From Moniliella sp. 'wahieum' (lineage: Eukaryota): 64,000 nt of DNA. The stretch covers positions 62,001-126,000 of the forward strand of contig RSEE01000003.1 in NCBI GenBank assembly GCA_003971905.1, read 5' to 3'. Shown here one piece after another: positions 1 through 64,000 of this stretch; the stretch's first letter is position 1; every line of letters starts with the position of its first letter. The position numbers and the translations under genes were made by a program. Below the pieces are notes generated by a model. It made no database searches and was not told the DNA's origin. It saw nothing but the letters and a program-made list of their open reading frames with translations.

Positions 1-1401
1 TGTCCTGGGCGTCGGAGCGCTTGCTCACTCAGTGAGTACTCAGGCTAAGACTCAGCGCCGCAAGGCATGTGACTCAGAGCGGGAGTTTAGGAGAAAACGA
101 GGATGGTGCATGTTACGTACCAGTCGTCTAGTTTGCCTGTTGCTGCTGCCACAAGTATAGAGGGGATGTCCCCAGAGGGGATTTGGGATTGTGCAAGATG
201 ATGACGATGTCGATGATGGTGGATTGTCGATTGCAGCAGACGCGCAAGGGCCCGAACGCCTTTCCCGCTGGAAGCGCGTCCGAGGGCCTGTGGTACCTGA
301 GCGCGGCCTGGCACTGGGCGCTTTGAGCGCCTTGAAGCTTGAAGCGTGAGCGCTGGAGCGCGGAGAGGCCGAGGCACTGCGGCGTGAGATTAGGCGAGCG
401 TTCGTCGTATCCTAAACAAGCGGCTCTTTAATTAGGAACGGCCACCTACAGAACACTGCCGCCGTGCGTGTGAAGAAAAGCGGCAGGCGCGGGGGAGCGG
501 GGCTAGTCACCAGTTCCAGCCACTAGTTACTCAACAAGCCTGAGCCTCAGGGCCACTCTCGTGTCGCCTCACGGCAACAAAGCAGCTGGCCCGACGCCTC
601 CCGACGCCCACTTGGCAACCGGGCACGGAGAACTCGTTTGCGCTGAGGCTACGGCACGGCCCCCTGTGCTCTGGCGTGCTGCAGCGGCCAATTAGCTTAA
701 TTAGGCCGCCATGCGGCCAGTGCCGATGCCCGCCCTCATCTGGGTGTCTCAAGCTTCTGCATCATGCATCACACATCATGGCGCTACACAGTGGCTCAGT
801 GCTCAGCGAGCCTACAGCTTAGCGCTGATCAATGATCGATGATCTGCTAGTCATCGATACTGGATGATGCCAAGGCTCAGCCAGCACGGCGCCTGCCTTT
901 GGACCTCCAGTCTCCAAAGCTAAAGAATGTGGCAAAAACTGTTTTGGTGCCACTGCGCTGCAACCCCTCTGACAAGAGCCCGAGGGCAGCCTTGGGCAGC
1001 CACCGTGCCGCCTCCAACCCCTCCTATCATCCACCCCCGCTGCGTCCATCCGTTGCCCTCCACCCTATCCGTCTGACACATCCGCCATATACCCCTCCCT
1101 CCGCCCGCGCCACACGTCTGGGTTCCGTTGTTCAACGTTCAACGTCACGTTCATGCATGTCATCCGCTTGTCCCCGCTTTTCTTGCGCTGGGGGCCGATG
1201 GACCCTTCCCCGTTTCTTCGTGTTTTTCTTGCTCTCCACGCTGCAGTCTGCTCCCAGCCCACCTTAACTTGTCGTTGATTCCTGCCACCGCCACAGCACT
1301 TTCGTAACCGCATCAGCTACTTTTGCCGACCTCTCCCTGCCCCTCTTGTCTCCATTTCCTGTTGACCAACCCCTGCCGCACTTGCTCCCACCCCTCCCAG
1401 C

Positions 1402-2870
1402 ATGGCCGTGGCAGTGGAGTCGGCTCGGCCATTCGCCTCGCCTGCGTCTCCAGGTGTGGCTGGACCAGCGCCTGCGCATCACTCAGCTCCCCCGTCCACA
1501 CTGAGACCCCAACCTCCCAACCAACGGCCGCCCCGGGGGAGAGGAGGTCCTCCTGTCGGCCCTACGTTGCCCGAAGGAGCAAGAAGACCAAGACGACCGC
1601 CTGGCGCTCAGCGCAAGCCGCGTCGCTCGAGCGCCGAGGTGCATGCCGAACTGATGAAAGCCCAAGCAGATACCGACTGGCTCGAGGACAACGTATGTAC
1701 TGTTTGCTCCAAGGTGGTCACTGGGCGCGACTTGTATGTTCCCCCACTTGTCGCAGCGCGGATAGCGGGACTGCGGTGGGGCCGCCGCGCGGGGAAAGTG
1801 TGTCCAATTGGAACGCTGCGGGTCGCCTTTCGCTTTCGTTTTCGCGCCGCGCCTCGCTTCCTCTCTTGGCCCCAGGCTTGGTCTCCCCGTGCACGAGGGC
1901 ACGAGGCGCGATCCGAGCCCACCCTCGGGGCACACCTTGACCGAGTCGGAATCAGAAGTGACACCCGACCCACCGTCGACCGGGGCCGGTGCGGGAGCGG
2001 TAGGGGCCCCAAGATCCGGCTCGGGTGAGTTTGCCTGCATCGCTGGTGCAATCCTGAACTTGCTTCTGCTCGACTTTCGCTGGGCAACCGGCAATGCGGT
2101 ACAACCGTCGTCCATCTAAGGCGCCCCTGCCTCCGCCCGTGCTCTTGGACGGCGCTCTGCTTCCCCCACCTTGGTTCCCCATCGCCAACGCACCGCCATT
2201 CATACGCCATGGGTATGGGCATGGGCATGCCTGCCATTCCCGTTCGCGGGGATGCTCCGTCGCACCAAAAGGGGGAAAGGGAGTCGACCGCACCACAGCT
2301 GCGCGCTCGTATGCCCCCCCATTGACTGCACCTTTTGCGGTGACTCTACGTCGCACGTCGTTGTCTCTGGATATGGGTCGGGGACGAAGAAGGCTGGCGT
2401 TTCGCACCCTGCGCCCCTTGCGCCCTTTACCGATTGGAATTTCTCCATTCCGGCCTCGTCGTGTCATGTGATGGGATCCAGTGGCGCGCTCCCGGGCGCA
2501 GAACACATATCCCTCCCCGCCGCGCCGGCTCTCGGCCTTCGCTCTCCCTCCCCCCCCTTTCTCCGCTTCTGTCGCCAACGAACCGGACGGGTTGTGAGCG
2601 ATGGGACGGATGGAGAGGGCGTGAAGCGGTACTATTCCGTTCCTCCTGGCACGCTTCTTGTCGGACCATCAACCGTGCTTCCCCTCCTCGTCAGGGGCCT
2701 CAGGCCTCACCAAAAAGCCCTCCACATTGGGCATTGCCTCGCCATTCTGGATCTCACACGCTTGGCTTGCATTCGCATCATTCTTCTGATCCTTGTGATC
2801 ACGTATATCCCAACATGTACACCGCACCGCCATTCTTTGGTACCATATCATCTGTGCTTGCTTGCTGTAA
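1402..2870 (+). CDS. Ecl1-family (four-Cys zinc-binding motif) low-complexity protein; frameshifted, 3' end approximate
   Basis: Joining ORF 1402..2028 (…DNVCTVCSKVVTGRDLY) to the shifted frame (CSPTCRSAD) gives C-x2-C…LYCS-x2-C-x3-D, the Ecl1-type motif. The ATG at 1402 follows a candidate 5'UTR intron (GTAACC 1304 … CAG 1400). Confidence 0.6.
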
Positions 2871-2943
2871 GAGACAGATTCAGCGCAGGCACTTCATGGC
2901 CGTCTTCAGTAGTACAGATCCACAGGCAACAAAGAGCCAGTCC

Positions 2944-2980
2944 CAGATCCAGATCCAGATTCAGATTCAGATTCAGATTC
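2944..2980. repeat. (CAGATY)n hexamer microsatellite
   Basis: cagatccagatccagattcagattcagattcagatt seen directly. Confidence 0.9.
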
Positions 2981-3318
2981 GGACACACGTTACTACTACA
3001 GGGAAAAATTCTCTCTTCTGTTCCCGCAGCGCTGGTGGGAACTGGGGAGGGTGACTCATTGGCAGTCCGACCAAGTGGATCGGCCAGGGTCAACGAGGCG
3101 AGAGAGGCGATGTGAGAGGTAGGGAACGCGCTTGAACAGGATGATTATATGGGCTTTTTCGGCTGTATGAACAGAAATGAGTATGCCCTCTAGCCGTTCT
3201 GATGGTCGAGCATCGGCAGCGAGCGGTTAGCAGTTCCATGGATACAGCGGTGGGTACCCGGGTGGGCAGAAGGAAGGGCGATATCGGTGGAATCTCAGGG
3301 AGGGTCATTATAGACCAG

Positions 3319-3357
3319 CTACAACTAACTGATCGCGCCTATAACTAACTGATCGCG
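3319..3357. repeat. 20-bp tandem duplication
   Basis: ctacaactaactgatcgcgc / ctataactaactgatcgcg. Confidence 0.85.
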
Positions 3358-4938
3358 TACCGATCAATGCTGCCCCCACGGGTACGAGTGAAAGGACAAA
3401 TGACCGGGGTTAGGGTTTGTATTTGGGCTGAAGCAATATGGACCGAGAGCGAATGAAATTTCATGAGACCCTGCGTGCGTTGGCTTCTAATATTGAAGTG
3501 CTTGGCTCTCCACCTGATTCCGCTCCGCGGTGGAGGTGGAGACTGGAACTCAGTTCCGCGCTGCGGTCGAAATTCTTTTCTGGCGCGGCGGGGGGAGGTG
3601 GGATCGCTGCTCACCGCCTCCATCTCCAGGTAAGTTGTCGTGTCAAGCCGCTCCGAGGATGTTTCCAAAAACTGATTTAATGAGGCGGCCGCCTGGCCGA
3701 CACTCCTGCCGCACAATGCGGGATGAGGCTTTCTTGCTCCCATGCCGCCTTCCAGGTGCACCATTCTGTATGGTTGACTGACCCTGGTTGCTTTTTGTGA
3801 TTGATTCCAGCCGCTCCAGCCCGTTGGCGCTCTTGTCACAACCTCAGCAGTCTCACCTCGGCCCCGTTTGGTTGGCAAGGATGCATGCCGTGCCTTCTTG
3901 CGCGGCCGTTTGCAAAAGTAGGAAGAAAATGCGCCATGTCTGTCGACTGGCCCCATATGTCGTACGTGTCTGCCTGCGCACCATAGGTATACAACTTAGC
4001 CGGGGGGGCGTAGAAAATGGGGCCGAGGGCCTTATGTGTGAGCGCCTGAGGCGGTTACCGGGACTAGAAAACCCAAAAGCCAGTGCCATCATCTTTTCCC
4101 AGCCCACCCAGGCCTGCTGTAGACGAAAGAGGTTCTTCCACACGCAAACAAGCGAAGGGCCAACACGAATGTACATGCTCTGTTTGATGGGCGGGCTGAA
4201 AAGACGTTACAACATTGGCGGCCGCGCCATCGAGTTGGTTCCAACCAGGCTACCACAGGGGAGAGCAAAGGAGTGTGAGAGGGCTCGGTCCAAGGAGCGA
4301 GAAAGGGAAAAGGAAAGTAGCAACACCAAAGGGGAAGTCGGGATGCAATACGGTAGAGGTCGCCAAGCCAAGTTAACGTCTGCTGAGGCTGAGCCTGCGG
4401 TCTCAAACCCAGAGCAGCTTGGACCGAACCAGAGTGGATCACTTGATCCGTCTCGCCGGACGGAGGGCCGCATGCCAGGACTACGGGGATGGTACCGCAG
4501 GGTACGGGCTTGAGCGTGTGCACTAGGCAAACCATCATCTCCATTGTTCATTTACTCTCCCTGGGAAGCCATGGGATCGGCATTGCCTTCGAAATCCCAC
4601 TCCAAGGGAAGAAAGACTGGGATCGCTCCTCTCTTGCCCCTTCCACGGAGGTTAGTGGTTGATCACGCTCTTACCTAGAGGCGAGGGAAACAAGAGGCAT
4701 TGAGGAGCACAACGTAATGGTTGGGGTTGCTGCGGTGGTGGTTGTGGGTGGCGTGGCAATGTTGCTGTGCATTTCATGTAACAGGGCCAGCCGACCTTCG
4801 TGGATGATCGATCGCAGGGGACTGTTGCTGCAAATGTATGGGTCAAGTACCGACCGGGTTCCCGGCCTCCGAGCGTGGCACCATTACCGTTCCAACAACA
4901 GACAGGATGCAAAATATGGGATCGATTCCAGCAGCATC

Positions 4939-5761
4939 CTACCAGTCGCCTCCACCAAAGTCCATGTCACCCCCGCCAAAGTCTCCGCCAGAGTCAAAGT
5001 TGTTGTCCATGTCGCCATTATCAAAGTTGTTGTCCATGTCGCCATTGTCATAGTTATTGTCCATGTTACCGTTGTCATAGTTATTGTCCATGTCGCCGTT
5101 GTCATGGTTATCCTCCATCCGGCCATTTTCAAATCCCTGCTGGTAGGCCTCTTCCTCACGGTCGTCTGCATCCCCGGCGCATCGCCATCGTCAGTCTGGT
5201 GACAACGAATTCCCCAAGAAAGAGGCACTAGCAAAACGTACCAATCGCATCTTCCAGTAACATTCCGCCCAGCAGCCCGCCTCCCAGGCCCAGCGCTGCC
5301 CGCCCATGCCGCCCATCCTTTCCGCCGCCGCACCACCAAACAAGCCATGGCGCCTGGGCGGCTGGGCTTGCACCACGACCGGCGGTTGTTGAGGGGATAC
5401 TGCTGCGGCGGGGGCGCATACCCTTGGGGCGCATACCCTGGGGCGGATACGCTTGTGGTGCGTGGCGCGGGGCGCGGCTGGCTCGGGGGCGGGCCCGGCG
5501 GAGGCGCATAGCTTGGGCCGTTCTGTGTCCGGCTCGTCCAACGGGTGCACCCAGATGGAGCGGGGCGGGGTGGCGCGCGTGTCGACGTAGAACCAGCGGT
5601 TGTACTGCGAGTTGAACTGCTTGGTCCACCCGGGCGGGAGTGGGCGCGGGTCCTCGCCGGGGCTGTTGGGCTCGGGGAGCGGCGGCGGCAGGCGACGCTT
5701 GCTGGTGGGCAGGCGGGGCGCCGCCGTCGGAGCTCTTGTGGGAGTGGGAAAAGAGTCCCAT
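4939..5761 (-). CDS. WW-domain protein (Wwm1-like architecture) with Pro/Gln/Tyr-rich middle and Asp/Asn/Gly-rich tail
   Basis: Start MGLFSHSHKS; WW-like RPLPPGWTKQFNSQYNRWFYVDTRATPPRSIWVHP; GLGGGLLGGMLLEDAI motif; candidate intron ~5195-5240; ends …DFGGGDMDFGGGDW* (TAG at 4939-4941). Several 1-nt frameshifts. Confidence 0.8.
4993..5105 (-). repeat. Coding 27-bp tandem repeat x4 (DNG[D/N]MDNN[Y/F])
   Basis: Repeating gtcatagttattgtccatgtcgccgtt-type unit inside the WW-gene tail. Confidence 0.9.
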
Positions 5762-6189
5762 TGGGATGGGGGGGCGGAGGGGGGGCACGAAGCCGACGGG
5801 GGTGGTGTGGGCAGGAAGCAATGTCAGCCGAGTAAGCCACACCACGCCATGGCCTCCTGTATCCATATCAGTGACATCTGAACTGGAGATCTGACTGACA
5901 GACACAGCTTCTGTGTTCCGCGCACTGCTGTGCGCTTGGGGGCTCCCACAGCCACACGTGGTGTGTGATTGATCCTGGTGATCGTCGCCTGATCAGCGGC
6001 GCCTTGGCCAACATGCAACCGTGGAGTATCAAGAACGTTCATGCCCAGCGCAATTTGAAAGCTGCATCCTCCTTTCACGCCTTGCGCTGTCCGCCCTGGC
6101 CGCGACAGCCTTCAACTTCAACTCCGCACGCAGCCAGAGCAGCTCGGCCCCGCCGCTTTCCCCCCCGCCCCATCGTCGCCGTGCACACC

Positions 6190-7625
6190 ATGGCAGCGAC
6201 CGTACCCGACCAGGTCGACGTGGTTGTGTTTGGCGCCACGGGATTCACCGGCCTGCTCGTCTCCAAGTATCTCGACACCCACCCCGCCCAGCCCACGTTC
6301 GCCATCGCCGGCCGCAGCGCCAGCAAGCTCGCTGCGTCCAAGCCCAGCTCTCCCGCCCCGGCGTGCCCACGATTGTTGCCAATGTCGCCGAGCCGTCGTC
6401 GATCCAGGCGATGGTTTCCCGCGCCGTGTGGTGATCATGGTTTCCCGTTTGGCAAGTGCAATGCCCGCGCGCTGGTGGCCGAGTGCGTGCGCCAAAAGCG
6501 CCATTACTGATTTGACCGGCGAGAGCCGGTACTACGCTGACTTGCTGCGCGAATTTGGTCGGCTGCCCAAGAAGCCGGCTCAGTCATCGTCCCCCAGCGC
6601 TGGGTTTGACTGTTCGTTTCTTCCTCGTCTCCCTCTGCTTGCGCCTACTGACTTTGGTTTGGCGTAGCGGTGCCTTTTGACCTCTCTACCTTTCTCGCGG
6701 CCCAAAAAGTGCAACAAGCCTCTGGCCAGGTGGCGTGGCCGATGTCTAATGCTCCATGCGCATTGGAGGTGGTGTATCAGCAAAGGAACACTCAAGTCGG
6801 GGTAGAGATGACCCGCGCGGGCTCGAGGCTACCGTTTCGCCCCGCTCCGGCCAGGCTCTCGCTGTTCGTCGATGGGAGATGTGGCCAATGTATGCGGATG
6901 TCCTGTCGCCTTCCGTCCCGAGTGGTGGGGAGCATAGCATCCCCACTTCTCTCGTCACCTGCCCCGGGATTTGGGGCCGAACCATGTCATGGCCTTCTTC
7001 CCTCTCTCGCCTCAACAAACCGGATCGTCAACCGGACTTGGGGGCTGCTCCAATCCCAGCCAAGTACGCTATGGCGATCGTTTCCAATACCATGACGGAC
7101 CTGTGATGCCCTTCCGGTGGATGGCAGCCCTCTTTAGTCTCATCAGTTTGGCAATTCCGTTCCTCATGGCCTACTTGCCGCCTCTTGCTTGGTTCATTAA
7201 GGCGCTCCCAGAACAGTTGGGCTTCACCCGGAACGTACGTTTCTTCTCTCCCCTATTCCGTTTCCGTTTCCGATTAGATACTAACTTGGGCTGCAGAGGT
7301 GAGTCGGGCTTTCTCGATATGGTACAGTTGCCGTGCGGTGAAGGCGAAAAGGCGATCACATACATGAGTTGCCGTGGGGTACGTTACTTCTCTTACGCCT
7401 TGACTTGGCCTCGCTACTAACTTTTTGTGGCCTCGTTTCAGACCCGGGGTACCTTAAGACGGCCACTCTCATTGCCGAGGTAGCCTTGACGACGCTGGAG
7501 CCGCCACAGAACAGGATCCTGCCCGCCGGCATTTTGACCAGTCCGCTTTGGGGCCTACCCTGCCCGAGCGGTTTGGTCAAGTACGGGGGCTTCCAAATTA
7601 CCACGGAGCTGTACGAGTGCTGCCG
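6190..7625 (+). CDS. Saccharopine dehydrogenase-like oxidoreductase (SCCPDH-like); multi-intron, frameshifted, 3' end approximate
   Basis: N-terminal Rossmann motif DVVVFGATGFTG…FAIAGRS, a DLTGE motif, SAGFD, and C-terminal DPGYLKTATLIAEVAL…GILT. Confidence 0.85.
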
Positions 7626-7813
7626 CCAAATTCAAAGCCTTCTAACTTTTGTCACTTCTTTTCTCCCTGATGGGATCATCTTTGCTTGGTTGTCTCTACT
7701 GTGCTCCTTTCTGTCATCCAATTGGACGAACAACAGATCGATAGTATGGAAAAAAATGTAGGGTAGATAACCAATGGGATCTGAGGAGGCGGAGAAAGAG
7801 GGTAACCCAACAA

Positions 7814-10800
7814 TCAAGGAATGTCGAGCACGCCCTTGAGCTTTTGATCAGCCTCTTTTCGTCGGTAGAGACCGTGTCCAGAACAAGTCCTTCAAGCTGT
7901 CAATCGACAGCGCGCGAGATCTTGGACACAATCTCGTCCGACTCCGAGGATCTGTTTGCCACCTCGATCTTGTGGTCATTCTCAATCTTGACGGCCACAC
8001 CAGCCACCCACCTCCTTCTTGGTCACCAGTTGTTGTCCGTCTGTAATATGCAGGGATACTACCCGCCCAGATCCACCGTCGTCTTCTTTTTTGTTGCCGG
8101 GTCAACCTTGACGACCGCCAAGGGCGTTCCACGCGCAGCGATCCATCGATAATGTCCACACGAGAATCAACGGCGAACGGTTGGTAAACACGGCAGGATG
8201 CGAAGACGGCAGGGCCAGACCGCGACTGGAGCGGCAGCGGCACGGCGTGTGCCAAGATCTCTTGATTGTATGCTAAAGGCGTCAAAGAGATGGTAAATAA
8301 TGTCGGCTTGGAAGATGCGGATGCCCAGCTCTTCGGCTAACCGAGCCGCGTCCTTGTCAACCAACGTCAAAGCAGAGCATGGCAGCAAATCGGGCGCCTT
8401 TTCCAGCATGGTCGCCGTGTGCGATCACATCCTTTTGTACACAGGACCAATGTTAACGCTCGATACAGGGATCTTGCTCTGCTTGAGGAACTCGAGCAGC
8501 GCCTCGAGCGAGCCCAGGGTCGATGCCTGCACCGACACACCGCCCCGAGCGGTCAATGCTATTGAGAAGCGAGGTAGGTCGCCCAATCACCTCGTCCTTG
8601 AGATCGTCCTCGTCATCGTCCGGGCCGACAACCAGAAGGCGCGAGCCAGCCACAGCCTGCCTCAGATCAGGAGCAGCAATTTTTAACGCCCATCGCGGCC
8701 TTGATCTCCTTGTGGTGGAATAGGAGCCCTTAAACACGATCTCCTTCAGCGGTTGCGGCGTGAGCAGAGCGACGAACTTGAGTCACGATCGCTTGGCCAT
8801 TCAGCCCGGCCACCACAATCCGGTCGCCTTCGTGAAGGATACCGTTGCTGAGCACGACCATCAATTGTAGTACCCAAACCCTCGATAACTTGACCTCGAG
8901 TACGGTCGCCTCCAATTCGGAGAGGTACATCAGGCAACGCTCATCGGGTCTGAGTAGCTGGGTGGGAGCAGCTGGAGAAGGTCAGGGATGCCCTCGCCCG
9001 TGTGAGCCGAAGTGGGAACAAGGGATACGGTCTGCGAAATCCTTGTTCTTAAAGTAAAGCTCGGCGTTGAGGCCTGTCCGCAAGCGCCACCCGAACCCCC
9101 TTTGAGGCGGTCCTCAAACTCTGACTGAGTCCCCCGGTTCTGGTTTTCCCAACTGAGACGGAAACCATTGTTGGGGGTCGCCTGCCAGCCGTAGAGACGG
9201 TCGATTTGTTGAGGGCCACAATGAACGGCGCGTCTACTGTCACGCAGCAAGCGGATCGACTCGAGCGTTTGCGGCTCGAGACCATGCATAATGTCAATGA
9301 CAAGAATGGCAATGTTGCAAAGCGAAGTACCACGGGAGCGGAGGTTGGTGAACGACTCGTGACCAGGCGTGTCAATGACAAGGAGACCAGGAATCTTGTA
9401 CTCAAATTCACCCTTCGGATCAATTACCCGGGCCTTTGCTTTGATGTTCTACGGGAAGTAGGTGGCACCAATCTGTTGTGTGATACCACCTGCCTCGCCT
9501 TCTGGACGTTCGTCTGGCGGATTGTCGAGCAACTTGGTCTTACCCGTGTCGACGTGACCCAAAATACAGATTGGCGACCGAAGATTGTCCTTGGACCGAG
9601 CCTGCATCGCCTCCTCGTGCCGCTTCAACCTACGCTGTGGCCTCCTCCTTCCGCGCCTGCTCCATCTTTTGCCGAGTCGTCAGCTCCTCATCTGAGCTGC
9701 TTTCCTCCTCCGAGTCATCTTCCGAATCCTCAGAGTCCGAGGGGGCAGGGGCCGCCTTCTGACCATTGGCCCCGGCCTTCTTCGGTGGCCGCCTTTGGAG
9801 CAGACGTGGCAGTCTTTTAGGTTTCTCGTCAGCCTCCTCGTCCGAGTCAGCGTCCCAATCGTCCAGGTCGTCTCCGTCACCATTCTCGTTCGACTCGGCG
9901 TCCCAGTCATCCAGGCCATCATCGTCGTCTCAGCGGGTTTTTGCTCTGTTCGGCCGCCTTCGCTTTACGGGCCTCCTCCTCGCGGAGGCGAGCTTCCTCT
10001 TCTGCTTTCTTGCGGGCCGCAGCAGCAGCAGCAGCCTCTTGGGCCGCAATCTCCTCCGCTGTAGGAGGCGTCTTTTCTTCTTCTTGCCATTGTCATATAC
10101 GACACGCTTTTTCTTCTCTCCTCCCTCGGCGGGCGCATTGCGCCGCTCGAGCACATCTGCCGATACTTGGCCCGCAGCAATCATGGCCTTCAGTCGCTGC
10201 TCAGCCTCCTTCTGCTTCTTCTTTTCGGCCGGGGTGAGCAGCTTGCCTTCCTTACGCAGCTGCTCTTTCTTGAGACGCTCCTTTTCCTTCTTGGCCAAGC
10301 GGCAGCCTCCTTGGCCTCCGCTTCCTCACGCTCCTTGCGTTCCTCCTCTTCGATCCGCTTGCGTTCTGCCTCCTCAGCCAACGAGCCTCCTCTTCAGCCT
10401 TCTTGCGTGCCTCCATCTGGGCGCGGAGCATAGCCAGCGCGCCCGACGGCTTCTTGCCACCGGCGGGGGCCTTGTCTCCACCCGCGGCACCCTTTTCTTC
10501 TTTTCTTGCCTTCGAGTTGGAAGCGGCATCATCATCGTTTTCAGCCCCATTCTGCAGCGAGGGTTCGGATTTAGTTGGGCGTCCGCCGCGGCACGCTTGG
10601 CGTCGGCTGCAGCCTTCTTGGCCGCCTTCTCCTTTTCCTTTTTCAGACGCTCCTTCTCCTTCTTCGTCAAAAGCTGCAAAGGCGTTCAGGTCAGCACATC
10701 AGCGTATTGCAACTGTGAGCAAACGTACCTTTGGGACCTCGGGCTCATCAGCAGGCTTGGCCGGCTCGGGCAGCAGCAGGCTGAGGCGCCGGAGAGGCAG

Positions 10801-11102
10801 CGGCCGGTTCTGTCTCCTGCTTGGCTTGGGCAGGGGCCGGTGCTTCCCCCGTGATTTCCGCTGCTTCAGCCTCCAGTTCGTCCCAATTGACTTCATTCTT
10901 CTTCTTGTTCTTCTTGCCTTTCTTGGACGCGGCCTGGACGCTGGCCATCAAGCCACCGCCAAAGTCGTCGTCCGCCGTAGCAGGGGAGGGGCAGGAGCAG
11001 CATCGGCGTCCTCAGTGGCGGGCTGCGCAGGCGGATGGTTTCGCCCAGCTCGGCCTCCCAGTCGTCGTTCGCGGCCTTGCGGCCTCCCTTCTTCTTTGCC
11101 AT
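7814..11102 (-). CDS. FUN12: Translation initiation factor eIF5B (IF2-like GTPase)
   Basis: Fragments [56 protein letters not shown]. Long Lys/Glu-rich N-terminus ([16 protein letters not shown]); intron 10674..10728; ends …KLKGVLDIP*. Confidence 0.95.
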
Positions 11103-11827
11103 CTCGAGCACCCAAGTAAGATTGGTGGCAAGGCGCAGGGGAGCGGCGTCAGCGTAAGCGGAACCATCCCCAGGCCACCTCCAGCCTCCGAAGGGAAAAG
11201 AAAAAAAACGGGGTTCGGAACGGCCGAGGGGCAGTGTCCACCCAACCCTTATGAATCTCCTGACGTAACTGGTCTGACGACTGCAGCTGATTTTTCAAGG
11301 TTAGGTTAGATTGCTACGGCCGCCCCGATATATCTCCCCCTAGCTTGATGGGTATTTGGGCCCAGCATCCTCCCAACTCCTCCGGAAAAGATTGACAACG
11401 TTGACAAAGTTACAGCACACACCGCTACCTATGAGCAGGAGAGGAATCGTTGTGCGCCGGCCTGGGCACGGCCTGCTGCCAATCCCAACTAGACCACTCG
11501 AGTGGACAGATGGCTGATTCTCGTTATTGGACGTGCGCTCTCCCCTTTCTCCCTTTAAAAGATCTGACATCGTTAAAGGATCTGGCAGCTAGACCAGTTG
11601 CAACGAAATCAGAGGTTACTGGGTATGGACATTCGAAGCCGCGATGGTATCGTGAACGGTAGTAGAGGAAGCGAGAAAGAGAAAAAGAAAAGAAAGAGAA
11701 AAGAACAGAGAAGAAGAAACCAGAGCAGAGAGGGAAGATGCAGATGCAGGGTGCGCGATCCTGGATCCAAGTCAACAAGCAACAGGAGACAGGCTCAATC
11801 GTCGAAAGATACTGGGTGGCGGCGCAT

Positions 11828-14204
11828 TTACCGGAACGGCAATTTGATCAGGAAGAGCAGCATCTCCATGCACACATGGACCGAAGTCCAGAGACACGTC
11901 GGGACCAGTTCCGGGTACGCGCGCAGATCGCCCAGTCCAGGTTGGTCACGTCACGCCAAAGAAATGCTTGCACAGTGCGCGTGCGACAAAGGCCGAAGCC
12001 AACTCGGACGCCCAGATGGCGCTTGCCCAGCATCGTCTTGGAGTACCCGTATTCATCGCCAAACGCAAAGAACGGGTACAGGGTTTGGTTCGATCCAAAG
12101 TGCAGGATGGACACCCAGCCCAAAAAGGCAACCATTGTCGTGTTCTGCGCTAGGTTGCGCTGGTAAAATGCCAGTCCGACATTTTCCGCGTACTCTTCCC
12201 ATGACTTGGGCTGCGGATCAAAGAACGACGCCGCACGGTGGCCGGGACGGACATGGAGATCGGATACCAAATACAGATCCAGAACGACGAGAGCAGTTGA
12301 AGCAGAGCAAACTGTTGAAGGATTGGAGGCGGGCAAACAAGTTGCGGTAAAAGATAAAGTAAGTGAGGAAAAAGTAGTAGCGAAACACAAAGCTCAACGC
12401 TCGACTGCGCACGCGCTGCTTTAGCACCCAGCTACTGACCAGCGTCAACAGAGTCACCGTCCCTTGCCAGATCATCACATAGGCCGTGCCCTCAATCCCC
12501 GAGTGGGGCAAGGTGGAGAGAAAGACGGAAGCATAGGCTTGGCCCAGAACCAGGGCACCCAAGGCCATCCCGATCGCCATCATAAACCAGAGAAAGCGAG
12601 TGTAAGAGGCCGGAATGCGCGCGTTGTGTCGCTCGAGAAAGGTGCGCTGGAGATCGGTAACCATCATACTGTACCGTGCCCGTCCCGACCGGCGCAACCC
12701 GACGAAACAGACCAGGGCCGGCATGGCCATCGTAGCAAACGTCAGTCCCACCCACATGGTCTTGCGTTGCCATTGAACATCGTCCCCTTCCCAATCCCAA
12801 CCATCGTCCCCGCTTGGGTCCGAGGCGCCCCGTCGCCGGCGGTATAGATCCAACTCGTGCAATCCGTATCCGGCAGCGAGCGAGGCGAGCCAAAAAAAGA
12901 GAGTAAGAAATCTTGGCGCCCAGCGCTTTGGGCCACCAGTTGAGTCGGTATAGGGTAAAAGCTGGGTGATCCAGAGCAAACCGACAGCCGAGTAGAGGCC
13001 ATAGTAAAAGATGAGAAAAAACCAAAAGTTCGCATCAACCGACAGGGTCGTAGGCAGCGTCCAGGTCCATGGGAAGCGCCACATTTGATCTTCGGCCGCT
13101 GACATCCAGAGGTGAATGAATGTGAAGATCCGGATTCCCAGGGACGCAGGAACCGACGCAGGACCGACGAGGATCGGGGAGAGATACCGCTTGGGGTGGG
13201 GTGCACCACGGCGGAGGTGCGGGGCCGGCGCACCAAGGACCATTTGGATCAGTAGGGGTGGACTTGGGGAACGGGACGGCACACCAGACCCATACCTGAA
13301 TACGATGGGGATGGGATCAGCCGTCAGCGCGTCAGCTACATCCCCCCCCAATCCAATAGGGCTAGGCAGGGAAGAAGAAAGAACGTACAATACAGCTTGG
13401 AATCAGCACAAGGATGGACCATTGCTGGATCCATGAGTTGAGCCACCGCTCCACCGTGCTGGCAGGTGGGCGAAAAAGGTTGTACCACCACCATGTTGTT
13501 TCTGACTGATGCTCAGCTCCGAGTCAGGTCGCTGGGGGGGGTAGCGTGATGGCCACCAGTGGCAGCCATTGTGCCATAGGGCCGATGCACACCATTGGGC
13601 ACGTTGCGCAGCACTGCCCCGCCCACCCCTGTTGGAGCCAACATCTCCCCTTCGCCATCGAGCCAGGCACACTGTCGTCCGAAGCATGGAAGGCTAGGTA
13701 CCGTCGCGAAACTGGGCGGTGCCTTGAGTGGGATCCGGGTCGGACTCGGGGCCATTGCGCGCATCGGGCAGGAGACGGTGGGAGAGGAACCCTTTCCGCC
13801 GGGGCGGGGGAGGCGATCCGGGTATGGAGACGGGAAGGGGGAGGGGCTGGGGGAGAGTGGGAGAGAGTGGGGGGGGGTGGGCTGCTGGTGCGCCAACCAG
13901 CACGGGGGGCAGGATGGGACGCAGGCGGGGTGGAGGTGGAGGTGTGCCGCGGCGGCAGCACATGTGGGGCCGAGCGGGAGTTGCGGAGCGCAAGACCAGC
14001 GGGGGGCGTGTAGAGATCAGCGTCCAGCCCGCGGGCGGCAATGAGCGACTCGGACGTGGGCTCAGGGGGCACGGCGACGGCGGCGCGGAGGCGGTCGAGC
14101 GCGGCGGCCAGCACACCTGGGCGAGGGGGGGAGAGGGGGGGGGGGCGGGACGAGCGGAGGCGCGGAGAAGATCCGCGGGTGCGAGCAGCATCGGACGGGC
14201 CCAT
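11828..14204 (-). CDS. Uncharacterised fungal multi-pass membrane protein with Pro-rich N-terminus (start uncertain)
   Basis: Many hydrophobic segments (FWFFLIFYYGLYSAVGLLWITQL; YTRFLWFMMAIGMALGALVLGQAYA; YFFLTYFIFYRNLFARL); C-terminus …HVCMEMLLFLIKLPFR* with stop at 11828-11830. Confidence 0.7.
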
Positions 14205-15011
14205 GGGAGGGGCCGTGCGCACCGACTGGGCACAGAGGGGAGGAGGAGGGGAGCAGCGTGTCTTCGCCTGGGCGGTCGATTGGGGTGAACAGTGGGTCGC
14301 TTGCGCTCTCCGTCGGCTGAGCCTCAAGAGCTCAACCAACGCTCCACGGGGGCTCAGACGTGCTGAATGGCGCCCCACCAGCTGAAATTTCACTGGCCCT
14401 GTCCCGCCTATCTTGTGTTTCTTTCGTGGCGCGTGCGACAGACATCACACTCGGCGGAGGATACCTCTCTCTCTCACGCGCCCCACCAGCACCCCCGGCT
14501 CAAGATACAGGAGATGACTGGTCAACACTTGGCTCGTTTCACAAGCGGCACGAACCCTTTTTTCTTACAGAAGACAGTCGTAGGTGACGCCCACCCCTAT
14601 CTATTTACGCCAGTGAGGAGACTGGTTTCACGCGTCTCTCTCGTTCGTCCCGTCATACACATCAAGGAGTGAGGGTAGATCCACATTCGCCGTTGGCTAC
14701 AGACTGCCACGCTTCCCTACCCCGGTGGGTCAGACGGGGAGGAATGGACTCGTGACGGGCCGGCGATCCAAGCACACAAGTGGTCAAGAGCGAGGACAGC
14801 ACACGCCGCTCAACAGCCAATAACTGGCAAGCCCAATAGCAATGCTAAGGGCGGCAAGAAGCCGCGTACATCCGGCGTACCCTCCGCATGACAATTCAAC
14901 CTGCACAGCACTTTATTGTAAGTCTCGTCCGCTTTGTCACTTCAAAGTCGACCCCGCACCACCACCTGGTATGGTCGGCGTCTTCGACGACAGAATAGAA
15001 ATGAGCAAAGG

Positions 15012-15149
15012 TTACGCCAGAGGGGACTGTTCCTGGTCAAAGTGGTAGTTGAATGCATATACTACTGGGGCAGCCACAGCTCCACCAGCAATAACGCTGA
15101 CAGCGAGCCCTTTGTGGGAGGAGTAGAGAGTACGTTTGTTGATGGCCAT
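15012..15149 (-). CDS. Candidate 45-aa single-transmembrane microprotein
   Basis: MAINKRTLYSSHKGLAVSVIAGGAVAAPVVYAFNYHFDQEQSPLA*. Start context ACAATGG; canonical-looking 62-nt intron upstream (15232..15293, GTACTT…TTTTGCAG). Confidence 0.45.
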   Translation of the reverse strand: MAINKRTLYSSHKGLAVSVIAGGAVAAPVVYAFNYHFDQEQSPLA

Positions 15150-17893
15150 TGTTCGGGACAATATCCTCGTCGGCGGCGGTAACTGGGCGAGGGGGGTCGA
15201 TATCGGGTCTCCGTGAGTAGGGTGGGTAGAGCTGCAAAAGGAACATAGCGCGAAACTTGAGCTTTTAGTTAAACACGCTGCGCAGATAAGTACCTGGTGC
15301 GGCCCAGCGAGGGCCCGCACAGAGAGAGCGCAAGTGTGACGCGGCAGGCCAGACGAGAGGAGAAAAGATGATGGGATGGTGGGAGCGTTGGCGATGGAGA
15401 TGGCAGTGACGAAGGCGAGGGCGATGGGACGATGGACGGATGGCTTACGTGAAGAGAAGGCGGGGTGGGTGAGCAGGGCGGGGGCAGCATTCGCTAGCAC
15501 GCATCACTAGTCCTAGTCACGAGTCAAGCGTTCAAAAGTTTTCCGAAGTATAGGGATGCTCCCGTCCAAAAACTTCGCACCCACTCCTGCCGCTGGCCGC
15601 TGGTCTCGCCTGAAAGACAGATATGAGATCTGAGAGAGCGACTGCCGACTGTGATTGCGAGCCGCTGGACAGCAAGCAGAGGCGCGTAGGCCGATACAAT
15701 CAGAGGGGAAAAGGGGCACAATGGAGGTAAATCATGAGGGGAAGAAAGTACGCCCGCTGCTCTGGCAGGAACGGCCTCGCTGGCGTTCGGAGGGATGGTG
15801 ACCGTGAGCTGACTGTGGGCCTGGGGATGATCGATGACCGAGGGGCGCCAGAACGATATCTCTAAGTTCCATATTCGAGCAGGCAAAGAAAATGTGCAAC
15901 CCTACTGCCCCCACCTGCACGTGACGGGTGGGTGGGGCTGGCTACGCCAATGATCGGGCATATGACAGAGTCGCGTCGACGCGTCCCTCCACTCCCTCAA
16001 AATGCCCCTCACCGGCCTCATTGCCGCACCAACGACCACATTCGCGCACAGTGTACCTTCAATCCACGCCCGAGAGAGGCACCGCCACTGCCGTTGCCCT
16101 GGCTACAAGGCTGCCACAAGGGGGGGAGACAAAGGGGGACAAAGGGGATCGGTGGGGTGGACGAGAGGTTAAACGTGAATTACGACGACCCTGTCACAGG
16201 CGGGCCTTGCCAGGGGACTCACCCAGGTTGGTGGGGTACAATCCCTTAGATAAAGGACGACTCACGGTGGTTTCCGGCTTGGGCTATTTGGAGGAGCGGC
16301 CTTTGGGCGTGCAGCCGATGCGGCCGCACGCTTGGCAAGGGTGCGTATGTCCCGGCTTGGGGCAGTAACGTGTCTGAAGCCTCCGGGGCTGAGCGACGGG
16401 TAGACGCAGTGGAGCGGACAGACACTTCCAGGGCTGAGGCATGGCAGTGGCTGTGAAAGGAACCCACGCGACATGCTGAGGTACGGAGAACCGACGCGGC
16501 TGATGGAAGGCTCGCGCGACTGGGCAGATGGAAAGATAGAGTGCGACTTGGGAGCACTCGCGATCCTATGGATGAGCTGCAAAGCAGCCTTCAGACAGGC
16601 GTGAAGGCAAAGAGGTGAGCCACAAGTCTTCAGGCAACATCTGAGTTGAAGGGAAGGAGACAGGAGAGAGAGAAGGGAGATGAAGCGAGCAGGGCGCGCG
16701 CGCCCTGCGAGCGGAACTCTTCCCCCCGGTTAAGTGAGCGTCACCGATCCACCGAGGGCCGTGCAAGGGAACCCCAGCACTACCCTCCAACAGAAGCAAG
16801 CGGAGGCTGCGAAGGCACTAAGAATGTCATCCGATAGCACTTCCTCGTATGGGTGTAGGACAGCAGGTGCTGGAGGCGAGCTGGCCGCCAACCATGCGTC
16901 GGACGCGGGGCATGTGGCGGGTGGCTCGCTGTACACAGGCGCCGTGCCGTGTCACAGCCGTGCGCGCTACGAGTAGGGTCCGTCCCTGGGGCCTGGCCCT
17001 CCAGATGCAGCTGGGGGGGTCGCGTGCACGTGACGCATATGCGTGCCACGCTGGCCTCCCGGCCTGTGCCGCGGCCTGTCGTGGCTGCGCAGGGCTGCAT
17101 GGTTCCACAGGGCTACCCTGCCGCACTGCCGCATGCTGCAGGCAGGGAATGATGTTTGATGCAGATGGCAGAAGGCGCGAGCGCTCGCAGCTCGCACTAG
17201 CACAGAGAGCAACCAGAGCGATGCCAAGACCCACGCCCAATCGGGCGCCCGCAGGGGGGCAGCCTAAGGCGGGTTGGCTTCCCGAGCATGCAGCGTCACG
17301 CGTCACGCGCCACGAGCCTCAGGCCCCACGCTTGAGCCGGCTTCAAGTTTCAGCGCTGGGGCGGCGGGAGGGCGTGTGTGCTGAGATAAGCATGTGGCTC
17401 TGCTGCGGCGGGCTGTGGGCTGTGGCAGTGCTGGTTGCACGGGCAGGCGCTGCGCATGCAGCATGCCAGCGGCTTCATGCGGCGAAGCAAAGGCGCCCGC
17501 TCGCCAGACACGACGCGTGACGCTGCGGTTGGCTCGCGCTGTCCGGCCCGGCTCTCGCATGCCGCCCTCGTGCCGCGTCACGCGTCACGCACTGTTTTTT
17601 TCGTCCGCTGGGCCAGGCGCGAGGCCACACGATGGCGGCCTGGCCCAGCGCATGCGGTGCGGGGGCGGCAGGGGGCTAGCACCCCAGTGGGCCTCCAGTT
17701 CGCATGCGTGTTCTGCCGCCAATCGACAGTGCCAGCCTCAAGCTTTCAAGCTTCACCGCCAGCTTCAGCGTCAGCCTCAGACCAGCACTTGCCACTCGGC
17801 GCGTGAGCCTCAACACCACCACCTTCTTCCTGTCTCCCACACCACCACCTCCTCCTCCTCCTGCTCCCCCCCCACCCCTCTCTCCACACAGCC

Positions 17894-19482
17894 TGGGTGG
17901 CCGCCATCAACTCCTTTGTGCGCAAGCCCGTCAAGCGCAACACCTCGGCCTCGAGGAGGGCCAGGCCGAACCGCCAGCCCCCGACCTCGACCCTCCTCTC
18001 TCCGCCACCGCCAGTGCTTTCCTTCCACGCTCCTCAGCGCCGTGGCACCGGCGCCGACAGCCTCGGCCCCCCGGACTGGGTGGTCCTGGCGCCGGCATCC
18101 CCCGTCGCGCCACGGCCGACAGCGCCTTGGCTACCCACCGCCTCGGCCGCACCGTCACTGAACTCCTAACCCCGATCGGCCCGTTGCGCCTTCGCCTGGT
18201 CATTTAGAGAGCATCAGACGGTCATCTGCTTTAGCTGGCTCAACATCCTCTTGATCTGCATTCCCATCTCATGGGCACTCCATTTTGTCTTCAAGTCTCA
18301 AGACCATGGGTTGCCAGAGACGGACAAGACAGTCAAGAACCATGGCATTGCCGTCTTTGTTGTTTCCTTCCTGGCCATTATACCCCTGGCCCAATTGTTG
18401 TCGTTTGGAACCGAGGAAATTGCTCTGCGGGTCGGCGACACGCTTGGTGGTCTGCTCAATGCTACGCTAGGCAACGCAGTCGAACTCATCACGGCATCAT
18501 TGCTTGCTTCCAATGCGAACTGACCATTGTCCAAACCTCGTTGGTGGGCAGTGTGTTGTCCAACTGCTGCTGGTGCTTGGCATGTGCTTCTTTGCGGGCG
18601 GAATCAAGTACAAGGAACAGACATTCCATGCGACCGCTGCCCAGCTCAACTCGAGCTTGCTTGTCATGGCCACCCTCTCGGTTCTGACCCCGGCCGGGTA
18701 CCACGCCGTCTTGGGACCCAACATCCCTGATCCCTCGGAGCGCGGCAAGGTGCTCCAATTTTCGCGGGTGTGAGCATCATCCTCTTAACTGTCTATCTCG
18801 CCTACCTCTTTTTCACCCTCTCGTCGCACAAGTACATGTTTGAAAACACGCCGGCGGAGAACGAGTCGACACTGGCAGGGTCCGAGTCGTCCAAGAAGAG
18901 CCCCGATATTGTGATGCACCCTAGCCTGCCTGATCCGCACGCCCCACCTCCCGACCACCCGGATGAGGACGAGGAGACCCCGCAAATTTCTACCTGGGTC
19001 GCATTTGGTACGCTGGTCGTCTCGACCGTTTTGGTCGGTGTCACGTGCGAGTGGTTGGTGGACTCGATTGATGCGGTCGCTGCTGCGGGCGCGCCGCGAA
19101 CCTGGATTGGGCTCATCATCATCGTATCCAACGCTACGGAGCACGTGACGGCCGTCACTGTGGCCGTCAAGAACAAGCTGGACCTGTCTATGGGCGTGGC
19201 GGTGGGATCGTCGATTCAGATCTCGATTTTGTCATTCCTCTGTTGGTCGTCATTGCGTGGTGCGGGGACAAACCGTTGAGCTTGCTTTGATCCGTTTGTT
19301 TCCATCTTTTTGTTCCTATCGGTATTGATTGTCAACTCGGCCATCTCGGACGGCAGGCCAACTGGCTGGAGGGCTACCTGCTCATGTGCTGTTGGGTCAT
19401 TGCCGCGGTCGTGTTTTGGTACGTGCCCGACTCGACACAGTCGTTTGGGTTGTTCTCCGACGAACTGTGCAAACTTGGGTAA
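17894..19482 (+). CDS. VCX1: Vacuolar Ca2+/H+ exchanger (CAX family); start approximate, frameshifted
   Basis: LAIIPLAQLLSFGTEEIALRVGDTLGGLLNATLGNAVELI, and the second repeat VSNATEHVTAVTVAVKNKLDLSMGVAVGSSIQI. Confidence 0.93.
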
Positions 19483-20790
19483 CCTGCTCTCTGCAATCCC
19501 TCGAGCTCCACCCTCGTTGGCTGCCTCTCTTTTCGCTCATACCCTTCTCCCTTCCCCATAATGGACCATGGACGAACTTTTTGGACTCTTCTTTCCCGAT
19601 TATCGATTCCTATGCATGCTTCTCGTATCGGCCACGCCATGCACGTAGTAATAGTAGGTGACCGCGCGCTGGTTCGGTGGGAACAAAGCACTCGTGTCGT
19701 GGAGCGGTCTGAACGTTGCTACAGTCATACCCCTTTTAATGTTGCGGTGCAGAAGGGGCGATATCATGCGGGAAGACGCTCCAAAGTTGCTAGCATGACG
19801 TGTGAATCAGATGAAAGAGGCGTGGCCCGTTGGGGGCACGTATTTTCTCTGTGGCTATCACAAAAAGCTTCTTACCATATACACCGGTTAATGGACCGCT
19901 TGGACCAGGAACCTGGCGCGCATGATGCATGACGAGTCGACGGGCGACACAGAGGTGGAACATGCAACAGGAGATAACCAACCTGTTGATCTCGTCGAAC
20001 AACATTCACTACGAGAAAGATTCAATCGGGCGTACCTACCCTGTCACATATAGGTGCCGTAGAAGCTATCCCCAATCCACCGCGTTCCATAGGCTACGGG
20101 ATTCTTGGGCTTTCCAGGATTCCTATCAGTCACAAAACTGCATCTGAATCTTCCAGCAAGGCGAACCGGGTCGGGATGCAAGGGCGGGAAACGTGGTACC
20201 CACCAACGGGGACGAAACAGATGCAGAAGCCTTGGAGCAAGGAAGGCACTGACATGTGATAAAGGCCGAGACGCAGGGTGAAAACTTGGCCCGCAGTAAG
20301 TATAAGGGTAGTGCCAACCTCAGGAGGTTCTTTCATGGTTTCAACACTGGTCCACCCTCCACGCAGCAATCTCTCCAACTGAGCTCTCCCTCTCAGCAAT
20401 GTGGCTCCTCCTCTGGCCCTGTCCAAAGGCAAAAGCGGACCACCTCCCTGCCTCACCTTAGGTGCACGCCCCTTGCACGCGGACTCCTAGCTGTCTACTA
20501 TATGTACGCCCACTCAGCACATTAGCCGCACCGGCTTTGCCCAGCTCAGAGTCACACCCAGCGCAGTGGCTCCGGGTACGCTGCTCCGCCCGCTGAGCGG
20601 CGCAACACATAGCAAGACGACTGGAAATGGTTAATGGGAGGGGATGCAATCAGATGAAAGGGTACGGGTAGGGGTAGGGGCAGACAGAGGGGTGGGTAGG
20701 TCATCTGTGTCCCACCTTGCCCAGAGCAGACAAAGAAGGGAAAGGAGACGTCCGCGCGACAGACTGGGGATGCGTGCTGAGCAGTACACT

Positions 20791-21367
20791 TTACGCAGTG
20801 GGCCCAAGGTCCATACCGTTTGGCTCAGCCCCAGGGGTCGTATCGTCTTCGTCGTCCAGCCAGCTCTGCTCCACCGTCGCCTTGACCCGCCTCACGTACT
20901 CCCGCATGTTCTCGCGGTACAGCGAGGCGGCTTCCACGTTGGCTGGGCTGGGTGGGGGAGGACAGGGTCAGCCATGCTTCGGCACGCACCTCGGAGCGCG
21001 ACCGACGTACCTATTGGGATTGGGGTCGTGCAACAGCGACTGGATCGAGGTCAGGATGGCAGTCACGTCGTACGTCGGACTCCACCTGTTCTGCAGAATG
21101 TCGAGACACAGTTCCCCATTTGCATACACGTTCGGATGGAAATCTTGGTAAGGAACTTGACGTGCGGCGGGCGGGTCGGGTACGACTCGTCAAACGTCAA
21201 CACCAACTTGAACGTCCCATCTTCAAACGGCGTGTCGAGCGGGCCAAAGATGACGGCGTTCCATACCATCAGGTTGTCGCCAACGGGCGCGCCGGAGATG
21301 CCCCGGGTGGGTCGGCAGACAGGCGCTTGAAGTCCCGAATCAGACGTTTGCGCGACGGGGTGGCCAT
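20791..21367 (-). CDS. RAD6: Ubiquitin-conjugating enzyme E2, Rad6/Ubc2
   Basis: [16 protein letters not shown]…[24 protein letters not shown]…[24 protein letters not shown]…[13 protein letters not shown]; intron 20948..21010. Confidence 0.96.
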
Positions 21368-22402
21368 GGGGAACGCTGGGGATGGTGGTGGGGGGCGTGC
21401 AACACGCCGCGCCCCAACCGAGTGACGAACAGGACAAGCGAGGCTTGGGCTAGAGGGTAGTGACTACCTAATGATGCATGATGCATGACAATGGCTGATG
21501 ATGTCACCAGCCCCCTCGCTATTGACACTGCCGATGTGGCCTGAGCCGGCTGGGCGCTGATGCAGCTTAGCCGCCACAGAACGCCGGTTGGGTCACGTGA
21601 GTACAGTCGCAGCGTCCTTCGCTCGTTCTTCACCCCGTGGGCTCGACCATACGGTGGAACGGAGCTGGGGTCGCTGGGACGCGATGGATCTGCCCTCTTC
21701 CATTGCTCATCAGCTGTTTCTGCCATGGATCCTCTGCTTTTTGCGGCCAAAGTCCGGCACAGTGGGTGCACCGACCGCGGCACGTCGGGCCACTTCTGCT
21801 TCTCGGTCCCACTAACAGCTCTCAAGGGGTTACTATTACTACTTCTCACGCCACAGCAAGAAAAAGGACGGGGAATGCATCATGCAAAGTAACACAAAGA
21901 TTAGGCAAGAACAATTCGCATGTCCTTCCTGGGGTTCAAGTTAACAAGGCATGAAACAGTCGAAAATAAGTTGGTCCAAGGGCGTATACATAGAGATTCA
22001 GAAGGAGAACGCTTACCACCAGGGGACCCCAGTGGTCTACGACCTGGGCCAAGCAACTAGGGTGTGCAACGTGCATCCCCAATCACAAGAACTGCATAAT
22101 GTCAACTGACACTGACACGGAGCCAGTAACGCTAAAGACCACTCCATACATTGCAGAGCCAAAACGCTCGTATCCAACCAAGTCAGACATGATAATCAAT
22201 GGGCATCAACGCAGCCAGCGGCACCTGTACCTACAGTCGTGTACATGAGAGTATTATTGCCTCTCCCCCCTAGTTTGGGCTTTTCGAGGTTAGGCGGCAG
22301 GCGCGAATGCGGAAACAAAGGAAACAGTGTACAAGTCAAAAGGGGCCAATTAATTTGCCGTCTTGCGCCTCAACCGTGGCTAGGGCTTTTGGCACCCGAG
22401 GC

Positions 22403-23679
22403 TCACGGATTAAACTGGGTGTTGAAGACCAAGTCCCACAGCTTGGAGGTCACGCCAAACCCAAGCTCGTAGTTCTTGTAGTGGTGTTCAAGGTGGTACC
22501 GTTTGAGCTCCATCAGGTAAGTGGGGAGACGAGAGTGGTGCAGGGCCAGTGGGTGGTGTCGTAGCCGACATAGGAAAAGAAGGCACCAGCAATGATACCA
22601 TTGGCAAATGCCGTGGGAAGGACAGCGTGCGCCAACTTGGTAAAGGGCGCTTGCAGGAGGAAGAACAGCAAAGGGGGCATGACAAGCCGAAGACCATCCA
22701 TGGGGAGGTAGTGGTGCACGCCATGCAGGAGAAAGTGCAGAAGCAGGAAGATAGGGCGGTCGGGCAAGATGGCATCAATGTGGAACAGGAACCGGTGCAG
22801 GCCATACTCCAGCAGCGACCAGATGAGCATCCCATTAGCAATTGCAACCGCTAGACTTAGCCATGACACGGGCGTGATCAAAGCCAGGGAGTGGAAGTAA
22901 GTCGCCCAGCAGGCCGGCACATTAAATGGTGATGGCACGGGCAACAGACTGAACTGGCACAGCGACCGAGCCGCCAACGTAGCTGCGATGGGCAGCCAAA
23001 CGAGCGCCGGCACGTACCACTGCGTTTTGGTAAACATCTCCAGGTACCATGGCCCAAAGAGGGGGGCGGAGCCCTTGACATGGCGCGGAATGTGGACCTG
23101 CTCGAGGTAAAAGGCCTTGTCAAACGTGGAAAACCACATTTGCGGAATGAGCGGCTTGGTCAGGTCGAGGAACTGGTGCTGGGCCAAGTCCCGAGCGGTA
23201 TCAGTATCGTCGGGACTAAAGTCCGACGTGATCACAATGTCCTCGTCCTTGCCACTAAAGTTGCCCCCTTGCACGCCACCAAACTTGGTGAGCGTCGCCA
23301 CGTCTACGCCCGCAGCCTCCATCTGAGCCAGGGCGCTAGCCTGCTCCAACTTGACCTTGGCCATGTCATCGGCCGAAGCAAGACGGCCAATGTAGTACTC
23401 GTCCAGCACAGCATACGCCGAGTCAGAGTGGGTGTGCAGCTCGGGGTCCGCCATGGCGCCGGCCAGGTCCTTACCAGCGTAGGGCAGGAGCAAGTCATCG
23501 CCCCCCGGGTGGTCCTCGACAAACGGAGTCACGTCGAACACACGACCCTCGTGCACGACCCAGCAGTCGTCGAGCGTGGAATGGGAGGCGACATCCTCGG
23601 CGCTGAAGAGGCGCACGCGACGCCGGGGAGCCGCGGCAGTAGCAGCAGCAGTAGTAGCAGCAGCAGCAGCGGTGGCCAT
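22403..23679 (-). CDS. SCS7: Sphingolipid fatty-acid alpha-hydroxylase (cytochrome b5 + FA hydroxylase)
   Basis: b5 motif HPGG; EYGLHRFLFH; LLHGVHHYLPMDGLRLVMPP; C-terminal HLEHHYKNYELGFGVTSKLWD after a frameshift; poly-Ala N-terminus. Confidence 0.96.
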
Positions 23680-23807
23680 TGGAGGATGCGGTGGCGAGCG
23701 CGAAAAAAAGTGCCACGAGCATCACATCGTAGCAGCACGGCACCGCAGGACCGCCCCGGCCGGGCCGCAGCTCGGAGCCAGTGTAACCCGAAAACCGATC
23801 AGATCGA

Positions 23808-23897
23808 TCAAGCTTCAAGCTTCAAGCTTCAAGTTTCATTTTCAAACATCACGCGTTGGGCGTCACCTGTCACCCGTCACGCGCGCGTCACGCGTCA
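23808..23897. repeat. 7-bp periodic TCA-N4 array upstream of SCS7
   Basis: TCA AGCT TCA AGCT TCA AGCT TCA AGTT TCA … TCA CCTG TCA CCCG TCA CGCG … TCA CGCG TCA. Confidence 0.85.
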
Positions 23898-25754
23898 CGC
23901 TCCATGGAAAGCGCCGAAAGCGCCGACCTTGCTCGAACCTAAAGCCAACAACCAGCAGGGACCCAGTGCGTCCCGGGCCCTTCGTCTAACCAACTGCCGT
24001 GATAATACAGGCGCTTCCTCGGGCCTCAGGCCTCCCTCAGGCCTCCCTCAACTTAGATTTTGGGTATGCTGTTGCACTTTTGCCCCCACATGATACTTTC
24101 GACTACGGCTACATGATGAGGCTGTATCCCTTGTAGAGACATAGAGACGAAGCCCCCCACTTCAGTCCAAATAACATGTCAAGAAGGAAGGAGAGTGACT
24201 TCGCATTGCTCTTGCATTTACCAGCTTGTCATTGTTACTGAGCGACGAGAGAGAAACGGGGGCAAAAAGTCCAAGAGGCAAAAAAGGGGGGCGAGAGAGG
24301 TCAAAAGTCTCTTGATTGATGGATGATGCTCTGTGATTAGTGCATCATCATGTACTAGATTCTTCGTTGCGATGGCGTCCCAAATCTCACTGTGAACTGT
24401 GGGACGATAAAGTGGAAAGAAGGTAATATGGGGGTGAGCACAGCACAAGCAATCAACTCCAAGATCTGCGCGTAAGAAAAAAGCTGCTATAATGAAGTAT
24501 ATACACTTGAGAGGTATACTGTAGTGTGGCCAATATAATTGACTCGGCGAAGATGGAGCAGAGCCCACCATAGTTGGCCCTGCCGCGAATTAGCCAGTCG
24601 AAGTTGAGAATCAGAGCAAGGTAAACATGTTGGCCACATATGTGCCTATCCGTATGCATTCATGCGAAACAAATGGCGGGGGGGAAAATGAGTCCTGACC
24701 GTCAGGAACTGTGGCTATGACCTGTTGGGCTTTATTACCAGTGAGTGTGGGCGCAAGGAGCTGAGAGCAAACACTAATGATCCCATCTCGTAGGCGAAGT
24801 GTTTCTTATGTCTTCCCTGCGGTTTTGTAAGAGTTTTTTTTTTACAAGCTCAGTATGCAACAGTCGCGTATAACATACTACGGAAAGTGACGCAGAAAGG
24901 GGTCAGCCCGTTGAGGGGGAAAAGGAACATTGCGAAACAACCTAGAACAGGCCAAGGCTTCCGGCTGGCTGTGGTGACTACATGTTTGACCAACAGGTGT
25001 GCGTGAGTCCACCGAAGACGCAGTTCCTCAATCTGCTTGTAATCCACATAAAAAGAAGAGATGGGAGTAGGAGTAGTATGGGTCGTCTTTCTTGAACGCA
25101 AGTCGTACTCGACCTGGTGTTGGCTGCTCCCCAAGTAAATCTGTGATTGGGGGCGGGTACGCCATTGGGTGAACCGTATATATACAGATCCAGTTGTTGC
25201 TTGATATTCACCCGCATGAAGCCAGGAGAGCGTGTCGCTCACTGCGTCTGTGCCTGTATACGAGAGAGCCTCGTTCTGGTGGTGGGCCCTGATTAATGAT
25301 TGGCTATGAGGATTGTGCCACTTTTCCTAAGCATGGTTAATCGTGGTGAATCAGAGGCGTATCCATCATGTCCTCGAGGCACTCCATCGTGTTCTGGCGC
25401 TTCTCAGCCCCGCGTGCTGTGTCCGAGGCCGGCTGTGTGATAGAGGGATGCTGCATGCTGGGCAGGCTGCAAACGAAAATTTTGGGTGCGATGGGTGGGA
25501 ACCTGAAATGTCCACTCGGTGCAAACTCTAAGCCTGGGGTGGAGCGGAAGGCGGAACTGCGGATGCCTCGGGGGGGGAAGGCCGCACGTGCAGTGGGGGA
25601 AAACCGCGGGGCAGAGGGGCAGTGTCGGTCCGAAGCTTCTAATTTTTTTCGGCGACATGCGTGTGGCAAGACTGGGTTCGTCAAGGAGTGCTGTCGGGCA
25701 TTTGTCGTGCGACACTCAGAGTTTGCTACCACCACCTCTTCCCCTCTTGGAATC

Positions 25755-26317
25755 ATGTCGTTCGCCCGTGGATGCTACAAGTACGTTTCCCATCCCTTCC
25801 CAATGCTCCTTGCCCCCATACTCACCTTACTTTCCTACCAGCTGCGGCCAGTCTGGCCACCAGGCCTCCGCCTGCCCCACCTCTGGCACGCCTACCTGCT
25901 ACAACTGCGAGCAGCCCGGCCACGTTTCCAGCGCCTGTCCCGAGGAGCCCAAGCCCAAGGCTTGCTACCGCTGCGGCGAGCGCACTCACCTCAGCCGTGA
26001 GTGCCCCACGGCCCAGGCCGGCGGGTGCTACCGCTGCGGCCAGCCGGGCCACATGGCGCGTGACTGCCCTCAGGGCGGTGCGCCGGGCAACGGCTTCTCT
26101 GCCCCGCGCCCGCGGGGGTGCGTCGTGCTACTCGTGCGGCGGTGTGGGCCACTTTAGCCGTGACTGCCCCTCGGGTGGCAACGGCGGTGGCCGCCAGGCC
26201 AAGTGCTTCAACTGTGGCGACTATGGCCACGTGTCGCGCGACTGCCCCCAGCCCCAGACCAAGTCGTGCTACCAGTGCCGCCAGGAGGGTCACATTGCCG
26301 CCGACTGCCCCAACTAA
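25755..26317 (+). CDS. GIS2: CCHC zinc-knuckle RNA-binding protein (CNBP/Gis2/Byr3 family)
   Basis: MSFARGCYK|CGQSGHQASAC followed by repeated CX2CX4HX4C knuckles (seven in total); intron 25781..25841. Confidence 0.93.
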
Positions 26318-26987
26318 GCAACGGCGCCTCCCCCCAGCTGTTGCCGCTTGTAGCGTGCTGTCGTGCCATGGATCCTAGCAAAATTCGATGACCGATGATC
26401 AGCGATGCATGGTGGAGAGCCAAGTAGCATGTAAGGGTGGAACATGTAACGCTACGATACTTGAATGCCCTGAAGCTTGAAGCTTTATGGAGGCAGACAC
26501 TGGTGGCAGTCGCATGGCTATGCACAACAGAGTAGGCGGTCTGTTTGGCCAACGAGCCTCTGGGTCAGTCCGGTCAGTACAGTCAGTACTGGGCCCCGCA
26601 AACACCGACAGTTTGCCCAGCATGGCCAAGCATATATATATGCCACCATTCATCGATGAATCATCCCGGCAGGATACGCTCTCGAGTGTAACACGTGAGG
26701 AAATGTATATACGCACACCCTCCTTCTGCGCTCCCAGTCCAAATACTAGTACCTTCTTTCTTCCGTAGGCGGGACGCAATGACAGTGCAATGCCACGCCA
26801 AACATACGAACCTCGCCACCCCTGCGACTTTCTCCCATGTGTAACTATAGGCCCGTCCATATCCCTCATTGCAATCAGTGGCCATACAGTAGTGAAATTC
26901 GATTCATAGATAATACACAGCTTTTCCCCTTGCGAGAAACTGCTTAGCAGTGAGCGTTGGAAAAGGCTTCGAGAGTAGTAGGGCTTC

Positions 26988-28562
26988 TTAGGCAGGAGAT
27001 GTCAATGAGGGATCTGGGACAGCAGTAGGGACAGTTGTGACGGCCTCCGGCGAGACCGCGGGGTGGAGCTTTGATGTTCGTCGATCCACCACAGCATACA
27101 AGGCCGTCCAGATGAGCGCCAACGCAGCTGCCCCCAGCACGCAGCCAGCACAGATGAGCAGGCCCCTGCGGTCTCGCGTGGCGCTATGGAAGATGTTGCT
27201 TCCAACAAACGAAGCGAGTTGGATGAACATGGTATACGTCGCCAGCGCCACGGGCCGTTGCCGTTCTTCCAGTCGGTTGCTGAGCCAGGCTGCGTTGATT
27301 CCTTGCACACTGCCCATGCCCGATTGGGTGACGACCAAGCCCGCGAACAGGGCCCCTTGGATGCGGAGGCAGGAGGCAAGGCGAGCCATAAGTCCCACGG
27401 CTGAAAGGAGGAAACCCAAACGTGATGTGGGCGCCGCGATAGCCCCATCGGTCTGAGCTAAAAGCGAGCGAGAGAGAGACAACGAGGGAACCAACACTGC
27501 CAATGCTGTTCATCCCATTGGCGTGGAATCCATGGAAACCCAGCGATTGAATGATGGAGGGCGCATACGTGTTGATCGGGTAAACATGACGAGGAGAGGA
27601 AGGCCATGGCGCAGTGCCCCCACAATGCCCAGCCACAGTATACATCAAAGTCGGACCAAGTCAAGTGGTGGGAACTAGCTGCCTTGGAGGGATCGTCGTC
27701 AACCGCACGCTTGGAAAGAGTGGCTGCTTGAAGCGGAGTCAGGATAGCAATAGAGGGGGGAGGACGAGAGGAGGGCCACCAACGCCACTGCGCAGCCGTG
27801 CCCGGCCCTTCGGAAGAAGAAAGATAAAGGCGAAAAGGGAAATGGGAACAGTCATGCAGGCTCCCTCGATGATAAAAAGCCATTGGTATCCATACAGTCC
27901 CTCTCGACCTTGAAGCTGAAGCAACCCCATGGCCAGCACGCCTCCGATAGCACCGGCGACTGCGTTCGCGGCCCATAAGAACGTTAGACGTACCCCCATT
28001 TCACGGCGGGGGTAAAAGCGCGAAAGATAGTAGGCTGCTCCGGGAATGAATCCCGACTCGGCAAAGGCCAGCATAAACCTGGTCGCATAAAAGCCCGAGC
28101 GCGAATGGACAAAGGCTTGGCTCAACGTCACGCACCCCCACACGAGCATGATAAGGGGCAGCCAGAGTTGGGGCCCCATGCGCTTGATGACCAGGTTGCT
28201 GGGAATCTCAAAGACGACAATGCCCAGCGTAAATAAGGTTTGGCCTAGATGACTTGGGAGGTGCTTATCCCAACGGTGCTTGAAGTCCCCGTCGGTCAGA
28301 GCATTGCCCAAGTTGGTCCGGTCAAGTTGCAGCATGACAAACATGAGGATCACAGTGCCCAGAACGCATACATCTACGCGCAAGCGGCCGTGCACGACAA
28401 CTGGATCATCGTCCGGGTTTCTTCGAGCAAAAGTGACCGAGAGGGGTCGAGCAGGTGAATGGGCTCAACTGTGGAAATTTCGGGCTTGGAGATGCTATCC
28501 ACTTTTCGTTTTTCAGGCAGCAAAGAGGGGTGGGTGTGTCTGTCCCGAAGACTGAAAGACAT
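26988..28562 (-). CDS. MFS transporter of the anion:cation symporter (Dal5/Tna1/Soa1-like) family
   Basis: LMFVMLQLDRTNLGNA, FEIPSNLVIKRMGP, TRFMLAFAESGFIPG..YLSRFY, GLYGYQWLFIIEG; frameshifted. Confidence 0.9.
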
Positions 28563-29940
28563 GGGAATCGTGGTGCCGTGTAATTCGGGGGAGAAGAGGA
28601 AGAGCGTAGACCTGGGGGTATATATATTGACCGAGAGGAGCTCACCACAGCGATGAGATGGTCAAAATAGGGGAGACGAGAGGTGAAGACACAATCACCC
28701 CGATTTTGATCAAGGCGCCGCCGTTGGGGTAGCGTACCAGGGGCCCAGGAACGGGTGCACGGGATACAGAAGACGTGTGAGAGGTGGGTTTGCATATGCT
28801 GACGGGGACCCAGCTATCGTTGCCCAACGTTGTCAACAGAGGCAAGCGATAACGCGATGTGTAGATAGGGAGCGTGCGAGGTGACGGGTGAGGAGTTGAA
28901 GCGGGAGAAAGGCGGGATTGTGAGGCGAAGAGTCACTGCTGAGGTTACTGGGAGGTGGGCCAGTAATAAACACCCGACGGGTGCTCCTCGAGCAAGAGCG
29001 GGCTGAGCGCTGATTAATGATTGTTGCCTTCTGCGTCGGGGGTTGGTTATGCGGTGCAGGACAAAAGGCACGGCTGTGACTCCGGTTTGGACGTTGAACG
29101 ATGAACAGAGACGATCAGTAAGTGCCTCGGCACGCTTCAGATCTAGCGCGCGCCGATGTCATAGGCGTGCGGGGATGGGATGGCGAAGCGGTTGGTGGCT
29201 GGGTGATGACCCGCAACAACTGAGTGGTGTTATCGTGAGTGTACTTACTAGGGGAGAGGCCCAATTTGATTGTCGCGTGTTGGCCCTGGCGCCACAGCCC
29301 TTCGCGCCCGAAGCGGCCTCGGCCGCCTCGGCCCGAACACACCGAGGTCACCGAAGCCACCGAGCGGGCCGAGGTTAATTTAATTACTGTCGAGATTATT
29401 GTACCGTTCTGTGCAACACCACTTTACTGCCTACAGCCAACGTTCAACCGACCAGCAATCTCACATCTCCGACCAATGCGTATACTGACGTGCTTGCCAG
29501 CCTGGTATACGTTATCGCAACCAATGGTTCCTGAATCCGACCTTTTCTTCCCGATCATCAGAGTGAGGATCTTCCTGATCTCTCTCTCTCTCTCTCTCTC
29601 TATCTCTATCAATAAGTCTACTATACTGATGTGTTTTACGCGGCCCCTCGGCCCGGGGAAACCACGCCTCGGATACCGCGTGTGAGACGGACGCACTTGC
29701 GACCTGTGGCTAACCAGTTTAGCCAGTTCATCGCTCCAAATACCTTTCCTGCCTGCACCCGCCCCATGTCCTCATGTGTGAGATACATAGCGAGACGCCG
29801 CGATTGTATCATCGATACTATGACCTAGCCCATTGCACCCCTTTCTTGCTGAAGTGTGTATAGTATAAAAATAGCCTCTCGGCAGCAATTGCCTCCCCGC
29901 ATTGGCTGACTTCAACCCTCTTCCACCCAAAAACATTGGT

Positions 29941-31269
29941 ATGGCGCCCATTGACCAGAACAGTCTCCGCCGGCGCGGCACCGGTGTCACCGCCATCAAC
30001 AAGGAGAAGGTTGTTCCAGGATATCTGTTGGTCTCGCCTCTGACAAGCAAAGATGTATGCATTTTTTCGATACCACTGTTCTTCCTTGAACACGGTGCTG
30101 ACTCTCCCCTTGCATCCACTTCTCCAGACGTATTTGATCGACATTTTTGGTGATCAGGTCAAAAAATGGTCGCTCCCTTGGCGCAATGGCCGTCATTCGT
30201 CTGCTGCCCAATGGTAACCTGGCGATCAACAGTATCGATCCCAGCACACCAAGGCCCTTTTGGTTCTTCAATAAGTACGGTGGTGGCATCATGAGCGAGA
30301 TTGATCCCAAGACGGGTGCTGTGGTGCACCAGCACAAGGACCCGCTGGCTCATCACGATGCGTACCACTATGGCGATGGTACCGGCCGGATTCTTTACGC
30401 TGCGTTGGAGAAGCTTTCTCCGGAGGACAGCGCTCAGGTCCTGGGTGGGCTCGAGGGGATGAGGCTCCCGATGGATCGGTCTATGCCGACCTGTTGCGCG
30501 AGGTTGATGGAGACGGAAAGGTATTGTGGGAGTGCGGGTGAGCCAATACTTGGACCGGGCCACGTTTCCGCTTCAATCTCGGTACCCGCGGGAACATTAT
30601 CCATTGATCAACAGTGTGCTCCCGTTGCGGGACGGAAACGTACTCTGCTCGCTGCGCAGTGTATCGGCGGTAATCATCATTGATCGGGCGACAAAGCAGG
30701 TGATCTGGCACCTGGACCATCGCATCGTCGCCCAGCAACACTGTGCCACCGAGTTGGACAATGGCAACCTGCTCATCTTTGACAATGGCGCGTTCCGTGA
30801 TACGGAGAGTTTTCAGTTTTCGCGTGCGATTGAAGTGGACCGGTCCACCAAGGCAATCGTGTGGGAATGGACGGACGAGTCGAAGGAGCGGTTCTTTACT
30901 CCGTTCATGGGAAGCGCTCAACGCCTTCCTCCATCGTCCCCCTCGCTCCCGGGGCAACGTGGCCACACGGTTTTGTGTGAGAGCGCGTTTGGGCGGGTGA
31001 TCGAGGTGGACGAGGCGGGGGAGGTGGTGTGGGAGTGGGTATGCCCCTACTTTGCTCGCTACGAGGAGCCAGAGATGCGAGCTTTGTTTCCAGCGGAGAG
31101 CAACGCTCTGTTCCGGGCCTACAAATATCCGGCCAGTGCGTTCCCTTGGCTGCCGGAGCAAGACAAGGATCAGGTTAGGATGCCATGTGTCAGCGCGAAG
31201 CCGAAGGGGATTCAAGTTGGTCGAACCGCCGATGGGGACGGCGGGGGCGCGCGTTTGACATGGAGGTAA
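29941..31269 (+). CDS. Arylsulfate sulfotransferase (ASST-family beta-propeller) protein
   Basis: MAPIDQNSLRRRGTG…PGYLLVSPL; motifs AHHDA, SLR, AQQHCA, NLLIFDNG, FMGSAQRLP, GRVIEVD..GEVVWEWV.P; intron 30055..30127. Confidence 0.88.
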
Positions 31270-31800
31270 TTCGAGGGGAATTAGGGCGGGTTCCCACGTC
31301 CAGCCTCGGCCGCTCAGCCGGAGCGTTTCAACTTTTTTTGACATAAAAACTAGTCCAAACCCGCGGACCCATCCTCGGACCAGATTGGTAAGTGAGTTTA
31401 GTCAGGTCCTCTGCCAATCAATCCTACTCCATCGCGGTTGCTCGTGTGAGGATGCTGTAGTGGAAGCAACACTTGTCAGGTCACCGGTCATGCATCATGG
31501 CCGAGTAGGGTCTGGGTGACTGGGTGGTTAACCCCATTTGAAGCTTGGCACTGGCTGAGGGCGCTGAGGCTCAGCTGAGTAACCTCGGGCCTCACGCAGC
31601 TGGCTGAAGCTTTGACATCGGAGACCCGAGATGGAAGGGCTGGCGGCTGAGCCTCAGCGCTGAGCCGCTGAAGTGGATACTGGAAAGTGAACGTTCAAGT
31701 ATTGGAAGTCCAGCGGGACTGCCACTGCTCTGTCCGCAGCCAGGGGGGGGGCGCAGGAAGGCACGTACAGCCCAAGCGCCCCAGGAGCACCAGCGCTTCC

Positions 31801-31845
31801 GCACACAGCACTCCTGCACACAGCACTCCCGCACACAGCGCTCCT
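31801..31845. repeat. 15-bp tandem repeat x3
   Basis: gcacacagcactcct / gcacacagcactccc / gcacacagcgctcct. Confidence 0.9.
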
Positions 31846-32551
31846 GCGCCCCAGCACACCCCCAGCACACCCGCATGTGGCGAGTGCTGTAGGCTACGTA
31901 TGCACCCACTGTATGGGACTCGTTCCCGCGACGCCACCCGCCGAGGAGGGCCAGGCGGCGCGCCAGCCTGCGCATGCACCAGCCCGCAGCCCCAGCAGAA
32001 CAGTGTGCTTTCCACCAGCGGTGCTGCCCGCTGCGGGCACTGCGGCGCCCTGCAGCGCCCGACAGGCGGGCGCTGCGCAGGGGCACGCGGCATACGGGCT
32101 GTGTCCTGCCGCTGCATGAGCGAGTTGGCGTTCGGCCCGCCCGCATGCACGCACCGCGCCAGTGATCGGTTGTGTACGTTTGACAACAAACGCACGCGGC
32201 ACTGCTCTTGTGCCCCGCCGGCAAGCCTTCTGCCAGGGACCGGATGCGGCCAGCCCGGGCACCCTCCCACCACAGGCGCTGTGCCGCGCACGCGCCACAC
32301 TGGCGTCCTGCCGCCGCGGCAGACGTCGAGCGAGTGCTGCTGGCGCGCAGCAGCTCAGCACTGCACCGCCCTGCCCGCGCTGCCCCTGCCTCGGCCGTCG
32401 CCTCCTGGGATCGCCTCCCGCCACCACCACCACCACCACCACCGCCCCCCCCCCCACCCCCTGTCGGCGCTCGACGCTTCTGCTGCTGGCCTCACTGCGC
32501 CCGTCGCTGCGGCCTCCCACGCCATCTGCCCCCGCGCCGACGCTGGTCCTG

Positions 32552-34908
32552 ATGCCTCTGGCGTCTTCCTCGCCCCCCGTATCCTCCTCAGCTTCCTCTC
32601 CTTACCGCGCCGCCCATCTGGATCTGCCCAGGTCTGGCACTCTCTCCCCCTGGCCCGACGAAGCCATTGCCGACGACACCCCCACCACCTCCGCCCCTAA
32701 CTCGTACGCTGGCGAACCCACTGCAACCCCCATGGCCACATCTACTGTCTCTGCTGCCAATCCCATTGCCGCCATGGGTAAAGACGGTGGCGACATCACT
32801 GCGCGCTTGCGCGAGCTTGGTCTCGCCGATGAACCCGACCCTCATCTCCGCTTACTCAACAACGCCTTCCTTTCATCTCCCGATGCCCCCGACCTCCTCC
32901 CACTCGAGACACCCCGTCCTGCCTCCCCCTCCGGTGCGGATGTGTTGTCTCCCTCCGCTTTCGGAGGTGGCAAAAGCCACGCGTCACGTCCCCGATCGGG
33001 CACAGCCGTCTCGAACATTAGCACCATTTCGGATATGACAACGATCAGCAACGCCACAACTACCCGCGCTGCCGCCTCTGAAAATCTCGCCTCTCTCACC
33101 TCCGCCGCTCCTCCCAAAATGTTCCTGGCCATGTGTATGGTCACACATCCCGCACGAGTATGAGCCGCAGCAGCATGAATGGTCTCGAGGTTTTGCCGGA
33201 TGGCACCTCAGTTCCTTCTGCGTTGTCTACTTTGAATGGCCGTGCGTCCCCGGCAAGTCACAGTGAGGGTCCTGCCGAAGTGTTTGCCCCGGGCATGTTT
33301 GGCCGTGGTCCGCGCGGCTCGTCCAGGACACCCGTAAGCCATGGCGAGGCAGCGCGTGCGGCGTCCCGTCTTACCCGCTCTGCCGGGTACCTGCCTGCAC
33401 TTGCTCCCCGGGGGCGGACGGGTACGGCAGCCGAAGAGACGTTGGGTGAAGCTCCCTCATTGTCCCGGACGATGTAGCCACCTCGCCCACCCCCAGCGAA
33501 TCATCGAACTGGTTTGCTTCTGGCTTGGCCACCGCTGCATTTAGTGCTGGCTCGGGCTCTGTATCGGGTGCGTCATTGAAGACGAACCGAGGACGAGGCA
33601 CGAACGGTCGTTTGATACTCTGGGCACCGGACACTCTTCCGTCTCTCCCACCGTGGCTCCTGCCGTGCCGCTTGTCGCTTCGGACTCTACCGTGGCATCG
33701 AGCCACCTTACCCCACGTGACTTTACTCGGCGCGAACCTCGTGCAGGCCGCCCGGCTTGACTGATGGCGAGGCTCGTTCCCCCCAAGGCTTCTGGGCATA
33801 AGGCCCGTGTAGTTCGGACCAATCTTGCCTTGACGGTTCTGCCGCGAGCCAGAAAAAGTTGTTGGAGCCGTCGTCGTCAATGGAGCACATGTCTGTTTCC
33901 CCCGTGGTCGACTTTAGTCAGCTTTCGGCCCCGCGCGCCCTTGGCGATGAGTTGAAGCCCAGCGAGGCTGTTTCGGCTAGTACGGCTCGCAGCCCCGTGA
34001 GCCGGTCTCTCTCGATCGAGGAGGAGTCAACCGCGCCACTTTCCACGTCCAACCCGTTGGCGGTGCAGCGGGCCAAGCAAGCCGCACGCGCGCTTCCTAC
34101 AGCCCAAGCCATGGCTGACGCGAGTCGGGCCGTGGTATACAAAGAAAATGGAACGGCGATCAAGTTTTGGAGCTGTTTGCAAACCGCAAGACGATTGTCG
34201 TTTTCCCCTCGCATTGGGCGTGCCCACACTTCCAGCAATACGTCAAAAAATTGTGCAACGTTAACATGGCCGCCTTGGGCAAGGCTGGATACTCCATGAT
34301 CTTTGTTGGACAGAGCTCGACGCAGCAGATGGCTGCCTTTCAGAACTCATTCCCTTCCCCTTTTTCCCTCTATGCCGATCCCGACCGAGCGGTGTACCGT
34401 GCATTGGGAATGCAACTGGTTAACCCAGCGCTGAACGCCTATGATGAGTACCTACATGCTCTTACCCCGGCGTCTGGCCAAGAAGACTGGGTCCAAAACA
34501 GGTCTTCGCAAGGGACTGCTCCATCTCCCCCTTGCCCCTTCGGCCGGTGGTGCCAACCGCTATGTCCTAGGAGGTGTATTTGTTCTCGGGCCTGGAGCCA
34601 AGTCCAGCTTCGCGCAACGCTTGACAGCGATGAATGAGTACCCTGATGTGGAGACACTCCTTGTCGGGCTCGGCATTGAAAAGCCCATGTTACCTCTGCG
34701 GCAGCAAATTGACCCGGCGGATCGGGCCAAGGCCGATTTGGAGGTGACAGATTATTGGTCGCCCGAGACGCCGTACTACAACAACAATGCCAAGCCCGCC
34801 GCCTCGCCAGGGTCTGCAGTGAGGACAGGTACGGGGACAGGATGGGTGCCCAAAGCTTTGCGCCTACCACCCTCAACCCGAGCGGCAGGGCGGGGGCCTG
34901 CTGCATGA
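32552..34908 (+). CDS. Ser/Pro-rich protein with C-terminal AhpC/TSA-2 (peroxiredoxin-like thioredoxin-fold) domain; frameshifted, ends approximate
   Basis: VYKENGTAIKF.ELFANRKTIVVF..HWACPHFQQYV…FSLYADPDRAVYRALGM…LGGVFVLGPG; long low-complexity N-terminal region. Confidence 0.7.
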
Positions 34909-36339
34909 GTCGAAGCAACGCCTTTCTCTCTTCCTCGGTCGAGCGAAGCCTACGAGCTCAATTACCCATGCCCCGCTTCCTTCTCTTGGCCTGCCCAACC
35001 GGCGGCCGGTTGCGCCGTTCGAAAGCATGCAAAACTTTTCGGAACCGATGCACAACCCGGATCCCTTTGCGGCGCTGGGCTATAAGAGGAGGATGGGTTG
35101 TCGGCCCTGCCGAGCCAAATAACGGATGCTACCCGCGCGGCTCCCTGGCGCGTTGGTGCCGGCCTGGAGCAGCGGCATCGGCTGCGACACTCTGCTTCGG
35201 TTCCTGACATTCTCACCCTGCTCCTGAACATGCTCTAAATCATGCTGGGTCTATCATTGGGCCTGGCACGCGCCTCGGCACAGCGCAGCGCACGGGGCAA
35301 GGTGTGAGCCAATTCCTTGCTGCCCGCGAGGCGTCGGCCAAGGCCCCTGTTGGCGATGCAGCCCCCATGCGCCCTGGCCGGCCGGGCAAGATCTCGGTGC
35401 GTCAACTGACTACGGCGGCCATGCAGCCGATGGAGAACGAGCCTCATTCCTAAGCCGACTCGCTCTGCCTCTGCTATCTTGCCTACTGGCTGGGCATCCG
35501 TTACTTGGCCTGGCGCAATGACTGCCTTGCATAGTACATCATTTTCTTCCCCATCGATCGTCCTCTTCGCTCGGCGCACTGTGCTGGTCAGCTTGCTGAG
35601 CATGGGCTGGGCTCAGCCCCTCGTGGCCCGCCAGCTCTCCGTTTCCCCCTTATCCGCTCTTTCCTTGATTCACTTCACTTTTTTCGCTCCCTCTTTTGGC
35701 CTGACCCACTCCTTTCGCACGCTCCTCCATATTTCCTGGCTTCCACCCTACCTGTCTGCTCTCCTGCTAATTTGGATCGGTCCGCCTGTTGATATGCTCC
35801 TGTTCCTGCCTGCTAAGCTTTCCCCCCATGGCCCCATTCTTCCTCTTAGCTTGCGTTGCCTCCTGTCTACCTGGCGTTCGCTTTACGTTGTGTCGGGTGG
35901 GGGATACAACCGTCAGTTTCTTGGTGTGTGTTGATGGAGCTGGATTAGGCAGTAGGCCTTAGGTCTAACGCGCTAACGCTTGGTGGCCCTTTGCGGTGAC
36001 GTGTGATATGGCACATCATGCATCACACAGTCGCCGACACCCACCACGTCACACGTCACGAGTTGCGTTCGACGTTCGACGCCCAAAAAAAAAAACAAAA
36101 TGAATCTAGCTCCGACGACTGAACATTTCACCCCTGCGCAGCCGTCTCAACTGTGATCGGTGCAAGCAACGGCGGAATCGGGCGGGCCGGTTTTCTTCCC
36201 CCGCCCAAGATCCGCAGGTCAAGAATCCTACGCCGCCCAGCGCGCGTTTGGCCATCTCGGTCTCTGTCGCCTTCACCGCCGTCGGTCCGGCCCCCTTCCC
36301 CCCCCCCCGTCGTGACGAGGCCCGTGCCTGTTGCTCATC

Positions 36340-37881
36340 ATGTCGGTGCACAGGAAGACTTCGATTGCGACCATCCGGACGCTCAACCACCTTGAGTGGC
36401 CCCGAGGCATGGGCATCAAGGCTGCCAGTCGCATGCCGCGCATTTTAAGAACCACGCCCGCTGGACGCCCATCCGCACCCGTATCATCTTTTGGAACATT
36501 GCGCCCGGCGACTATGTTCGTCAGCGCACGGGAAAGTACTTCTCCCGTCTCAGCCTGCCCGGTGGAGGACCCGTCTCGGTCCCAGCTGCGTGTCCGCGGC
36601 GAGGGCATCGTGGACCAGGTGGACCGTCACCACAACAAGGTCTTTCTCCGCGTTGACGAGGACGACGACAACCCGCGGCTGAACATGCTGGCTCCTGCGC
36701 TGAAGCGTCAGCTTACCTCCCGCTCGGTCGTGACCAACGGCGAACGCAACTACACGCCCAACTTCACCAAGGTCGCTCGTGCCATTCATTACTCCAACTT
36801 GCAGGTCCGCATCCCGAATGAGGTCCTCCCCGAGGAGGTCGTAAAGGCGGCTCAAGACCAGCCCATTTACGCAATCAAGATGACCAAGCGCCACGTTGGT
36901 TACGATCGTCGTGCTGGCCACTTTGCCTGGGAGCGGATTGCGACCTATCGCCACCCGGTCACCCGCGAAAAGCACAAGGTCAAGCTCCCTTGGCCGAAGC
37001 GGGAACGCAAGGCGCGTGACTTCAAAAAGTACACCACTGGACGCAACGATGTGCTGGAGGAGAGTTGGGTGCCGTGGGACCCGCGTGACCCGGTGTTCAC
37101 CCTGCCCGAGATGCGGACTGCCACTGGTCGTGTTTGGTCCACGCCCGAGTCGGAGGTGCGCGCCGCGCGCGCTCGTATCTTCTGGGAAGCGTACAAGAAC
37201 GCCATCAAGCGCGCTGCCAAGGTGGAGACGAACCACCCGAGATTGGCCGACAAGTACATTGGCTACGGTAAGAATACCGACTGGGCTCGTCGTGTGACCG
37301 CTGCGCCGCCGCCTTCCGCCCAGCAACCTCTGCCGTCTGAGAAGGTCAACTTGCGCAACAAACTTCTTGCTGCCTGGGCCTCCGACCCGGCACGTAAGGA
37401 TCACATTGAAGTCGAGGGCGGCCGTGCGTTTGCGGCACAAGATTACCTCAAGCTGGCCCCCGTGTACGGGCCCTACTCGGAGAAGAATTGGGCTGGGTTT
37501 GACGAGCAGAAGGCATGGAGTTCGCTGTCCGAGGTGCGGCAGTTGCCCACCGGTCTGCTCCTCCAGCGTCCCAACAAGGCCCAGATTGACGCGTTCCCCA
37601 TTGAGCTGCTGATGCACCGCGAGCTGACTTGGCGCAAGATCATGCACCCCGCCGAGCGTGACCGGCGCGGTCTCAAGCTCTTCCGGCAAGAGCAGGCCGA
37701 GCAGGCGGAAGAAGAGGCGGAGGAGTTTGGTATGGAGGAGGAGGAATTCGACGAGGAGGATGGCGAGGGCGACTGGGTCGAGGAGGAGGACAATGTGCCA
37801 CGTCTTCCCAACGGACAACCCATCCCCAAGTTCACGCCCCGGCAGCAGCGCATGAACTCGCTTCGCAACCTGCGTCTGTAA
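36340..37881 (+). CDS. MRPL40: Mitochondrial large-subunit ribosomal protein uL24m (MrpL40-like) with long C-terminal extension
   Basis: PIRTRIIFWNIAPGDYV (shifted frame), GEGIVDQVDRHHNKVFL, AIHYSNLQV, W.RIAT…LPWPK; strongly biased codon usage. Confidence 0.75.
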   Translation: MSVHRKTSIATIRTLNHLEWPRGMGIKAASRMPRILRTTPAGRPSAPVSSFGTLRPATMFVSARESTSPVSACPVEDPSRSQLRVRGEGIVDQVDRHHNKVFLRVDEDDDNPRLNMLAPALKRQLTSRSVVTNGERNYTPNFTKVARAIHYSNLQVRIPNEVLPEEVVKAAQDQPIYAIKMTKRHVGYDRRAGHFAWERIATYRHPVTREKHKVKLPWPKRERKARDFKKYTTGRNDVLEESWVPWDPRDPVFTLPEMRTATGRVWSTPESEVRAARARIFWEAYKNAIKRAAKVETNHPRLADKYIGYGKNTDWARRVTAAPPPSAQQPLPSEKVNLRNKLLAAWASDPARKDHIEVEGGRAFAAQDYLKLAPVYGPYSEKNWAGFDEQKAWSSLSEVRQLPTGLLLQRPNKAQIDAFPIELLMHRELTWRKIMHPAERDRRGLKLFRQEQAEQAEEEAEEFGMEEEEFDEEDGEGDWVEEEDNVPRLPNGQPIPKFTPRQQRMNSLRNLRL

Positions 37882-38311
37882 ACGGTTTCTTTGCCGGCAG
37901 TTGTCGGCTGCGATTGCGAACCCCAAATGGCATTGTTCTCTCATGCTATTCCGCCCGAGTTTGCTTGTGCCATAGAACCTTGTGAAGACGTGCTAGCCAA
38001 GACAGCTTCAGACCGGAGGGCAAGCAGTTGGTAGTGATTTGGATTGTGCACCTCATGAGCTACAGAGGCTCGAACGATTCAGTTGTTCTCTTCAGGAAGG
38101 AATTTGAACCCGATCCTCCAGCGAGCAACGCCTGGGATTGGGCTAACGGTGCCGTTAGCCTAGGGTAGGGCCACACAACCGTCACCTCCTTTCCGTCTCC
38201 TGCTGCCAGCAGGCGGTCTTTATATCTGGGAACGGAAGATGGACCCGGGATGGAGGTGAGTACTGCCAATGTTCTCAGTGCAACAATAGTCCCAACTTCC
38301 AGAAAAAAATA

Positions 38312-38383
38312 TGGACGAACAGGGAATTGAACCCCGGACCTCATGCATGCTAAGCAAGCGCTCTACCCCTGAGCTATCCGCCC
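38312..38383 (-). tRNA. tRNA-Ala (anticodon AGC), intronless
   Basis: GGGCGGATAGCTCAGGGGTAGAGCGCTTGCTTAGCATGCATGAGGTCCGGGGTTCAATTCCCTGTTCGTCCA folds as a cloverleaf; G3:U70 Ala identity pair; T7 Pol III terminator directly downstream. Confidence 0.96.
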
Positions 38384-38774
38384 TTTGGTTAAACGCATAC
38401 CTATTCTCCCATGTTTATGAGGCCCCCGCATTTCGATACCACTCACGCATACCGTTCCATCTACCAAAAAAAAGGCGGAGGGGCTCTTCTTCCATTTTGT
38501 TGGCTGGCTATCAGTGGGACGCTATTGACCCAATCACCGAGGCCAGGATCATGCACATGATGATAGAAACACGAAATAAGGGGAGGGAGCAAACGAATGT
38601 GGGGTTGGCTCAACGACGGCCTACTGTTACGCCGCTCATCATAGCAGGGAGGCCATTGGTAACCACTGCACGCACAACGAACGGAACTGCACTAAGACAG
38701 CTGCGTAGTGAATGACGACATTCAGATAGGCAAGCGCAATGCACGTCCAACGGGGGTGCAGTGTATGCAAATAT

Positions 38775-40441
38775 TTATGGCGTAAGCAAGTCTTGCCCTA
38801 ACCCTCCCATACGCATGGGCGGAAGCAAAGTTGTGGTCTTCGTTTCCAATTCCCCGAGCTCAAACGGGGGCGTAGTGGGCGTGGCGGGGGGGGTAGCGCG
38901 GGGGGTTGCCACAGCGATCCTTTCCATAGGCAATGCGGGTGTGTTGGTAATCGGGGTGATGCTTCATCTCGGAACTGGCACGGATTGCGTTGTGGAGGCT
39001 GCAAAAGTTGACGAACGCCTGGAGAAACAAGAAGGGGAAATTAGTATCAAAGGTGAGCGACTAGGGCTTAACTTGAAGCTTGAAGTCGCACAAGAGGCGA
39101 TCAACGTACACAGTTTTTTCTGGCAATCGGTTCACCTGCTCGATCTCGCCAAAGACGGAAAAGTCGGTGTGCAACTTTTCTTCGGTAATGGGGTGAATGG
39201 GGTGGTCCAGGTTGCCAACATACACGTTGCGCGACCCCCCAGCTTGCACGGCCATGGCCAAAACAGGTGCTAAGGGTCCCGAAGGCCGTCCCCAGCCGAC
39301 CTTGATACGACGCGAATGGATGGTGAGGGATCCTGGGCGCCCGTCCACATCCGAGACCTGGGTCGCAGAGGAGAAAAAAGCATAAGCCGCATTGGGGTCG
39401 ATAAAGGTGACAAAGGCAATGTGCTTGTCGGCAAAGTAGCGAATGGACTGAAGAATGCCGCCGCGAATATGATTGCATAGCTCCTCGGTTGAGGTGTCGG
39501 GGTGGATGTCACCCAGGTAAATGGTGCGGTTGCCGAGTTGGCTCGGCTCGGGCAAATTGAGATGTAAATTGGATCCATCTTCTTGGTGCTGTTGGGTCAA
39601 GGCGGCGCCAACTTGGGCAGCAGCGACCATGGCGGAACGGTGATTGTGCGCTTGGTTTTCCTGCTGTGCACGGGGTACATGGGCACACCGATCGCGTCCA
39701 AAATTGATTCGCTGGTGGCTCCAGGCCGGGTCGGAGGACAACGTCGCAATGGCAGTCATGGCGGTGGAGATGGAAAGAAAGTGGACAAAGGCGATGCGAC
39801 GGTCATGCACTAGCTTGACCTGGTCAATTGGCCCCAGATTGGTCAAACGGTCACGCAACTCGGCTTCGGCGGCGGGACGGGCAACAAAGTCTGGGTCCAG
39901 GTTGCCAATGTAGACGTTGCGTGTAGCGGCACAATTGGCCACCGCCGCGGCGATGGCGGGTGGGAGAGGGGCGGGGCGGCCCCAGCCAACGCGGAGCGGG
40001 TTTCCATGGAGCGCAAAGGGTCGGGCGCAGCTAGCGGCGGCATGAAAGGCGGCGGCGGTGAGTGGATTTAGGAAGCTGATAAAGGCACATTGTTTCGCTG
40101 GAATCACGCGCACATTCTCGATGGGGCCATGGCGGATGAGATCGAGAAGCTCGTCGACCGAGGCGCGGCGGGAAGGTTGCCGAGATAGACGGTGCGCGAT
40201 GCAATGGGAGGAACGGCAGGTGGGAGAGGAGAGACTCCAGGAACGGGGACAGAGTAGAGGACTGGGGCAGGAACAACCAGGCCGGGGAGTATAGACCGTA
40301 GGGGCTGGGGGGAGCGTGGAGGGGCGTGGAAGGGGGGCTAAAGTAGAGGGCGTGGGGAAGAGGGAGAGGCGAGGCGAGTAGGGCGGCGGTGGGAGCAGGA
40401 TCGAGATCGGAATCGGGGGCAGTGGGGGAAGCGGCGGCCAT
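38775..40441 (-). CDS. MRN1: Four-RRM RNA-binding protein (S. cerevisiae Mrn1 / S. pombe Nrd1 family)
   Basis: [36 protein letters not shown]; linkers [23 protein letters not shown]; intron 39019..39109. Confidence 0.88.
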
Positions 40442-43400
40442 GTCGACGACGATGGAGGGGGTGTGGCAAGGAGAGAGGGGGCAGGGGGCAGGGGAGGGGC
40501 AATGCGTGAAGCGAGGAACGGATGTGGAATGTGCTGATCCTGACGGTGTGGCCGAGGATGACGGGTGAGGCCAGGGTGATGACGATGAGGCCTGAGGCTG
40601 AGGCCAGAGGCCAGTGGTGATGCAGATGGACGAGTATTGGTGATGCGGCGTCGGTTCTCAGATGAGAATCTGAACTCTGGCAGATCTCTCAGCACTGAAC
40701 GTACTGAACGTTGAATGTTCAGTTGAACTCGGTACGCAGCACAGTGGGCGAACCGAAGGAAGGCAGAGAGATGTGTTGAATGAGTTGGATGGGAGACATG
40801 TAGCTTGCAGCTTCAGATCCACCTTGGCTGGGCTGGCTGATCTTCTTAGGATGCGTTGGCCTTGGCAAACAGTGAGTCTAGGATGGACTGAGTATGAGTG
40901 TAGCGACTATCGTGACTTATTGGTGACGTGAGCTTCACTCGTGACTACTAAGGACTAGTGACAGCCACCAGTCACTGGGACTGGTGCCACCTGCCTGGTA
41001 CTCAGAACGAGCACCGAGAAGCTGAGTTTGGATAGGAAAGAGTAGGACAGACGAGTCATAGGCTAGAGGAGCACCGCGTCGGACCGAGTACTCTCGTAAC
41101 CGCGTCACCGATCACCGTCATTCGCTCTCGCTCTCAGCAGCTGATGGATGCGATGCAAGCTGCAGGGGGCATGCCCGCCGCAGGATCGGCATGGCGGGCT
41201 GAGGCCTGAGGCGTGAGGATGGATGGGTGGTCATCGATCGGAGGTGGCATTCCCATACTGCCGCCCCGCCTGTGCCGATCGCCTTCGGCAGGCACAGACG
41301 CTATGCGCTATGCAGGGTTCGCTGACGCGCATACCTGAGACTGCGCAAGGGGGCAGTGTGCCACCCAACCGCACCGACACAGGCCCTGGGGCGGACAAGC
41401 ACCGCACTGTCGATCCGATCCAACCGCACTGGTGGGTTGTGGGAGGTTGTGAGTGTATAGATCCATCGCCCGTCTACGTGTCCAGCACCATCAGATCACC
41501 AATCTCTCGCCATGGCCACCTGTCACATGTCACACGCTCAGCCTCCGCGGTATCGATGATGGAAAAGCTCCTTGGACGTTGCCTGCTTTATACCATTTGG
41601 CTGCCTCCCCTTCGTTCCAGGCAGCCCCACAGCAGAGCAACGGGAGTTCGAGTCTCCTCATGATGAGATCTGAGAGGAGTTGGCCGCGTTGACGCTTTCC
41701 CCACCCCCACTGACAGCTCTTCCGTTTTCGAGTCCACACGCGCCTTGGCTGGCACCGACAGCAGAGCCGTCTGTCTCCCTAAACTTACAGCCAGCCATCA
41801 TCATGATGAGATCCTTCCAACAGCTGAGGGAGAAGCCACTGCACCGCTCGCTTGCCTTCATTTTTCGTCTATCCCCGTCCGTGTGTTGTCAGCCACATGG
41901 ATGAAGACAACGATGAGACTCTCCAACACCTTCTCAGTCTCAATACGAGATTCGTTATAGTTTTCACCGCTGTATACAACCATCAGCCCGTCAAATTTGC
42001 GAGAAGCCAAATGTAATGGCAGTGCTGCAACCGCTATAGTACCTCTTCTGTTGGCCTCAACTTCCGGAAGATAATATGTTTCTGGTCAATCGCATATGCC
42101 TGCACATATGACTGCAGAGAGGAAAGCACGTATAGCGTCGTCCACGTTGCACGACGATGACTATTAGCTTCAACGGTCGCGGAGCACTTCCGGTCTCACT
42201 AGCCCAGACCCGGGCGGGGGTTCCGAAGACTGCTGGTGCGCGCGTATCCACCTAAGCCAGCGACTAGTAATAACATTCTCCTCGGTACCCTCATCCTGCC
42301 TCCTACCACTAATGCCTATCTCTCGCCCGCGATCGATCACCTACGCTACTGTCTGCGCTGTTCTGTGTCATCGCGGTCTCTACTATAGCCGGGTGGATCA
42401 GGACGACGCTACACGATCGCTTTCCTTCTTTCAGATTGTAAAGCTTCTACCATCCCCGTTCCTCCTCTCTATCCCCTTTCGCCTTTTTAACATAATGTAC
42501 AACCAATTTAGCGCAGGCGGAAGTCCGACTCTTCGCACTGAAGGGGGGGTATCCGTCTCCCTTTTTCCCGCTCAGTGCCAATGGGGCACGATACTTCTTA
42601 TTAAGCCAGATCACAAAGCCTTGTTGTCATTCGACAGCAACAGTCCTGCTTGCGACACACACACCTGGTTACGACCCACATTGAGGTGTGGAAGTGCACA
42701 GGGCTATACTCCAATAGCCGTCGCGTGCACTGGACCTTCTGTTTCCCCCTTTTGTTATATGCTCTCTCCTTTTCTCTGTGTGACCCGCGGACACTCATGT
42801 GAATGTCCCCTTTCTGTGGGGAATATATACCACACCTCTGTTCCCTTGATGAATGTACTATCCTGATCCCTGCTGATGCAGCTGAACGAAGTGAGGATAA
42901 TGAAGGATGAGGTTCTGATGAGGTGTGCAAAAAGGAGTTCTTTAATATGACATGGACACTTTTGAGGTTATACCGCCGAACAATAAGGGGGCGTATCCTC
43001 AAGTGTATCTCTGCTGATAAGAGAGGATGAGCCATGCACTATGACTCATCTCAATCATACTCTCCTAGGGTGACATGATAGAAACATCTCCCTCTCCGTC
43101 AACCCCTTTTCCCCCTCTCCATCTCCTGAAAGAGGAAAAGGAAAAGCAACGCCACGCCCTCGGGTTGCCATATGTTAACAGAAGAGTATCGACTCTGCAT
43201 GTCCGTCGGTCTGCTCATTTCAAGATAAAAGCTTGGCCTTGGCGAGCCTACTAGCTCTGCAGCCGACAGAGTTTCCCAGTCGACACTTCGGCGTATATGC
43301 AAAAGGGGTACGGTGTGCGTATTAGGGAAGACGATGAGAGTCACAAACCTCAACAGAATGGATAACCGGCACGAGGAGGCCACCGGGCCTACGGCGTGGT

Positions 43401-43947
43401 CAGCTGGGCTTCGCCCCAGTCTGGTCTGCTGGGCCACCGTCGTCACCGTCGTCACCGTTCCACCGGTCCGCCGTTCCACGCTGGAGAGAGGTGAAATCAT
43501 ATCACCAATGTGCGGTTGGCTGCGCTATGGGTGGCTGGCTTGTCTTGCTTCCAAAGCAACACTAGCTCATAAACGAAAAGAAGATTGGGGGTAAGTGGTA
43601 GACCACTCAACCTGAGCACTCGTGCAGCTCTTAGATCGTACAGCACTACATCCTTTGTGCTCTTGAGAGCAAGTCGATGGCCCACAAGTGCACAAGCATA
43701 GTAGGCGAAAAACGATAAAAATCGAAATCGAATTCCTCTCCAGCCGCAGACCACTTGCATCGTTTTATCAATTGTGACAGTGATATGACTCTGCCCGCGG
43801 GCGGGATGGGAAGAAGGCGAAGGAAATTCCGCCCTGACAAAAACCAACCAGGTGGCTCTGGTGCGCTCGGCGCGAGCGCCAGGAGCTTGGTCGCCCGCTG
43901 GCTTGAGTTTCTTCCCCCCACCAACTACCAACACCACCGCCGTCACC

Positions 43948-45427
43948 ATGATCGACATCAACCTGCTCAAAGACGAGGACGGCATCAAGCTTGTGCGCGA
44001 CTCGCAGGCGAAGCGCTACGCCGATCCCACCCTGGTGGACCGCACCCTGGCCCTGTACAAGGAGTGGACTGCGGCCCAGTTTGAGCTCAATGCGCTGCAG
44101 AAGGAGGTCAATGCTACCCAGAAGGAGATCACCGCTAAGCGCAAGGCCAAGCAGTCTGCCGACGATGAGATGAACAAGAAGAAGGAACTTGATGCCAAGG
44201 TCGCTGCGGCCAAGCCCAAGGTCGCTGAGGCGGAGGAGGCTGTGCGCAAGGAAGCACGCAAGATTGGTAACTTGGTCGACGATGAGATTGGCACACTGGT
44301 TGACCCTGCCCACCCTGAAGAGAGAAGGTGCCTTCGTCCAACGATGAGGACAACAATCTCGTCGTTGCTACCTATGGCAACCCCGAAATGAAGACGTACG
44401 TTCCTCCTCTTTCGTTCCTTTTCTTGCTTCCCTTTTCGCGCGCTTGGGTCTAACGATACCATAGCGACATTCTCTCTCACGATGAGGTCATGTACCGTCT
44501 GGAAATGTTCGACTCGGAACGAGGCGTCAAGGTGGTGGGCCACCGTGGCTACTTCCTCACTGGAGACGGGGTGGATTTGAACCAAGCGCTGATTTCGTAT
44601 GCACTTGATTTCCTCAAGAAGCGTGAATTCCCCAAGGCGGTCAAGGAGGGAGAGCCCCAAGTGGCCAAGTTTAAGAAGGTGCAGACCCCCTTCTTTATGA
44701 AGAAAGAGCTCATGGCCAAGACCGCGCAACTGGAGGAGTTTGACGAGGCATTGTATGGGATCCGCGAGGGAGACGAGGTGGACAAGTACCTGATTGCTAC
44801 CTCGGAACAGCCCATCTCGGCGTTCCATGCCGGCGAATGGTTCGACAAGCCTGCTGAGCAGCTTCCCAAGATGTACGCGGGCTACTCGACCTGCTTCCGT
44901 AAGGAGGCCGGCTCGCACGGCAAGGACATGTGGGGGTTGTTCCGTGTGCACCAGTTTGAAAAGATTGAGCAGTTCTGCATCACCGAGCCGGACCAGTCCC
45001 GGCCATGCTGGCTCACATGTTGAGCAACTCGCGTGCCTTCTACGAGAGCCTTGGCATTCCCTACCGCGTCGTGGCCATCGTGACCGGTGCACTGAACAAT
45101 GCAGCGGCCACCAAGTTCGATCTCGAGGCCTGGTTCCCCTTCCAGAGGGAGTACAAGGAGCTCGTCTCGTGCTCCAACTGCACGGACTACCAGTCGCGCG
45201 AACTCGAAGTGAGGTGCGGGATTAAGAAGAACGATGGGAAGAAGGTGTACTGCCATATGCTCAACGGGACGCTGTGCGCGACCGAGCGCGCGCTGTGCTG
45301 CATCGTGGAGAACTACCAGACTCCCGAGGGACTCAACGTGCCCAAGGTGCTGCAGCCCTACATGGGGGGCCAGACCTTCATCCCCTACTCGCGCGAGCTG
45401 CCGGCCAAGAAGCCGGCCAAGAAGTAG
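43948..45427 (+). CDS. SES1: Cytosolic seryl-tRNA synthetase
   Basis: MIDINLL, YLIATSEQPISAFH, STCFRKEAGSHGKD.WGLFRVHQFEKIEQF, ELVSCSNCTDYQSR, HMLNGTLCATERALCC; intron 44396..44464. Confidence 0.97.
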
Positions 45428-45599
45428 ATGCTCCTGGTCCATGGCCACCAGCCTTGTGCCCCCGAACTTCCCCCTCCTCGCTCCCATCTCTTCCAGTTGA
45501 GATGCCATCTATTTCCCCCCTTCCTGTGTGCTTCCTGAAACCAAATATAGAAGTACACGCCCCGTCGAAACAGAAGACAAACGAGATAGCCAACGAAAG

Positions 45600-46130
45600 A
45601 GATAAGCCACCGCCTCCCCGTATGCCGCGCGCGCTCAGGGAGACGTCTGCGCAAGCTTGGCCGTGGTAACCCGTTGATCAAGTCTGGCGATAGGGTCAGC
45701 ACATGCGTTGGGAGTCGCAGGCCAGACAGCCAACGTACTTGTGATGGACTTCTCCAAGTCATCGATCCGGTCCGACATTTCTTGCGAACGTGCCTCGTAT
45801 TGCCGGTTGAGGGTGGAAAATTGCGCCTCTAGGCGATTGAGCGCTGCGTCGACCCAGTCGGTGAGCTGGTGGGGGGAGGTGATCTCCTGCGGAAGCGCCG
45901 AAACGCTAAGAGAGCCGGACGGATAGGGCGAGAGGGGTGCGGCGGCCGTGTCGGCCGTGACGGCGGGGGCGGCAGGGGCTGGTGTGGCGGCGGGCAAGGA
46001 CAGCGTCGACCGCTCCCCGGTCTCGTCGGCTGGAGTGGTGTGGGGTGGTGGTGGTCCCCAGCCGGCCCGGGGGGCGCAGTGGCCGGCGCGGAAGAGCAGA
46101 AGAGGCGGCAGACACGTCGGCGCCACTCAT
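45600..46130 (-). CDS. Heat shock factor binding protein 1 (HSBP1)-family coiled-coil protein; 3' end approximate
   Basis: ITSPHQLTDWVDAALNRLEAQFSTLN….SQEMSDRIDDLEKSI; candidate intron ~45683..45738. Confidence 0.75.
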
Positions 46131-46385
46131 GGCAGCAGGGGGATGGTGGCTCGCTAGCAGCTGGTATCTAGCAAACCAACATCGGTGCATCAGCCCATCA
46201 GCGCGTGCAGCCGCCGCCAGCAGCGCTCCTGCGGACTGGGCGGGGCAGGCGCGGAATGGCGGCGCGGAATGATTAATGGCTGAGACCGGAGCCACCTGAG
46301 AACAGGCGGACCACTCTCGTCGACTTGCTACGAATCGAGTCTAGGCAGACGAGCAGCCACGCCCACCATCACTCCCGCCCGAGCC

Positions 46386-47149
46386 ATGGTCGACCTTCCG
46401 CCCCTCCCACCCTTGTCGTTTCCTACAGCGGAAGAAAGGCGGCCCGTCCGTTGCGCCCGTCCGCCGCGAACTGGTCGCGGCACGCAAAACGGTGCTGGAC
46501 CAAATGACCCCCAACAACCTCGGCCAGGTCAAGATGCTCCACGCCGCCCTCTTCCCGGTCGTCTATTCAGACCGCTTCTACCAGAAGCGCTCTGGCCTCA
46601 AGTGCGCTCCCTCAACAAAATTGTATGTTTCCATTCCTTTGGGTGAGCATGTTCGCGTCTGCCCTGTCCTGTTCTGACCTGGCCTGGCCTGTCGTGCGTA
46701 CAGCCTACTTCAACGACCTGCCGGTGGGAAACATTATCTGTCGCTACGAGATTACGTCCGATACAACACTCAAGGTATACATCATGACTTTGGGTGTGCT
46801 TGCGCCATACCGTCGTCTTCACCTGGCTACTAAGATGCTCCAGAACGTACTTGAGGTTGCCAAGCCCGGCACAACTATCACCCTCCCTGAGCCCGGAGCA
46901 CCCGTGGCAAAGGAGGCCAAGGGGGGGAAGGAGAGCAAGGATGCCAAGGACACCAAGGGCACCAAAGAGAGCAAGGAAGCGAAAGGAAAGGAATACACGA
47001 TTGAGTGTGTGTACCTCAACATGCAAACCAACAACCAGGATGCGCGGGCCTTTTACGAACACCATGGCTTCACCATGACCAAAGAGGAGCCGCTCTACTA
47101 CCATGAAGGGATTGAGCCGCGGAGCGCATGGACGCTTGAATTCAAGTAA
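46386..47149 (+). CDS. NAA50: N-terminal acetyltransferase NatE catalytic subunit (Naa50/Nat5, GNAT)
   Basis: LDQMTPNNLGQVKMLHAALFPVVYSDRFY, AYFNDLPVG, YIMTLGVLAPYRRL, YLNMQTNNQDARAFYEHHGF; intron ~46623..46702; Lys/Glu-rich insertion. Confidence 0.9.
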
Positions 47150-48801
47150 GAAAGAGGAGGAAGTTCTGAATCATTATGCATGCATTTTTTGCTCAGTACT
47201 TTTTAACGAAGGCCTACGTTGAAGGCAAGGTGGTCGAGGGGGTGTCGAGCCAGGAAACGTTCCTCCCATTTTGCATTATGAGCGCTTCTTCTACGTCGGC
47301 CTTACCCAGGGGCAACAACTTGCGGTCCTCCACTGCTTGACACCTTTGAGCATAATCTCTCGTGTCTCGGCAGCGTCCCAAATTGCGACCACTTGACGAA
47401 GCCTCTGTCGGGGGGTGGTTGAAGCAAGTCGAGTTTTGGTAACCTGTTCCTGGAATCTGCATCGGGCGGTACGGAGAAATAGACACAGCCCGCCTTGCGT
47501 ACGTTCTTGATAGCGTTGTAAAGAGCCGTGCTGGCCGGTGGCTGGAGATGTTCCTTCTTCACATAATCGGTTCCCTTAGCAGTCATATCCCTCTACGGGT
47601 TACAGGATATGAACACAGGCTCGATCACCTCAATCACCTGCTCTCGACGGATGTAACTGCCGCCAGCATCTTTTACCCAACTTTTCAATACATAGATCAA
47701 GAAGTCGAGAAGGAAACATGTACCCACACTAGCCTATTCTCCAATTCATTTGACAGGGGTTGCCTGGTGGCTTGGCCAAGGAAGCCCGAGGCAACGCACT
47801 GACGGAGGCGGTTTCCCCATCTGTACCTGCTGAGAAGAGCAGGGACAGGTACTGGCTCTCGGGGGAATATATCGCCACGTTGCACTCTGCCTTCGTTCTC
47901 TTCCTTTATTGACGTTGCACAGAAGTGTGGGTTTGGAGAAAATGCCTGCCAGGTCTCCTTTCATAGTAACTAAAACCGTTGGGCACGAAGGCTCAATGGA
48001 CTTTCTCTGCAATAAAAGAGTTTTCGGCGGTGTTGTATCCGACTCCTCTTTCCGTGAATTGAGGCGGGGAAGGAGGGGGGTACCGTGAGTATACTGAAGA
48101 TTGTCGGCCCCTCAGTGCCGAGCATGGAAACGTGCACGTTTATGAAAATGGAGGATCTTGACCAGGCTCGGTTAGTTCCATAGGGGTAAACTCAATGAAG
48201 CAAAGGCTTAAGCCAGGGAGTTCTGCATTCTAAGTACGCAGGGTGAATGCATCAAATTGATAATGTCCTCTTGCGCTTGTGAGTCCATCAAACGTTAAAA
48301 CCTCGAGAGCAACTTAATGACCTCTAAAGCGACGTGTGGTGCGCAACCTCATATATGTTTGCCAACAGGGGTTGACCCATTGGATTACCGGGATAGGATC
48401 ACTTGGGTGTTTCGCATCTCCGGGATTGTTTTGTTATTGGGAAATGTATTGTTGAGGTATAGGATACCTCGGGTTAGGAGATACGTGTTTCTGCGCACCC
48501 TGTTTCAGCTGTGGGTCTACTGTTCGCCTATAGTATACCAACCCAAAAAGCGAGATGATGGGATAACTTTGTGAGATGGTAGTAATAGTATACAACGAGA
48601 CAGACACGCGTATGATAGGCAGACAACCTCAGCCGGCGGGATCAGCATCCAAGCAGAACCATTGTGCCAGCAGGATCCAGCCGAATCCAGCGTGACCAAC
48701 AAAGGTTGCTGGAGCAAAGACGATGGGAATAGAGGGGTGGGTATGTACCAGCATGACAACGGTAAAAGCGGAGACTAGAGCGAGGGAGACGGCAAGGAGG
48801 T

Positions 48802-49432
48802 TCAGAAGGAAAACACCTGTTGACGTCGCCAATGCAAGTCGAGAGACCACTGTGGAAGGCACTAGGGGGTCAGTACATGAGGGGGGGGGGGGGGGGGTGC
48901 GAGATGAAAGGGGGAGAACACGTACGCCTTTCCCCATATCGGGCATGTGCATGGCCAAGAGACGATGAGGCCCAGAACCAATGATTTTGAGCTCGCGTCG
49001 AAGGATGGTGCCAATCTCTTCGGGGTGGATGGAAGAGTCGAGCATGTCAAAACAAAGTGCATCGGGTGAGCGTGGCGAGTGTTTGGGTGGCGCAAGCTCA
49101 AAGGGGCCAGTGTACAAGATGGGCCGTCCGGTGCCTTCGATGGAAGTGGTGACGTAGCCGTCTGGGCTGTAGATGAGGAGACCGTGGGGACAAGGCCCGA
49201 GGGGTGCGTCGAGGACTTGGCCAGTGGCGTGAGTGGCCACAACGCGCTCCAGACTCCAGGTGCCAACGAGGCGGCGGAAGAGACCAGCCTGGGAAGGGTG
49301 CATGGGGTTGAAGGCGAGGTCGAGGTGGTTGTCGGGCTCGGTGGCAGCAGTACTGGTCGAGGCCTGCTCCCACATGGACGTGATGGAGGAAGGCGGAGTG
49401 GCGGTGGAAGCCGAGGGTAATGGCGACGGCAT
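48802..49432 (-). CDS. Lipocalin-like (Lipocalin_5-type) domain protein
   Basis: LVGTWSL…LG..PHGLLIYSPDGYVT…YTGPF. Splicing out intron ~48862..48925 gives the typical end …LDLHWRRQQVFSF*. Confidence 0.75.
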
Positions 49433-52400
49433 GATGGCGATGGCAGACACGAGGGGTGGGGCTGAAGAGGGGTATCCGGGAGCGGTGGGCCGGCAGTGGT
49501 GGTGGTGGTGGTGGGTGGGAGAAGACAAGGAGAGTGGGCACACAGAGGGAGTGGTGTGGGGGTTATGGTGAGCTCGTCTCGTCTGGGCTCGGGTCTTTCA
49601 AACGAGATGACCGCTGATTGCTGCTCATCATGCGCTCATCATTAATCGTGGGCGTTGCTTGCCTGGCGGTCTGACCGGTGACCTGTCTGGCGTCGGGCGT
49701 CGGGCAGGGCCGGGTACGCGGGGGTGCGATCTGCGAGGGGAGATGATCGATGGGTGGATGGGTGCCGCAGCGTAGGCGCAGCGTGCGGCCGCAAGCCCCC
49801 GCAAGCCACCCCGCCCGCCGTACAGGGCGAGTGTGAGCCAGTTCATAGTTAATCGTGAGGTAGTCATCATTAATCACTCAAGCAGGCCCTGAGGCCCTGA
49901 CGCGTGACGACGCGACCATCAACGTATCCACGGATCATTATATCAACGCCCCCCAGCCACATCATGCATCAACGGATCATATATCAACGTGCGCTCCATA
50001 TTCACTGCGCCGGCGGGGCAGAACTCGGCGGCACCGCTTCTCTCGGCGCCCGAGGCCCGAGGGCGCACGTTTTTCTATTAACCTCATTTCCCCGCCGATC
50101 TTCCACCTTTCTTTTCCCCGCCCCTGCTGTGTCGCCATCCATCCACATCTGCCGCGCCACATTCATCTCGATAGTCAGGTCAATCAGTGAATCAGTGAAT
50201 CAGTGAACCAGGCTCTTTCATACCGGGAGGATTGTTGCAGATGAACTGTCAAGTCAGAGAGCAGCTGCAAAAGAGACCCCCTTGGCAGCCGGCACTGCCA
50301 GCCGCCCATCCAACACTGGTACCCTACTCTCCCCCGGTCGGCCTGCCTGGAAACCGTACTATGCGCATCTCACATGTCGCATCCTTCTCACATCCAACTC
50401 ATCCACCTCGTCAAGCTTCAAGCTTCAAGCCTCCCTATACATAGCCACTTTCACGCATCCACGCCGTATACATACTTGCATTGCCTCAGCCCTACATAGC
50501 CAAGTAGTCAGATCTCTGATGCCCATGCATCGAGCATCCGCAGCCAATCGATCAGCGGGATCAGCACACACATATCAGTACTCAGTAACTCGGCAACTCG
50601 GGCCTCGGCCTCAGGACCAGTCCTCAGGCACTCAGACGTGCTCGGTCCCAGGCTGAGAGGCTGAGTGGCTGGCAGCTGAACAGGTGTTGAGCCTGAGCGA
50701 GCGCACAGCACTTCGACGTCTAACACATTCAGCCTGTCTCGTCAGTCAGGCGCGCCTCAGGCCGGTCATCAAAAGGTCATCCCGGTCATCAATCATCGCG
50801 GCTGCGTCACGCGTCATTCATCATGAACATCATTAACGTTTCACGTCCTCGTTGATCATTCGCTTTCACGCATATGCAAGCCCACCTCGTCGAGCTTATG
50901 CGCCGTTGCTTAAAGCTTAAAGCTTGATGGAAGCAACGCGCATCACGTGCACCCTGCATCATGCATCATGCTGCATGCGTCAGGCACTGGCGGACGTGCA
51001 CGTGCACCTGCAGGCAGCCTGGATGCTGTGGACGCAGCATGCCGGATGGGAAGGCACTGGGTCCTCCATGCCCCATCTGTGGAGGACGAACGGACCAGCC
51101 TTCTTCCAGCGTCGATGAGACTGTGAGAGAGTGCGCTGCATACACCGCCCATCATCAACAGCACACACACACGCGGGCTACCGAGGGAGCTAGGTTCTCC
51201 ACCAGTAGATAGCCACCCGCATGCACCTCATGCACTGTCTCTTCCTTGGCATGGCCTGGGCTGGTGTCATGCATCATGTCATACAGCAGTCTGCACCATG
51301 CGTGGTTCTGCCTCAGGCCACTTGTCTCCTGTTGCTCTCTATCCATACGACTCTTCCTTCCTGGCCTCCCCCTATCGGACTCCTCTTTTGGCAAGTTTGC
51401 ATTTTGCCATCTGCCATCGGCGTAGCTGGCAGCCACACCACAAGCAGAACCCGACATGGGAGGGCAGAGCCTATGGGGAAAGCGTGTTGCCTGTTGCCTG
51501 TTGCCCTTGAAGGGCACAGGAGGCTGGAACTTGGGAGAAATGGCCGGGATGGATGGCGTCTTGGCGCTGCGCGTGCCACTGGGCCGCGTGGTATAGAAAA
51601 CAGCGGGGTCCTGGCCCTAGACTAAAAGGCTGGGCCAACACCATCTCCTTCTCTCTTCGGTCTCTCGGACTCTCGGACTCTCGTCTCTCGGACTCTCGGT
51701 CTCTAGTTGTTCTTTTACAGGGGACAGGGTAGGAGCTCATCTAGTCTCCTCTGAGATCTGAGATCTGAACACATTGAGCTACGCGCTACACCCGGCTACA
51801 CTTCGTCCGTCTGCCTCCCTGGGCCCTGGCCCCACCTACCCTACGGCGGTAGGACTCCCCTCCCTGCCGGAGCCGACACCGTAAGGGGCTACATGTGTAA
51901 CGTGTCGTGTCGCCCTCGGAGGCTACGAAGCTTGGTGCAGGATCGGCTCTTTGACCCTGGATCTCCCAGACCTTCAACTTGAAGCTTCAAGCTTGAGGCT
52001 TAAGAAGCTTGAGGCTAATAAATGTAGACAGCGTGAGAAAGGGAGGCGATGATGGATGATGCACTGATGGTTCCATTCCACGTGAGCGCGTGAGAGGTGC
52101 CTGAGGCCCGAGCTCAGGCCTGAGGCTCAGGACTGACGACAGGGGCAGAACCACATGGGAGGGTTGGAGGTCGGACCATATACATCACACAGAGCAGATG
52201 CGGGGCATGTGTGCGCGTTGTTAGCCATCTCTAGAGTCTTCTGTAGGAAGGGTCGAGGAAACTAGTTACTCCTTACGCGTTACGCATTACGGGGCAATGC
52301 GGATACTTCCCTGGACATGGGACACGAGGCCCTCATTTCGGGGCCTCTCATCGACCATCGAAGCACCCCCCCGTCTCGTCTCCACGTCGGACTAGTGTTG

Positions 52401-52968
52401 AAAGAGAATCCCTAGTTAGCCGGCAACTTATCCGTTTGCCGATATACTCCCCGCCCAGACCCCTTTGGCCCAACGGTATAGAGTATGATAGATGATGCTT
52501 CCAGGCATGCCCATTGCGCCCAGTCTTTTGGCCGAATCCTGTGTCTACCGCAACCCAACTGCGAGCTCGGCGCGCAATGCCTTCGAAAGCCAATCGGCTG
52601 CGCTTGATCCTTTTGGCCACCATCAATCTATTCTCAGATCTCGTTTCTCTCCTCGTAACATTAAAAGGGCGCAGGATCTCTCTCATGCATGCATCATGGC
52701 GCTAACAGTATAGTGCTGCGGCTGATTCCAGACGGCGGCGAGACAGTCGATGCTGTACTGCAGTGCGACTGCTGAAAGGAATGCAGCCTGCGGCGGGGCA
52801 GCTACGGATGAAAACGGCATCTCCCCCTGACTAGATCGTCCGGCTAGGAGCACAAGTTGGTTGTTGCGCTGAGAGCAGTGAAGCAGATATGGGATGATAG
52901 CATGTGCCTCCTAGAGCAAGGCATGTGCACCCGTAGGGGGAGACAGGACTTTTAGGTGGTACAGGGCC

Positions 52969-53860
52969 TTAGATGTGCTTACCAAAGAGAGGGATGAGCG
53001 ACTGGGCAAGAGTGAAGCTGAAGACCAGCTTCGGTCCAACGACGAGAATCTTGGGCGTGAGACCCTTGAAGAAAGCGCCCACACCCTCGTTCTTGACCAT
53101 GTCCTTGATGATCGTAAGCCACCAACGTTGGACTCAAAGTTGGCGTTCTGGATGCGGGTCTTGACCACGTCCAATGGAGCAGAGACAGTAATGGACGCCA
53201 CGGCACCACCAATCGAAGCGGCAAAGTTTTGGCTCCAGGTGGCCGAGCTGTAGTCGCTCGACCAAAGAGGTACTCCTTGGTGAATGCAGAGCCACCAAAG
53301 AGGGCGAATGAGCCAGGGGCGTTGCGGGCCATGGTCCAGCCCCTCCGCGGTACAGGGCAAAGCCTTCGTCCTAACGATGCGCAGGAAGCCACGCGAACGG
53401 AAAGCCTCAGGGTTGGTCTGGCGCTTGATCTTCAGCACGTCGAGCGGGAGGAGAACCACCTCACCGATACCGGTGAGAGATCCGGCCGTGGCCTGCATCA
53501 TCGACTTGCCGTTGCGCTCACCAAAGGTGTTGGTAAAGGCTTGGCCATAGTGGGTGCGGAGGTAGTCGTTGATAAAAGGCTGACCACCAAACTTGTACAC
53601 ACGCTGCAGAACCTTGTACCCAGCCGCATACCCGAGCCCAGGGAAGAGAGAGAGCGCCTTGGTGCCGATGGGCGCGGTGGCCTTTTCCTTGAAAATGACC
53701 TGGGTAAGCGACTTGGACGCATCCTTGTTGCTCATCAGACGCTTGGCAATCGTGTCCACAGGGTGGAAGACGAAGAGCTCGGCAATGCCGCTGACACCCG
53801 AGCCAGCAATGCGAGCGTTAGCGCTCTCGCGACGGGGACCATCGAGGTGCGGCGCGCCAT
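52969..53860 (-). CDS. GGC1: Mitochondrial GTP/GDP carrier
   Basis: ARIAGSGVSGIAELFVFHPVDTIAKRLMSN, SLFPGLGYAAGYKVLQRVYKFGGQP, LPLDVLKIKRQTNPEAF, APLDVVKTRIQN. Confidence 0.93.
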
Positions 53861-54404
53861 TATAAGGGAGGCAAGGGTTGAATCAAGGAGCGGTGGGGAT
53901 GGTGGCTAGGAAGGCGGGCCGGGGAAAAAAAAACCAGTTTACGAGATGGAAGGCGAGAAAGAAGGTCGGCTTGCAATTTCAATTGCGACATACATCTACA
54001 GCGGAGACTGGTAGCTTGCGCCCCCCCGCACCTGGCGAGTGTTCGCGGAGATGATGGATCTGCGGCCGCCCAGCGGGCACGACAGTTGTCCTCCAAGTTA
54101 AATTCCAAGTGTCAAGGTGTAAACGTTTAGTCCGGCTCTTCCCTACATGTAGTTCTCCTGGCAAGCCATCTGATCGTTGCCTGATGGGTTAAGCTGTTGA
54201 GGTTGAAACCCATCAGTGCCATCGGAGCCCTCAGGGCCATCCGTCATGACGCATCTCCTCTACGGGGTACGATCGACAAGCCTAAAAGCACATGACGAAC
54301 CAATTCAATTTGCTATTAGTGGGGCACACGCGGGCAGTGCCAGTTCAGATCATAGTAGACAATTTCGGTCGGGGTGGACAATGCCAACAGTCAGGCACGT
54401 CCCC

Positions 54405-56922
54405 TTAAGCAAACTCATCTTCAATGTCGGCCATGTCGCCTTCGCCTTCATTGACGGCGAAGGACAAGAAGTTGAGAGGACGATGGATCTCGTCCCAGAA
54501 CGCGGCTGGGCGGTCGAGAGTGAGCGAGTACTTCAGGTTGGGAGTCCACTGCGCCGACAGCGACAACCCATAGTTCCACGCTCGCGTTGTGGGTGTCAAG
54601 GTGGCGCCTAGGATGCGGTCCGAAAGCAACAGTTGCACCTTGTCTGCCATGCTAGGCTGGAAACCACCAACGTTACCCGCAATCACTTCTGTCGGGTTGG
54701 CCTTGCGGCCCCAGTCAAACCCGGCCACCGTGGGCTGGAACGCCGTCAACGAGACCGAGCCCGGGGTGAAGGATGCAGTGACGCAAATGGTGGATGCGGT
54801 CCACTCTGCATGTGCAGCCATCATCCGGCTGTGGGTAACCAAGTCGACAGGGGGCATATGGGGAAGATCCTGTGCCTGCGTGTGGATCCAGCCCAGTGGT
54901 TCCAAGTTTTGAGGACAAAGTCGTGCTCCGGAGATCGTTGGGAAGCTCGACGCTAGTGTTGGTGCCCCTCTGAGGGACCCAGACAATTGCCTTGATTTCC
55001 TTGACTGCCGGTGCATCGGGAGGTGAGAGGCCATAGAGCAAACCAGCAACCTGGGTGCGTAGATCCGAGTTGACAATAAACGTCTTCAACACGTTCTTGG
55101 GCATCACATAAGTGAGCGCCCCAGCATCCTCCTTGGCCTCGTCATTCGAGACATAAATGTGCTGGTCCGAAGAGGCAAGTTGGCAGACGACAAGGCACGG
55201 ATCCGCCAGTCTGATTTGGAACTGAACACTTGATTCTCATACTGCGTTGTAGTGACCACTTGGATCTCCTCGCCATGCACGTTGTGCGTCTTCGTCTGTG
55301 TTGCCGTCACTTGTGATCCAGCTTGGGCGTTTTTCTCCATCTCCGCCATCTGCTGCCGTTGAACCGACGGAGCTTGGATCTCCATACCTAAGCAGAGGAA
55401 CCGAAAGTCAGTATTTCTTTGCACTATCAGTCATAGGGAGAACGTACCCAAGATAATGTCACGGATCTCCGAGTTGGTCAGCGACGAAACATTGACCGAG
55501 TTGCGCTTGCCATAGTCATGCAGGATTAGGTCGCGCAGCTCGACTTCCACCTTCATCCACTCCTCATCGGACAAACTGGGCCACAGGTGGTGCGGCTCGG
55601 TCACGGTCTGGACGTTGGGACGAAGGATGATTTTAGTTTTCTCTTGGTTCACGTGCAGAGCACGGAGAATGAGGATGGAGCGGGAGAAAGCAGTGTAGGA
55701 CGAGATACGGGAGAGCCAATCGTCGTATAGGTTGAACAGAACCATCTGCGGTTGGGTTGCTCGCAAAATCATGTCGCGGATCTTTTCCAGCTCCATGATC
55801 GCCTTCAGAGGCAGTTGGAGCTCCGAGCCCTTGATAACAATGTTGGGGAAGTCGACCAGATGGACTTCGAGTGGGTCAAGCATACCCTTACGTGTGACAA
55901 TCACCTGCTTGGGCTGTTCTTCAATGGGCAAAGAACGGACCAACGCAGCTACCTCCTCGGCCGTCTTCCACTTGGCCAACTGGCTTAGACGTTTCTGCCC
56001 TGCCCAAACCGAGGTGTGGATAATCTTAAGGAAGAGTTGACCCGTGCGAGGATTGAAGATGAGCACAGCACCGTTGATCGGCTTGGTCACCAAGTTGCCC
56101 TCAAAGGTGCGATGGATCGCAACAGCGTACACACCCGAGTCATCCACCATCCAGATGACTTGGTTGCTAAACAGTTCGGCATAATTGCCCGAGTTGAGGT
56201 ATGGCTCGGTAGGTTCTGAACTGTACAGCTGCAAGCTCTTGCGCAAACGCTCCCGAAGAAGGTACAGAGCCGGGTTGACCTTCATGATCTTGGTCATGGC
56301 TTGAGCCACGAGAGGCTTGCTCCCCGGGAACCAATTCCCGTATGCCGAGTGTTGGTTGTAGGCCAAGTCAATTCCAATCAACGCGCCTGTGGCCGAAGGG
56401 TAAATGGAGGTGGTTGCATCACTGGTGTAGTCCAGGAATTTGGCCCGCACGTAACGTTCAATGTCATGCGAATCAAAGTCACCCCAACGAAGCTGAACAT
56501 CGATCCACCACTTGTTGGCGCTCGCGCCAGTCAACTCGTCCCGCGCCTCGGACAAGAGGGAGGGCTTGCTAACTGGCCACTTGTAGCTGGCAAAGATGAG
56601 CAGGTCTGCGCACGAAGCATTCATGCGGTACGACTTGCGCGGGTGGATGGTCTCCTTCTGCACAGTCTCGATCTGGAGCGCTTCCATCTCTTGATCAAAG
56701 ACTTGAGCCAAATCGATCGTCACCGCCTCGTGGATCTTTTGCCACAAGTGGGCACGGAAGATGGAGATATAAGAGATCTTGAGCGTGGGTAGCTTACCAT
56801 GCATAAAGATACCCGTCAAGTCCAGCTGGACCTGGAAACCGACATAGACATTGGCGCGGTTGATTGTGGGAGACCACCAGAGAGTGAAGCGACGGTTGGG
56901 AATCTGCGACAGACCCGAGCGT

Positions 56923-56960
<38 letters not shown>

Positions 56961-59900
56961 AAAGCCCGACGCCTTCTCCCAGAAAAGACCCTCCCAAGAG
57001 GGGAAGCCCGTGCCAGGGAAGAGCGTGTGCTCCAAGATAGTCTCAATACCACCAAGGGCGGCAATCACGTCAACACGGTAGTTGTTTAGCTGCCAAAGCT
57101 TGCCGTCGTGCCGCTGGTCTGTCCACCAGAACGGGTTGTATTTCAGCACTTGGTACTGCTTGAATTCGTGCCGCACCCGCCAAAGCTTGTCATACGAGAG
57201 AATCGTGCGGTCCTTCTGGAAGAGGGTGTTGATCCGCGGAACACCTCGACTCCAACTGTCTTCCAGATCTTCTAGGGTGAGACGGCGGTTCTGGGCAGTC
57301 GCTTCCTGCCGCTTTTGAGCGTACTCTTGCCATACTCGGGCAGAATCAATAAACTCCGCCTCCCACGGTTGGATGTAGCGGTACAGGTTGGGGATTAAGT
57401 TGTCCTCCTGGGACGAAAGACCTGAACGGAAGTGGGTGATACCTGTTGTGGTTTGCTTGCTCCACCGAAGGTCGCTAGCCGGGATCAAGACGTGGCCCAT
57501 CGACAGTTGCCCCAGCCCACCAATCTCCTTGGGGGAGTAGAAGACGCACGGAGGGAAACGAGAAGGCATCTTGGAGTTGAGCCCAATTTTGACTCGGGTC
57601 TGCACCTTGTTCTCGGCCTTGACCAGCAAATCAAGCAACGACTCTGTGTACACGACCGCCTCGCGGTAATAAGTCATCAACCCAATGCTGATGGAAAAAA
57701 GGGAAAGGTCAGTCGCCAGCTCATATATTCAAGGAAAATTCACTCACAGTGTCGTATTCCACTTGTTGATGATTTTGGAAAAGGTCGTCGCACCTGCCGA
57801 CATGAGCACTTGGCGGATTCGGTTGTTAAAGTGCAGTACCCCTGCGTCCGATACGCGGATGTGTGCCTGGGAGGTGCGCCCGCCCGAGGAAGCCTGTACC
57901 AACGACCAGACCCCATCACGTGTGTCCTGCGTCTCGCTTGCCCGAACCTTCGGCAAGATCCGCACCTCGAAACCAAGCATCGAGAAAAGCAAGTTGGGGT
58001 TGTCCTTGCTATACACGCTGACAAAAGTGTCGTCCCACTCGATCGTAGTCAGAGCACGAGGAATGCGGTTCTTAATGTCCCAAAATACCGCCCGAGCCAG
58101 GTTGACATCGTGCTTGACCAGTCGCATGCGAGCGTCCCGGGGCCAGCACTTCTTGCTGTTGAATCCGACCATGCCCGAGTTGTTCGGGTCTGGATTGGCG
58201 CTGAGGTAGCGCTGAATCAAGTCGCGTGACTCATCGGCACTGAATCGGAACATCATGTGGATTCGGTCAATGTACCGGGAATAGAGACGGATGGGGTGAC
58301 GGGTTTCCGTCTCCTTGTCGCTAAACTGGAGGAATCCATTGGGCATTTGCGGCTGCCCCGCCATCTCTGTCGCGCGCGAGAGGCCAAGGACGAGAAGGTC
58401 GAGAATCAAGCCGTAGTACTGGAAGACAAATGCCGAGAACTGTAGACCGCGGATTAGGCCGTACTGGTTCACGTGGGACATGTCCTTCCAGACAATTGTG
58501 ATGTTGTTCTTCGAGGTGATGTAGTCAGCCAGGTTGTGGTCCATGATCAGGCGCAACAACCTGTTGAGAAGGGTAAGGTCGATCTTCTCGTACACTCGGC
58601 TCAGAGTCGTCTCCATCATGACGCCGCATTCGCCTTCCTTTGTCTCCCAAACGTCCTGGAGGTTGTTAATCCCGTTGCACCACTTGTACACCAGCAGCGG
58701 CGGCGGTTCCGTGTCCGACGGTTTAATCCAGGCCGGGAAGAGATCACGACGGGTGGCCTCGTACGATAGGTACTGGTCCAAGTACGCATCGGTGATCTTT
58801 TCGATCGGCTCAATATCAAAGCAGGGGATAAGCTTCTCATACGTGTCAAAGAACTCCATCGAGGCCTCCTTGAACGCGCGTTGTGTTAGCATCAGACGCT
58901 TGATCCGAGCCAGCGTCACAGCCGGCTCGTCAAACGCTTGCTCGATCAGCGCTAACTCCTCACGCTGCTGCTGGTTGAGCCGGCCCTTGACGCTGTACTG
59001 CTCCTTAAGTCGCTCAAGCGCCAGTACCAGAATCTTCGAGTCGTGTTTAAAGTTGAGTGAGGGGAAGGGGATCGGCTGGAAGCGCCGGGACTCGAGCCAA
59101 TGCACTGTCGATGTGTAAATAGCCACAGCTGCCTCAGAAGTGAGGTAGGGACCATCCTTGAGATACGCGTTCTGTCGCTCCTGTTCGGCCTTAAGATACA
59201 ACCGGGTGAGTCGCCCCAGGTTCTTGCGCGCCACCGTCTTGTCCACCGTTGCACCACGACGGATACGCTCACGGTTGTAATGTGCCACTGACGTCCACCA
59301 GTCGGCTTTGGACTTGACGTAACGCAGAATGAGGTTCTCGATCGGGGCGGGCATGCCCGGCACCTTCCATGGAATGTTGGCCTTCCAGCAACGGAACGCC
59401 TCAGTCATGTGCGCCATGATCGTCTTGGACTTGCTCCGGCGAATGTTCTCAGGCATCATGTCGAGAATATCATGAAGCACGGCAGCACGCAGCTCGAGAT
59501 CAAAGTGGGACTCAACCCGTTGCTTGGTCAGGGTGATGGATTTGTTTCGATTGTCTCGCCCTTCAAACTGGCGAGAGAGCAAGTTGCTCAGCCAGCGCTC
59601 AAGCAGAGGCGTCAGCCCACGGAGGAGCGCCATCCACACACGCCAGCTCGGCGCCCAAAAACCAACACCGGGACCCTTTCCCACAGGGCCCGAGTTGAAA
59701 CGGTAGTAGATGACATGCTTGAGGTCCTTGCAGGCCCGAATTTGGCGCATAACCTTGTACTTGTAACGGTACATCCCCGTCAGCTGGCCAACATGGTTGA
59801 GGAGGTACTGCAGGCCATCGGCCAATTGGAAGGCGTCAATGTTGCCCAAGCGGTGTTGGACAAATGCATCAATCACCATCTTAACCAAGCGCGCAATCTC

Positions 59901-61732
59901 ACGGATCAGATGGAAGGCATTGCCAAACCGACTCTTCTTACGTTCCTTTGTCGTCAGAGTCTTCACTGGTTTGAGATTCATGTTGTAATCGAGATGAAGA
60001 TAGTGCAGGTTCTTGCGGTGAATCAAGAGATTGAGCATGTTGAACGACTGTCGCACCACCTGCAGACCAGCCTCGACCCAATCCAGTGTCGTGATCTGGA
60101 AAAATTTGGTTTCCTTAAGCGAACGGAGAAGGTATTTCTTCGTCCCAGCCTTCGGATTGCGCGTCTTGAGCTTGTTGAGAACATGCTTCTTGAGCAACTT
60201 CTGGTACGATACGCGAACTTTGACCGGTTGATTAGGGGGGCAGCGCTCTTTAGCATACCAGTCCTTGATCAGAGGCACGTCAACAGCGCGCACGGTACGA
60301 CCGCTGCGTTTGTTGAAGGGTGCAGGAGCCCACCAAAGGGCAATCGCATCTGCAGTCAAGTCGTTGGTGAGCTCCGTGTCCTCCATGAAGGGCTCAATTC
60401 CCTCGGGGAGGGAAAACGCCTCTTCGTCCTCCAGATCGTCATCTCCGTCCTTGCCGTCAAAACCTGATCCTCGTGGGAGACAACCTCGGTGCCATCGGCA
60501 TAGTGATCGTCGAACTGAGCTGCGTTGAACGTATGGGCAGCGATGGGATTGATGATGGGGTCAAAGTAGAAAGCGGGCAGGTCCGGGCTGTCGGCATGGA
60601 TGCAGACCGACTTAGGTTCATGATAAATGTCCTCAAACACACCACGTGGACGGGAGTTGTACAGATGAGGGAAGGCGACCTTGTACTCGGTGCGGATTTG
60701 GGTGCGAATAATGACCTTGTTGACGTCATTGAATTCATCCCAGTCGGCATCAAAATCGTCCATGTCGGTGTGTAAAGGCTCGAACTTGGGTCCGCCGGGG
60801 ATGGCAACGTTTAGCGCCTTAGCCGTGAAGAAAGATTTGTCATCAAAGAGGTACCGATAGTTCTGGTCCCCAACGACAATGTCGTCAATAAGCGAGCCTC
60901 CCAGACGATACAAGTTGGCCATCTGGGCAAGGGAGAGGGAGAAGGTCTTATACGAAGGCCCATTGACGTGTACGGCATCCTCGACCAGCGGCTTCGAGTC
61001 GTAAAACCAGTCGATCACGGCGGCGTCCTCATCTTCGTCCAGCTCTTCCTGGATTGCTTCGAGCGGCTCGACATCCAGGATGTTATCCCCGTAATCCATA
61101 GGGGGCTCTTCATCATCAAATGGAGGGAAACGCATGCGCTTGAAGTGGCGACGATCGCGTTTCTCCCGGCGCATGGCGAGCCACATTGTGGCCCACTGAG
61201 CCTGAAACACAGGCTCAATCACACGCGGGATCTCATTGACGAATGTGATCGCGCCCGAAATGTGGTAGAGAACAGGAACTTCTCGTACTTGCTGTGTGGC
61301 AATAAAGAGATGGTCAACCGTCATAAAGCAGGGGGCAAAGGGGAGGAAACACGTACCTCCCAAGGCATGGGAATGTTCTCCAACAGCTTCATCATGGCAT
61401 GAGGCACATACTTGAGCGCACCAAGGTAGACGCGCTTGTCAGTCTTATACTTCTTGTCGCTCATGTCACCATGGTCTTTGATGATCTTGCGGACGTGTTC
61501 GGGCGGCATCTCTTGTTTGCCGGGGTCGACAAAGGCGGTCTTGCCCTTGCGGTCGCCGAAGCGGGAGAGACTGCTGCTGCTTCCACTTGCGCGACTTGGA
61601 CGCAAGAGTCGCCACGTCGAGGTGCGGAAGCTCACCGGGGGCAGGTGGCGAGGGGGCAAAACCCCGGAGGGGGGCAGGGAAGCCAGGGGGTGGGCCCGAG
61701 AAGCCGGGCGGGGGGCCCGCGGGTCCAGCCAT
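54405..61732 (-). CDS. PRP8: Pre-mRNA splicing factor Prp8 (U5 snRNP), no intein
   Basis: [19 protein letters not shown]…, [34 protein letters not shown]-terminal Jab1/MPN domain ([10 protein letters not shown]); introns 61292..61356, 57688..57747, 55388..55447. Confidence 0.99.
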
Positions 61733-62007
61733 GGTGCCAGTTGTGAGAAGGGCCGAAGGGGGAAGGCACAGATGCAAACGCAGACGCCGACGCAACCACG
61801 GACGCACTCGCAGACGGTGGGCAGAACGCAGGAGGCGATGGCCAGATTCTTGCTGGTCGCCGCCAGGCGTTGCTGCTTGTTTGGATGCCTGCGGGCTGTA
61901 CGCGGCGGGAGGCGAGACGCGGAATTAGGTAATGCATCCCAACTTTGGGGCGGAATTGGAGGGCACTGGCGAGGAGGGCAAGACTGCACTGAAAATGAAA
62001 TGCAGGA

Positions 62008-62046
62008 TCACCGGTTCACCGGTCACCGGTCATCGACCATCGATCA
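62008..62046. repeat. 7-bp periodic TCA-N4 array in the PRP8/YRB1 divergent promoter
   Basis: TCA CCGG T TCA CCGG TCA CCGG TCA TCGA CCA TCGA TCA. Confidence 0.85.
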
Positions 62047-62208
62047 TTCATCATCGAGGTAGGCTCATCGGTACCAGTGCGCCAGCCCCTTATTATAGCA
62101 CCTCGATAACCAAGCGGACACCTGCGCCGGAACCCACCTTTGATTAGACAGACATCTGGCCCGCAGCCCGCCGTCCCAAGTGGCCACTACCGCCTCCCTA
62201 CCATAGCT

Positions 62209-63040
62209 ATGTCTGCGCCAGATCCCACGAATGATCCCCTCACCTCTGTTAGAACCGATACGGGCGAGAGAGGAGAACGACGCGCATCAGGACGAGCCGG
62301 TCATCTAGCGGTCATCTAGCGGCCATCTAGTATAGCTCAAAAAGCAGGTGGAGACCAAGATGTTTGAGGAGGATGAGAATGTTGTGTTCAAGATGTAAGT
62401 GTCGCCCTGTCCATGCTGGCTCGCAGGCCTGACAATGACGAACCAATCCCCTTCCTGCCATCCTCCATTCACAGGCATCACAGCTGCGCTATAAATTAAA
62501 CTATTTCGTTTCGACTCTGAGGGCAAGCAGTGGAAAGAGCGTGGGACAGGCGACGTACTAACGCCTGCTTCAGTACAGGCAACCCAGCAACAGCCGTGTT
62601 GTGATGCGTGGTGTCAAGAGCCTTCAACTCGCAAACCGCTACAGTACCATACCATGTTTTGTTGCGTTTAAAGTACGCGGGGCGTTTTGCTGACCCGCAT
62701 TCTCCCCACTCCCGATATTGCGCGCTCAAACCCGATGTCTCTTCGGACCGTTGGTGGGTGTACAATGCGGCGGCCGTCGTGTATGGTGGTGAACCACAGT
62801 CCGTGAGGCCGGCGATCCGCTTTGCCAATACGAAAAGTAGGTGATTCCGATCACGGTTTATGAGCTGTACTGTGACCTTTCCCCCCAATCAGATGCTCAA
62901 GGGTTCCAGACGGTATTCAAACAGATTCAGAAAGGGGAAAGCTCTAGTCATTGAGAAGAAGAGTAAGTAGGTGCCTCAGGAAGAGGCCAAGGGCGATGAG
63001 GAGGAGGCTAAGGAGCCAAGCGAAAGGAGGCAAAGTCGAC
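62209..63040 (+). pseudogene. YRB1: Decayed Ran-binding protein 1 (RanBP1/Yrb1) gene
   Basis: Recognisable EPVI, KQVETK.FEEDENVVFKM, KLFRFDSEGKQWKERGTGDV, LKPDVSSDRWWVY, AIRFAN. Disrupted by in-frame TAGs at 62306 and 62333, an 11-bp triplication 62298..62330 and a 4-nt insertion at 62558..62561. Confidence 0.7.
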
Positions 63041-63755
63041 GGGATCGCATACGTATTTCGTCCCCCCGTTTGCTCAGTCCTCCTCTCACGCCTACTTTCA
63101 TACGACGTGTTAACGCCCTGCGTTTGTTATTAATGTGATGGTGGAGAACTCGTTGGCTAGAAGGAATGGGGGAGACCGTCGATCCGTGATGCTGACCGTG
63201 CTTGCAACAGCGCTACTATATATGCGGAAGGAGGTGCAGTATAGTATGGGGGAGAGCGAGAGTTGCTCAGTATACTGTGAAGTAAGAACGGTTGCTCCTC
63301 GGGCTAGCGGCAAAAGGGGATGAGAAGGAACGTATGAAAAGATGCACAAAGCGACGGAAAGCAGTGGTGGGTTGAAACGTGGGCTTGAAACGAAAAGCTG
63401 CAAGTGCAAAGTGGGAACGAGTCGTGTCGGGGCCTATCCATGTCTTGAGAAGAGGTCTAATAGGAACGAAATGGCTCTGCAGATTGAAGCTATAACCATC
63501 AATTCAGTGTCTAAAGGGGTTTAATGAGTCACCATAACAAAGGCTAAAAAATAACAGGTAAGAGACCGAATGAGGCAAAGAACGGACAGACAGGAAACGA
63601 TAGAGCATATACATAGCGTAGACGGGGAGATGCGAAAAGCAAAGACGATGAGAAGGTATGCAAGAGATTAAAAGAAGAGAGAGACGAGAGGCAAGGGGAG
63701 CAGCCCTGGGCGGGGGCTAAGAAGACGTATAGTAGTAAGAAAGAGAACCCCCTTA

Positions 63756-63998
<243 letters not shown>

Positions 63999-64000
63999 AC

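Follow-up and report, generated by a model that had tools for sequence, protein, structure and literature searches.

Palindrome-spaced T-S-A heptamer arrays in non-coding DNA of Moniliella sp. 'wahieum' as possible footprints of transposon excision

Short arrays in which TCA (TGA on the other strand) recurs every 7 bp around a palindromic 4-mer that differs from locus to locus are scattered through a 64,000-nucleotide stretch of the Moniliella sp. 'wahieum' genome (contig RSEE01000003.1, positions 62,001 to 126,000; hereafter the window, with coordinates counted from its first base). A preliminary description offered two readings, a structural or regulatory "promoter grammar" and the footprint of recurrent break and fold-back repair. 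What process writes a rule that fixes the symmetry of a spacer and leaves its sequence to vary?

The pattern is real and very strong. All array statistics come from this single 64-kb window, where 83 same-strand TCA..TCA pairs are spaced 7 bp apart, whereas 60 dinucleotide shuffles give 32 (z ~9); pairs 14 bp apart are in excess too. The spacer of TCA-N4-TCA, counted on both strands, is palindromic in 46 of the 83 pairs against 1.8 expected (100 shuffles). Shuffling in 500-bp blocks (n = 100) gives 33.2 pairs and 2.1 palindromic pairs, with maxima of 45 and 7. Among all 32 strand-collapsed triplets the palindromic excess is unique to TCA; the runner-up, GCA (10 against 3.4), reflects these arrays in rotated form. 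Of 25 positions listed previously, 23 carry the perfect motif with the palindrome given, and the other two depart from it (TGA-GCGC-TGG at 347, TCA-TCGA-CCA at 62030). The earlier tally of 10 of the 16 palindromic 4-mers was an undercount, as the full scan found 46 perfect TSA-pal4-TSA pairs (S = C or G) in 36 loci, using 13 spacers, with GGCC, CATG and TATA added and AATT, ATAT and CTAG missing.

Tandem duplication gives a second view of the same signal. At each period of 6 to 12 bp the window has more short duplications than its shuffles, and perfect period-7 duplications of at least two copies number 35 against 3.5 expected. An odd-palindromic unit, nnT-N-Ann, accounts for 18 of these 35 (background 10%) and the remaining 17 are non-palindromic; duplications of the other periods from 4 to 11 have no such excess. 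In the core, T occupies position 3 in 67 of 74 matches and 64 of the 74 have C or G at the centre, the sole perfect odd-palindromic duplication centred on A/T being CTTAAAG x2.6 (50908–50925, +). Perfect TSA-centred heptamer duplications reach 26 strand-counts against 0.2 expected, and only one of their 13 loci (52048) is non-palindromic.

The primary product is a 12-mer rather than a full repeat. It has the form xy-TSA-y'x'-xy-TSA, a direct copy of the site joined to two bases that reverse-complement its flank, so that the spacer is not free, as had been proposed, but templated from the two bases flanking the T-S-A core. Repeats of nnTSA with a 2-nt filler number 72 against 4.2 expected, and in 53 against 0.3 the filler reverse-complements the two bases that follow it; no enrichment is seen with fillers of 0 nt (3 cases) or 5 nt (1). 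Most loci do not reach two complete 7-bp units: fewer than four flank bases are periodic in 28 of 40 runs, and their number peaks at exactly two on a single side. Of 56 14-mers with two mismatches, 18 have both in the outer pair of positions on the same side, where a uniform distribution predicts about 1.2. Base x is C in 37 of 56. Non-palindromic sites contribute 27 strand-counts of 12-mers, and at 29 non-palindromic loci, inspected by eye, the second copy is followed by G in roughly 6.

Loci of the 12-mer type on the minus strand are TGA-TCGA-TGA (833–842, 15828–15837), TGA-GATC-TGA (15624–15633, 41664–41673), TGA-TGCA-TGA (19923–19932, its final TGA the stop of ORF 19483–19929), TGA-TTAA-TGA (25290–25299) and TGA-CCGG-TGA (49672–49681), and on the plus strand TCA-TGCA-TCA (36016–36025, 51267–51276), TCA-GTAC-TCA (50575–50584) and TCA-CGCG-TCA (50807–50816). 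TCA-TGCA-TCA at 762–771 (+) has periodic flank on its left side alone, and TGA-CATG-TGA at 20250–20259 (−), with periodic flank on neither side, may be among the ~2 expected by chance. TCA-GGCC-TCA (2700–2709, +), absent from the preliminary description, and TGA-GGCC-TGA (41200–41209, −) are further pairs. Pairs also lie close together, TCA-TTAA-TCA at 49867 with TGA-CGCG-TGA at 49898 (49867–49907, no single strand) and TCA-TGCA-TCA with TCA-TATA-TCA across a 5-bp gap (49962–49986, +). Full duplications comprise CTTGAAG x2.1 at 331–345 (AGCT spacer, 333–342, −), GTTCAAC x2.3 at 1130–1145 (TCA-ACGT-TCA, 1132–1141, +), CGTCACG x2.4 at 17293–17309 and 17574–17590 (TCA-CGCG-TCA, 17296–17305 and 17578–17587, +), CTTGAAG x2.0 at 39072–39085 (TGA-AGCT-TGA, 39074–39083, −), TGTCACA x2.0 (TCA-CATG-TCA, 41523–41532, +) and CATCATG x2.4 (TCA-TGCA-TCA, 50959–50968, +). 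Longer arrays are ATGATGC x2.6, with three TGA and TGCA spacers (21472–21488, −), TCAAGCT x2.9 (50411–50427, +), TGAGATC x2.7 (51752–51768, −), a decayed CCTCAGG-type array (24008–24050, +) and TGA-GGCC-TGA followed by decayed TGAGGCC units (40586–40614, −).

Rarer junctions carry inverted copies of 1–7 nt, the long ones numbering 4 against 0.07 expected, and inverted TCA..TGA forms number 9 against 2. At seven loci an intact 7-bp repeat is interrupted by 1, 2 or 6 inverted bases, and at five of these (13322, 26563, 31554, 50775, 52112) the repeat is exactly 7 bp. Among the repeats split in this way are CGTCAGC, split by one inverted base (13322–13336, +, class (0,1)), the +9 variants GGTCAGT split by cc (26563–26578, +, class (0,2)), GCTGAGG split by gc (31554–31569, +) and GGTCATC split by cc (50775–50790, +), GCTGAGC-ctcagc-GCTGAGC (31646–31665, +) with six inverted bases inside a 7-bp repeat, and CCTGAGC-ctcagg-CCTGAGC at 52112 (−), an exact non-palindromic repeat with six inverted bases, whose locus (52081–52131, no single strand) also holds CGTGAG-cg-CGTGAGA at 52081. 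Four of five independent TSA-centred loci of 9-bp period have an inverted 2-nt filler, against odds of about 1 in 8 for each by chance, whereas non-TSA 9-bp repeats have it at chance rate; ACTGAAC-gt-ACTGAAC (40694–40714, −), likewise a +9 form, can be read as a tandem repeat of 9 bp and overlaps TGA-ACGT-TGA. Further variants are ACTCAG-tgagt-ACTCAGG (27–44, +, five inverted bases, class (1,5)), outside the range described previously, CTTGA-aag-CTTGAGG (17736–17755, three inverted bases on the minus strand, class (2,3)), adjoining TCA-AGCT-TCA at 17746 (the locus as a whole unstranded), GATGA-ttcatc-GATGAAT (26648–26665, −, six inverted bases, class (2,6)) and a complex of mixed direct and inverted CTTSAAG units (51972–52016, +) that includes CTTCAA-cttgaag-CTTCAAG, with seven. 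The +11 product occurs twice against 0.05 expected, as TCA-TGCA-TGCA-TCA (52683–52696, +) and as TCA-CGCG-CGCG-TCA at 23877. The latter belongs to a composite locus upstream of an SCS7-like gene (23797–23900, +) that runs from GATCA-gatc-GATCAAG (four inverted bases) through TCAAGCT x3.7 and a decayed run keeping TCA every 7 bp to TCA-CGCG-TCA at 23888. TCACCGG x2.4 directly upstream of the PRP8 ORF (62006–62032, +) has a three-inverted-base variant at its left edge and continues as decayed TCGA units to ~62060. Different palindromes are also chained side by side, as TGA-GCGC-TGA-TTAA-TGA (29004–29020, −) and TCA-CCGG-TCA-TGCA-TCA (31481–31497, +). Both parse as successive events from one core; in the first, the core is read as the source of two copies, one to either side, that each made their own flank palindromic.

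Inverted copies beside an intact 7-bp direct repeat favour hairpin-opened DNA ends. Together with the flank-templated palindrome and the 12-mer primary product, they lead us to prefer the break and fold-back repair reading of the preliminary description to its structural one. We regard the arrays as mutational scars, most likely, with middling confidence, excision footprints of a cut-and-paste DNA transposon. The pattern fits the duplication of a 7-bp staggered target with T-S-A at its centre and then repair of the hairpin (P-nucleotide) type, the form of footprint that excision of a cut-and-paste transposon with 7-bp target duplications would leave. Integration at a site xy-TSA-zw with C favoured at x, by cuts staggered 7 bp around 5'-T-(C/G)-A-3', would create a 7-bp target-site duplication. 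Excision would leave both flanks covalently closed as even hairpins, and a host nuclease would open each, usually 2 nt from the tip, to yield 4-nt self-complementary overhangs, with zw-w'z' at the left end and y'x'-xy at the right. End joining that kept one overhang and removed the other would produce xy-TSA-y'x'xy-TSA-zw, a net gain of 7 bp with two T-S-A cores around a 4-bp palindrome templated from one flank. A symmetric target (zw = y'x') would give cohesive overhangs and hence a perfect heptamer duplication, and opening at other distances would give the rarer products (+8, +9, +11 and 5–7 inverted bases). Because each scar would hold two cores, new rounds could lengthen arrays and build mixed-palindrome chains. 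Gains of 7 bp shift the reading frame, so that scars would survive in non-coding DNA only; the lack of loci in Pfam-supported coding DNA (0 of 33) is in favour of this. The preponderance of joining with one overhang kept and one removed, and the C bias of the kept side, are accounted for only ad hoc.

As the window holds no cut-and-paste element with 7-bp target-site duplications, we infer the agent, the hairpins and the joining pathway from the sequence rule, its products and its statistics, which are what the window shows. The search of the 64 kb found no transposon, transposase domain or dispersed repeat. Six matches had terminal inverted repeats flanked by 7-bp direct repeats; five lack a TSA centre, and the remaining one (17294/17589) takes the arrays themselves for its "inverted repeats". 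In favour of excision, the signature is missing from a 9-kb contig of a distant relative, where no palindromic pair occurs. The density of ~0.7 loci per kb outside Pfam-supported ORFs is very high for scars in a region without any element copy, which counts against a transposon. We know of no even-hairpin superfamily documented with both 7-bp duplications and a T-S-A target. In classic hAT (Ac-type) footprints the palindrome has the complement of the adjacent base at its centre, and such footprints do not fit these arrays. Hairpins in flanking DNA are described for hAT, Transib, RAG and the MULE Muta1, those of Muta1 being even, at 43+43 nt (PMC5499845), and P-nucleotide footprints are described in yeasts (PMC5873905). 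Among Basidiomycota families, hAT7 in rusts and Kyakuja in Laccaria are listed with 7-bp target-site duplications (PMC12730594).

The same chemistry could come from the host without a mobile element. A domesticated transposase or other dimeric nuclease might attack T-S-A in accessible non-coding DNA and leave 7-bp duplications and hairpin-capped ends, repaired as above. The whole pattern applies equally to this explanation, which also accommodates the element-free window and the scar density, but we think it unlikely: a duplication of constant length ordinarily depends on strand transfer of inserted DNA, and we know of no nuclease that both duplicates 7 bp and caps both ends. A plain 7-nt staggered cut with fill-in predicts non-palindromic perfect duplications of TSA-centred sites, and of the 13 perfect TSA-centred loci only 52048 is one, against the 27 strand-counts of 12-mers at non-palindromic sites. 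Slightly less probable again is template switching during replication or repair, in which a nascent strand stalls at T-S-A, copies at least two opposite-strand bases and returns upstream, inserting direct and inverted sequence without a transposase double-strand cut. The insertions are indeed fully templated locally, in direct and inverted parts, and T-S-A is self-complementary except at its centre; yet fold-back there would need a 1-nt loop, the fixed length of 7 and fixed centre of the direct part are not predicted, and the +9 and six-inverted-base products (26563, 31554, 50775, 52112) would need jumps without microhomology.

A selected cis-element, in which a factor or a DNA or RNA structure would depend on self-complementary spacers between T-S-A cores set 7 bp apart, seems improbable to us. 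Many loci do sit close to probable gene starts, including positions upstream of SCS7-like, RAD6-like, zinc-knuckle, RRM and PRP8 ORFs, and the decayed run at 23834–23883 keeps TCA while its spacers vary. Against this, the spacer is templated from a flank and a site may show palindromy on just one side, two-unit arrays would need a 1-nt loop and so cannot fold into a hairpin, junction variants resemble repair products, and the one related contig examined (9 kb) lacks the signature. Single-copy nnTSAnn palindromes (189 against 134 expected) exceed expectation by roughly the arrays' own contribution. With gene models defined by Pfam matches to stop-to-stop ORFs alone, none of 33 loci falls inside Pfam-supported ORFs, although these contain 27% of all TSA sites and 9 loci would be expected there (binomial P = 2.8e-5), in keeping with the earlier statement that nearly all are non-coding. 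That distribution, with loci also at gene 3' ends (at least 26471–26480, −, TGA-AGCT-TGA between the 3' ends of zinc-knuckle (+) and MFS (−) genes; 39072, at the 3' end of an RRM-protein ORF), leaves the "promoter grammar" unsupported. Replication slippage in ordinary heptamer microsatellites, with palindromic units favoured for a structural reason, is very improbable, and as sole cause is already contradicted. It could grow multi-unit arrays such as that at 23808, and draws on the general excess of short duplications and on the 17 non-palindromic ones. The first copy cannot arise so, however, nor can 12-mers under two units, hetero-chains or 7-bp repeats split by inverted bases; mismatches are non-uniform and palindromicity is confined to period 7 with a T-S-A core. 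Short loci, outer-position mismatches, mixed-palindrome chains and split repeats likewise misfit a base-reading factor. The preliminary description was right that neither such a factor nor a simple microsatellite explains the rule. An assembly or sequencing artefact is scarcely credible: two runs were found and no array is covered by either, but we know of no error mode that inserts flank-templated 7-mers, and an artefact would not respect coding DNA, where no Pfam-supported ORF holds a locus; the variety of the 36 loci, with 13 spacers, decay of older copies and chaining of products, also speaks against it.

The recurrence of TCA (TGA on the other strand) every 7 bp around palindromic 4-mers, as the preliminary description had it, is real and far above chance. 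Of the 25 positions cited there, 23 carry a perfect TCA or TGA on both sides of a palindromic 4-mer; the other two, at 347 and 62030, have one mismatch each in the second triplet. A scan of the full window yielded 46 perfect TSA-palindrome-TSA pairs (S is C or G) at 36 loci, with 13 of the 16 palindromic 4-mers represented. At a distance of 7 bp, TCA recurs on the same strand 83 times, compared with 32 in dinucleotide shuffles, and palindromic spacers between TCA pairs number 46, compared with 1.8. Shuffles in 500-bp blocks gave expectations of 33.2 pairs and 2.1 palindromic spacers, with maxima of 45 and 7 among 100 shuffles. The palindromic-spacer excess is unique to TCA, and the other 31 triplets are without it. 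Perfect tandem duplications of period 7 occur 35 times (3.5 expected), and the unit is an odd palindrome in 18 of them, against a background of 10%; palindromic units are not enriched at any other period from 4 to 11. All statistics reported here describe this one 64-kb window.

The window has a G+C content of 57.7% and an intron-rich fungal gene set, based on Pfam matches to stop-to-stop open reading frames (ORFs). Supported genes include those for PRP8, seryl-tRNA synthetase, an SCS7-like fatty-acid 2-hydroxylase with cytochrome b5, a ubiquitin-conjugating enzyme, a zinc-knuckle protein, an MFS protein, an arylsulfotransferase, an RRM protein and a mitochondrial carrier, as well as further ones; scanning 28 neighbouring ORFs with relaxed Pfam thresholds gained nothing. 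The window's single tRNA gene, tRNA-Ala(AGC), lies at 38312-38383 on the minus strand. Two public environmental runs (7-8% of sampled words) mapped to 32501-52500 covered conserved exons and the tRNA only, leaving the arrays uncovered; the tRNA piece, 38322-38376, is the sole non-protein part covered and has a high summed depth. A 27-bp tandem repeat at 4966-5133 (about 5.5 copies, 82% matches) lies within long open frames and, its period being a multiple of 3, is probably a repetitive protein segment. There is also a run of 17 G at 48881-48897.

Nearly all arrays had been assigned to non-coding DNA, and this is borne out: none of 33 loci lies within Pfam-supported coding DNA, where 9 were expected (P = 2.8e-5), as a 7-bp insertion would require. 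Outside the Pfam-supported ORFs, the 33 loci are spread over 46.6 kb, or about 0.7 per kb. The proposed location upstream of gene starts fared less well. Proximity to a likely 5' end is common, and some loci are at 3' ends, in gene models too approximate for 5' and 3' loci to be counted firmly. Locus 26471 separates the 3' ends of a convergent gene pair, and locus 39072 is at the 3' end of the RRM ORF, which speaks against a feature of promoters only.

A palindromic spacer between two TCA triplets corresponds to a 7-bp odd palindrome around C, N3N4-T-C-A-N1N2. Positions 3 and 5 are T and A, respectively, in all 18 palindromic duplications, of which 17 have C or G at the centre. Within the class abcS-c'b'a'-abcS (primes denote complements), the third base is T in 67 of 74 matches and the centre is C or G in 64; the seven matches with another third base fall within the chance total of about 10. 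The outermost base is C in 37 of 56 matches. The conserved bases are T-S-A, plus a bias toward C at -3, and nothing else.

In the TCA orientation, the periodic match extends fewer than four bases past the 10-mer in 28 of 40 runs, making these runs shorter than two units, and flank matches peak at exactly two bases on one side ((2,0), n = 9; (0,2), n = 6). Thus, the recurrent product is a 12-mer, xy-TSA-y'x'-xy-TSA, in which a 5-base direct repeat encloses a 2-base filler reverse-complementary to the bases that come next. The spacer consists of the reverse complement of a flank joined to that flank. Repeats of nnTSA with a 2-nt filler number 72 (4.2 expected), and the filler is inverted in 53 (0.3 expected); no enrichment is seen for fillers of 0 or 5 nt. 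In 53 of 53 primary products the palindrome at the joint, y'x'|xy, is even, its centre falling between bases. Among 56 14-mers with at most two mismatches to a perfect palindromic duplication, 18 have both mismatches in the two outer positions on one side, compared with about 1.2 under random decay. Two hetero-chains, TGA-GCGC-TGA-TTAA-TGA at 29004 and TCA-CCGG-TCA-TGCA-TCA at 31481, parse as a single core that spawned a copy on either side, mirroring its own flank each time. The short runs, templated filler, outer mismatches and hetero-chains together exclude both slippage and import of the spacer from elsewhere, for example from transposon termini, as the origin of the pattern.

Five rarer products retain both full copies of the 7-bp site xy-TSA-zw, with inverted bases in between, and reveal a direct repeat of exactly 7 bp: CGTCAGC-g-CGTCAGC at 13322, GGTCAGT-cc-GGTCAGT at 26563, GCTGAGG-gc-GCTGAGG at 31554, GGTCATC-cc-GGTCATC at 50775 and CCTGAGC-ctcagg-CCTGAGC at 52112. 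Loci 31646 and 40694 are of the same split-repeat kind, with ambiguous repeat length, and perfect TSA-centred duplications are found at 13 loci. The filler is inverted in four of five independent TSA-centred loci of 9-bp period, whereas repeats of 9 bp not centred on TSA have inverted fillers at the chance rate. When left-copy trimming (d) was tabulated against inverted length (p), TSA-centred sites gave 26, 27, 53 and 53 on the diagonal d = p = 0 to 3 (at most 0.3 expected), along with further scattered products at p = 1-7. Other sites rise modestly in the same cells (46 versus 9.4 at d = p = 2); rotations of the TSA arrays, together with a general excess of short tandem repeats, account for part of this. 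Variant junctions have 1, 3, 4, 5, 6 or 7 inverted bases and trimming of 0-2 nt; inverted copies of at least 5 nt occur four times (0.07 expected) and products with two consecutive palindromes twice (0.05 expected). The central C or G has the same identity in both copies, with 46 direct forms compared with nine inverted TCA..TGA forms (about two expected).

The loci are best interpreted as scars from the repair of 7-bp staggered events that target T-S-A and leave hairpin ends. Transposon excision, to which we give about an even chance, is the most likely source of such scars. Integration with a 7-bp stagger centred on T-S-A would create a duplication, and excision would then leave even hairpins on both flanks. 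If these were opened 2 nt from the tip, the ends would carry 4-nt self-complementary overhangs, zw-w'z' and y'x'-xy. Keeping one overhang and removing the other would add 7 bp with the spacer y'x'xy, that is, the 12-mer or its mirror image, and a symmetric target would give cohesive overhangs and so a perfect heptamer duplication. A net gain of 9 bp would follow if one hairpin were opened at its tip, a gain of 11 bp if both overhangs were kept, and longer inverted copies if opening took place farther from the tip. Since each scar has two cores, repeated rounds could build arrays and hetero-chains. This one scheme of 7-bp stagger, even hairpins and joining yields all the product types seen; we infer the element, the hairpins and the joining route from the sequence patterns. 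Two traits of excision footprints are present, namely a direct repeat of fixed length at the empty site (7 bp in the split loci and the perfect duplications) and inverted flank copies with variable length and trimming.

Several other schemes were rejected. An unprocessed 7-bp target-site duplication (TSD) in fixed palindromic phase is at odds with array boundaries that have no fixed phase, and a Tc1-like 3-bp TSD with 2+2 terminal transposon bases with a filler that correlates with the flank. A Transib-like 5-bp TSD with two P nucleotides conflicts with the 7-bp repeat retained in the +9 products and in the product with six inverted bases. An odd hairpin of the Ac type would flip the central base, turning TCA into TGA in one copy, and the preponderance of direct over inverted forms leads us to reject this geometry.

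The main rivals dispense with the transposon. A nuclease acting without any element is rather improbable, and in its simplest form, a staggered cut with fill-in, it is countered by the near absence of non-palindromic perfect duplications. Template switching, the other main rival, we judge improbable. Counting against the excision proposal itself are the lack of any element, transposase domain or dispersed repeat in the window, the high density of scars and the preferred retention of the C-side overhang, which has no independent explanation. A regulatory or structural code, as in the promoter grammar originally envisaged, is quite unlikely. Against an array of transcription factor sites, the spacer depends on the flank and conservation is confined to T-S-A and the C at -3. 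As for a hairpin or cruciform, the 6-bp palindromes of a two-unit locus are, as read from the sequence, 1 nt apart, too close for a feasible loop, and pairing would be possible only in arrays with at least three palindromes. Slippage alone, as in a microsatellite, is very unlikely, given that most runs fall short of two units, hetero-chains are present, mismatches are confined to outer positions and palindromy is specific to period 7. An assembly or sequencing artefact is scarcely credible.

Searches for the putative element found no transposable element, transposase domain or dispersed repeat (arrays aside) in the 64-kb window. The transposase search covered 154 distinct ORFs of at least 120 amino acids (184 listed), and a search for 7-bp direct repeats adjoining inverted termini returned six matches, none convincing. 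A 15-nt perfect inverted repeat at 17290-17304 and 17512-17526, 207 nt apart, comprises a CGTCACG-type motif with the flank GCAGCG; we looked for a target duplication around it and found none matching.

Among known transposons, MULE elements have TSDs of 8-10 bp and Transib elements 5 bp, and the 7-bp repeat here fits neither. Kyakuja elements have CA..TG ends. Symmetric target consensus sequences of DDE enzymes include NGCTNAGCN for Tn10, nTnnnnAn for hAT and CWCTTAGWG for PIF. The sites described here share with DDE transposase and integrase targets a dyad-symmetric preference centred on the staggered cut, and PIF too has a T-N-A centre, but length and bases differ, and outer symmetry here would come largely from repair rather than enzyme choice.

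Hairpins on flanking DNA are made by hAT, Transib, RAG and the MULE Muta1, whose hairpin of 43+43 nt is even (PMC5499845). An even flank hairpin gives even joint palindromes, in agreement with the 53 of 53 observed. Footprints of the hAT element Ac/Ds, known from plants and yeasts, are explained by flank hairpins that host nucleases open. In Candida and budding yeast, one or two products predominate, and the footprints are made up of P-nucleotide palindromes and small deletions; their palindromes centre on the complement of the base adjoining the element (PMC5873905). The palindromic insertions and small deletions at the joint are shared with our loci, but the Ac/Ds TSD is 8 bp, and here the repeat is 7 bp and the central C or G is kept in both copies. 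More broadly, hairpin-forming transposon footprints (hAT, MULE, Transib) and V(D)J coding joints share with our loci a fixed-length direct repeat at the empty site, short inverted flank copies (P nucleotides) of variable length, and small one-end trimming with one or two products dominant (PMC5873905, PMC5499845). In contrast to these, no element was seen in the window, the duplication is 7 bp and T-S-A-centred, and the scars are dense and often re-hit, giving heptamer arrays and chains. Within the same phylum, Basidiomycota, the cut-and-paste families hAT7 (rusts) and Kyakuja (Laccaria) have 7-bp TSDs, and hAT7 belongs to a hairpin-forming superfamily (PMC12730594); the 7-bp repeat here agrees with that TSD length.

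P-nucleotide footprints are of a known kind. In the literature searched, we found no description of such a genome-wide signature, nor of a 7-bp T-S-A target, an even-hairpin signature and self-propagating heptamer arrays at such density. The one related metagenome contig, L001, was the sole locus found when metagenomes were scanned with the SCS7-like ORF (positions 1-9023, G+C 58.7%); its SCS7-like protein is 52% identical, too distant for promoter alignment. The heptamer signature is absent from its 9 kb, which has three TCA-N4-TCA pairs (4.6 expected), none palindromic, and one perfect 7-bp duplication only. This shows lineage specificity and nothing further.

If the excision reading is true, the genome holds a dense, legible fossil record of transposon excisions, at the scar density found here outside Pfam-supported ORFs. 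Sequence would by itself reveal the target (T-S-A, 7-bp stagger), the even hairpin geometry and the host's preferred opening distance of 2 nt. Heptamer microsatellites and short palindromes would arise and multiply without slippage, two targets being recreated per scar, and periodic motif grammars of fungal promoters may, as a caution, be repair scars instead of regulatory code. A bolder extension, which we consider rather unlikely, is that a still-active hairpin-forming transposase, either host-domesticated or from an undescribed T-S-A-targeting family with 7-bp duplications, strikes accessible non-coding DNA often enough to be the chief origin of new short repeats there, seeding self-propagating palindromic heptamer arrays as fast-evolving regulatory material.

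Other short repeats are also abundant. At every period from 6 to 12, perfect short tandem duplications are more frequent across the window than in dinucleotide shuffles (for example, 48 versus 13.8 at period 6, 10 versus 0.74 at period 8 and 6 versus 0.3 at period 9), and 17 of the 7-bp duplications are non-palindromic. These excesses show that small duplications have a second, ordinary source beside the T-S-A process. The 3.3 kb at 49600-52900, without a Pfam-supported gene, is dense in short tandem repeats of many periods, including the 8-mers AATCAGTG (3.8 copies at 50182) and TCTCTCGG (6.6 copies at 51652) and TGTTGCC (three copies at 51485), and holds about one third of all T-S-A scars. 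Scars at 757-780, 50802-50825 and 50954-50977 lie in a longer common frame, CTGC-(A/G)TCA-..-TCA-..-CATG, the second and third being 79-83% identical to the first; the shared frame reflects either surroundings common to favoured sites or chance.
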